A stretch of DNA of 42,978 bases from Candidatus Gastranaerophilales bacterium (GTDB lineage Bacteria > Cyanobacteriota > Vampirovibrionia > Gastranaerophilales > Gastranaerophilaceae). The translations under genes were made by a program, and so were the position numbers. Within the stretch, counting starts at the first letter, position 1; the number at the start of each line of letters is the position of its first letter. The DNA lies in assembly GCA_944323405.1 (NCBI GenBank), contig CALUSJ010000057.1, positions 1-42,978 on the forward strand, written 5' to 3'. The notes beneath the pieces are model-generated. The model was not told the DNA's origin, searched no databases, and saw only the letters and a program-made list of their open reading frames with translations. Positions 1-42,978 of this stretch are shown here, piece by piece.

Positions 1-42
1 ACCGTGAAAGGGTGTTGTCCTAGGCCTCTAGACGATGGGGGC
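1..42 (-). tRNA. tRNA-Glu(UUC), 5' part only (runs off window edge)
   Basis: Reverse complement reads GCCCCCATCGTCTAGAGGCCTAGGACAACACCCTTTCACGGT: acceptor 5' strand, D arm and anticodon loop CTTTCAC; closely resembles cyanobacterial/plastid tRNA-Glu. Confidence 0.95.
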
Positions 43-57
43 TTACTGACAATTTCT

Positions 58-85
58 ATAGTACCAAATCAATTTTGAAAGTCAA
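58..85 (-). promoter_or_regulatory. sigma70-type promoter of tRNA-Glu
   Basis: Minus strand TTGACT-N16-TACTAT with TGn extension, 15 nt upstream of the tRNA 5' end. Confidence 0.7.
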
Positions 86-155
86 GCAATCTAATTTTAT
101 AGCTTGAATTAATGGTTTGTTAAGCGTAGAATCAGGTTATAGAATTGAGGCAAAT

Positions 156-908
156 ATGATAAATAGAAAATCAAGAGACGAAATTAAAAGAATGAGACAT
201 GCCGGGCATATTGTAGCATTGGTACATCAGAAAATGAAAGAAGTGGTTGAACCGGGGATCTCAACTAAAGAATTAGATAATATCGCAATGAAGGTTATAA
301 AGGAAAATAAGGCAATTCCTACATTTCTTGGGTATAATGGATTTCCTGCAAGTATATGTACATCTATTAATGAAAAAGTCGTTCACGGAATCCCTTCAGA
401 AACTGAGATTTTAAAAGATGGTGATATTATAGCAATAGATGTTGGTGCAACATATGGCGGAATGGTAGGTGATAGTGCTTGGTCTTATGCGGTTGGGAAT
501 ATTTCCGATGATAAAAAAATGCTTATGAAAGCAACCGAAGAAGCACTTATGGCTGGTATTTCCAAGATGAGGGCAGGAAATGTACTGGATGATATTTCAG
601 GAGCGGTTGAAGATGTTGCCAATAGCTACAACCTGGGTATTGTCCGCCAATACGGAGGTCACGGTGTAGGGCATAGTATGCACGAAGATCCGTTTTTATT
701 TAACTATAGAGTTGGGGATAAAACTCTTATAAAATCCGGCATGGTAATTGCAATCGAACCTATGTTAAATTTAGGCGGTGATGAGGTTTTTGTAGAAGAT
801 GATAACTGGGGCGTTGTTACAAAAGACAGAAAACCATCTGCGCACTTTGAACATACTGTTCTTGCCACAGATGGTGAGCCGATTCTTATGACAACATTAT
901 GGGAATAG
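156..908 (+). CDS. map: type I methionine aminopeptidase
   Basis: GFPASICTSINEKVVHGIP, IDVG..GDSA, GHGVG..HEDP, AIEPM, SAHFEHT motifs; start moved to ATG 156 (GAGG at 147-150). Confidence 0.97.
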   Translation: MINRKSRDEIKRMRHAGHIVALVHQKMKEVVEPGISTKELDNIAMKVIKENKAIPTFLGYNGFPASICTSINEKVVHGIPSETEILKDGDIIAIDVGATYGGMVGDSAWSYAVGNISDDKKMLMKATEEALMAGISKMRAGNVLDDISGAVEDVANSYNLGIVRQYGGHGVGHSMHEDPFLFNYRVGDKTLIKSGMVIAIEPMLNLGGDEVFVEDDNWGVVTKDRKPSAHFEHTVLATDGEPILMTTLWE

Positions 909-1514
909 TATATTCTTGAATGTTTCTGCTATAGCATCAAGTTTTTCGGTGCCCCATTCTGCCAGATTTTCGAGTATGCTTTTGCTTTTTTTGTGCAGCT
1001 CAGCAGCTTCTTGCTGTTCTTTTTGCGCATTTTGCTGCTCTTTTACAGCTTCTTGTTGTTCTTTTGCCGCCTCTTGTGTCTTTCTTGCTTGCATTTCGGC
1101 ATCTGTTTCTAAATCAAATTTTAATACAGCGCCATCATCACACATAATAGTTGTTACGCCAGCATTAGCATCTCTTTTGATACCTGTTACGCCATTTTTA
1201 CCAACTAAAGATTCTGCTTTCTGAAGATCACTTTCGCTTAAATCATTTTCATTGCCATCAAGTTTTCTTAGTTTATCGAAAATTGCATAACGCTTATTAT
1301 TTAAATCCATAGTGGCGAGTTTACCGCTTTTTCCATTACTGTATATTCTTGTTGTTTCTCCTGATTTACCATTTTTAATCGTAGTCGAAATATCTCCGAC
1401 TTCGCCCATTTCTCGTTGTCTAAAATTAGTAATAGTAGTGTTTCTAGCAAATGATACTGTAAAATTTTCGTATGCTCCAGTGTTTGTAACTACAAGTTTG
1501 CCGCCTATTGTCAT
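897..1514 (-). CDS. hypothetical protein (~205 aa) with EF-hand-like loop and KEQQxAx coiled-coil repeats
   Basis: ORF track; ATG 1514 preceded by GAGGAG; LDGNENDLSESDL loop; KEQQEAV/KEQQNAQ/KEQQEAA heptads; 3' end overlaps map stop. Confidence 0.75.
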   Translation of the reverse strand: MTIGGKLVVTNTGAYENFTVSFARNTTITNFRQREMGEVGDISTTIKNGKSGETTRIYSNGKSGKLATMDLNNKRYAIFDKLRKLDGNENDLSESDLQKAESLVGKNGVTGIKRDANAGVTTIMCDDGAVLKFDLETDAEMQARKTQEAAKEQQEAVKEQQNAQKEQQEAAELHKKSKSILENLAEWGTEKLDAIAETFKNILFP

Positions 1515-1550
1515 ATATGTCTCCTCTTCTATAAATATCCTGTATGTATA

Positions 1551-1580
1551 TATAAAGTATTTCAATAAACAATAATTGCC
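1551..1580 (-). promoter_or_regulatory. GGCAAT-N16-ACTTTATA bipartite motif (candidate alternative-sigma promoter), copy 1
   Basis: Minus strand GGCAATtattgtttattgaaatACTTTATA; same motif and spacing at 4626, 20614 and 41672. Confidence 0.65.
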
Positions 1581-1724
1581 TATTGAAAACATAAGAATTT
1601 AAGAAGAAACTCTCAAATCGAATAATATCGCAAAATAATCGACTTAATATATCTTAATATTTTGTTGAAGTCTTCGTATTTGATTTTTTTATTTGTACAG
1701 TTACAGAAGATTTATTAAAAGATT

Positions 1725-3011
1725 TTAGCCGCCCCAGATTTCATCGTCGTAATATGCTAGTTCTAAATGACCTAAAATAACAGTGTCACCGTTTTTGAGT
1801 CCGTAATTGTGTAATTCTTCGAAAACTCCCATACTTTTCAGGATATTTTGAAGTCTTACGACTTGTTCGGTGTTTCTAGCGTCTGTAACTTTTGCAAGTC
1901 GGTTTATTTTACCTCCTGATATAAGATATGTTTCTTTATCAAGCTTTGTAACCTCAAAATCGCTGTCATCATTATCATATGCACCTAAATCTTCTTCGAT
2001 ATCAATATCAAATTTGGGCTTGGGGATTTCATCAACTTTTCGGGATATAAAATGCAATAATTCATTTATCCCTTCTTTTGTAACTGCTGATATCGGGTAA
2101 ATATCGCAAGAATAAGGTTTAAAATCCTCCACCAATTTATTCAAATCTTGTTTTTGAATAGCATCTATTTTATTTAATACAAGAATTTGATAGAGTTCAG
2201 CCAAGCCTTTAGAATGTTTTTCGAGTTCTTTATTGATAATTTTATAATTTTCAAGCGGATGTTCAGAAGTTAAATCTACTATATGAACCAAAAAACGGCA
2301 TCTTTCAACATGTCTTAAAAATTCGTGTCCGAGTCCAACTCCTTCTGAGGCACCTTCAATAAGCCCGGGAATATCAGCAATAACATAAGAGCCGCTGTCA
2401 TCTTTTTTTACAACACCCAAATTTGGCACAAGAGTTGTAAAAGGGTAATCGGCAATCTTTGGTTTTGCAGAGCTTACAGCGCTAATAAAAGTTGATTTTC
2501 CTGCATTCGGCATTCCAAGAAGCCCGACATCAGCAATAAGTTTTAATTCTAACTCTAGAACTCTTTCAATACCAGGTTCTCCAGGTTCACAAAATTGCGG
2601 AGCTCTCTTTTGCGCTGTTGCAAATCTTGCATTTCCTCTTCCGCCTCTTCCGCCTTTTGCAATAAGAACGGATTGTTCATTTTCAGTAAAATCAGCAATA
2701 ATCTTACCAGTCTTAGTGTCTCGAACTATCGTTCCTAATGGAACTTTTATATATAAATCTTTTGCACAAGCTCCATGCATTCCTTTTATACCGCCGTTTT
2801 CGCCGGATTGAGCTTTGAATACAGATTTAAGCTTAAAATCAAGGAGTGTAGACATATTCTCATCTGCAACAAAATAAATATCACCGCCGCGACCGCCGTC
2901 ACCGCCTGCGGGGCCGCCTTTGTCTACATATTTTTCTCTGCGCCAGGCAACCATACCATTTCCGCCATGGCCGGATATTACTCTGATTTTTGCTTTATCT
3001 AAAAATTTCAT
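1725..3011 (-). CDS. obgE: GTPase ObgE/CgtA with C-terminal DUF1967-type extension
   Basis: Gly-rich Obg domain GGPAGGDGGRGG, G1 GMPNAGKST, YPFTTLVPNLG, DIPGLIEGA, NKID. Confidence 0.98.
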   Translation of the reverse strand: MKFLDKAKIRVISGHGGNGMVAWRREKYVDKGGPAGGDGGRGGDIYFVADENMSTLLDFKLKSVFKAQSGENGGIKGMHGACAKDLYIKVPLGTIVRDTKTGKIIADFTENEQSVLIAKGGRGGRGNARFATAQKRAPQFCEPGEPGIERVLELELKLIADVGLLGMPNAGKSTFISAVSSAKPKIADYPFTTLVPNLGVVKKDDSGSYVIADIPGLIEGASEGVGLGHEFLRHVERCRFLVHIVDLTSEHPLENYKIINKELEKHSKGLAELYQILVLNKIDAIQKQDLNKLVEDFKPYSCDIYPISAVTKEGINELLHFISRKVDEIPKPKFDIDIEEDLGAYDNDDSDFEVTKLDKETYLISGGKINRLAKVTDARNTEQVVRLQNILKSMGVFEELHNYGLKNGDTVILGHLELAYYDDEIWGG

Positions 3012-3092
3012 ACGATTTGTGATTAACCTTTCGAGCTGGTGTTATCTATTATACTACAACGAATATAAATTTTTTTCATGTATAATTAATTT

Positions 3093-4571
3093 ATGTTCAA
3101 GAGAGTATTGTGTTTTTTTGTATGCTGGATTTTTGTTGTTTCGAACTGTGTATACGCAATAGAGCACGATGATGACTTATTTAAACCAGTGGAAATTAAA
3201 GAAGGGATGAGTCTTTCTGTTTTGGATTGTGTTGCAAATGCTTTTAAGCACAGTCCTAAAATAAAACGCAAGAAATACAATCTCGATGTTGCAAAAAGTA
3301 ATGTAGGAATCGCAAGAGCGCAATATTTTCCTGTAATCGGGGCTGGGGCAGGATTTTATAACGAAAATAATTCAGATAATATTTATTATAATACTCATTA
3401 TCGAGAGCTTCCTAACCTAGGAGTTACTATTAATAAAATGATATGGGATTTTGGCAGAACAACGGCATATATCAAAATGGAGGAATTTTATAAGCTGGGA
3501 GCAGAGTACGAATTTATGGACAGCTTATGTTCAACGCTTTTTGATGTAAAAGCTAAATATTATAGTCTTTTGCGTGCTAAAGCTCTTGTTCAGGTAGCGC
3601 AGAACAATGTTGAAATAAACGAAAATTTTGTTAAATTGGCTAAAAAAACGCCTGATTTAAAAACCGCAGAATTCCAATTAAGCGAAGCCAAGATTAATCT
3701 GATTGAAACAAAAAACAATTATCTAAATTCTAAGGTTGATTTAAGTAATTCAATGTATTTAGATAATCCTCCAAATTTTGATATTCAGAATACAAGGACT
3801 TTTGATTTTGATAATTACTATGCCTATAATTCAATGAAGGAACCCCAGAAATTTGTCGGGTATGAATTTAGTTTCCCTCGTGATAAGGCAACAGAGATGG
3901 CTTACGACAACAGCCCTGATTTACAAATACTGATTTCTTCTAAAAAAGCAATGGAACAATCACTTTTATATATCAAAAGAACTTATTTCCCGGAACTTTC
4001 AGCTGGTGCTGGGTATGGTTTTGTAAATTCCAATCAATCATCTAATAATAATTTCCAGGTAGGAGTGAACCTAAACTCGAGTGTTAACCTTATGGAGCTC
4101 AGGCATTCAATTAAAGGAGCTGATGCGCAGGTAAAGCTTGCTGATAATGAAATAACTCTTTTCAAAAAGGATTTGTATTATGAAGTTAGGCGTGCTTTTA
4201 ATAATTTTGATAAGGCAGAAAGAGAAATTCCGACGGCTCAAATGGCGGCAAAACAAGCTTTAGAAACTCTTAAGCTTGTGGAAGAAAAGTATAAGTCAAA
4301 TGAACTTAATTATATAGCGCTTCAAGATGCTCGAAAAGATTATATTCACTCTGTGCAAGAATACATAGAAAGCCTTTATAATTACAACCTGGCGCTTATT
4401 CAAGTCGAAATGGCAATGCATTACCATATTGTAGATATTCATCACAAAACAGAGCACGCTATGTGCTACCATTCAGAAGAAATCATTAATCATTTGAATG
4501 AAGTTTTGAACTGTGATGAAAAAGAAGTTAAGCCGAATAAAAAATCAAAGCGTAAGCCGGATGCTCTATAA
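3093..4571 (+). CDS. TolC-family outer membrane efflux protein
   Basis: Signal peptide ending VYA; two OEP-type repeats (SPKIK..ARAQYFP, IWDFG; SPDLQ..KRTYFP; EVRRAF, ALQDAR). Confidence 0.85.
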   Translation: MFKRVLCFFVCWIFVVSNCVYAIEHDDDLFKPVEIKEGMSLSVLDCVANAFKHSPKIKRKKYNLDVAKSNVGIARAQYFPVIGAGAGFYNENNSDNIYYNTHYRELPNLGVTINKMIWDFGRTTAYIKMEEFYKLGAEYEFMDSLCSTLFDVKAKYYSLLRAKALVQVAQNNVEINENFVKLAKKTPDLKTAEFQLSEAKINLIETKNNYLNSKVDLSNSMYLDNPPNFDIQNTRTFDFDNYYAYNSMKEPQKFVGYEFSFPRDKATEMAYDNSPDLQILISSKKAMEQSLLYIKRTYFPELSAGAGYGFVNSNQSSNNNFQVGVNLNSSVNLMELRHSIKGADAQVKLADNEITLFKKDLYYEVRRAFNNFDKAEREIPTAQMAAKQALETLKLVEEKYKSNELNYIALQDARKDYIHSVQEYIESLYNYNLALIQVEMAMHYHIVDIHHKTEHAMCYHSEEIINHLNEVLNCDEKEVKPNKKSKRKPDAL

Positions 4572-4625
4572 AGAGTTTTGTTTATTAAGAGATGTAAAAA
4601 AAATTAATAATTTATTTTATAATTA

Positions 4626-4676
4626 CGCAATTTTTGTTACTTTTCTTACTTTATAATAATAAGTAAGAAAAAGTAA
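4626..4676 (+). promoter_or_regulatory. CGCAAT-N16-ACTTTATA motif, copy 2, overlapped by an inverted repeat
   Basis: CGCAAT 4626-4631, ACTTTATA 4648-4655; inverted repeat TTTTCTTACTT (4641-4651) / AAGTAAGAAAA (4661-4671). Confidence 0.6.
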
Positions 4677-4685
4677 GGGTTTATT

Positions 4686-7301
4686 ATGACGGAAATTATT
4701 AGCAGTAATAATATTAATTCTTTTAACAAACAGAACTTGCCTCAAAACAATAAAAATACATTTTCGACTATACAAACTCAAAAAGAGTCGGTAGATGCTT
4801 TTTATCGTAAGGAGAGGCGTAAAAATAACGGCTTAATAGAAAAACTTTATAATAAAATTAAAAATCTTACAGGTTTGGGTGTCGGCTCTAAGAAAGTCGA
4901 AAAAGTTATTGCAGATTCAAAAACGGGTAAAGCAAGCCAAAAAGATGTTTTAGATATAATGCATAAATATCATACATCTCAGGAAAATTCAGCTCAATTA
5001 TTTGGTGATGCAGCATCTGTTACAGCCGGAGGAATAACTTATTTTGTACTTCGGAGAAAAGCAAAAATGCTTAATTCTACAGCTGTTCTTAATAAAAATA
5101 TAACTAAACTAGCTGAAAAATTTGGTATTTCTACTAAGCTCGCAGAAAATCTTATAAATTTAGGCAAGTCTAATAAAAAACTTATGGGATTAGTACTAGG
5201 TGCATCTGCTTTGACTGCCGGTTATACAAAATTTTGGCTCTTAAAATTCAATAGAGCCGGCTCTAAAGAATTTATAGTTGACGAAAATGCATATGGTAAA
5301 AAGAAAACAAGGAATTCTTATCAGAAATATCTTGCAAAGCAAGAAAAGAAAGACTTGAAAAAAGAACGAATAAAAACTAATTTCAAAAACTTTGTATCCG
5401 GCATGATTAACGGGCTAATGTTTCCGGCGTTTGCGCTTGGCGGAATAATCGGCGCACCTCTTTATCTTGTTGGAAACAGTTTGAACAGATATTTTGTTGC
5501 TAATAAAACAGACAAAAAGAAATCTTTCGGCGGTTATATTGATAATCTAAAAACAGATGGAGTTATAATTGGTGCTGCAACTGCTGCGGCTGCTGTACCT
5601 TTAGTTAAAAAAGGTAATTTTATAAAAGTTTTTGATGAAAACTTAAAGAAAGCAACAGATAAATTAGAAAAAGCAACTCTAAAAGCCCCAGATTATGCCG
5701 GGAAATCAACTTATGAGAATTTGCAGGATGTTCTATTCAGCAATAAGGCTGTCAGAGATATTATTTATGATTCCAGAATTTCAGTTGAAGATAAGATAAA
5801 GAAATTAACTGACGAAAACATTTTTGCGGTCAAATTTAAACAAATCTCAAACGACGGAACTGAATTAACAAAAGCTCTAAGAGAAAATTGTCCGCCAAGC
5901 AGGACTTTAGACGAGGCAAAACAATATATAACAAACGCTTTAGGCAGCGGATACGAAGTCAAAAAACTTTTAGGTGTCGGAACTGTTGCAGAAACTTATC
6001 TTGCAAAAAGTCCTGATGGAAAGGAAGTTTGTATAAAGATTATTAAAAATGGTATTGATGAAAACAAAATTCTTAAAGATAAAGAAAAATTTATCAACAT
6101 TGTTAAAAATTCAAAAGATTATACTGAAGACGAAAAGAACTTCTTGTTGAAAAATATTGAAGATTTAGCAAGTGGTATTTCTAAAGAAATTGACCTTAAA
6201 AATGAACTAGAAGCTGCAAATAAGCTTGTACCATATACAAAAGTAGCCAATGTCGTAAAACCGATAGAGGTCAAAAACGGAGTTTATATCATGGAAAAAG
6301 CGAATGGTATAAGCCTTGAATCTCTGGTTGAACTTAATTCTGCAAAATTATACAAAGAAGCTTTACAAGATGATAAAAAATCCCTTAATTTTTTAGAACC
6401 TGCTCGAGTATCAAAACTAGGGCAGCTTATCAGAAGTAAAAATACAAAAGAGGAAAAAATTGAAGCAATAGACCAATATATTAAGCGTATAGAAGCAAGG
6501 ACGCCGGAATTCGGTGATATAAGCTTGAGCAAAAAAGATGTTGATAACCTGATTAATGAATATATGAAAGTTTTGACAGAGCAATTTGTTAAGGTTGAAA
6601 AGAACGGAAAAGCAATACACGCTGATATTCATCCGGGTAATATATTTATTGATATTAATGCTCTTAAAAAGAAGAATAAAAACAAAATATTTACGCTCAT
6701 TGATACAGGAAATGTTGTAGAACAGAATCTGGAGCAATCACTCAGAGCAGTTAATTTAACTTCTTATACAAAAAGAGCTAATGTTAAGGATTTAACGGAT
6801 TATCTTCTTGAAGGAGCAAAACTTCCTCAAGGCATGACAAAGGAAGAAGCTGTCAAAAAGATTTCAGAAGAGTTGAAAAAAAGCTTCTTTGATACAGAAA
6901 CAAAACTTAATACTGTTACAAATGACAGTATTCTGACTCTGGGCTCTAACATAATGAGAAAATATAATATTATTCCTGGTGATACGCAGCTGAACTTGAA
7001 TAAGGCGAAACAATCAGCAAGCAACTCTCTTGATCATTTATTGGAGTCATTATTTAGAATAAGATTAAAAGATGTTGATGGGTTAATGAGCGGAATGTCA
7101 TCATTGAGTAAAATTGCTGCAGACATTGCTCTTGTGCATAAAAAAAATACTGCAATGATAGCAAAACAAGAAAAAGCTAATTTAAAAATCCTTCCTTTAC
7201 AAGAAAAGATTAAGCAGAAAAATAATCCGAATAATCTGGCTAAAAACAGTGAAGATTATTTGACATACAAATTAAAACAAAATATGTTAGACATACAATA
7301 A
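4686..7301 (+). CDS. ABC1/AarF/UbiB-family atypical kinase with long N-terminal membrane region
   Basis: LGVGTVAETY, VCIKI, EIDLKNE, MEKANG, HADIHPGNI catalytic loop, LIDTG; several Gly/Ala-rich hydrophobic segments in the first ~310 aa. Confidence 0.85.
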   Translation: MTEIISSNNINSFNKQNLPQNNKNTFSTIQTQKESVDAFYRKERRKNNGLIEKLYNKIKNLTGLGVGSKKVEKVIADSKTGKASQKDVLDIMHKYHTSQENSAQLFGDAASVTAGGITYFVLRRKAKMLNSTAVLNKNITKLAEKFGISTKLAENLINLGKSNKKLMGLVLGASALTAGYTKFWLLKFNRAGSKEFIVDENAYGKKKTRNSYQKYLAKQEKKDLKKERIKTNFKNFVSGMINGLMFPAFALGGIIGAPLYLVGNSLNRYFVANKTDKKKSFGGYIDNLKTDGVIIGAATAAAAVPLVKKGNFIKVFDENLKKATDKLEKATLKAPDYAGKSTYENLQDVLFSNKAVRDIIYDSRISVEDKIKKLTDENIFAVKFKQISNDGTELTKALRENCPPSRTLDEAKQYITNALGSGYEVKKLLGVGTVAETYLAKSPDGKEVCIKIIKNGIDENKILKDKEKFINIVKNSKDYTEDEKNFLLKNIEDLASGISKEIDLKNELEAANKLVPYTKVANVVKPIEVKNGVYIMEKANGISLESLVELNSAKLYKEALQDDKKSLNFLEPARVSKLGQLIRSKNTKEEKIEAIDQYIKRIEARTPEFGDISLSKKDVDNLINEYMKVLTEQFVKVEKNGKAIHADIHPGNIFIDINALKKKNKNKIFTLIDTGNVVEQNLEQSLRAVNLTSYTKRANVKDLTDYLLEGAKLPQGMTKEEAVKKISEELKKSFFDTETKLNTVTNDSILTLGSNIMRKYNIIPGDTQLNLNKAKQSASNSLDHLLESLFRIRLKDVDGLMSGMSSLSKIAADIALVHKKNTAMIAKQEKANLKILPLQEKIKQKNNPNNLAKNSEDYLTYKLKQNMLDIQ

Positions 7302-7340
7302 ATTCAGTATCCCTGTGTTTTATGCCCAAGATGCTAAGAG

Positions 7341-8186
7341 TTAGAACTTTGCGTATGAGCCTATTACCCTGATAGTTTTAGCCTGAGGCTCCAAATCACG
7401 GATAAGATTTTTGATAATCTCGTCTTCTTTATGTCCGTCAAAGTCAATAAATACAGCCTGTTCTTCTGCATTGTTATTCATCATTTTTGAGTTTATCTGA
7501 GTTATATTGATATGATATTTTACAAAAACCTGAACGATATCCAACAAGGCTCCCTGCCTGTCATTCAAGAATAAAACTATACTCGTTTTATCTTTTCCTG
7601 TCGGCTGAGTCTCAGCGTCTCCGATAACAATAAACCGGCGCTTATTATCTTTATCATCTTCAATATGTTCACGCAATACATTTAAGTTGTATATCTCAGC
7701 GGTTTTATGAGTTCCTATAATAGAATATGTTAAATTATAGCTGTTCAAGCGTCTTGCTGCATCATCCATGCTTTCAGCTACTACAATATTAAGTTGTCGG
7801 GGCATTTCTTCTCTTACAAAATTTTTGCTTTTTGCCAGTGCATTAGGATTCGCTATCAGCCCGGTTAAACTATAAAATTCTGTAGTTTTTGATAAAATAC
7901 AATCATTTACTGGGACAATTGTTTCTGCAAGAATTTGAATATTTTGATTTTTAGTCATAATCAAGTTATCAATAGTTTCTCTGATAATCCCCTTATATGT
8001 AGTCTCGACGGGTAATACAGTTATAGCATTGCAATTCTCGTCCACATAATCAATGCAATCCTTAATAGAATTTAAAGATTTTTGATATAAATACAAATCA
8101 TATGCCTTAAATAACTTATCTTTTGCTATTTCAGAATATGAACCGCCCATGCCGAGACATATAATTTCGTTAAATTCTTCAAACAT
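7341..8186 (-). CDS. prephenate dehydratase-like protein (PDT+ACT), degenerate paralog
   Basis: Colinear with PheA at 29901 (LGMGGSYS, GIIRETIDNL, TGKDKTSI, FIDFDGH, VIGSY) but catalytic-region motifs are altered. Confidence 0.8.
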   Translation of the reverse strand: MFEEFNEIICLGMGGSYSEIAKDKLFKAYDLYLYQKSLNSIKDCIDYVDENCNAITVLPVETTYKGIIRETIDNLIMTKNQNIQILAETIVPVNDCILSKTTEFYSLTGLIANPNALAKSKNFVREEMPRQLNIVVAESMDDAARRLNSYNLTYSIIGTHKTAEIYNLNVLREHIEDDKDNKRRFIVIGDAETQPTGKDKTSIVLFLNDRQGALLDIVQVFVKYHINITQINSKMMNNNAEEQAVFIDFDGHKEDEIIKNLIRDLEPQAKTIRVIGSYAKF

Positions 8187-8206
8187 ACAAACTCCATTCC
8201 TAAATA

Positions 8207-8234
8207 ATTATATCTTAAATATAAAGACTAGCAA
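8207..8234 (-). promoter_or_regulatory. sigma70-type promoter of the PDT-like gene
   Basis: Minus strand TTGCTA-N16-TATAAT. Confidence 0.55.
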
Positions 8235-8281
8235 ATTTTTTTGTGTTTAAATTTTACTACAATATACAAAGGAGATCCAAT

Positions 8282-8554
8282 ATGAAAATAAGACCTGGTA
8301 ATGGAATTTCAAGGCAATATAACAATGCAAAAATAATACGAAATAGAGGGTGGTTAGTAGGCGGTTCCAGTTTTGTTCTCGCAGGATTGAATGCCTCTCA
8401 AAGAAATGGATTTTTCACAGTAGCCTTAGGTATAATAACTTGTGTTTGGGCAAAAATTATAGAAACTTCAATATATCGAATGCAAGGTTTGAAAAATGAA
8501 TATAAACAAATATTAGAAAGAGCTAATAGTATTAAAAATCAAAAGAAATCTTAA
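8282..8554 (+). CDS. small basic hypothetical membrane protein (90 aa, 2 hydrophobic segments)
   Basis: AAAGGAG RBS before ATG 8282; WLVGGSSFVLAGL and FFTVALGIITCVW. Confidence 0.7.
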   Translation: MKIRPGNGISRQYNNAKIIRNRGWLVGGSSFVLAGLNASQRNGFFTVALGIITCVWAKIIETSIYRMQGLKNEYKQILERANSIKNQKKS

Positions 8555-8567
8555 AATGAGCTAAATC

Positions 8568-8621
8568 TTGACTTGGGGTTATATTTAAAGTATTTTGAAA
8601 AGTGTACATAGGTACACTTTT
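8568..8621 (+). promoter_or_regulatory. yidC promoter and downstream palindrome
   Basis: TTGACT-N17-TATTTT followed by AAAAGTGTAC-atag-GTACACTTTT (8598-8621). Confidence 0.6.
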
Positions 8622-8651
8622 TGAGATTAGAATAAATTTAGGGAAGAGTAT

Positions 8652-9734
8652 ATGGATTTTACAACACTAACTATCGATGTTTTAAAAATGTTATCATTTG
8701 CCGGAAGCTATGGTATCGGTATTATATTGCTGACAGTAATAGTAAGGTTAGCAATGTGGCCTTTAGGATTATCGCAGCAGCGTTCTATGCGTACAATGCA
8801 AATGCTGCAGCCGAAAATGAAGGCTATTCAAGAAAGATACAAAAGCAATCCGCAGATGATGCAGCAGAAAATGATGGAATTTTATAAAGAACATAAATTC
8901 AATCCAATGGCGGGATGTTTTCCATTATTGATTCAAATGCCGATTTTTATTTTGTTGTATTCATCTCTTATGAGCCCTCAATTTATTCAAATGGCCGGCG
9001 ATTCACAATTCTTGTTCATTAATAGGCTTGATGCGACCCTTAAAACATCTGCCGGTGTTTCTAACAATGGGACTTTTGGCCTGTCTAAATATGATTCATT
9101 TATGACTGGTAAAACCGCTACCGTTTATCTAAAAGGTGTTGATGAACCTTTAGAGAACGTAAAAATAGAAAAACCAAATAAAGCCGTTGAAGTTCAAGGT
9201 GAATTAAATCCAGGTGAACCTGCTGATTTTAAGGTTAGTTTAGATAGCTTAAATCTTAAATTCAGCCAGCTTGATCAGATAGAAAAAGCCGATATTCAAG
9301 TAACAGATATTCAGACAAAAGAATCAGAGCAGATGACTTTTGTTAGAAAAGACGGTATTCTGGTAAGCACTATTCCTACAAAGGAAGTTAAGACATCTTT
9401 CCATTATGATGTGCTTTTGCTCATAGTTCTGTTTGCTGTGACCATGGTATTTTCTCAAAAGGCCATGATGGCTATGAATAAGAATATTCAGCAGGACGAA
9501 GCTCAAAAAGCTATGCAGAAGTCAATGAATACATTTATGCCTATAATGTTAACATTCACTTTTGTTATTATTCCGATTCCTGCCGGTGTTCTTTTATATT
9601 TGATTTCAAGCAACATCTTCCAGGTAATCCAGACTGTTATAATAAACAAACAGCTTGAAAAAGAAGATGCTAAAAAAGAAGCCAATGTTGATGATTTGGA
9701 TTTGGCAAATGCAAAGCAAATTAAAGAAAAATAA
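8652..9734 (+). CDS. yidC: membrane protein insertase YidC/Oxa1/Alb3 (cyanobacterial-type)
   Basis: SYGIGIILLTVIVR, LQPKMKAIQERY, NPMAGCFPLLIQMPIF, PAGVLLYLISSNIFQ. Confidence 0.95.
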   Translation: MDFTTLTIDVLKMLSFAGSYGIGIILLTVIVRLAMWPLGLSQQRSMRTMQMLQPKMKAIQERYKSNPQMMQQKMMEFYKEHKFNPMAGCFPLLIQMPIFILLYSSLMSPQFIQMAGDSQFLFINRLDATLKTSAGVSNNGTFGLSKYDSFMTGKTATVYLKGVDEPLENVKIEKPNKAVEVQGELNPGEPADFKVSLDSLNLKFSQLDQIEKADIQVTDIQTKESEQMTFVRKDGILVSTIPTKEVKTSFHYDVLLLIVLFAVTMVFSQKAMMAMNKNIQQDEAQKAMQKSMNTFMPIMLTFTFVIIPIPAGVLLYLISSNIFQVIQTVIINKQLEKEDAKKEANVDDLDLANAKQIKEK

Positions 9735-9855
9735 GTTTTTTCCGGCTATTTTTTCTAATAGAACTTAATATTTCGTAAAAAACACTTTTGTAAAATGACT
9801 TTTAGGTATAAAATAAATATACTGACTGTTACAAATAAAGAAAGGATTTTTAGGA

Positions 9856-10866
9856 ATGGTGCTTGAAATGACTTACCCTCAGCTAGAACGTGCAGTAAAC
9901 CCGACTCACGATATAAGGTTGTTTGCAGGGCGTTCAAACCCGCAGCTGGCCCAAGAGATTGCAGATTATCTTGGGACAACGGTTGGGCCAATGGTCATTA
10001 AAAATTTCGCCGACGGTGAAATTTATGTTCAAGTAAAGGAAAGTATAAGAGGTGATGATGTTTTCATAGTACAGCCTCTTTGTAATCCTGTAAACGAAAA
10101 TCTTATGGAATTACTCATTATGATAGATGCTTTTAAACGGGCAAGTGCAAAGACTATAACGGCAGTAATTCCTTACTATGGTTATGCAAGACAAGATAGA
10201 AAAACTTCAGGCAGAGAAGCTATTACTGCTAAGCTTGTTGCTGATTTATTAACAACTGCGGGGGCTAATAGAGTCCTTGCTATGGACTTGCATACAGGAC
10301 AAATTCAAGGTTTCTTTAATATCTTGGTTGATCATATTTTTGCAACGCCAATTTTAGTTGATTATGTTAAAGGTCTTGGACTAAATCCTGATGAGATGGT
10401 TGCAGTTAGCCCTGATATGGGTGGTGCGAACAGAACTAGACATTTTGCTAAGAATTTGGATTGCCCAATGGCAATTATAGACAAACGCAGAGATAAGCAT
10501 AATGAAGCAATTGCTGCTCATATTATTGGAGATGTAGAAAACAAAGTCTGTTTAATGTTCGACGACATTATTGACACAGCTGGAACTATATGCGAAGCTT
10601 CAAAACTTTTGAAAAGCAAAGGTGCAAAAGCCGTATATGTAGGTGCAACTCACGCTGTTTTTTCAGGCCCGGCAATTGAAAGATTAAAAAACGCTCCTAT
10701 AGAAGAATGTATTATAACAAATACGATTCCTTGGAAAAAGGAAGATTTGCCTCCAAATGTGAAGCAGCTTTCTATAGCGCCGCTATTAGGACAAGCAATT
10801 TCAAGAATCCATGATGATGAGTCTGTAAGTTCATTATTTGGTTTTGAAAAAGAAATGAAAGTATAG
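9856..10866 (+). CDS. prs: ribose-phosphate pyrophosphokinase
   Basis: FADGEI, PYYGYARQDRK, DLHTGQIQGFF, VSPDMGG, DDIIDTAGT, ATHAVFS. Confidence 0.98.
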   Translation: MVLEMTYPQLERAVNPTHDIRLFAGRSNPQLAQEIADYLGTTVGPMVIKNFADGEIYVQVKESIRGDDVFIVQPLCNPVNENLMELLIMIDAFKRASAKTITAVIPYYGYARQDRKTSGREAITAKLVADLLTTAGANRVLAMDLHTGQIQGFFNILVDHIFATPILVDYVKGLGLNPDEMVAVSPDMGGANRTRHFAKNLDCPMAIIDKRRDKHNEAIAAHIIGDVENKVCLMFDDIIDTAGTICEASKLLKSKGAKAVYVGATHAVFSGPAIERLKNAPIEECIITNTIPWKKEDLPPNVKQLSIAPLLGQAISRIHDDESVSSLFGFEKEMKV

Positions 10867-10888
10867 TAGTTACTTATAATAATATTTA

Positions 10889-10931
10889 TAGAGATTATAA
10901 AGTAAAATACAAATCCTGCTTTATAACTCTA
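10889..10931. terminator. hairpin downstream of prs, between convergent genes
   Basis: TAGAG(A)TTATAAAGTA ... TGCTTTATAACTCTA imperfect inverted repeat. Confidence 0.45.
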
Positions 10932-10999
10932 AAGCTATTTGCGCAACACAAAACAGCACCATATAAGCAACATCTATTCATTCGACTCAAAACTTTTAA

Positions 11000-11218
11000 C
11001 TAGACTTCTCTAATCAAAATATTAATGTCAACATTTAAAACATTAGCAATATCTATAACCTTTAAAATAGTTGGGTTAATTTTGCCAGTTTCAATTAAAC
11101 TGATTGAGTTTCTTGAAATGTTTGTCAGCTCAGCTAACTTCTCTTGAGAGATATTACGTCTAAGACGTTCACTCTTAATATTAATTCCTAAATTTCTTAA
11201 TCTATTCTTTTCTTCCAT
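11000..11218 (-). CDS. XRE/Cro-family helix-turn-helix regulator
   Basis: LGINIKSERLRRNISQEKLAELTNISRNSISLIETGKINPT. Confidence 0.92.
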   Translation of the reverse strand: MEEKNRLRNLGINIKSERLRRNISQEKLAELTNISRNSISLIETGKINPTILKVIDIANVLNVDINILIREV

Positions 11219-11292
11219 AACTAATATTTTCTTTTATTGCAGCAGATTTTTCTATATGTTATATTTGGCAAATAAACATTATGCTAGTGTTC

Positions 11293-11340
11293 ATATATAA
11301 AAAGAAGCCTAATTAAAAAATAAGGCTTCTTTTTATATAT
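11293..11340. terminator. bidirectional-type intrinsic terminator
   Basis: 18-bp perfect inverted repeat ATATATAAAAAGAAGCCT / AGGCTTCTTTTTATATAT with 12-nt loop. Confidence 0.75.
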
Positions 11341-11435
11341 AAGGGCAGACTCAGAGCCGCCCTTTACCGCATCAGACCTCTCGGAGAGTCTTATCTCCTA
11401 TAAACAAGCTTGCTGGCAAGTGGGTCATAAGCGGC
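11341..11435 (-). ncRNA. candidate structured non-coding RNA of unknown class
   Basis: GC-rich island between two terminators; hand-folded long closing stem, two internal hairpins and a 3' hairpin; G-U pairs favour the minus strand. Confidence 0.5.
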
Positions 11436-11495
11436 TAATATTTATTTTTGATTACATAAATAATATAATGGTTTAGAAGCTTTTTTTCATTAGAC

Positions 11496-11532
11496 AAACG
11501 GGCTATATTGAAATAAACAATATAGCCCGTTT
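11496..11532 (-). terminator. terminator of the matrixin/TPR gene
   Basis: 15-bp perfect inverted repeat AAACGGGCTATATTG / CAATATAGCCCGTTT, 25 nt past the stop. Confidence 0.75.
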
Positions 11533-11557
11533 AACAATTATATAATTGGAATAAAAT

Positions 11558-12793
11558 TTATTCTTCTTCAATCTCTCCGGCAGTAGGGCCGTATTTTTTG
11601 ATTGTTGCATTTAAGAGATTCTCATGATGTTTTTCTCGGTATATCTGGCATAATAATTTGTATGCGTGTTTGTTATATGGATTCTGCTGTAAAATAGTAT
11701 CTAATTGTTCGATTGCCGAATTAGAACGTTTCATATAATAATCAATAAGCGCTGGCAGAATTATTGTTTTGTCATTTATATCTGTTGCAGTTGCAATTTC
11801 TGCACAGCTTTTTGCTTTATCAAACTCTTCTGCATCCAAATACATTACAGCTACTTCGTAGTATACTTCAGACTTGCTTCTTAAATCTGTTTTCATTTGC
11901 GCAACAGCCTGATATTCTTGTGCTGCTTTATCATATTCAGCTCTTTTTCTATATTGTTCTGCTAGCGCAAGTTTTGTTGCGATATCGTTAGCAGTAACTT
12001 CATCAAGATTCTTAGTTTCATCGTTTACGGGGACATTAAGTGTTGCGAGAATTTCTTCTACGGTAAACAATTGAGATTTTTCTTCTTCTGTTGGAGGAAT
12101 ATTAGTTACATCAGGTACAACAGAATAAAGAAGTGCTAGTGTTTTTAAATCACGAGCTGTAATTTCTGTATTAAACTTTGTGCCAATAGGATACATTACA
12201 TCATAGATACTTGGGCTTTTGCCATTTAGTCCTAAAGAACGTCCTATTTCTTGTAATGCAGACGAATATAATTGTTTAGAATCGTGTCTATTGTTCTTAG
12301 CATCGGTACGTTTAAACACAATTGTCGAATCTATTATTTTGTTTCCGTTAAGAGAAAAAGATTGAGAACCAATAGAAGGGCTGGTGTCTTCAGTGTTTTT
12401 AAAATAACATTTCATTTCAGCTTCTTCTGGTGTTTCTACAAAACTAAATCTGACAAGTCCTTCGCTAGCTCGTTCCCAGGACTGGTAAGCTCGCATTACA
12501 ACTTCTCGATAATATGCAGGGAGATCTGCTGAATCTTCAATATAAACTTTTAGAGGGAAAGTTGTTTTATTCCATCTTATAATTTTACCGTTTGCTGCAA
12601 CTTCTCTAAAATAGCTGTCAATAACTGCGGCCTTTATTGTTTTTTCTCCCATTGATTTGTCATAACCAAGTGTAATTGCTGAATAAGTTTTTAATTCAAA
12701 CTTCGGAGAAATAACTTCTGTTTTATTTCCTGTATTTAATAGTGAAATAGCACCGGCTGCTATTAAAAATGTACAAATAACTATCTTTTTCAT
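11558..12793 (-). CDS. exported matrixin (M10/metzincin)-like domain plus TPR protein, zinc ligands lost
   Basis: Signal-like MKKIVICTFLIAAGAISLL; RWNKTTFPLKVYI, AYQSWE..GLVRFSFV, QEIGRSLGLNGKS, Met-turn DVMYP; C-terminal TPR helices; alternative TTG start at 12826. Confidence 0.75.
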   Translation of the reverse strand: MKKIVICTFLIAAGAISLLNTGNKTEVISPKFELKTYSAITLGYDKSMGEKTIKAAVIDSYFREVAANGKIIRWNKTTFPLKVYIEDSADLPAYYREVVMRAYQSWERASEGLVRFSFVETPEEAEMKCYFKNTEDTSPSIGSQSFSLNGNKIIDSTIVFKRTDAKNNRHDSKQLYSSALQEIGRSLGLNGKSPSIYDVMYPIGTKFNTEITARDLKTLALLYSVVPDVTNIPPTEEEKSQLFTVEEILATLNVPVNDETKNLDEVTANDIATKLALAEQYRKRAEYDKAAQEYQAVAQMKTDLRSKSEVYYEVAVMYLDAEEFDKAKSCAEIATATDINDKTIILPALIDYYMKRSNSAIEQLDTILQQNPYNKHAYKLLCQIYREKHHENLLNATIKKYGPTAGEIEEE

Positions 12794-12847
12794 GTTTTTA
12801 GGATACCTCTTATTCTTTATTATCAATTTATATTATACACAAATATT

Positions 12848-13267
12848 TTAAATTTTTGCACTAACAAAACTATTATTTGTAATTAAAGAAGAATTTATTG
12901 AATAAGTTTTAAGCGCAGTATACAGTTTTAGGGCCGAACCATTAGAAATGCCGCGCTCACGCATTTTATCAATAAAATCTTTTGCCGATGGAGAACTCGC
13001 ATGCTTCTCATTTCCTAATAGAGTATTTAACATGTCAGGTAATGTACTTGCGGACCTATTTCCATACAGAGCACTCATAGTAGTTTTATATGTGCTTAGG
13101 TCTGTGTATTCTTCAAGAGAAATATCAAAAGCTCCGTCAACTAATTGTTGGAGAGTCGTTTTATCAAGAACTTCCGGCAAATTCTGCAGCCGATTATTGA
13201 TGTTTTCCAATCTATCAACAGTCAAGCCGGATGCTTTTAATACTGTAGCATTCTCTATAGATACCAT
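12848..13267 (-). CDS. hypothetical protein (139 aa)
   Basis: ORF with AGGA RBS and upstream TATAAT; no family recognised. Confidence 0.7.
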   Translation of the reverse strand: MVSIENATVLKASGLTVDRLENINNRLQNLPEVLDKTTLQQLVDGAFDISLEEYTDLSTYKTTMSALYGNRSASTLPDMLNTLLGNEKHASSPSAKDFIDKMRERGISNGSALKLYTALKTYSINSSLITNNSFVSAKI

Positions 13268-13358
13268 ATTCCTAATCCTTTTTAATAATTATACTATATT
13301 TTAACTTTTTTTACAATTATTGAGAAAAGAAATAAGATACACTTTAAATATATATGAA

Positions 13359-14504
13359 TTAAACGAGCCCTGTTATATTATCTCTTGTAATTACAGCGTC
13401 ATAATTTTTATATCCTAAAATATTTTCAATATTATTTGAATGAGCACCAACAATCTTACGGCACTCTTCAGAGCTGTAGTTAACCATACCACGTGCAAAT
13501 TCAATATTGTTTTCATCACATATAGAAACGACTTCCCCTTGTCTGAAATCATTGATTACATTGAGAATTCCTATAGGTAAAAGACTTGAACATTTTTCTA
13601 ATACGGCTTTTTTAGCTCCTTCATTTACGATAAGCTGTCCACGTATGTTTGTAGCATAACCAATCCAGCGTTTTTTATCTGACAAATTTTCTTTTGTTGG
13701 AATAAAAGCGGTGCCAATTTCTTCTTTATTAAAGATTTTGCTTATGACATAAGGTATTTTTCCGTTTGCAATTAGAACTCTTCCCCCGAATCTTGTCACC
13801 AGTTTTGCAGCTTCAAGCTTTGTTCTCATTCCGCCGCGGCCGCCATCAGACGCATCCGAACCAAGTGCCATAATCTCATCGGTTATATTTTCTACAACTG
13901 GAATCAGTTTTGCGTCAGGATTTTCTTTGGGATTTGAATCGTAGAGCCCGTTTACATCAGACAATAGTATAAGTAAATCGGCGTCTAATTCACTGGATAC
14001 AAGTGCAGACAGTTTGTCATTATCTGCAAAACAAACTTTCGTACCAGCAAGAACTGCATTCATTTTAATTGTAGAAACAGTATCATTTTGGTTTATAATA
14101 GGTACAACTCCGAATTCTAGAATTTTATTAAGAGTAGTTCTCAGGCTCAAATATTTATATCTAAGTGAAAAATCGTCTTCTGTAAGTAAAATTTGCGCAA
14201 TAGGAATATCGAAAATCCCAAACCCGTTTTCATAAAATGACATCAAGCGGCTTTGTCCGACGGCTGCACAAGCCTGTTTAACGCCGTCTTCTGCTGTAGA
14301 ATCAAGGTTAAGTTTCTTTTTCCCTAGTCCAACTGCGCCGGATGTTACGAGAATAACCTCTTTTCCTTGTTGAACAAGTTTTGCCATATCTTCGATAAAA
14401 GAATAAATTCTTGATATTGCAACCTCACCGTCTTCATTTCTTAAAACATTTGTTCCAAGTTTTATTACAATTCTTTTAGCACTAACGAAATCATCTCTTT
14501 GCAT
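13359..14504 (-). CDS. proB: glutamate 5-kinase with PUA domain
   Basis: RIVIKLGT, VTSGAVGLG, QACAAVGQ, DNDKLSA, GRGGMRTKLEAA, PUA domain SLLPIGI..FARGMVNY. Confidence 0.97.
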   Translation of the reverse strand: MQRDDFVSAKRIVIKLGTNVLRNEDGEVAISRIYSFIEDMAKLVQQGKEVILVTSGAVGLGKKKLNLDSTAEDGVKQACAAVGQSRLMSFYENGFGIFDIPIAQILLTEDDFSLRYKYLSLRTTLNKILEFGVVPIINQNDTVSTIKMNAVLAGTKVCFADNDKLSALVSSELDADLLILLSDVNGLYDSNPKENPDAKLIPVVENITDEIMALGSDASDGGRGGMRTKLEAAKLVTRFGGRVLIANGKIPYVISKIFNKEEIGTAFIPTKENLSDKKRWIGYATNIRGQLIVNEGAKKAVLEKCSSLLPIGILNVINDFRQGEVVSICDENNIEFARGMVNYSSEECRKIVGAHSNNIENILGYKNYDAVITRDNITGLV

Positions 14505-14507
14505 AAG

Positions 14508-15566
14508 TTATATTCCCATAGCCTTTAATACATCATTAAGCTCTGCAGATGTCTTTTTGACAGCTGAATTTGAATACTTTATTGCATTATCAGGGTCTTT
14601 AAGTCCATTCCCTGTTAAAATACAAACTATATCCGAGCCCTCTTTGACCAATTTTTGAGAATGAGCTTGAATAAGTCCAGCCACAGAAGCTGCACTTGCT
14701 GGCTCACATAAAATTCCCTCAGAAGAGGCTAACATTTTGTATGCTTCAACGATTTTTTCATCGCTTACGCAACCAATCTTGCCATTGCTTTCATCTCTTG
14801 CTGCTTCAGCTTGTTTCCAGCTTGCAGGGTTGCCGATGCGAATTGCGGTAGCAAGAGTTTCTGGGTTTAGAATCCTCTCGCCTCTTACTATTGCAGCTGC
14901 TCCTTCAGCTTCATATCCCATCATTACTGGCAGTTTTTTTATAATTCCGATAGAATGATATTCTTTGTATCCTTTCCAATAAGCTGTGATATTTCCGGCA
15001 TTTCCAACAGGAATAAAATGATAGTCAGGTGCTTTTCCTAGAGAATCACAAATCTCGAAAGCTCCTGTTTTCTGACCTTCAATTCTGTATGGATTAACTG
15101 AATTTACTAATGTAACCGGGTATTTTGCAGAAATTTCCCGGACGCATTCTAATGCTCTATCAAAGTTCCCTTGAATTGCAATTATCTCAGCGCCATACAT
15201 CATAGCCTGTGAAAGTTTGCCCAGAGCAATATATCCGTCAGGAATAAGTACAAAAGTTTTTAAACCAGCTTTTGCTCCGTATGCTGCTGCTGAAGCTGAA
15301 GTATTTCCTGTAGAAGCACAAATTATAGCCCCAGAGCCGCTTTCTTTAGCTTTTGTAACAGCCATTGTCATACCACGATCTTTAAAACTTCCTGTTGGAT
15401 TTGAACCTTCAAATTTTAAATAAATATTAGCATCTAATCCTATTTTTTTTGCAAGATTTTCAGCCTTTATTAAGGGAGTATTCCCTTCATTCAAAGTTAT
15501 AATTTCTGTTTGTTCTGTTACGGGAAGATGTTTCCGATATTTATTTATAAGTCCTTGATAATACAT
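14508..15566 (-). CDS. thrC: threonine synthase
   Basis: [60 protein letters not shown]. Confidence 0.97.
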
Positions 15567-15684
15567 AACCTATCCTCACTATCCTATTAAAATATACCAC
15601 AAGAAAACTATTCTGTGTAAAAATGTTTTAAATTTAAATTTTATTTCTCTATATGTGCTATAATAAGAATAACTGGAGGAAAAG

Positions 15685-16293
15685 ATGATATATAAATTAT
15701 TGGAATTAGTTTTAACGGTTTTTGCGGCCTATTTGATAGGTTCAATTCCGACTGGATATATTATTGTAAAAGTAAAAACAGGAAAAGATATTCGTACTAT
15801 AGGCTCTGGGTCAACTGGGGCGACAAATGTAAAAAGGGTTCTTGGGAAAAAGTATTTCTTTATTGTTATGCTTTTGGATGCTTTTAAAGGTGCTCTGCCG
15901 GTTTTATTAGCAGAACATTTTATCTCGGCGGGCTCATCTTTAGGTTTAGCTCCTGTTTTAGCTGCAGTTGCTGTTATTATCGGGCATAGCAAATCTATTT
16001 TTCTTCAATTTAAAGGCGGAAAGTCTGTTGCTTCTGGGGTAGGGACAATATTGGCCCTTAACTTTATTGTAGGAATTGTTATTGCGCTTGTATGGGGCTT
16101 GGTAACTTATACTACAAAATATGTTTCTGTAGGTTCAATAGCTGCGCTTATAATTTCTCCTTTTGTGATGTATTATCTGAGTGCTCCTATTGCATATGTT
16201 TTATATTGTGCTGTTGGAGCGATATATATTGTATACTTGCATAGAGAAAATATAAAGCGGCTTATTCAGGGAAATGAGAATAAAGTCAGATAA
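15685..16293 (+). CDS. plsY: glycerol-3-phosphate acyltransferase PlsY
   Basis: YLIGSIP, DIRTIGSGSTGATNVKR, DAFKG, GHSKSIF..FKGGKSVA, HRENIKRL..GNE. Confidence 0.96.
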   Translation: MIYKLLELVLTVFAAYLIGSIPTGYIIVKVKTGKDIRTIGSGSTGATNVKRVLGKKYFFIVMLLDAFKGALPVLLAEHFISAGSSLGLAPVLAAVAVIIGHSKSIFLQFKGGKSVASGVGTILALNFIVGIVIALVWGLVTYTTKYVSVGSIAALIISPFVMYYLSAPIAYVLYCAVGAIYIVYLHRENIKRLIQGNENKVR

Positions 16294-16297
16294 AGTA

Positions 16298-16561
16298 CTA
16301 TTTTATAAAACTAAAGGCTATAATTTTATCGAGATTTATATGCAGCCAGTCATAGGATGAGCTCGTATATTTGTCACATTCTTCTGAGTAGCTGTCATTT
16401 ATAAGACAGAGTGTAGCATTTGTTAAGTTTATAAAATTTTCTTTATTGCATTCTTCGCAATCATAAATATATCCAGTTATTCGATAATGGTTTGTAATAA
16501 AAACGATTTTGTCAGTGCCGCTTTTTTTCATAATTTTTTTTAATTCTTTTAATTTATCCAT
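16298..16561 (-). CDS. small hypothetical protein, possible Sm/LSm-like beta fold
   Basis: Helix then beta pattern IVFIT/RITGYI/FINLTNA/WLHINLDKIIAFS; CEEC motif. Confidence 0.65.
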   Translation of the reverse strand: MDKLKELKKIMKKSGTDKIVFITNHYRITGYIYDCEECNKENFINLTNATLCLINDSYSEECDKYTSSSYDWLHINLDKIIAFSFIK

Positions 16562-16565
16562 AAAT

Positions 16566-16600
16566 TTAATCCTATATATGTATCACATATATAGGATTAA
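16566..16600. promoter_or_regulatory. 15-bp perfect inverted repeat covering the RBS of 16298..16561
   Basis: TTAATCCTATATATG-tatca-CATATATAGGATTAA. Confidence 0.6.
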
Positions 16601-16625
16601 TAAAAAGGAAAATTTTCACAATCCC

Positions 16626-17627
16626 CTAAACTACCATATCATTAAAATCTTTTGAATCGTCATAGTTGAACATGTGTATGAATGTATATAACATTTTTGC
16701 AGAAAATCTCTTTGTGCCTACTTCAAGCATGTTTCTTAAAGCCTCTTTGTTATTCATTATTAAAGTATGAGTTCTGTTAAATGCCAGATTATCATAATAA
16801 TTAGCCACATTAACCATTTGGCTGAATTCTGAGATATAATCACTTGATAACCCTTGAGGATATCCTGAACCATCATTGTTTTCGTGATGCTCAAGAGCTA
16901 CTTTTGCGATTTCTTCAGGAAGTTCAAACTCTTCCTTAATCATTTTGTATCCAATAATAGTATGTGGTTTTACTTCATCTTCATTCATTGTTAATAAAGC
17001 TTGTGAATCGGCAAGATCAATTTTTAATTTCCCAATATCATGCAAAAGACCAGCTAAAATAACTTGATCGATAGCAAGAGTTGAAAATTCTAGTTTTTGA
17101 GCGATAAGCCCAGCAATTATAGCTACGTTAAGAGGGTGGCATAGCTCATATTCACCTAAAAACCGAATTTTGGAACCTTTGCTTGATTTTTGGACAAGCT
17201 TGTAGACTTCTGTTTTTAAAATTCCTATCAAAGAGTTTAGTTTTAATAGTCCTTCTTCATAATATCCTTGAATTAACAAATCTAAAATTCGTTTGTAAAA
17301 ATATTTTATTTTAACCTGGGTTTCCATTTTTACATAGGAATCTTTGTTAATTACAGTTTCAAAGTCGGTAGGGTCGAGTCCTTCATATGAAAAATTCATA
17401 ATTTGAGAATTTGAACTATCAGAAGAATCTGTATTGGAATTTTCCCGGCTGCTGTTATCTTCACTATTGAATTCTTCTGTATAAATTTTAACATAGTTCT
17501 TTAGCATAATAAGCTTGCCCGGTGTTAAAACTTCTCCGGCTTCAAGAATTTTACCTTTGTTTTCTGTATATAAATCAAAGGGTAAAACTTTGTAACTGCT
17601 TAATTCCTTGGGAGTAACTATTCTCAT
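16626..17627 (-). CDS. HD-GYP domain protein (cyclic dinucleotide phosphodiesterase family)
   Basis: HPLNVA, GLLHDIGK, HTIIGY, HHENNDGSGYPQGL. Confidence 0.9.
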   Translation of the reverse strand: MRIVTPKELSSYKVLPFDLYTENKGKILEAGEVLTPGKLIMLKNYVKIYTEEFNSEDNSSRENSNTDSSDSSNSQIMNFSYEGLDPTDFETVINKDSYVKMETQVKIKYFYKRILDLLIQGYYEEGLLKLNSLIGILKTEVYKLVQKSSKGSKIRFLGEYELCHPLNVAIIAGLIAQKLEFSTLAIDQVILAGLLHDIGKLKIDLADSQALLTMNEDEVKPHTIIGYKMIKEEFELPEEIAKVALEHHENNDGSGYPQGLSSDYISEFSQMVNVANYYDNLAFNRTHTLIMNNKEALRNMLEVGTKRFSAKMLYTFIHMFNYDDSKDFNDMVV

Positions 17628-17767
17628 AATACAATTATAACATTTTTTATATCTAATTCATACTGTATATGTTTTATTTTTCTTCAGAAGTTTATAATGT
17701 GCTCTATTTAGCAAAAAAATAATTTACAGGTTTTGTTTATAATAATATAGAATAAGGATATCGCAAA

Positions 17768-18334
17768 ATGTTGGTAAATAATAAACAAAATCTGAGCTTT
17801 GGGCAATTAAAAGGTATACAATACTTAAAACAGTTTAACCCGAAGAAAAATGTTTTTCATGCACAAGCCGTGAATGCTTTTTATAGAAATACTGCTTTGC
17901 AAAACTTCATGGATAAATTCGATGTAAAAGCAAAATTTGTTTCAGAAGTTGAATTTGGAAGCAGTTCATATATTTCAAGGACAAATTTATACCTGCTTTT
18001 TGGACCTAAAGAGAAGAGTTGTTCAAAAAATTTATTTTCACGTATAGCATCATTTTTTTCAAAAAATAAAAAACAAAAATATCCTTATGTAGTTTCTGCA
18101 GCAGGAGCTTGTTCTTCATATCGTTCTAACTATGAAAATGTGCAGAGAGAATTTATAAAATCTATTAATTCTATTAACGATGATAGATTAAATTATCTTA
18201 TAAAAAATCACGGGTATTTTTCTGATAAACCAGCTGAAAAAATTCCTAAGAATAAGATTAGTGAAATTCTCAGTTTTCTTGGAATTCAAAGACATATTAC
18301 TTCTCGTAATAAAAAAAGAATTGCTGAATATTAA
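17768..18334 (+). CDS. basic hypothetical protein with N-terminal NLSFG motif
   Basis: 188-aa ORF, AAGGA RBS; MLVNNKQNLSFG. Confidence 0.7.
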   Translation: MLVNNKQNLSFGQLKGIQYLKQFNPKKNVFHAQAVNAFYRNTALQNFMDKFDVKAKFVSEVEFGSSSYISRTNLYLLFGPKEKSCSKNLFSRIASFFSKNKKQKYPYVVSAAGACSSYRSNYENVQREFIKSINSINDDRLNYLIKNHGYFSDKPAEKIPKNKISEILSFLGIQRHITSRNKKRIAEY

Positions 18335-18347
18335 TAAGTTTATTTAA

Positions 18348-19715
18348 TTATAAACTCATTAAATACCATGTAACAAGTGTTAGATAAACTGCCAACCCTA
18401 TAACGTCAATTGTTGTAGCAATTACAGGTCCAGAGGCTACTGCCGGGTCAATCTTCATTTTCTTCAAAATCAACGGCGTACAAGTTCCTATCATCGTTGC
18501 AATTGTCATATTAAGAGACATAGCAATACCGACAATAAGCCCTAATTCAAGGTTGTGCTGCCAGCCCCAGGTTACAAATGTAACAAGCATGCCAAAAATA
18601 ACACCGATGCTTAAACCTGTTATAGTTTCTCTCATAATATGATGCCATCCTGAATTCAGAGAAATATGCCCCGTTGACATACCACGAACCATCAGTGTAA
18701 TACTCTGCGTGCCGATATTTCCGCCCAAGCCAGCCAAAAGAGGCATAAACGCTGCTATAATGGGCAGAGCCGTAAATGTATGGTCAAATTTATTTGTAAC
18801 TGTTACTGCTAGGAATTCGCCGATAAGCGTTATAAAAAGCCAGGGAATACGAGCTTTAATTGAGTGCGCAAGACTTCCTGTCAATAAATCATCATCTTCA
18901 TCACCCAAGTCAGTAACAATACCTGAAGATGTCAAAATTTCATCTGTGGTTTCTTCTTCAACAATATCCTGAACGTCATCCCACGTTACAATGCCTTTCA
19001 GGTGGTTATATAAATCAACTACGGGCAGAGCATTGAACTGATATTTCATAAAAATATCAGCAATATGTCCCTGATAATCGTCAACATGAATTTTTACAAT
19101 ATCCTTAGACATAATGTCAGAAATATTCAAATCCATTGGTGCCGTAATCAAATTCCTTAAAGAAGCAACTCCTGCAAGGTGATTATGTTTATCAACCACA
19201 TAAACATAATAAAGCTCCATGTTTTCTTTTTCAGCCTTGATTCTGATTGTTTCTAAAGCTTCCTTAACCGTCATATTATCATATACAGTAAGTACAAGCG
19301 GAGTCATGATACCGCCCGCAGTATCTTCATTATACGTTAGAAGTTCACGAACCTCTGAGGAGAACTTTTTAGGAAGTTGATCCAAATAAGCCTGCGACTC
19401 GTCTTCTTCCATATCACCTAAAACATCGGCGGCTTCATCGTGCGGAAGTTTTGAAATTAATCTGGAAGCGAGCTCCGTATCAATATCGCCTAAGATTTCT
19501 ACCTGCAATTGCGGAGGCAGATATTCAATCATATCGGCGGCTTTTTCTTCGTCTATGAGTGTAATACATTTTAGCCTCTCTTCTGGCTTAATTTGCTGAA
19601 AAATATCCGCTAAATCTGCCGAATGGTAGCTGTTCAATTCATCACGAAGCTGCGGCTCGGCCTCCGAGTCGATTAGTTCTTGTATTCTATCTATTGTATT
19701 TTCTAAATTAGTCAT
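18348..19715 (-). CDS. mgtE: magnesium transporter MgtE
   Basis: MgtE_N (HSADLAD), CBS pair (TAGGIMT, ALPVVD), ARIPWL, GGNIGTQS, DPAVASGPVIATTIDVIG. Confidence 0.97.
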   Translation of the reverse strand: MTNLENTIDRIQELIDSEAEPQLRDELNSYHSADLADIFQQIKPEERLKCITLIDEEKAADMIEYLPPQLQVEILGDIDTELASRLISKLPHDEAADVLGDMEEDESQAYLDQLPKKFSSEVRELLTYNEDTAGGIMTPLVLTVYDNMTVKEALETIRIKAEKENMELYYVYVVDKHNHLAGVASLRNLITAPMDLNISDIMSKDIVKIHVDDYQGHIADIFMKYQFNALPVVDLYNHLKGIVTWDDVQDIVEEETTDEILTSSGIVTDLGDEDDDLLTGSLAHSIKARIPWLFITLIGEFLAVTVTNKFDHTFTALPIIAAFMPLLAGLGGNIGTQSITLMVRGMSTGHISLNSGWHHIMRETITGLSIGVIFGMLVTFVTWGWQHNLELGLIVGIAMSLNMTIATMIGTCTPLILKKMKIDPAVASGPVIATTIDVIGLAVYLTLVTWYLMSL

Positions 19716-19722
19716 GGTTTTT

Positions 19723-19799
19723 GAGTTTAGGAGTTTAGTGGTTTAGGAGAAGTTATAAAATTCCCTTTTAAATTACTCAATTTCTAAACCTATAAACTC
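19723..19799. repeat. imperfect palindromic intergenic repeat, copy 1
   Basis: GAGTTTAG-type 8-nt units on the left and CTAAACCTATAAACTC on the right; related to 21313-21365. Confidence 0.55.
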
Positions 19800-19809
19800 T
19801 ATTCTATTT

Positions 19810-20310
19810 TTATCTATAGTTTGTAAACTGGAGCGGATAATCATACTTATCCTCATTTTTTCTCAAAATTTGTATAACTTCCTGCAAATCGTCTTTACTT
19901 TTGCCTGTAACTCGAACTTGCTCGCCTTGGATTGAAGCCTGAACTTTTAATTTTGTATCTTTAATATCTGCAACAATTTTTTTAGCAAGCTCTTGAGTTA
20001 AGCCCTTTCGAAGGTTAAAGACCTGGCGTACATTTCCGCCTAACGCATTTTCAACACTCTGCGGATCTAAAATCTTTATGCTCAATCCTCTTTTTACAAG
20101 CTTAGATTGTAGAATGTCATAAATGTTTCTAAGTTTCATTTCATCATTTGTTGTAATTGTAATAGCTTTGTCTGCCTCCAAATCAATTGTAGAATTGGAA
20201 TTCTTTAAATCAAAACGTGAGGTTAAATCCCGCTTAACCTGATCAACCGCATTCACAAGCTCCTGCTTGTCGAACTCAGAAACAACATCAAAACTGCAAT
20301 CTTTAGCCAT
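19810..20310 (-). CDS. yajQ: YajQ-family nucleotide/c-di-GMP-binding protein
   Basis: SFDVVSEFDKQELVNAVDQ, RFDLK, KVQASIQGEQVRVTGKSKDDLQ, LQFTNYR. Confidence 0.96.
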   Translation of the reverse strand: MAKDCSFDVVSEFDKQELVNAVDQVKRDLTSRFDLKNSNSTIDLEADKAITITTNDEMKLRNIYDILQSKLVKRGLSIKILDPQSVENALGGNVRQVFNLRKGLTQELAKKIVADIKDTKLKVQASIQGEQVRVTGKSKDDLQEVIQILRKNEDKYDYPLQFTNYR

Positions 20311-20372
20311 AATGAACTCCTAATTATATCTAACATGTTAATAATAACATGAATAAATATAATGTAGAGATA

Positions 20373-20582
20373 TTATCCGGCAATTTTATTTAAAAACCTT
20401 TGCCAAAGTGAAAGCCTAATACTCTCTTTTGCTTTAGGTAAAACTGGTTTGGGGAATTCTTGCCAATACGGCTGGGTTCGGAAATCATTTTCACTACCAT
20501 ATCTGGCCTTGAAATACTGATGCATATTTCCGTAACCCATGCCGCCCATCATTGGATAACCATACATTCCGTAATTAAACAT
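20373..20582 (-). CDS. small hypothetical protein (69 aa), Gly/Met/Tyr-rich N-terminus
   Basis: AAAGGTG RBS; own upstream GGCAAT motif. Confidence 0.7.
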   Translation of the reverse strand: MFNYGMYGYPMMGGMGYGNMHQYFKARYGSENDFRTQPYWQEFPKPVLPKAKESIRLSLWQRFLNKIAG

Positions 20583-20613
20583 AATTTAACACCTTTTTTT
20601 ACTACACTATATA

Positions 20614-20666
20614 TATAAAGATTTTTGATGCAGTAAAATTGCCTTAATATTACGAAATGTTACATT
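20614..20666 (-). promoter_or_regulatory. GGCAAT-N16-TCTTTATA motif, copy 3, with adjacent degenerate HLR1-like repeat
   Basis: Motif at 20614-20643; ATTACGAA-at-GTTACATT at 20649-20666. Confidence 0.6.
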
Positions 20667-20683
20667 AAATAATAAATTTGTTG

Positions 20684-21304
20684 TTATCTGCTTAGGAGTT
20701 TTGAAGTAATTATAAATAGGTTTGCCATTCCAAACCCTAGAAAAGCTCCGGCTATAACATCAATTGGATAATGAACCCCAAGCCATAATCTAGTAACTGC
20801 TACAAGCAGAATCCAAAAACCAAATAAAATTATTAAAAAATATCTCCAAAAGTCAGACTTGACATAATGTATTACAAGATAAATCAGTATTCCGTAAAAG
20901 CACATTGTGGTTGAAGTATGTCCAGATGGAAAACTAAATTCGGGATAGTCAATCGGGCGTTCTCTGCATACAAAGTTTTTGATGAATACTGTAACAACAT
21001 ATGTTGCCTGAGTAAAAAATATTAAAAGAAATGCTTTTAAGTAATGTTTATGAGATACTAATACACTTCCAGCCGCAATTTCCGGCCAGAGCATTTGATA
21101 TGAACGTCCGAATTCTGTCACAAATTGGGCAAATGAAATTGGATATGGAGAAAGTGCGAGTCTTATTGAGTGTAAAACATTTGCATCAAACTGGCTCAGT
21201 CCCGGCATATAGAGAACCATTAGTGTAAGTACTGCAAGTACTACAACGGATATTATTACATAATTTATATTTAAAGCTATTCCATATTCTTGATGCTTGG
21301 CCAT
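20684..21304 (-). CDS. PAP2-family membrane phosphatase
   Basis: KNFVCRERP, SFPSGH, TRLWLGVHYPIDV; start taken at ATG 21304. Confidence 0.92.
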   Translation of the reverse strand: MAKHQEYGIALNINYVIISVVVLAVLTLMVLYMPGLSQFDANVLHSIRLALSPYPISFAQFVTEFGRSYQMLWPEIAAGSVLVSHKHYLKAFLLIFFTQATYVVTVFIKNFVCRERPIDYPEFSFPSGHTSTTMCFYGILIYLVIHYVKSDFWRYFLIILFGFWILLVAVTRLWLGVHYPIDVIAGAFLGFGMANLFIITSKLLSR

Positions 21305-21312
21305 AATAATTT

Positions 21313-21365
21313 GGTTGAGAAGTTTAGAAGTAATTAAAAGCAATCTCTCTAAACTTATAAACTCC
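21313..21365. repeat. imperfect palindromic intergenic repeat, copy 2
   Basis: AAGTTTAGAAG ... CTCTAAACTTATAAACTC; 15/16 match to 19784-19799. Confidence 0.55.
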
Positions 21366-21371
21366 TCTCCC

Positions 21372-21872
21372 CTATATTCCCCCTTTTACTTTTACTAATA
21401 AATCAACAGCTTTATTGAAAGCTGCAATCACAAGTGGTGTAATTTCACTTATGCAAACAGCAAAGAAAAATAGAGCAGAACCTGCTGCAATTAGTTTTTG
21501 TATATCAGAGAACATAAAAATCTTATTTTTCCTGCTCTCAGCAATTCCAGCATATTCATCCGTAAAAGGTTTAACAGGAAATTTTTCCTCTATTTTTTCA
21601 ATAACATCTGAATACTTAATTTTTATAAGTGTATTATAAGAATCAACATTCATCCACCATAGAGCACTAATTGAAACTCCTAGCAGTGCAAAAACAAGTG
21701 TTGCAGTGATTTTATCCAAAAAGATAATATTACTAGTATAAATCATTGCAAAAATCAGAATTACAATAGCTGCCATATAGAATCTGTTAGTCACAAAATT
21801 ACGATTGATAAAATTCTCTTTTTGTTTGCAATAAGATTCATATTCTTTAAAAATCAACTCGTCCCTATCCAT
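21372..21872 (-). CDS. 3-TM membrane protein resembling the RipA/8xMP oligomeric membrane protein family
   Basis: EYESY...RNFVTNRFY-TM-TM-W...SYNTL..IK..VI..IEEKFP.KPF..EY-TM pattern, recalled from the family consensus; ATG 21872 with GGAG overlaps the ftsH stop. Confidence 0.6.
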   Translation of the reverse strand: MDRDELIFKEYESYCKQKENFINRNFVTNRFYMAAIVILIFAMIYTSNIIFLDKITATLVFALLGVSISALWWMNVDSYNTLIKIKYSDVIEKIEEKFPVKPFTDEYAGIAESRKNKIFMFSDIQKLIAAGSALFFFAVCISEITPLVIAAFNKAVDLLVKVKGGI

Positions 21873-23820
21873 TTTGCTCTCCTTCATTAGAGTTCTCTTC
21901 GGTGCTTTCTTCGTTATTATCAATGCGTACAGCATCAACTAAAGTTATTTCACCACGTTCAACTTTTACATCATCCATTAATTTTTCAAATTCTTTTTCA
22001 TCCAATGTCTCTTTATCAAGAAGATTTTTGGCAATGTATTCAAGCATATCTCTATTATCATTCAAAAGTTGCTTTGCCCGATCATACTGTGCATCAACGA
22101 TTTTTTTAACTTCTTTATCAATATCAGCAGCAATTTCTTCTGAAAAATCTCTTGTATTACCAAAATTTCTTCCCATAAACACATGTTCCTGATCTTTTCC
22201 ATAAGCAAGATTACCCATTTTATCACTCATACCATAAGTTGTAACCATGCTTCTTGCAAGGGAGGAGACTTTCTCCAAATCATTGGAAGCGCCTGTTGTG
22301 ACGTTATCTTTTCCGTAAATAATTTCTTCAGCAACACGCCCGCCAAGAATCATTGTTATTCTATCTAACAATTGGTTTTTACGCATTGTTAAATGATCTT
22401 TTTCAGGAAGTGTAAGAGTTATTCCCAATGCCATTCCACGAGGTATAATTGAAACTTTATGAAGCGGATCGCAATTCTTGAGCAGTTTTGCAAGCAAAGC
22501 ATGCCCGACTTCGTGGTAAGCAGTATTTTCTTTTTCTTCATCAGAAATAATCCTGCTTTTCTTTTCAGGCCCTGCCATTACTTTATCAATAGCTTCTTCT
22601 AAATCAGGCATTTCTATTTCAGATTTATCGTGTCTTGCTGCAAGCAAAGCTGCTTCATTAAGCAAGTTTTGTAAATCTGCGCCGGTAAATCCTGGAGTGC
22701 GCTTTGCAAGTGTTTTTAAATCAACTTCCTTTGATAAAGGTTTATTTTTTGCGTGTACATTTAATATCTGTTCTCGTCCCAAAACATCAGGTTTATTAAT
22801 AACAATCTGCCTGTCAAATCTTCCCGGCCTTAAAAGAGCATTATCTAAAATGTCCGGCCTATTGGTTGCGGCTAAGATTATTATATTTGTATTTTCATCA
22901 AACCCGTCCATCTCAACAAGTAATTGATTAAGAGTTTGTTCTCTTTCATCGTGTCCTCCGCCTAAACCGGCACCTCTTTGACGGCCTACGGCATCTATTT
23001 CATCAATAAATACAATACAAGGCTGATGTTTTTTTGCCTGCTCAAAAAGGTCTCTAACGCGCGAAGCACCTACACCTACAAACATCTCAACAAAATCAGA
23101 ACCGCTTATAGAAAAAAATGGAACTCCTGCTTCTCCCGCAACAGCTTTTGCCATAAGGGTTTTACCTGTACCTGGAGAGCCGACAAGAAGAACGCCCTTA
23201 GGGATTTTTGCACCCAATTTAACATATTTATCTGAATGCTTAAGAAAATCAACGATTTCTTCAAGCTCCTTTCTTTCTTCATCAATACCAGCAACATCCG
23301 CAAAAGTTGTTTTTACTTTGCTGTCCATAAGCATCTTTGCTCTGCTCTTTCCAAATGACATGGCCTGTGCTCCGCCGGCTTGGATAGATTTTATTATAAG
23401 CATAATAAAACCAAGAACCAGAAGTATTGTTATTAACGACGAACCAATTCCAAATGCAGAATTGGATTCGTTAGCCCTTTTAGCATTTACTTCTACATTG
23501 TTATCCTCTAGAACTTTTAATATTTCTGAATTCTCGGGCAGAATAACTTTGTATTGCAGTTGAGGGAGTTTAACTTCTCCATACCAAGACGAAGTGGTGG
23601 TAGGCTTTTTTTCTGTCTCAGGCTGATTGGTTGGTATTGCAATAAGCGAATCTTTGCCTAAATTAACACTCTTTATTTCTTTATTCTCAACTTTTTGTAA
23701 AAAAGCTGTATATGAAAGTTCTTGTGTGCTTGATGTTGGTCCTGCAAAAAGCATTGATAAAAATGCTAAAACCATAATCCCCAAAATCACGTACATTCCG
23801 ATTGATTGATTTTTATTCAT
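21865..23820 (-). CDS. ftsH: ATP-dependent zinc metalloprotease FtsH
   Basis: 2 [41 protein letters not shown]. Confidence 0.99.
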
Positions 23821-23921
23821 ATTTCTCCTTTTTATTTGCGGACATTCTTAGCAAGAATTATAACATAAACCTGATACAAAAATGATTAGATTAATGAAGA
23901 ATTTTATAAATTTTTGCAAAA

Positions 23922-24620
23922 TTATTCATATAAAGAAATAATATTATTGATTCCACTTTTAGCTATGCTAAATAACTCCAGCATTTTTTCATACTCATAA
24001 GCTTCTCCTTCTGATGTCGTTTGAAAATCTACTATTTTACCGCTTTTAGTAAGTACAACATTTGAATCAACCTGCGCATGGGAATCTTCTTCATAATTCA
24101 AGTCAAGCTTAATTTCTTTATTAACAATACCGATAGAAATTGCCGCAACTGGTTCTATTATTGGGTTTTCTTTTAGCTCGCCGGAAGCTAATAGTTTGTC
24201 TACTGCATCTTTTAGAGCCAAATATCCGCCGCAAATACTAGCAGTTCTTGTGCCTCCATCAGCTTCTATAACATCTGCATCAATAGTTATTGTTATACCC
24301 GGCATTTTTTCGAGATCCACACAAGCTCTTAGACTACGGCCAATAAGACGCTGTATTTCTTGAGTTCTTCCAGATATTTTTTCACGCTCCCTTTTGCACC
24401 TAGTGTTTGTTGAAGCCGGAAGCAGCGAATACTCTGCTGTGACCCAGCCTCTTTGATCATCGTCACTCATCCACTTAGGCTTTTTTAATTCAACAGATGC
24501 AGTAACAATTACTCTTGTGTCTCCGAACTCAGTTAAAACAGAGCCCATAGCATGTTTTGTAAAATTGTGTGTAAATTTTATAGGCCTTAATTCATTATTT
24601 TTTCTGCCGTCAATTCTCAT
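23922..24620 (-). CDS. rph: ribonuclease PH
   Basis: RIDGR...LRPI, GWVTAEYSLLP, GRTQEIQRLIGRSLR, ADGGTRTASI, DLNYEEDS. Confidence 0.97.
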   Translation of the reverse strand: MRIDGRKNNELRPIKFTHNFTKHAMGSVLTEFGDTRVIVTASVELKKPKWMSDDDQRGWVTAEYSLLPASTNTRCKREREKISGRTQEIQRLIGRSLRACVDLEKMPGITITIDADVIEADGGTRTASICGGYLALKDAVDKLLASGELKENPIIEPVAAISIGIVNKEIKLDLNYEEDSHAQVDSNVVLTKSGKIVDFQTTSEGEAYEYEKMLELFSIAKSGINNIISLYE

Positions 24621-24644
24621 ATCTATACCTCTACTTATATAAAT

Positions 24645-25415
24645 CTATGGTGAAATTCCCCAGTGAAGCTTGTTTCTTAAAACTGAATAAAAACTGTCAT
24701 CATTAATAAAAGCAAGAACTGCTTTCTTTTTTGATTTTTTTATAGAAATTTCTTTTACGCATTCAGTGGTATCCAATCCGTCAACAGCAACGGAAAGGAG
24801 TTTGTCGCTTGTTTTAACGTTAATGATTTCTCCTGAAGGAACGACCAGCGGTCTGGCATTAAGCGTGTGCGGGCATATGGGAACTATTACAAGCGCATCC
24901 AGTGACGGGTATAAAACAGGGCCGCCTGCTGAAAGTCCATAAGCTGTTGACCCTGTAGGCGTCGAGATAATTAATCCATCCGCAATATAGTCACAAACAA
25001 ACTTATTATTTATCTCTAAATAAAATTTCGATGTTCTGGAAGGTGTACAGCCTTTTATTACAAAATCGTTTAATGCTAAAGAATTAGCAGATTCCAGCAT
25101 AATTCTTTCTTCAATAGAATATTTTTTTTCAAGCACTCTAATTACGGTTTTTTCAATTTCATCAGCTCCAGCCTGTGATAAAAACCCTAGACGTCCGAGG
25201 TTAATACCCAAAACAGGTGTTCCTTCATAAAAACGGGCGCTTTTTAATAAAGTTCCATCTCCGCCGATTACAAAGGTGAAATCTCCGTATTTCTGCATAT
25301 TATCGATATCAAATGATTTAAAATCAATATGGTTTTGAATAAGTATTTTTTCTAAATTTGCAAGAACATTTGAATATGCAGAGATTTCTTTATTAAATAC
25401 AACATTTATTTTCAT
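24645..25415 (-). CDS. nadK: NAD(+) kinase
   Basis: GGDGTLL, GINLGRLGFL, ALND, DGLIISTPTGSTAYGLSAGGP, PICPH, KLHWG. Confidence 0.96.
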   Translation of the reverse strand: MKINVVFNKEISAYSNVLANLEKILIQNHIDFKSFDIDNMQKYGDFTFVIGGDGTLLKSARFYEGTPVLGINLGRLGFLSQAGADEIEKTVIRVLEKKYSIEERIMLESANSLALNDFVIKGCTPSRTSKFYLEINNKFVCDYIADGLIISTPTGSTAYGLSAGGPVLYPSLDALVIVPICPHTLNARPLVVPSGEIINVKTSDKLLSVAVDGLDTTECVKEISIKKSKKKAVLAFINDDSFYSVLRNKLHWGISP

Positions 25416-25522
25416 ACAACCGATTATAACATATAATAAAGTTTTATGATATAATTTATAGATAAGCAGCTCTATCTTTAAATGAAGGGGCGTTAAATTG
25501 AGAATATAAAGAGGTTTTACTT

Positions 25523-26032
25523 ATGATAGAAATGAAAGTAATGGGTATAGCACTAGACGTGAGAACCAATTCTCCGATAGTAGTTCTTCACGATCTGGAT
25601 AACAGAAAAGCGCTTCCTATTTGGATAGGTTCAGCAGAGGCAAGTGCAATCATAAGATGTATAGAAGGTCTTGTTGTTGCAAGGCCTATGACTCACGATT
25701 TAATTATGAATATAATTGAAAAGACGGGTTATACTTTAGAAAAAATTGAAATAAACGATGTTGAAAAAGAAACTTATTTTGCAACGTTGTTTTTAACAAA
25801 AGACGGTGAAACTCTTGAAATCGATGCACGTCCGTCTGATGCAATTGCAGTTGCAATGAGAGCAGAGGCTCCTATTTATGTAACAGCAAATGTCTTGATG
25901 AATGGTTCTGTATCAACTGATACTGCAAAAGATGAAGAAGAAGCACAAGAGTTTAAAGATTTTATACAAAATATTAAGCCGTCTGATTTTGAAAAAATGA
26001 TGAACGGAAAACATCAGGAAAACGATCAGTAA
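25523..26032 (+). CDS. bifunctional nuclease family protein (DUF151)
   Basis: LPIWIGSAEA, RPMTHDL, IDARPSDAIA, IKPSDF. Confidence 0.93.
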   Translation: MIEMKVMGIALDVRTNSPIVVLHDLDNRKALPIWIGSAEASAIIRCIEGLVVARPMTHDLIMNIIEKTGYTLEKIEINDVEKETYFATLFLTKDGETLEIDARPSDAIAVAMRAEAPIYVTANVLMNGSVSTDTAKDEEEAQEFKDFIQNIKPSDFEKMMNGKHQENDQ

Positions 26033-26042
26033 TTAAATGCTC

Positions 26043-27362
26043 TTATGCTTTAATTACTCCTTCTCTTATCAGTTGCTCTTTTATATCTCTTTTAGTCTGA
26101 AATTCTTTACCTGACTTATCTGAATATCTTTTTAGAAGCATTGCAGCAGGAGTAATTACGCCCAAAGCTAAAATAGAGGCTCCTATGTTACCGATAATAG
26201 ATTGTCTCTTCAATTTTCTTACCTGTTTAAAGAATTTATCTGAAGTTTCGCCTTTACTCAGTGCATCTTTGTATTGAGCATATAATTCTGCGGTTTTTTC
26301 TTTTATTCCTTTTACTTCTTCTAAATCAATAAATTCTCTAGTATCAATTTTTTCTGTATTCTTTAGAAGCTTAACGATATCAGATTTTTTGGCTGCCTTA
26401 ACAATCTCATTTTCAGGATTTTTGTGTATGAATTCATACAGGCTTTCTTTTGAACTATTTGCGGCATCAAATTCCTTAATGCTATTAAGAATAGAAGCGT
26501 TTTCGAAAGATTTCTTTAATTCTTCTCCTTCTAAAACCCTTGCATCAAGTGTTATAGACTTGTTGTGTTTTTTCTTCGCAGCATTTTCCATCCATTGCTG
26601 GATTTTTTTGCCAGCAAAATATAAGAAAAACAGACAGGAGCCTTCTTTTATTGCATAACCTGCAAATTCCTGCGGGTTTCTTGCGTCAGCTAATCTTTCA
26701 AATGTAATAAATCCATCTAATATCCACATATTTTTGACAGAAGAAAACGCAAATTCTTCAACAACTTTTCCAAATCCCTTGAAAGAAGGATTGTTTTGAG
26801 GGCTTTGGAGATTTTGAGAATTTTTCTGTGCTTCTTCCTGTGCCTTCTGTTTTTCTTGATATTCTTTTATTAAATTTTTTCTTATCTGTTGATGAGTATA
26901 ATATTGTTTTAATCTCGTAAATCCAAAATAAGCCGCAGCAGCTGTTAGTGTTGAAAATACAAACTTGGACGCTGCAAGGTTTTTAAACAATCTTCTATTT
27001 TTTTCGGCTTTTTCTAAATTCTTTTTAATTTCTTCTGATGGTGCAAACTCTTTTAATTTCTTAAAAAGTTCCATATCTTTAAGATTTCTTGGGTCAATTT
27101 TTGAATCAAAGCCAAATGCTTTAATTACTGTTTTATCAAATAACCATCTGAGTCCCGGAATTCCTCCAAGCCATAAAGCTTCTGTTCCAAACTCATCAAT
27201 TAATCTGTCAACGCCTTCCTCTTTCCCTGTGATATATGAACCTGCTGTCATACCAACGCACTGTGTGCCGTCTTTAACAGCTAAAGGTATGAGTGAATCG
27301 GGGTTACCTAATGTAGAGTATATTTTTGCTGCATTCCATATCATATAGCCTACAACCCCCAT
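26043..27362 (-). CDS. hypothetical multi-pass membrane protein with two tandem modules
   Basis: 439-aa ORF (start may be ATG 27344); hydrophobic segments either side of a Q/N-rich linker ending NNPSFKG; architecture shared with 35970..37856. Confidence 0.8.
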   Translation of the reverse strand: MGVVGYMIWNAAKIYSTLGNPDSLIPLAVKDGTQCVGMTAGSYITGKEEGVDRLIDEFGTEALWLGGIPGLRWLFDKTVIKAFGFDSKIDPRNLKDMELFKKLKEFAPSEEIKKNLEKAEKNRRLFKNLAASKFVFSTLTAAAAYFGFTRLKQYYTHQQIRKNLIKEYQEKQKAQEEAQKNSQNLQSPQNNPSFKGFGKVVEEFAFSSVKNMWILDGFITFERLADARNPQEFAGYAIKEGSCLFFLYFAGKKIQQWMENAAKKKHNKSITLDARVLEGEELKKSFENASILNSIKEFDAANSSKESLYEFIHKNPENEIVKAAKKSDIVKLLKNTEKIDTREFIDLEEVKGIKEKTAELYAQYKDALSKGETSDKFFKQVRKLKRQSIIGNIGASILALGVITPAAMLLKRYSDKSGKEFQTKRDIKEQLIREGVIKA

Positions 27363-27416
27363 TTCAAATTCATTAATTTTTTACTGTGTTTGTTCATACT
27401 ACGACCTTCCTTAAAC

Positions 27417-27469
27417 TTAAAAGTGTATAAATAATAAAAATTGCCTAATTATTAACAAAATTTTACAAA
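27417..27469 (-). promoter_or_regulatory. GGCAAT-N15-ACTTTTAA (degenerate copy 4) plus HLR1-like repeat
   Basis: Motif at 27417-27445; TTAACAAA-at-TTTACAAA at 27452-27469. Confidence 0.5.
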
Positions 27470-27477
27470 ACATATAT

Positions 27478-27510
27478 AAAAAAAACTTCCCGCTTATAGG
27501 AAGTTCTTTT
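27478..27510 (-). terminator. intrinsic terminator after rpoZ
   Basis: Minus strand AACTTCC-tataagcg-GGAAGTT followed by a T run. Confidence 0.75.
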
Positions 27511-27531
27511 TTATATCTAAAACTTTAAAAC

Positions 27532-27816
27532 TCAGCCTACAAGTTCGGTATCGTCCGTTTCAGAGGCTTTAACCATTATTGCGTGCTCAACCGGGTTTTC
27601 TTTCTTGTAAGCACTTTCGCTGCCAGCCTCTTCAAAACCAAACTCGTCTCGGGCTTTCTTCATTTGCATTTCATCAACTAATTTCTTAGCTAATTCTGAA
27701 ATTTCATATACTAATTTATATCTATTATCAGTTTTTTCGTTTAATTCCCATGCTACTTTAATAATTTGATCCATTTCTACCTCATCTACTATTTTACCTG
27801 ATTGTATAACACACAT
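27532..27816 (-). CDS. rpoZ: RNA polymerase omega subunit (cyanobacterial-type)
   Basis: QII..A.EL....NRYKLV..I...AK...NPV..AI pattern of cyanobacterial RpoZ. Confidence 0.7.
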   Translation of the reverse strand: MCVIQSGKIVDEVEMDQIIKVAWELNEKTDNRYKLVYEISELAKKLVDEMQMKKARDEFGFEEAGSESAYKKENPVEHAIMVKASETDDTELVG

Positions 27817-27910
27817 GAATATTTGTCCATAGGTTAATCGTAATATTTTACATTCTGCATATTCTCTTGCTAAATTTTTTTGTCTTGATTAAAGTTAGTA
27901 TAATTGCAAG

Positions 27911-28381
27911 ATGGAAATAATAAAAGAATTTTTATTGAGTAATTGCTGGTATAAGGGAAAAGTCGTGCAAAGTGCAATAGAACAAGCTTTAAAATGTATA
28001 AAAGATGTTCCAATAGGATGTGTTATAAAAAAGGGCGGTAAAATAGTTGCATCTGCTCATAACCTGCGGGAAGCGAACAATGATATACTTGCTCATGCGG
28101 AGTTAATTGCAATAAAAGAAGCTCAAAAGAAACTTAACACATCGAGATTAAAGGGATGTGAACTTTTTGTTACATTGGAGCCTTGTCCGATGTGTGCTTG
28201 GGCGATTATTCAATCAGGAATAAGTGCTGTATACTTTGGTTCTTACAATCCGCAGTATGGTGCTCTTATTTCTAATAATATATTTAAAAACTTGACTAAT
28301 TTCACGCTTAAAGTGTATGGTGGTATAGAAGAAGATAAGTGTAATAAAATATTGGAAGATTTTTTTAAAAGTATAAGATGA
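27911..28381 (+). CDS. tadA: tRNA adenosine deaminase-like nucleoside deaminase
   Basis: DVPIGCVI, HNLRE, HAE, VTLEPCPMC, FFKSIR. Confidence 0.8.
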   Translation: MEIIKEFLLSNCWYKGKVVQSAIEQALKCIKDVPIGCVIKKGGKIVASAHNLREANNDILAHAELIAIKEAQKKLNTSRLKGCELFVTLEPCPMCAWAIIQSGISAVYFGSYNPQYGALISNNIFKNLTNFTLKVYGGIEEDKCNKILEDFFKSIR

Positions 28382-29160
28382 TAACAAAAAAAGAACTTGA
28401 TAGTTTAGTATTAAAATATGAAACGGAAGATTTTGTAAAAGATGATCCGATTCAGTTTATACACAGGTATTCTAAAAAAGAGGAGGCAGAGCTTGCGGGT
28501 TTCATTGCTTCTATGTTTGCGTATGGGAACCGTAAAATATTTATTTCGAAGCTTAATGATTTGTTTAGTCGTGCAAACAATAATATTTATGATTATATAA
28601 AAGCGGGAGAGTTTTCTAACCTTAAAGGTTTTGAATATCGTTTTTCTAAAGATAATGACATTATTCCAATTTTTGAAATCCTAAATAGACTCTATTGCGA
28701 ATCTAGGGGACTTGAGGAACTTTTTGAATATGGTTTTAGTGAAGGCCGAGATATTTATAAAATGCTTAAAACAGTTGTGGATTATTTTTATTCTCGAGCT
28801 CCAAAAACTGCAGGTCAAGGGTTTTATCATATGATTCCTAATCCAGAAAAAGGCGGTGCAATGAAGCGTATGAATATGTTTTTAAGGTGGATGATTAGGA
28901 AACCTCCTGTTGATTTAGGGATTTGGAAGTTTATGGAGCCAAAAGACTTATTGATTCCTCTTGACGTTCATGTGGCAAGAGTTTCTCGAAATATGGGGCT
29001 TTTAACGAGAAAAAGTAATGATTTTAAAGCTGTTTTAGAGCTTACTGCAAGGCTTAGAGAATTCTGTCCCGAGGACCCGGTTAAATATGATTTTGCAATG
29101 TTTGCTTTTGGTGTAGAATTAAATAGTGATAAAAATGAATTAGAAAGGAGCATTAAATAG
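28378..29160 (+). CDS. TIGR02757/DUF2400 family protein (HhH-GPD-like)
   Basis: DDPIQF.HRY, FAYGNRK, KRMNMFLRWM, DLGIW, IPLDVHV, P.DPVKYDFAMF. Confidence 0.9.
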   Translation: MITKKELDSLVLKYETEDFVKDDPIQFIHRYSKKEEAELAGFIASMFAYGNRKIFISKLNDLFSRANNNIYDYIKAGEFSNLKGFEYRFSKDNDIIPIFEILNRLYCESRGLEELFEYGFSEGRDIYKMLKTVVDYFYSRAPKTAGQGFYHMIPNPEKGGAMKRMNMFLRWMIRKPPVDLGIWKFMEPKDLLIPLDVHVARVSRNMGLLTRKSNDFKAVLELTARLREFCPEDPVKYDFAMFAFGVELNSDKNELERSIK

Positions 29161-29895
29161 ATGAATCATTATACAGAATTTAATTCCAAGACTTTTTTAA
29201 TAATATTGCTTCTTATATGTGCAGTGTTTTTGGTTTTGGTAATAAAAGCATTTAGCTATATTCCTGATTCTAATTCTAATAAAATAGTTTCCAGAAATGC
29301 TTCTGTTAATGTTGCGAGAAAGACATATCATGAAGACAGAGTGCAAGAGCGTGAGGAAAATATTGAACAAAGTGCTTCTGTAGATTCAGAAGACGCTGAA
29401 CCGCAAGAACGGCATACTGTAGTAAATTCAGAAAAATCTGATAGCACAGATATGAGAGTAAGTGAACAGGAAGCTCTAGAAAATATTGATGTTCCAGCAG
29501 AGTCTTCTGTAAATGAAGCGGGAGGCGAAATCTCTTCAAGTGATTCGCAGTCAGAAATTTCTCCTGAAGAAAAGGTTTTGAGAATATTTTTTGATGCTGG
29601 AAAAATGAAAAAAGTTAAGCAATATGTAAAGGCAATAGAGGAATATCAGAAAATTGCAACAGTAACAAACGATACGGATACAATTGCTAAGAGTTATGAA
29701 GAGATTGCGACAGTTTATGCAATAGTAAAACGCTACGGTACAGCTCTTTCATATGCACAAAAAGCTTACAATATGTCGCCATCGTCTTCTAGAGAAATGC
29801 TTCTTGCAAGATTATATTACAAAACGGGTGATATAGATAAAGCGACAAGACGTATAAATAATGTATTACAGAGAGATTTTTCATCAGACAGGTAG
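29161..29895 (+). CDS. membrane-anchored TPR protein with acidic linker
   Basis: N-terminal TM, S/E-rich linker, TPR helices (YVKAIEEYQK, YGTALSYAQKAYNMSP, LARLYYKTGDIDKA). Confidence 0.8.
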   Translation: MNHYTEFNSKTFLIILLLICAVFLVLVIKAFSYIPDSNSNKIVSRNASVNVARKTYHEDRVQEREENIEQSASVDSEDAEPQERHTVVNSEKSDSTDMRVSEQEALENIDVPAESSVNEAGGEISSSDSQSEISPEEKVLRIFFDAGKMKKVKQYVKAIEEYQKIATVTNDTDTIAKSYEEIATVYAIVKRYGTALSYAQKAYNMSPSSSREMLLARLYYKTGDIDKATRRINNVLQRDFSSDR

Positions 29896-29900
29896 GTATC

Positions 29901-30773
29901 ATGACACCAGAAATATTAGATGCAACAAGGATAAGAAAGTTATTGTTTTTAGGGCCTAGAGGCTCATATAGTGATTTTGCAAAAAATAAGTTTATAGAGG
30001 CTTTTGATTTGCATTGTGTAAGTACAAATTTAAAGTCTATTTCTGGTGTTATAAAAGCGTTGAAAGATGAAAATTCTGAAGATATAGCAGCTGTGATTCC
30101 TATAGAGAACTCTATAGAAGGTATTGTTCGTGAGACTTTGGATAATTTATCTTCTTTGAAAAAAGAGGAGTATAAGATTATTGCAGAAACGACTATGAAT
30201 ATAGAGCATGCTCTTTTGGGTTATGCTGACAAAAAATCTGATATAAAAATTGTGCGCTCTCATCCTCAGGCTTTAGCGCAATGCAAAAAATATCTTCAGG
30301 ATAATTTTTCGGATTCTCTTATAGAAGAGGCTACGCTCTCAACTTCTGCTGCTGTAAAGTCTTTACAGAATAGTGAGAAAAATATTGCAGCTATAGGAAG
30401 TCTGGAATGCGCAAAGATGTATCATATCCCTGTAATAGAGACAAATATTAATGATGAGCTTAATAATCAGACTAGATTTATTCTTTTGGCAAAGTTTTTG
30501 TCACCTCAAACGGGACATGATAAAACAAGCATAACTTTTTCAACCGAAAATAAGGCTGGTGCTTTGAATAAAATTTTAACAATCTTAGATGAGCATAATA
30601 TTAATATGTCATATATTGATTCCAGACCTTCCAAAAAAGAATTGGGAGAGTATGTGTTTTATATAGATTTTGAAGGGCATATCCTTGATGATAAAATCCA
30701 AAAGGCCATAGAGGAATTAAAACCGCTGGTTAAAATGTTTTATGTGATAGGCTCATACCACAATATAGTCTAA
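29901..30773 (+). CDS. pheA: prephenate dehydratase
   Basis: LGPRGSYS, PIENSIEG, SHPQALAQC, NQTRF, DSRPS, FYIDFEGH. Confidence 0.95.
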   Translation: MTPEILDATRIRKLLFLGPRGSYSDFAKNKFIEAFDLHCVSTNLKSISGVIKALKDENSEDIAAVIPIENSIEGIVRETLDNLSSLKKEEYKIIAETTMNIEHALLGYADKKSDIKIVRSHPQALAQCKKYLQDNFSDSLIEEATLSTSAAVKSLQNSEKNIAAIGSLECAKMYHIPVIETNINDELNNQTRFILLAKFLSPQTGHDKTSITFSTENKAGALNKILTILDEHNINMSYIDSRPSKKELGEYVFYIDFEGHILDDKIQKAIEELKPLVKMFYVIGSYHNIV

Positions 30774-30838
30774 ATTAGCTATTCATCTATGTAAATTATG
30801 GTAAAAACTTGCATTTTAAACTATAATATTATTTAAAT

Positions 30839-33800
30839 ATGATGAAATGTCCGAAATGCAATAAAACTATTCCTGAAAATTCAACAGTATGTTCATACTG
30901 TCATAAAGTATTAGCTTTGGAATGTCCTAATTGCCATAGCTTAACTAAAAATGCTGTTTGTGAAAAGTGCGGTTACATAATTTTAACAAAATGCTCAAAG
31001 TGTTCTAAAACGGTTTCTACTAGCCAAAATAAATGTAAATGCGGCTTTCCTGTTTCATCAAGTCTAGTTTATCAAGAATGCGAAACTGATGAATTTGCGG
31101 CAATGATTATAAAATTTTCGGCTCTAAAAGAAATAAGGCGTGGATTGGGTTCGCAAGATTTATTTGCTAAATTCTATTTTCGGCTGAAAAATCTTCTTAC
31201 TGCACAGTTAAAATCTGTTGATGGAAGAATTATTATATATAACGATGTTTTTGTTGTGAATTTTAACAAAGAGCTATCGTTTCCAACATCTGCTAACAAA
31301 GCGGTAAGACTTGCCATTAAAATTTTAAATGCTTTTTCAGAGCTGAACGATAAAATTCTTAGGGAACTTGGAACCTCTTTAAAATTGAATCTAACAATTG
31401 TGAAAAAAATAGCTGAAAATTTGCTGACGAAGAATGATTTGGAAAATAATGTTAAGCTTTTAAACGTAAAAAAAGAAAATAAAACATATTTACGTGGTAT
31501 GCAGATAATTATAGACCAATACGTTTATGATTGTATTAACAAAGAATATAAGACAGATTCTCTGTACTCGATAGAAGATAATGGGAAAAGTATTATGTAT
31601 TATGAAATGCTTTTAGAGAATTATATTCTGCCTCCCACGGAAAAAGCAGCAGAAGAGGCGCCTGTTGTGAATTTAAAAGAGCTGCCAAAACAAAAATTCG
31701 AAGAAACGGAAGATAAATACAGTTTTAAAGTCTTTGATATAAATGCCAAATGTAAATTTAAAAAAGTTCCAACATTAAATTTTTTCAGTGATATTGATAA
31801 CAACAAGATTATTTCAATAAGGTGTGAAAAAGAGCTAGAAGTTTTTACATCAGATATTTACAATTATTGCGTAGACAAAGGTATGAAGTTTGTACATACT
31901 ATATGTTCAGAGGAGTTATGCTATAAACCTTGGGGGGCATTAAGTGAAATTTTTAAGGATTATTATGGACTTTCTCCTGTAAAATCTTTTATTCCTGCAA
32001 ATTTCGATGTCAAAAGCTTTAGTTCTCTTAAAGATCTTTTGTTTTCAAAGCCTAGAAAAGCTGCTACTCCAGAAGATGCAAGATTTGCGTATATGGAAGA
32101 TTTTGGCAATTTTTTAGCATCACTTAAGAACTGTACTATTCTGATTGAAGGGTTTGAATTTATGGACGATACCTCGATTCAAACTCTGGAGCTTTATTTT
32201 GACAGGTTTAAGAATGTAAATGTCAATTTTATTTTTGTTACAGATAGTGAAATATCGCTTCATTCAAAAATAAAGGGTTTGTTAAGAACCAATATTTATA
32301 CTGAATATGTGTTGCAAAAAACTTCTATTGACACAATTTTGACAACGATAAAAGAGGAAGCTTCTGATTTTATAAATTCGTTTTATTTCGAAAAAATAAA
32401 AGAAAATTTTAAGGGTTCTCTTTTATACTATAAAAATGCAATTCTGTATCTTATTGAAAAAGGTATTTTGATAAATTTTGAAAATAGGCTCTTGATACGT
32501 AATAATAATTCGGTGCTGCTAGCACCTAACTTAGAAGAATTGATAAGAGCAAGATTAAAATTCCTAGGGAAGAATACAGATGCATCCATGATAATGGCTT
32601 ATTCTGTTTATTTGGGTTCAAGAATGGATTTTCAAATGCTTGAATTGCTGGGAGTTAAGGAAGTTGCAAAAAATGCTGAACTCTTGAAAAATGGCGAATT
32701 TGTTTATATTCAAGATAATGTTATCCATATTAACAATTACAATCTTGTAAAACCCATTATAGAAGCTTCTTTAAAACAGCCCGTTGTGGAATTTTTATGT
32801 AAGAATATTCTGGCAAAACTAGGCAAAGATTTGGATGATAAAACAAAAATGCTTATTATGGGTAAGCTCGGACATTTCAAAGAAGAATACCTGTTATTAT
32901 GGAGAAATTCACAATTTGCAATGAATACAGGCGATTACGATGCCTATTTGAAAAACTGTCTCGGCTTTTTGTCGCTTATTGAACATATTGAAAACAATAT
33001 TTCACCAGAAGAAGTAGAGAATAATAAAAAAGAAGTTTTTCAAAATATTCTAATGACTTTGTATAGCTATTCTCCTGAGAAAATTTATTCAATAGAAAAA
33101 CTTTTGTTAATGGATGCAATTAATCAAAATGATGATGAAAAAATTGTAAAGCTTTCTAACCTAATGCTGCAAGGAGCTTTAATTTCGTCAAATTATACTG
33201 ATGCTCTAACTCTTTTGCATAATATTTTAAGCCGGATGGAACATCCGACATTGATGGTTGATGGAGCGGTTAATACTAAATTTTTGCTCTTGTCATTAAT
33301 TAATATAGAAATTTTGTTTAATATCGGTGATTTCACTCAATGTGCAGAAGTTGCAAAAGATTTAACAGGAGTCTTGAATCCCAGTATTTTAGAAAAAATA
33401 AAACCCGCAAGTTTTTCACTTGATTTTTTTGTCAATCATATAGCCGAGACTTTTCGACTTGTTGGTTTTGCAAAATTATTCAAGATGGACGATGACTTAG
33501 AGGACTTCTTTGGGATTGTAAAACATTCTATAGGTAAAGATTTGCCGGATAAAGATTCTATACTTGCAATTCAGGATTTTTTGAACGGGAAAAACTATGC
33601 GCCATCTAATGTAGAAAGCGCAGAAGCATTTTCAAAGGTAATATATTTGATTTTGCAGGAATTTTCTGTGCATAAGTCTGATTATAAATCTTTTGCTCAG
33701 AATATTTATCAGGCAAAACTCTTGGCATCCGATTTACACGAAAAGCAGCTAGAGTATTTTTGCGATTTATTAATAGCATTTTCATATGCAAATATAGGTC

Positions 33801-34129
33801 TCGTAAAAAAAGCCGAAAGTATTTATCAAGATATTCTGGAAAAGACAGAGAGTTCTGCTATATTTAATATTTTTATTCTTGCAAAATACTTTTTGGCTCG
33901 CCTAAAACGAACAGAAGGGTACATTGAAGAATCTCTTTTAATAATAAATGATTCTCTTGCACTTCTGCAAAAGTTTAATAACCAAGCCAAAATAATCTAT
34001 GTATTGTTTGAAAAACTTTTCATAGATATTGTAAAATCAGAAAATATTACAGCTGTCAACATCCAATCAGAAGAGCAAAAGCTCACTCTTGCTGCTTCTG
34101 ACGGCAAATTATCACGCTTGCTTGATTAA
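30839..34129 (+). CDS. zinc-ribbon + degenerate class III cyclase-like + degenerate STAND ATPase + TPR-like protein
   Basis: Five CxxC plus CxC; SANKAVRLAIKI cyclase helix; LIEGFEFMDDTS, KGSLLY, PNLEELIRARL as eroded STAND motifs. Confidence 0.7.
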   Translation: MMKCPKCNKTIPENSTVCSYCHKVLALECPNCHSLTKNAVCEKCGYIILTKCSKCSKTVSTSQNKCKCGFPVSSSLVYQECETDEFAAMIIKFSALKEIRRGLGSQDLFAKFYFRLKNLLTAQLKSVDGRIIIYNDVFVVNFNKELSFPTSANKAVRLAIKILNAFSELNDKILRELGTSLKLNLTIVKKIAENLLTKNDLENNVKLLNVKKENKTYLRGMQIIIDQYVYDCINKEYKTDSLYSIEDNGKSIMYYEMLLENYILPPTEKAAEEAPVVNLKELPKQKFEETEDKYSFKVFDINAKCKFKKVPTLNFFSDIDNNKIISIRCEKELEVFTSDIYNYCVDKGMKFVHTICSEELCYKPWGALSEIFKDYYGLSPVKSFIPANFDVKSFSSLKDLLFSKPRKAATPEDARFAYMEDFGNFLASLKNCTILIEGFEFMDDTSIQTLELYFDRFKNVNVNFIFVTDSEISLHSKIKGLLRTNIYTEYVLQKTSIDTILTTIKEEASDFINSFYFEKIKENFKGSLLYYKNAILYLIEKGILINFENRLLIRNNNSVLLAPNLEELIRARLKFLGKNTDASMIMAYSVYLGSRMDFQMLELLGVKEVAKNAELLKNGEFVYIQDNVIHINNYNLVKPIIEASLKQPVVEFLCKNILAKLGKDLDDKTKMLIMGKLGHFKEEYLLLWRNSQFAMNTGDYDAYLKNCLGFLSLIEHIENNISPEEVENNKKEVFQNILMTLYSYSPEKIYSIEKLLLMDAINQNDDEKIVKLSNLMLQGALISSNYTDALTLLHNILSRMEHPTLMVDGAVNTKFLLLSLINIEILFNIGDFTQCAEVAKDLTGVLNPSILEKIKPASFSLDFFVNHIAETFRLVGFAKLFKMDDDLEDFFGIVKHSIGKDLPDKDSILAIQDFLNGKNYAPSNVESAEAFSKVIYLILQEFSVHKSDYKSFAQNIYQAKLLASDLHEKQLEYFCDLLIAFSYANIGLVKKAESIYQDILEKTESSAIFNIFILAKYFLARLKRTEGYIEESLLIINDSLALLQKFNNQAKIIYVLFEKLFIDIVKSENITAVNIQSEEQKLTLAASDGKLSRLLD

Positions 34130-34212
34130 TGTTTTCGCTCACACAAACTCGGAATCCCGATTAAAGCAAGATAGAATACACATCCAAATAATACTAAATT
34201 TAGAATTTCCAT
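34126..34212 (-). CDS. unannotated 28-aa single-TM peptide MEILNLVLFGCVFYLALIGIPSLCERKH
   Basis: AGAAAGGAG RBS 10 nt before ATG; hydrophobic core and charged tail; stop overlaps the convergent gene's stop in TTAA. Confidence 0.7.
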   Translation of the reverse strand: MEILNLVLFGCVFYLALIGIPSLCERKH

Positions 34213-34248
34213 AATTTACTATCTCCTTTCTTGATAAAACTAATACCC

Positions 34249-34319
34249 TATACTTTTTACATTCCACATTTTCAGAATTTATAACACTTTTTGTATAAAT
34301 TGTTACAAAAATTTACATA
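34249..34319 (-). promoter_or_regulatory. regulatory cassette with perfect HLR1-like direct repeat, copy A
   Basis: GTTACAAA-aa-TTTACATA at 34302-34319; four sequence blocks shared with 42824-42895. Confidence 0.65.
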
Positions 34320-34377
34320 AGTTTGTTTACATTGATATCAGTTTGAGTGTAAAATTATATAAGGAGGCTTTATAGTT

Positions 34378-35022
34378 TTGAGTAAAGGCTACGAAAGTTT
34401 TAATAATTCAGAAACATCATCTCGAAAATCCACACTAATTCAAGAGCGTATAGGGCTGGTTTCTACACATATGTATAAACAGTTTTTGGACTATCAGCAT
34501 GCTACTGTGAATACAGCGGAGATTTTTGTCGAGATGATAGATAATTTAAAAGCCATTGCTGATTCTCTAAAGCAGTCTTTTGCATCCAGAGGAATAACAA
34601 CTCAAAATATATATGTAAATTATGATAAAGATAAAACCGTGGTTATAATTAATATTCTTTGGCATACAATAAGTTTTACAACACGTTGTAATTACGAACC
34701 GCAAGCACTTTTTAGAGAGAGTGCTTCGCCAATGTTTTCAGGGCGTATAATGGCTATCAATGGTGATTACAATGAGTTTTTGGATGGTATTACATCCAGA
34801 AAAGAGATGATGGAGATACTTCTGGATAAAGAAGTTGCTTCTTTGTATGTACCTGCTGATAAAACTCAGAATTCGATTTTTAAAATAAGGCACCTTTCAA
34901 ATAGAGAGTTTTTCCTTAATAATACTGATGCTTCAAGAGAGTTCGTTTTGAAAGTAATTGAGACAATATGCGGCGGCGGCGTGTATCACGAGGAAGGCTC
35001 TAGAAAAAGTTTTAACATATAG
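34378..35022 (+). CDS. hypothetical protein (214 aa, soluble alpha/beta)
   Basis: TTG start with AAGGAGG RBS; no family recognised. Confidence 0.8.
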   Translation: MSKGYESFNNSETSSRKSTLIQERIGLVSTHMYKQFLDYQHATVNTAEIFVEMIDNLKAIADSLKQSFASRGITTQNIYVNYDKDKTVVIINILWHTISFTTRCNYEPQALFRESASPMFSGRIMAINGDYNEFLDGITSRKEMMEILLDKEVASLYVPADKTQNSIFKIRHLSNREFFLNNTDASREFVLKVIETICGGGVYHEEGSRKSFNI

Positions 35023-35171
35023 TAATATTTACTTGATTTCAAGGTGTTTTTGTGTTTATTTATAGATATACGGGAAGTATCCTCTAAATTCCTGTTAAAA
35101 GCGGCTAGGGGTACATGTTTCAAGTTCATATACTCCATCTACGTTATTAAAATGAAAAGAAGGAATGGAAA

Positions 35172-35540
35172 ATGCTAAAAATCAGATTAAAAAGATTAGG
35201 TGCTAAAAAGTCACCATCATTCAGAATAATTGTTATTAATTCTACAACAAAAAGAGAAGGCAGACCTGTAGAAGAGTTAGGCTGGTACAATCCTAAAACT
35301 AAGGAAATGAAGCTTAATAAAGATTCTGCGCTATCTTGGATTTCTAAAGGTGCTCAACCTACAGAAACTGTTAAATACTTGATTACAAATTGTAATGAAG
35401 ACGGAACTTTAAACTATAAAAAGAAAGAAGTTGTAAAACTTTCTAAAAAAGCGTTAGCAAAAAAAGCTGCTGAAGAAGAAGCTAAAAAGGCCGAAGAAGC
35501 AGCTAGTACAGAAGAAGCTTCTGAATCAACTGAGGCATAA
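35172..35540 (+). CDS. rpsP: 30S ribosomal protein S16 with Ala/Glu-rich tail
   Basis: MLKIRLKRLGAKKSPSFRIIV, REGR..EELGWYNP, WISKGAQPTETV. Confidence 0.98.
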   Translation: MLKIRLKRLGAKKSPSFRIIVINSTTKREGRPVEELGWYNPKTKEMKLNKDSALSWISKGAQPTETVKYLITNCNEDGTLNYKKKEVVKLSKKALAKKAAEEEAKKAEEAASTEEASESTEA

Positions 35541-35567
35541 GCTTATATATAAAAAGTGGATAAATAA

Positions 35568-35597
35568 AAAAAGCCTAAAGAGTTCTTTAGGCTTTTT
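35568..35597 (+). terminator. intrinsic terminator after rpsP
   Basis: AAAAAGCCTAAAG-agtt-CTTTAGGCTTTTT. Confidence 0.85.
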
Positions 35598-35607
35598 AGT
35601 TATAGGA

Positions 35608-35636
35608 TTGACAAAATTTCTAGAATCTCTTATCAT
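35608..35636 (+). promoter_or_regulatory. sigma70 promoter of 35670..35966
   Basis: TTGACA-N17-TATCAT. Confidence 0.75.
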
Positions 35637-35669
35637 GCGTTTGTGTTTATTATGTAGTGGAGTGTTATT

Positions 35670-35966
35670 ATGAGAGTTAGTTCTATAAGTGTTGCTTCGT
35701 CTCAGAGAATGAGTCTTTACAAACAAAATAGCTATTTAAAACCTCCGTTAAAACAAGAAGGGCCTAAGTCACAAGATGTAGCATTCAAAGGAGGGTTAAA
35801 GCTGGGAGATTATATTGCTGGCGGAATTTGCGGAACGGTATTTGGAATAGTTGCGACAGCAGCATTAGGTCCTATAGCAGGGATTGCAGCCGGATTGTTT
35901 GTCGGCAAAGCAGCTGCTGATGCGAACAATGAGACAAGAAAATACGATCCTAATGATAGTAAGTAG
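35670..35966 (+). CDS. small glycine-zipper membrane protein with VAFKG motif
   Basis: GGAG RBS; polar leader, DVAFKG, then GGICGTVFGIVATAALGPIAGIAAGLFVG. Confidence 0.8.
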   Translation: MRVSSISVASSQRMSLYKQNSYLKPPLKQEGPKSQDVAFKGGLKLGDYIAGGICGTVFGIVATAALGPIAGIAAGLFVGKAAADANNETRKYDPNDSK

Positions 35967-35969
35967 TTT

Positions 35970-37856
35970 TTAGGCTTGTTTTGTATTTTTTTCGTATGCT
36001 TTTCTTGTGTTGTAATAAGTAAGTTTTGGTATAAGATAACCGAGAAGTAATGGTGAAAGGACTACTGTTGATAGGAAGCCCGGCACAGAATTAAGTCCTC
36101 GAGCCATTTTAGCAATATTGTTGTGCTTAATTTCACCAGAGCCTTTCATTACTTTGGCGATAATTTCATTAGAACCATCAAATTTTTCGAATAGTTCAAT
36201 AATTTTTTTATTTTTCTCTTTCGAAGAAAGATTTTTTATAGAATCGAGTGTAAATGTTTTATCATTAAACATTAGAGAAGCATTTTCTGATTTAGAAATA
36301 ATTTTACCGAGATCGCCGCCCTTATCATTTATGAAATTTGAGAAATTGAGTAATTTTGCTTTAGAATCTATATCGGAATATATTGCATCTAAATCAGCAA
36401 CGGATAAAACTTCTAAGTTACTGTAAGGCCAGATAATATCTGTAAACTTTTTGAACCAATTTTTACCATCAGAAGCTCTGTTGGTGAGAATAAATCCCAT
36501 TTTGTTTTCATAAGAACGAACTATAGCTTTAGTTAATAGTGGAACAGCAAATACGACAGAGAGTGAAGAAACAGTATCTCTTAAAAGAATTTCATTGATT
36601 TCTGTCATATCTCTTTTACCATTTTCATCTATTTGTGCTCTATCCCAGGCCTTTTTCCCTCTCGGAAGCAGCAAGCCAAAAGTAGCAAGAGCAGCGAATG
36701 TAGTTTTAGAAAAATTATAGCCCGTATATTCCAGAAGAGCTTGTATTTTTTCCGGCGTATGTTTTACTAAAAATTCTCCAAACTTAGCAAAGAAGCCGTC
36801 ATTGTTTATGCCTTTTCCTTTAAACGCAGGAGCTGTTTCTGGAGTTTGAATGTTGTTGTTTTGTTGTTTATCTTGAGTTGCTGTACTAGAATTTTTCTTG
36901 GCATGTCCATGAACTTTTGCACCAGGCGCAACATCACCTCTTACATATAATTTCGGAATATAAGCCAAGCCAACAAGTGTAATCACTATATTTGCGACGT
37001 TGGTCAAGAAACGTTTAGAAGCAAAGTTATTTTTTATATTCTCAATATTATTTTCAAAAATAGAATCTCTTTGTTTATTTCTTTCAACGGCATCTATACC
37101 ATAATCTCTTATTGCAGTAATAACTTCACCGGAGCTAAATGCTTGCTTTGTTTTTTCGTCACCGACAGTAAGAGTATTAACTTTGTATAGTTCAGAAGAA
37201 GTTTCAACCATCTTGCTGTTAATTTTTGCTCGTATACGTCCAAGAGCTTCTTCTTTAACTTTTTTCTTATTATGAGGTTCAAAATGTTTCATTTCGTTCA
37301 ATATAAAGTCGATTGCTTCCTGCGGGTTTTTATCTCCGGGAACGGAATCTTTATATATGGAACTTATGTGATATTTATAAAATTCTTGTTTGAATTTTTT
37401 TGCATCGTTCATTATAGACCTATCAAATTGAGGGTCATTAATCATTTTTTTGAAGCTTTCACTCAGACGTTTGATAAGTCTTGTATTAGTATTTGTAGAT
37501 CTGCAAAAAAGTCCAGTGACTGCAAGAACAGCCGGGGCAACACCTATTATGTAAGGGCCGGTCATGGCTTCACGTCCTAAAACTTCAAAACCTTCCTGCA
37601 TATTATATGTGCCAGTGATTTCTTTGTCACGGTTGAAACCTGTTATAACTCGTGGCAGCGTCATCCCTAAACCGTCTTGGATAAGAAAAGAAACAAGATA
37701 GCCTTGTTGTTCTATCCAATTCATAATGGTTCCAGTACTGCCCAAAATAGGCATAACTAGTGATGAGCCAAAACTTGGGTGTTGTTTTCTATCTGACTTA
37801 ACTTGTGCTGGATTGTTAGAAATCCTATTTTGACTATTAATACCGACAATTTTCAA
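35970..37856 (-). CDS. hypothetical multi-pass membrane protein with two tandem modules, each opened by an F(x)G motif
   Basis: 628-aa ORF, TTG start with AGGA; HPSFG near residue 30 and APAFKG after an N/Q/T-rich linker; both modules end in G(x)xYxIPKL-like segments. Confidence 0.85.
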   Translation of the reverse strand: MKIVGINSQNRISNNPAQVKSDRKQHPSFGSSLVMPILGSTGTIMNWIEQQGYLVSFLIQDGLGMTLPRVITGFNRDKEITGTYNMQEGFEVLGREAMTGPYIIGVAPAVLAVTGLFCRSTNTNTRLIKRLSESFKKMINDPQFDRSIMNDAKKFKQEFYKYHISSIYKDSVPGDKNPQEAIDFILNEMKHFEPHNKKKVKEEALGRIRAKINSKMVETSSELYKVNTLTVGDEKTKQAFSSGEVITAIRDYGIDAVERNKQRDSIFENNIENIKNNFASKRFLTNVANIVITLVGLAYIPKLYVRGDVAPGAKVHGHAKKNSSTATQDKQQNNNIQTPETAPAFKGKGINNDGFFAKFGEFLVKHTPEKIQALLEYTGYNFSKTTFAALATFGLLLPRGKKAWDRAQIDENGKRDMTEINEILLRDTVSSLSVVFAVPLLTKAIVRSYENKMGFILTNRASDGKNWFKKFTDIIWPYSNLEVLSVADLDAIYSDIDSKAKLLNFSNFINDKGGDLGKIISKSENASLMFNDKTFTLDSIKNLSSKEKNKKIIELFEKFDGSNEIIAKVMKGSGEIKHNNIAKMARGLNSVPGFLSTVVLSPLLLGYLIPKLTYYNTRKAYEKNTKQA

Positions 37857-37894
37857 TATTCTATTCCTACCCGACTAAGTGTAACCTTGACACT

Positions 37895-37959
37895 ATTATA
37901 ATTACATATACAGTTTATAACAAGATAGAGTATATACGATTGTTAGAAAAATTTACAAA
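37895..37959 (-). promoter_or_regulatory. sigma70-like promoter plus HLR1-like repeat for the 628-aa gene
   Basis: Minus strand TTGTTA-N17-TATAAT; GTTAGAAA-aa-TTTACAAA at 37942-37959. Confidence 0.5.
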
Positions 37960-38018
37960 AATAATTATCAAGGAAATTTTAGGGCTGCTTGATTTGGTAT
38001 TTATGCTAAAATCTCTAT

Positions 38019-38624
38019 ATGAAATATAAGTGGCTTAATAAAGAAAACAATAAGAAGTTAATAATATTTTTCAATGGCTGGGGAATGGATGAGTGTGTTG
38101 TCGAACATTTGGAGCCTGGTGATTATGATGTAATTATGCTTTATGATTATAATTCTCTAGAGTTTGATTTTTCTTTTGTGCAAAAGTATAGTGAAAAGTA
38201 CTTAATAGCCTGGTCAATGGGTGTTATGTGTGCTTCAAATTTTGATATAGAATACAATAGTTCTACTGCAATAAATGGTACACTTAAACCGATTGATAAC
38301 AGCTTTGGAATCCCAGAAAGAATTTATGATTTGACATTAAATAATTTAAGCCCTGCAAGTTCTAAAAAATTTATTAGAAATATGTTTAAAGAAGCTGTCG
38401 AGTTACCTAAAATTAATAGAGAATTTGATAATATAAAAAAAGAATTAGAGGCATTAAGAATGTACAATACGAACTTAAACTTTAAATACAATAGGGTAAT
38501 AATAAGTAATGAAGATAAAATAATTCCGACCAAAAATCAGCTTGCTTTTTGGAACGTCTTGCCAAATGTAGATAGCGGTCACTGCCCATTTTTTAAATAT
38601 AAAAAATGGAGTGAGCTAATATGA
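38019..38624 (+). CDS. bioG: pimeloyl-ACP methyl ester esterase BioG (DUF452)
   Basis: LIIFFNGWGMD, AWSMGV nucleophile elbow, AINGT..PID..FGIP, DKII, HCPF; coupled to bioC. Confidence 0.85.
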   Translation: MKYKWLNKENNKKLIIFFNGWGMDECVVEHLEPGDYDVIMLYDYNSLEFDFSFVQKYSEKYLIAWSMGVMCASNFDIEYNSSTAINGTLKPIDNSFGIPERIYDLTLNNLSPASSKKFIRNMFKEAVELPKINREFDNIKKELEALRMYNTNLNFKYNRVIISNEDKIIPTKNQLAFWNVLPNVDSGHCPFFKYKKWSELI

Positions 38625-39355
38625 ATTCTGACTTAATACGAAGCAGGTTTGAAAAGAGTCTCAGTACGTATAATGAGAATGCTGCTGTTCAGAAATTAAT
38701 GGCACAAAAGCTTTATTCGCTGTTAGACGAAAAAAAATATAAAAAAATATGGGAAATCGGATGCGGAACAGGGGTTTTGACAGAGATATTGGCGAAGGAA
38801 CTGGACTTTGACTCATATATTGCAAATGATATGGTTGAAAAGTGCAAAGATTATATCAAAGGAATCAGTTGTAGAGTTGATTTTATACCTGAAAATTTGT
38901 ACGATTTAGTTCAAAAACAAACGGGGCCATATAATCTTATTATATCGAACGCAGTTTTTCAGTGGCTTGAAACCCCGGAAAATATTATAAGAGAGTTAAT
39001 CAAATTTTTAGAACCTGGCGGAAGCTTAATTTTTTCAACATTTGGGCCGGAGAATTTTAAAGAAATATATAGGACATTAGGAAAAACATTAAATTATTAT
39101 ACGATAGAAGATTGGAAAGATAAGCTGGGAGGCTTAATTTATTCTATAGAAGAAGATATTATTGAGCTTTCGTTTGAAAATGCAATAGACATATTAAGAC
39201 ATATGAAATATACAGGAGTAAATTCTATAGAAAGCATGCCTTGGACAAAAACAAAAATGTTAAAATTTGAAAATATATACAATAATTGTTGCAAAGGCAC
39301 GCCCTTACTAACATATAATCCAATTTATATTCATATTAAAAATATAATAAAATAG
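38621..39355 (+). CDS. bioC: malonyl-ACP O-methyltransferase
   Basis: RFEKSLSTYNENAAVQ, EIGCGTG, SNAVFQW, FSTFGPENFKE, LRHMKYTGVN, LTYNP. Confidence 0.9.
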   Translation: MNSDLIRSRFEKSLSTYNENAAVQKLMAQKLYSLLDEKKYKKIWEIGCGTGVLTEILAKELDFDSYIANDMVEKCKDYIKGISCRVDFIPENLYDLVQKQTGPYNLIISNAVFQWLETPENIIRELIKFLEPGGSLIFSTFGPENFKEIYRTLGKTLNYYTIEDWKDKLGGLIYSIEEDIIELSFENAIDILRHMKYTGVNSIESMPWTKTKMLKFENIYNNCCKGTPLLTYNPIYIHIKNIIK

Positions 39356-39431
39356 GACAGGCGGTTAATATCTTCAAATAAAAAAATGCTATACAATAAA
39401 TGCATTGATATTAAAAAACAAACGAGGTGAT

Positions 39432-40553
39432 ATGGAAACAGCTCACACCAATCCTATTGTAGATTCAAAAGATAATGTATTTGTCAACCACTACCAGTTA
39501 GAAGCTCTTTTGAAACACATTCCAGATTTGATTTATATGAAGGATCTAGATGGTAACTTTATAAATGGAACACGTAATGCAGTTGAATTTGTTAAGAGCG
39601 GCATAGATACAGAAAACGATATTAAAATTGATATGAAGAGTATCGAGAAAGAGATTTTGGAAGAAGATAATTCTGTAATTACTCAAGGCAAGACTATAAG
39701 CAATGAGAGAGAAGTTTATGATGTCAAAGGAATGCCGCATTATTATACGGTTTATAAAACACCGATATATGGCATGCAAAAACAAATAATCGGCATTGCT
39801 GTGAAAATTAATAATATAGATAAGTCTAAGTTATTGGAAGCTCAAAAAGAAACTTTTGTGGCGACATTGGGTCATGATTTAAAGAATCCAACATTGGCAT
39901 TAATTTCGGTATTGACTCTTTTATTGAAAGAGAATTTTGGCGCTTTAGCACCGGCGCAGCGAGAGATTTTGGATATGGCATTAGATTCTTGTTTTTCTAT
40001 GAAAGCTATGCTTTCTGGATTAATAGCAACATATCGAGACGGCAACGGTATTATAAACTTAAATTACGATCAATTTTCTTTAGAGGAATTGGTTATGGAA
40101 TGTGTAAATGAGATGGTTTGTTTAGCCAAAGATAAAGATGTAGGAGTTTCTATTCAAAAAGGCTGTAAAATTCCTACTGTTTATGGTGATAGAGTTCAGA
40201 TTAAAAGAGTTGTTATAAACTTGCTTTCCAATGGTATAAAATATGCTTATAAAAATTCTGTTTTGAATATATCAGTTTATAATGAGGGAAATTATACTTG
40301 TTTTAAATTTGAAAACAAAAGTCCTTATATTCCGCCAGATAAGATAGAAACAATATTCGCACAATATGTTTCATACGCTACGGCATATAAAGAACTTGGT
40401 ATTGGCTTAGGTCTTTACACTTCTCAAAAGATAGTGGAAGCGCATGATGGCAAAATATTTGTTGAGAGTTATAAGAAAGATAAAAATATCTTTGGCTTCA
40501 AACTCCCGAATGAACTGAAGAAGACTGATAAACCGAGAACGGTTATATTTTAG
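39432..40553 (+). CDS. cytoplasmic PAS-domain sensor histidine kinase (orphan)
   Basis: IPDLIYMKDLDG PAS, H-box LGHDLKNP, N-box NLLSNGIKY, GLGLY, HDGKI; GAGG RBS before ATG 39432. Confidence 0.92.
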   Translation: METAHTNPIVDSKDNVFVNHYQLEALLKHIPDLIYMKDLDGNFINGTRNAVEFVKSGIDTENDIKIDMKSIEKEILEEDNSVITQGKTISNEREVYDVKGMPHYYTVYKTPIYGMQKQIIGIAVKINNIDKSKLLEAQKETFVATLGHDLKNPTLALISVLTLLLKENFGALAPAQREILDMALDSCFSMKAMLSGLIATYRDGNGIINLNYDQFSLEELVMECVNEMVCLAKDKDVGVSIQKGCKIPTVYGDRVQIKRVVINLLSNGIKYAYKNSVLNISVYNEGNYTCFKFENKSPYIPPDKIETIFAQYVSYATAYKELGIGLGLYTSQKIVEAHDGKIFVESYKKDKNIFGFKLPNELKKTDKPRTVIF

Positions 40554-40561
40554 AAAGCTTG

Positions 40562-40909
40562 TTAGCAGCCTCTTGGCGGGTTCTTATAAGCATCGCTCCA
40601 GATTTGCTGAACTTTTTTTATAGCTTTGGAAATATTTTGTAATAATTTATCCGGGTTTTGAGCAAATTCTAAAGGTGATACATTCTTAGCTCCGTGGCTT
40701 CCGAGATAACCATATCTATGGTGAGCAAAACCAATTTCTTGAAGTCCTTCTGTAAAATATATATCTGTTTCTCTTGAATCAAGTTTTTTGATAAGATTGA
40801 TATTATTTTCATTAGAAACAAATTCTGAAATTTTGTTTAAGTCTTTAGTGTTGACTCGAGAAGGGAATCTTACGCCCTGAAAGTTTGTTGATGTTTTTTG
40901 TACTTGCAT
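40562..40909 (-). CDS. hypothetical protein with N-terminal TNFQG motif
   Basis: AAAGGAG RBS; MQVQKTSTNFQG. Confidence 0.75.
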   Translation of the reverse strand: MQVQKTSTNFQGVRFPSRVNTKDLNKISEFVSNENNINLIKKLDSRETDIYFTEGLQEIGFAHHRYGYLGSHGAKNVSPLEFAQNPDKLLQNISKAIKKVQQIWSDAYKNPPRGC

Positions 40910-41006
40910 GTGATATACTCCTTTATAAATTGATAGCGTATAAATAATATATCACAAAAAATTTTTTTATTATCAAGTAGTAATTTTATAATATTTTACG
41001 CATAAT

Positions 41007-41032
41007 AAAAAAAAGCCTCTTTTTTAAGAGGC
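41007..41032 (-). terminator. intrinsic terminator after 41111..41626
   Basis: Minus strand GCCTCTT-aaaa-AAGAGGC-T8. Confidence 0.8.
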
Positions 41033-41110
41033 GAGGGGAATTTAAGTTAATAGGTATACACTTCACATTATCTACACACTAAGAGTTTTTAGAGTTATTT
41101 AAACATCTTT

Positions 41111-41626
41111 TTACGAGAGTCCGAATCTAGGTACATTATCTCTGGCCTCCTGACTTGCTAATTGTTTAGCCGATTCTAACTCAGCCCGTTTCATTGTAAT
41201 TCTTTGTTCTATAGAATTCATCTCAAGCTGAATTTCTTTTTCTTTTTCGTTTAGAACCTGAATTTCTTGTTGTTTTAGAGCTTTCATTGATTCTTCTTTA
41301 AATTTAGCAAAAGCACTCATCTCTATTTGGTATTGTGTCATTGGATTACCTGTCCAAGGCACCATACCGCTCATTTTCATTGCCTGTAAGTTTTGCATTG
41401 CACTCATAGAGCTTGCCTGATTAGAAAACTGTGCAAACATTGCAGCTCTAGGCAGAAGCTCGGCAGACATTCCGGCAACATTGCTCATTGTCATTACAGA
41501 TGAGCCACCGAGGACACTCGCATACTTTTGATAGTTCGAAAGTCTGTTGCGGGTCTCTATTGCCTGCCTTTCTAAATAATTTATTTCACGTGTTAACCTC
41601 TGGACCAGCCAGAATGCCATTAACAT
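41111..41626 (-). CDS. Met/Gln-rich helical protein with N- and C-terminal coiled coils
   Basis: 171-aa ORF with own promoter motif and terminator; ends NVPRFGLS. Confidence 0.85.
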   Translation of the reverse strand: MLMAFWLVQRLTREINYLERQAIETRNRLSNYQKYASVLGGSSVMTMSNVAGMSAELLPRAAMFAQFSNQASSMSAMQNLQAMKMSGMVPWTGNPMTQYQIEMSAFAKFKEESMKALKQQEIQVLNEKEKEIQLEMNSIEQRITMKRAELESAKQLASQEARDNVPRFGLS

Positions 41627-41671
41627 AGTAAACCTACCTAACTTTTTCTAACCTTTTTTACCTTACATGAA

Positions 41672-41732
41672 TATAAAGTATTTTTACTTTTAAAAATTGC
41701 CTTTTTTCTTTTCTTTTGTTAAGATTTGTAAA
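41672..41732 (-). promoter_or_regulatory. GGCAAT-N16-ACTTTATA motif, copy 5, plus HLR1-like repeat; overlaps a divergent sigma70-like promoter
   Basis: Motif at 41672-41701; minus strand TTTACAAA-tc-TTAACAAA at 41715-41732; plus strand TTGCCT-N17-TAAGAT. Confidence 0.6.
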
Positions 41733-41756
41733 GATGAATTTTAAAGTGAGGTTTTT

Positions 41757-42206
41757 ATGATAAAAGATACATTGTTAAATGCGGAAGTGTACTATGGGTT
41801 ATCAGAAGGTATAGAAAAAGGACTGGAGTGGTTGCTAGTTACGGATTTCGGCAGTATTCCAGATGGGAGATATGTTATAGACGGCAATAAAGTTTATGCA
41901 AATGTACAAAGCTACGAGACAAAGCTTGATGCACTTTATGAGGCCCATAGAGATTATATAGATATACAATATATGATAAGCGGAGTTGAAAAAATAGGTG
42001 TAGTGAATTATGAAAAATGTGAAGTTGTAGAAGAATATGATAAAGAGAATGATATAGAGTTTTTAAAGCCAAAAAGAGCAGAAGAGTTTCTGCTTCTGCA
42101 AAAAGAAGGCATTCTGATTCTTTATCCTCATGACGCGCATAAACCTTCAATTGCGATAGAAAATCCACAACAAGTAAGGAAAGCTGTTGTTAAGGTTCAC
42201 ATATAA
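41757..42206 (+). CDS. YhcH/YjgK/YiaL (DUF386) family protein
   Basis: DGRYVIDG..VYANV..YET, EAHRDYIDIQY..SGVEKI, YPHDAHKP, RKAVVKV. Confidence 0.92.
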   Translation: MIKDTLLNAEVYYGLSEGIEKGLEWLLVTDFGSIPDGRYVIDGNKVYANVQSYETKLDALYEAHRDYIDIQYMISGVEKIGVVNYEKCEVVEEYDKENDIEFLKPKRAEEFLLLQKEGILILYPHDAHKPSIAIENPQQVRKAVVKVHI

Positions 42207-42213
42207 AAGAGGC

Positions 42214-42239
42214 GGCGGGAGCATCGAGATGCTCCCGCC
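42214..42239. terminator. GC-rich hairpin between convergent genes
   Basis: GGCGGGAGCAT-cgag-ATGCTCCCGCC. Confidence 0.8.
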
Positions 42240-42255
42240 TGTATGAGGAGAATTT

Positions 42256-42669
42256 TTAAGCTGCAAAAATATTTTTTGCATTTGTATCAATTTCGAAGTT
42301 ATACAATTCACCGTGGTAAGGGTTTTTTTCAGAGGCTTCATTATTAGCAGAGTAAATATTCCATAACTCGCCGAATACAGGTTTTTTTACTTCTTGCCTT
42401 TTTTTAGCTTGAGATTTTAAATAATTCAATGTAGCACTAAGGGATTTATTAATGCTGATTTGAGTTGAAGCTTTTAAGGCTGTTAATTGAGGGTTGGTGT
42501 AGAGTTCTTTTAATTGCCTGTCTCCTTCAAAAAGAGTTTTTTCAATAATTTTTTGAGTAGCTTCAGAAGTTGCCCCTTTCCTGTTAAGGATATTTTTGGC
42601 AGCATTTCTTAGATTTTCCCTATTTTCGTATTCGTAGCTGTAACTATTTGTAGATACATTTAATCCCAT
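42256..42669 (-). CDS. hypothetical protein under a sigma-28 promoter
   Basis: 137-aa ORF, AAGGA RBS; ends NIFAA. Confidence 0.8.
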   Translation of the reverse strand: MGLNVSTNSYSYEYENRENLRNAAKNILNRKGATSEATQKIIEKTLFEGDRQLKELYTNPQLTALKASTQISINKSLSATLNYLKSQAKKRQEVKKPVFGELWNIYSANNEASEKNPYHGELYNFEIDTNAKNIFAA

Positions 42670-42705
42670 TTTCAGATTCCTTTTTTTTATCCCTTTTCAA
42701 TATAT

Positions 42706-42733
42706 ATATCGGCATTTTTTCTGAAAACTTTAG
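42706..42733 (-). promoter_or_regulatory. sigma-28 (FliA/SigD) promoter
   Basis: Minus strand CTAAA-N15-GCCGATAT, matching the TAAA-N15-GCCGATAA/T consensus. Confidence 0.8.
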
Positions 42734-42749
42734 GGTTTTAGCAGAAAAT

Positions 42750-42767
42750 GTTACAAAACTTTACAAA
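42750..42767 (+). promoter_or_regulatory. perfect HLR1-like direct repeat
   Basis: GTTACAAA-ac-TTTACAAA. Confidence 0.6.
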
Positions 42768-42822
42768 AATTTTATGGAGAATTCAATAAGTGCAATTTTT
42801 CTTTTTTGTAAAATCAAGTGCA

Positions 42823-42896
42823 AATGTAAATTTTTGTAACGTTTGCTATAAAAAAGTGTTATAAAAAATATCCAATGTGGCATTAATAAAGTATAA
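42823..42896 (+). promoter_or_regulatory. regulatory cassette copy B with perfect HLR1-like repeat and TATAAT
   Basis: Reverse complement GTTACAAA-aa-TTTACATT at 42823-42840; blocks shared with 34249-34318. Confidence 0.65.
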
Positions 42897-42918
42897 TACT
42901 AAAAGGATATAGTATACG

Positions 42919-42978
42919 ATGTCGTCGAATTTAAAAGAGCTTTATACAAGGAAAGGAATGTATATTTGCCTCAAACCC
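42919..42978 (+). CDS. probable start of a gene truncated by the window edge (start codon uncertain: ATG 42919, ATG 42958 or TTG 42966)
   Basis: TATAAT and AAGGA-type RBS motifs upstream; frame open to the edge. Confidence 0.3.
   Translation, partial: MSSNLKELYTRKGMYICLKP

What the first reader, a model, noticed from the sequence alone, without database searches (positions are those of the whole stretch)
1551..41701. Candidate alternative-sigma regulon: (G/C)GCAAT-N16-(A/T)CTTTATA before five non-housekeeping genes
Seen: on each gene's coding strand, GGCAAT-N16-ACTTTATA (1551-1580; 41672-41701), GGCAAT-N16-TCTTTATA (20614-20643), CGCAAT-N16-ACTTTATA (4626-4655) and GGCAAT-N15-ACTTTTAA (27417-27445), all within ~30-75 nt of the start codon. 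All five extend to A(G/C)GCAATT. The genes are the EF-hand/coiled-coil protein, the membrane ABC1 kinase, the 69-aa peptide, the tandem-module membrane protein and the Met-rich coiled-coil protein; I saw it before no housekeeping gene. Known: two boxes at fixed spacing is the layout of sigma -35/-10 elements, and this matches neither sigma70, sigma28 nor sigma54 consensus. Inference: a dedicated sigma factor, or an activator site plus a sigma70 -10, controls a dispersed lineage-specific programme such as secretion, surface or developmental functions. Caveat: the reverse strand reads TTGCCT, a sigma70 -35-like box, which may serve the DUF386 gene at 41757.
Basis: partly seen in the sequence, partly recalled or inferred. 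Interest (0 to 1): 0.82.

Follow-up and report, generated by a model that had tools for sequence, protein, structure and literature searches.

The report
New promoter class in predatory-lineage cyanobacteria
A two-box DNA signal repeats about 70 times in this non-photosynthetic gut relative of cyanobacteria and across its wider lineage, almost only in front of lineage-specific genes and short RNAs, and is very likely an undescribed promoter type, probably read by a dedicated copy of the main sigma factor to switch on a set of proteins that are likely exported.

Summary
The motif is real. GCAAT-N17-CTTTATA occurs 32 times in the genome against 0-4 at any other spacing, 31 of 32 outside coding DNA, and in 123 of 123 genomes of the family (Gastranaerophilales). 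Four of the five window sites are strong; 27417-27445 is weak. It behaves as a promoter: an unselected pyrimidine/purine step sits at a fixed distance (31 of 32 sites; again in relatives), and in nine genomes it stands directly before a near-invariant terminated small RNA. In that register it reads RGCAATT (-35) and (TG)nYTTTAT (-10): a sigma70 layout, but with T at -11 where sigma70 needs A. A generalised form marks five related families and is at background in six others. Of eight sigma factors, only an RpoD paralogue with R436Q co-occurs with it (14 of 15 positive, 0 of 21 negative genomes); this is co-occurrence in kin, not binding. Targets are mostly orphans (7 of 55 with a Pfam family, against 47 of 70), lack signal peptides (0 of 51), and include cell-wall hydrolases; the genome has two flagellar-type export gates. 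Export and a host- or prey-contact programme are inferred. No RNA data were available. Not found in print.

The parts
1545..1580 (-). Strong promoter site (33.6 bits); predicted start of transcription at 1545
   Evidence: start predicted from the fixed pyrimidine/purine step
897..1514 (-). Target gene, 205 aa, no Pfam or NCBIfam family; the ATG at 1514 fits the promoter, the longer ORF to 1592 would swallow it
4626..4661 (+). Promoter site (25.9 bits); predicted start at 4661
4686..7301 (+). Target gene, 871 aa, ABC1 atypical kinase domain at residues 427-560 behind a long lineage-specific, Ser/Asn/Gln-rich N-terminal part
20608..20643 (-). Strong promoter site (33.9 bits); predicted start at 20608
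20373..20582 (-). Target gene, 69 aa, no family
41666..41701 (-). Strongest window site (39.1 bits); predicted start at 41666; the site is kept before three distant homologues of the gene in other genera
41111..41626 (-). Target gene, 171 aa Met-rich helical hairpin, no family; weak profile links to other targets and to the sigma28-driven MG.AASQARL family
27410..27445 (-). Weak or off-register site (3.5 bits; 16.0 with a 1-nt shorter spacer); doubtful member
26043..27362 (-). Possible target gene, 439 aa membrane protein of a Melainabacteria-only family
41697..41725 (+). Overlapping back-to-back sigma70-like promoter (TTGCCT-17-TAAGAT, TG extension) that would serve the DUF386 gene at 41757; shares bases with the upstream box
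   Evidence: consensus match only

Best explanation
The motif is very likely a promoter of the sigma70 layout with an unusual -10 box (T at -11), probably read by a lineage-specific RpoD paralogue (the R436Q type on contig C150), and it would switch on, as one programme, about 60 orphan genes whose products are likely exported by a type III route, plus several small RNAs. Shown by sequence: fixed 17-nt spacing, intergenic co-oriented position, a pyrimidine/purine step at a fixed distance, placement directly before terminated small RNAs, orphan-rich targets without signal-like N-termini, and co-occurrence with that sigma across families. Register from the start step: R-35 G-34 C-33 A-32 A-31 T-30 T-29, then in the older form T-15 G-14 T-13 T-12 T-11 T-10 T-9 A-8 T-7, in this family mostly T-14 A-13 C-12 T-11 T-10 T-9 A-8 T-7. 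Inferred: the sigma binds the GCAA core like RpoD binds this genome's TTGCAA/TTGAAA boxes, one base further out; its kept H455/E458 read the TG; the AT-rich -10 melts without an A at -11, which keeps RpoD off and makes recognition stringent. Inferred further: the programme is a life-cycle phase distinct from the FliA phase, serving contact with a host or prey cell.
For: Spacing peak 32 vs 0-4. 123 of 123 family genomes, 4-43 exact sites, reversed control 0-2. Start step in positions the search pattern did not fix: 31 of 32 in G000; -1 pyrimidine 23 of 24 and +1 purine 24 of 24 in loci of other family genomes; 18 of 20 and 19 of 20 in family f42 (20 of the 22 sites of G400 and G371 were fetched). 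5' leaders from that start: median 28 nt, n=54. Nine genomes: both boxes kept, spacer free, then an almost invariant RNA of about 60 nt ending in a hairpin and T run. T at -11 and -10 in 72 of 72 sites, against A at -11 in 60 of 94 housekeeping-like TTGM-N16-TG sites. Generalised pattern: 6-32 sites in each of 15 genomes of f1, f39, f42, f45, f47; 0-4 in 22 genomes of six other families; control 0-1. R436Q-type sigma: 30 of 30 family genomes, 14 of the 15 positive genomes, none in 21 negative genomes whose RpoD-like matches were all typed. G400 has 16 sites and only RpoD, this sigma and FliA were found. FliA and an ECF sigma have their own promoter classes here. Targets: Pfam family over cut-off 7 of 55 vs 47 of 70 control operon heads (p 6e-10); signal-like N-terminus 0 of 51 vs 318 of 1444, and S/N/Q/P/T-rich N-termini; LysM-amidase-lysozyme, GH108, CHAP-like and LysM proteins among them. 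Two FlhA, two FliP, two FliF.
Against: No transcript, start-site or binding data. The candidate sigma keeps the residues known to read A-11, T-7 and the TTGACA box; only R436Q, T583S, A592N/T and K593R stand out near DNA, and R436 is described as a backbone contact (PMC10911233, passages), so nothing in its sequence predicts T-11. No motif site was found before its own gene in the 27 loci where its ORF was picked out. The five positive families are kin: one gain could explain both traits, and the choice among sigmas rests on four genomes lacking the C7 type. It was not found in G395 (9 sites; 190 contigs, RpoD itself partial). The generalised pattern was written after seeing f39 and f47 sites. 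The alternating TATA run gives pyrimidine/purine steps at -5/-4 and -3/-2 too. No site precedes the export-gate genes looked at, and an FlhA-family gate is also present in motif-negative families. The signal-peptide test is a crude hydrophobicity proxy. Some targets look cytoplasmic (ribbon-helix-helix, HEAT repeat).
Confidence: 0.58

Rival explanations
1. It is a promoter, but read by the more diverged RpoD paralogue on contig C7 (region 4.2 KECIRQ), whose DNA-facing residues have changed most.
For: Present in f1, f39, f45, f47 and one f42 genome and not found in negative families. In f1 and f39 it has K for R584, and R584A prefers A at -31 (PMC2613000, passages), as in GCAA. It also changes T440, a -12 contact. 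A motif site lies within 1.5 kb of its gene in about half of 29 loci, against 1 of 30 for the C48 type.
Against: Not found in four of 15 positive genomes: G299 (97% complete, 16 sites), G400, G371, G395. f45 and f47 copies keep R584 with the same box. The nearby sites drive a small RNA or a neighbour, not the sigma.
Confidence: 0.14
2. RpoD transcribes these genes with a clade-specific activator or sigma-binding protein that recognises one or both boxes and makes up for the missing A at -11.
For: The layout (TG at -15/-14, T-12, T-7, GCAA core) is that of this genome's housekeeping promoters. An AT-rich -10 can make up for a missing -11A (PMC10911233, passages). No DNA-binding regulator was screened for co-occurrence.
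Against: T at -11 and -10 is invariant (72 of 72), which looks like selection for a read base rather than tolerance; spacing is stricter than sigma70's 16-18; RpoD is near-identical in negative families.
Confidence: 0.15
3. It is read by a group 3 or ECF sigma (SigF-like C68, FliA, or ECF C134/C41), which are known for strict spacing.
For: Strict spacing; RGCAATT resembles the ECF -35 register (recalled) and the TAGGCA stretch of the Synechocystis SigF promoter (PMC2532724, passages).
Against: No ECF match in 4 of 4 f42 genomes that carry the motif; an ECF-type GAAAC-N16/17-CGTC class exists separately (25 of 30 loci by eye); FliA has its canonical class; SigF-like and FliA genes are present in negative families, and SigF was not found in G400 or G395; the motif lacks SigF's GGG box.
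Confidence: 0.08
4. It is not a promoter but a repeat, recombination site or by-product of a divergent sigma70 -35 box in AT-rich DNA.
For: The reverse strand reads TTGC; 7 of 18 divergent seed sites have a reverse sigma70-like match.
Against: Spacer sequence is free while boxes are kept; not palindromic; 12 of 32 sites have no divergent gene; start step and leader lengths fit transcription.
Confidence: 0.05

Closest known systems
Sigma70 (RpoD) extended -10 promoters, TTGACA-17-TATAAT with TGn (PMC2613000, passages read)
   Same: Two boxes at helical spacing, TG at -15/-14 in the older form, T-12, T-7, G and A of the -35 core, pyrimidine/purine start; the candidate reader is an RpoD paralogue with H455/E458 and RER.RQ.
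   Different: T, not A, at -11 in 72 of 72 sites; no TT at the head of the -35; G one base further out (18-nt equivalent); no tolerance in spacing.
Cyanobacterial group 2 sigma factors (SigB-E)
   Same: RpoD-derived, non-primary, no large N-terminal region.
   Different: Group 2 factors read the same type 1 promoters as SigA (PMC2532724, passages); here the proposed promoter is one that RpoD should not read. The protein scores under the NCBIfam cyanobacterial RpoD/SigA-family cut-off (323.9 vs 384.5).
Synechocystis SigF promoter, TAGGC (-32) and GGTAA (-12) (PMC2532724, passages read)
   Same: Upstream box resembles TAGGCA; stringent recognition.
   Different: No GGG/GGTAA box; a second class in this genome (TAGCAAA...GGGTTTT) fits SigF better.
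FliA attack-phase regulon of Bdellovibrio bacteriovorus (PMC3627812, abstract read)
   Same: A sigma-defined, dispersed programme with small RNAs in a bacterium with a phased life; this genome also has a FliA regulon of orphan genes.
   Different: The motif here is not the FliA motif and would be a second, separate programme; phases and predation are not shown for Gastranaerophilales.
Sigma-controlled type III substrate regulons (HrpL hrp box; FliA class 3 genes; both recalled)
   Same: Dispersed genes with signal-less, Ser/Asn-rich N-termini under one promoter type.
   Different: HrpL is an ECF sigma and also drives the apparatus; no site was found before the export-gate genes here.

Membership tests
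Sigma70-family promoter (general) | Two boxes at fixed spacing, oriented with the gene | tested here: met
Sigma70-family promoter (general) | Transcription start a fixed few bases after the -10 box | tested here: inconclusive
   Indirect only: pyrimidine/purine step and small-RNA boundary; no mapped starts
Sigma70-family promoter (general) | Sigma-dependent transcription in vitro or in vivo | not testable with these tools
   needs experiment
Canonical RpoD / group 2 promoter | A at -11 | tested here: not met
   T in 72 of 72 and in the f42 pattern; A in 60 of 94 housekeeping-like sites
Canonical RpoD / group 2 promoter | T at -7, T at -12, TG at -15/-14 | tested here: met
   T-7 67 of 72; in f42 T-15 17, G-14 15, T-12 17 of 20, partly fixed by the pattern; in G000 -12 is mostly C and -14 mostly T
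Canonical RpoD / group 2 promoter | TTGACA-like -35 at 16-18 nt | tested here: inconclusive
   GCAA core kept, TT mostly lost; a TGAAATT variant exists
Sigma28 (FliA) promoter | TAAA-N15-GCCGATAA | tested here: not met
   a separate canonical class of 21 genes exists in the genome
Cyanobacterial SigF promoter | GGG/GGTAA box near -12 to -15 | tested here: not met
   positions -16 to -13 are A/T-rich
ECF promoter | AAC in the -35 and CGT/GTC in the -10 (recalled); an ECF gene present | tested here: not met
   boxes differ; separate ECF-type class; no ECF match in 4 of 4 motif-positive f42 genomes with this query
Sigma54 promoter | GG-N10-GC at -24/-12 | tested here: not met
   matrix has no such pair; presence of an rpoN gene was not tested
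Type III substrate regulon | No Sec signal; low-complexity Ser/Asn/Thr/Pro-rich N-terminus | tested here: met
   0 of 51 vs 318 of 1444; 0.35 vs 0.24, p 9e-12 (crude proxy)
Type III substrate regulon | Export apparatus encoded | tested here: met
   two FlhA, FliP, FliF; the second FlhA is under both the FlhA and SctV cut-offs
Type III substrate regulon | Apparatus genes share the promoter | tested here: not met
   no site before the gates on C61, C87, C91, C38, C101
Type III substrate regulon | Demonstrated export | not testable with these tools
   needs experiment

The most novel reading that the evidence does not exclude
Gastranaerophilales and their sister families (likely including Vampirovibrio) run a sigma cascade like a predator's life cycle: FliA for a swimming phase, and an RpoD paralogue that has switched to a T-11 promoter for a contact phase in which about 60 effectors, cell-wall hydrolases and flagellin-like hairpin subunits go out through a second, flagellum-derived type III gate, with CU-rich small RNAs tuning the switch. 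Common gut 'fermenters' would then be cell-contact predators or parasites, and a group 2-type sigma would break the -11A rule without changing its melting residues.
Probability: 0.3. Interest if true: 0.92.

Novelty: new variant of a known kind. Interest (0 to 1): 0.74.

Why it matters
Gastranaerophilales are common, uncultured gut bacteria, the sister lineage of photosynthetic cyanobacteria, with many orphan genes and no described promoter or sigma regulon in the papers searched. A sharp promoter signature sorts about 60 orphans and several new small RNAs per genome into one programme and gives a marker for reading life-cycle phases from metatranscriptomes. If an RpoD paralogue with intact melting residues reads T at -11, it tests a central rule of sigma70 promoter opening and could supply an orthogonal sigma-promoter pair. 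The signal-less hydrolases and the second export gate make the open question of how these bacteria live directly testable.

Tried and rejected
Expression: no RNA holder was listed for window 1-8000; this is no evidence either way. Family-only distribution: suggested by the exact pattern, rejected after the generalised pattern. De novo two-box search in 800 kb of G165 (f2) gave only palindromic repeats, and the matrix gave background. Autoregulation: no site before the C7, C48, C150 or C68 sigma genes. C48-type sigma as reader: not found in 6 of 15 positive genomes. Flagellin on C36 as a target: a terminator lies between. Small-RNA targets: pairing of the first RNA with sigma start regions was not specific (best 5% in 7 of 28, 10 of 29 and 7 of 25 for three sigma types); genome-wide duplex ranks gave weak or no enrichment for regulon genes (p 0.03-0.83) and fliA at rank 19 and 14 of 1529 for two RNAs, a lead only. 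Rfam: no credible match in four loci. Hfq not found in the 80%-complete genome. Fold of the 171-aa protein: helical hairpin, mean pLDDT 74, no Foldseek match at E 0.001 or better, VIA-align best Z 10.1 among generic coiled coils; Atlas neighbours are unnamed Melainabacteria clusters. Viral contigs: 19 exact matches in 2.9 million contigs, not examined. Earlier notes of this scan: nothing on this motif in four look-ups.
Full report
Setting. The window is contig C57 of a 1.76 Mb, 34.5% GC, 80% complete genome. One of its sigma factors is 97% identical to that of a record titled Candidatus Gastranaerophilales bacterium (L462), and its orphan proteins fall in Melainabacteria clusters. Families other than the genome's own (f1) are unnamed handles; that the positive ones include Vampirovibrio's family is my guess from genome size and sigma trees, not a result.

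Observation. GCAAT-N17-CTTTATA occurs 32 times; the other 25 spacings give 0-4 and inverted or swapped boxes 0-8. It is the top two-box signal in 991 upstream regions (24 observed, 0.34 expected). A matrix from this genome gives 72 sites at 20 bits or more against 0-7 for shifted spacers and 0-1 for shuffled columns. The consensus is aaaaRGCAATTtt-N-aaatACTTTATATATATR, with GAAATT and TCAATT variants. One of 32 seed sites is in coding DNA, which is 86% of the genome. Four window sites score 26-39 bits; the fifth (27445) scores 3.5, or 16.0 with a shorter spacer. The reverse-strand TTGCCT does head a plausible sigma70 promoter for the DUF386 gene (41697-41725), and 7 of 18 divergent seed sites show the same overlap, but 12 of 32 have no divergent gene.

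It behaves as a promoter. Selecting on the two boxes alone, 31 of 32 sites have a pyrimidine then a purine 5 and 6 nt after CTTTATA, with C and G allowed there and rare in the same phase upstream; in loci of other family genomes the counts are 23 of 24 and 24 of 24, and in family f42 18 of 20 and 19 of 20 (20 of 22 sites fetched). From that start, leaders have a median of 28 nt (n=54) and keep the ribosome-binding site. Sites with no ORF lead into short RNAs ending in a hairpin and T run. In nine genomes the boxes are kept, the spacer varies, and an almost invariant RNA of about 60 nt begins at the predicted start; its core is in 61 of 121 family genomes and has no Rfam match. No RNA run was listed, so no start is mapped.

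Register. With that start, the upstream box is R-35 G-34 C-33 A-32 A-31 T-30 T-29 and the downstream one C/T-12 T-11 T-10 T-9 A-8 T-7; T-11 and T-10 are invariant in 72 of 72. The older form has TG at -15/-14. Housekeeping-like sites anchored on TTGM-N16-TG have A at -11 in 60 of 94 and T at -7 in 50 of 94. So the layout is that of an extended -10 sigma70 promoter without the A at -11 that nucleates melting (PMC2613000 and PMC10911233, passages read; the latter notes that an AT-rich -10 can make up for its absence).

Range. The exact pattern is in 123 of 123 family genomes (4-43 sites; reversed control 0-2) and at 0-3 elsewhere in the phylum sample of 301, 0-4 in ten other families of the class. 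After seeing sites in f39 and f47 I generalised it to RGCAATT-N14-KWYTTTATW: 6-32 sites in each of 15 genomes of f1, f39, f42, f45 and f47, 0-4 in 22 genomes of f2, f3, f40, f41, f43, f44 and f46, control 0-1. f42 and f45 are out of sample.

Which sigma. The genome and 5 of 5 complete relatives have eight sigma factors: RpoD, three RpoD paralogues (C7, C48, C150), a SigF-like, FliA and two ECF. FliA has its own canonical class before 21 genes. An ECF-type box precedes the C48-type gene in 25 of 30 loci by eye, and no ECF match was found in four motif-positive f42 genomes. The C48 type was not found in 6, and the C7 type in 4, of the 15 positive genomes. The C150 type (WWIQQ, SRER.RQIE) is in 30 of 30 family genomes and 14 of the 15 positive ones, and in none of 21 negative genomes whose RpoD-like matches were all typed; G010 was not typed. 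G400 has 16 clean sites and only RpoD, the C150 type and FliA were found. Against it: its melting and -35 residues are canonical; clade-wide changes are R436Q, P504S/T, T583S, A592N/T and K593R among others (numbering approximate); no site precedes its own gene; it was not found in fragmented G395; and the positive families are kin, so this is one correlated gain. The C7 type has more altered contacts and stays the main rival; RpoD plus an unscreened activator is the other.

What is switched on. Of 55 targets scanned (54 in the fetched loci plus window 26043), 7 have a Pfam family over cut-off, against 47 of 70 control operon heads (the first 70 of a random 140 drawn from 216; hand counts; p 6e-10). 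NCBIfam added no family over cut-off for 52 proteins. None of 51 targets has a signal-like N-terminus against 318 of 1444 other genes, and their first 25 residues are richer in S, N, Q, P and T (crude proxy). Named domains are a LysM-amidase-lysozyme, a LysM protein, a GH108 muramidase, a weak CHAP, an amylase-family domain, the ABC1 kinase, a HEAT-repeat and a ribbon-helix-helix protein. Cell-wall hydrolases without a signal peptide need another way out. The genome has two FlhA, two FliP and two FliF; the second FlhA is below both the FlhA and SctV cut-offs. No site precedes these gates, and motif-negative f2 and f3 genomes also have FlhA-family gates, so the link is indirect. The 171-aa window target is a helical hairpin with no assignable fold; its distant homologues keep the promoter; profile iteration links it weakly (E 8e-4 to 4e-3 in 1529 proteins) to the MG.AASQARL family, four of seven members of which are FliA-driven here, while a member in f39 sits behind this promoter.

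Mechanism and status. Shown: the motif, its position, start signature, range, targets and co-occurrence.

Literature. Ten searches found no paper on promoters or sigma factors of Gastranaerophilales, Melainabacteria or Vampirovibrio; PMC5877343 (passages) has no mention of sigma. The library lacks most subscription papers. Earlier notes of this scan cover the FliA class in this group but not this motif.

Verdict. A real, clade-wide, apparently undescribed promoter class (about 0.93 that it is a promoter; about 0.58 for the full best reading). New variant of a known kind; interest 0.74.

Noticed in passing
window 17709-17734 (+); about 30 sites in G000: A second class, TAGCAAAAA-n-TTTTT-(A)GGGTTTT, sharing the GCAA box, precedes genes with MKIN...NFKG-type N-termini (here 17768-18334; also an AvrB-like Pfam hit on C115). 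Its geometry resembles the Synechocystis SigF promoter. The first small RNA sits behind this class in G000 but behind the finding's class in other genera.
   Followed up: partly
window 42706-42732 (-): Canonical sigma28 site before the orphan gene 42256-42669; 21 such genes in the genome, one divergent from fliA itself.
   Followed up: partly
G000 C166:14332, C38:342, C160:22943, C101:17796, C44:17098, C36:960, C54:1985; L144, L139, L161-L163: At least five families of short CU-rich terminated RNAs, most behind the motif; one is complementary to an AAGGTT word enriched in target leaders (10 of 62 vs 21 of 931). No Rfam match in the four loci scanned; targets unresolved.
   Followed up: partly
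G000 C91, C87, C101, C115: A second, diverged flagellar-type export set (FlhA, FliH, FliP, FliF, an ATPase) scattered over the genome; f2 genomes have a single FlhA with a similar lower score. Not classified by tree.
   Followed up: partly
L168-L197 upstream regions: ECF-type promoter before the C48-type sigma in 25 of 30 loci by eye: an ECF-to-sigma cascade.
   Followed up: no
L139-L167 upstream regions: The C7-type sigma often has TTGAAA-17-TATACT overlapped by repeated GTATATAC palindromes, a likely repressor site.
   Followed up: no
window 27363-27400 (-): An ATG with a good ribosome-binding site lies upstream of gene 26043-27362 out of frame across an A run; possible frameshift or sequencing slip.
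   Followed up: no
L431 (G371): An RpoD-like domain fused behind about 270 residues of unrelated N-terminal sequence (600 aa).
   Followed up: no
G000 C98:716 and C148:6086: Two near-identical motif sites followed by a TGTAAC-N-GTTACA palindrome at the predicted start, a possible repressor site.
   Followed up: no
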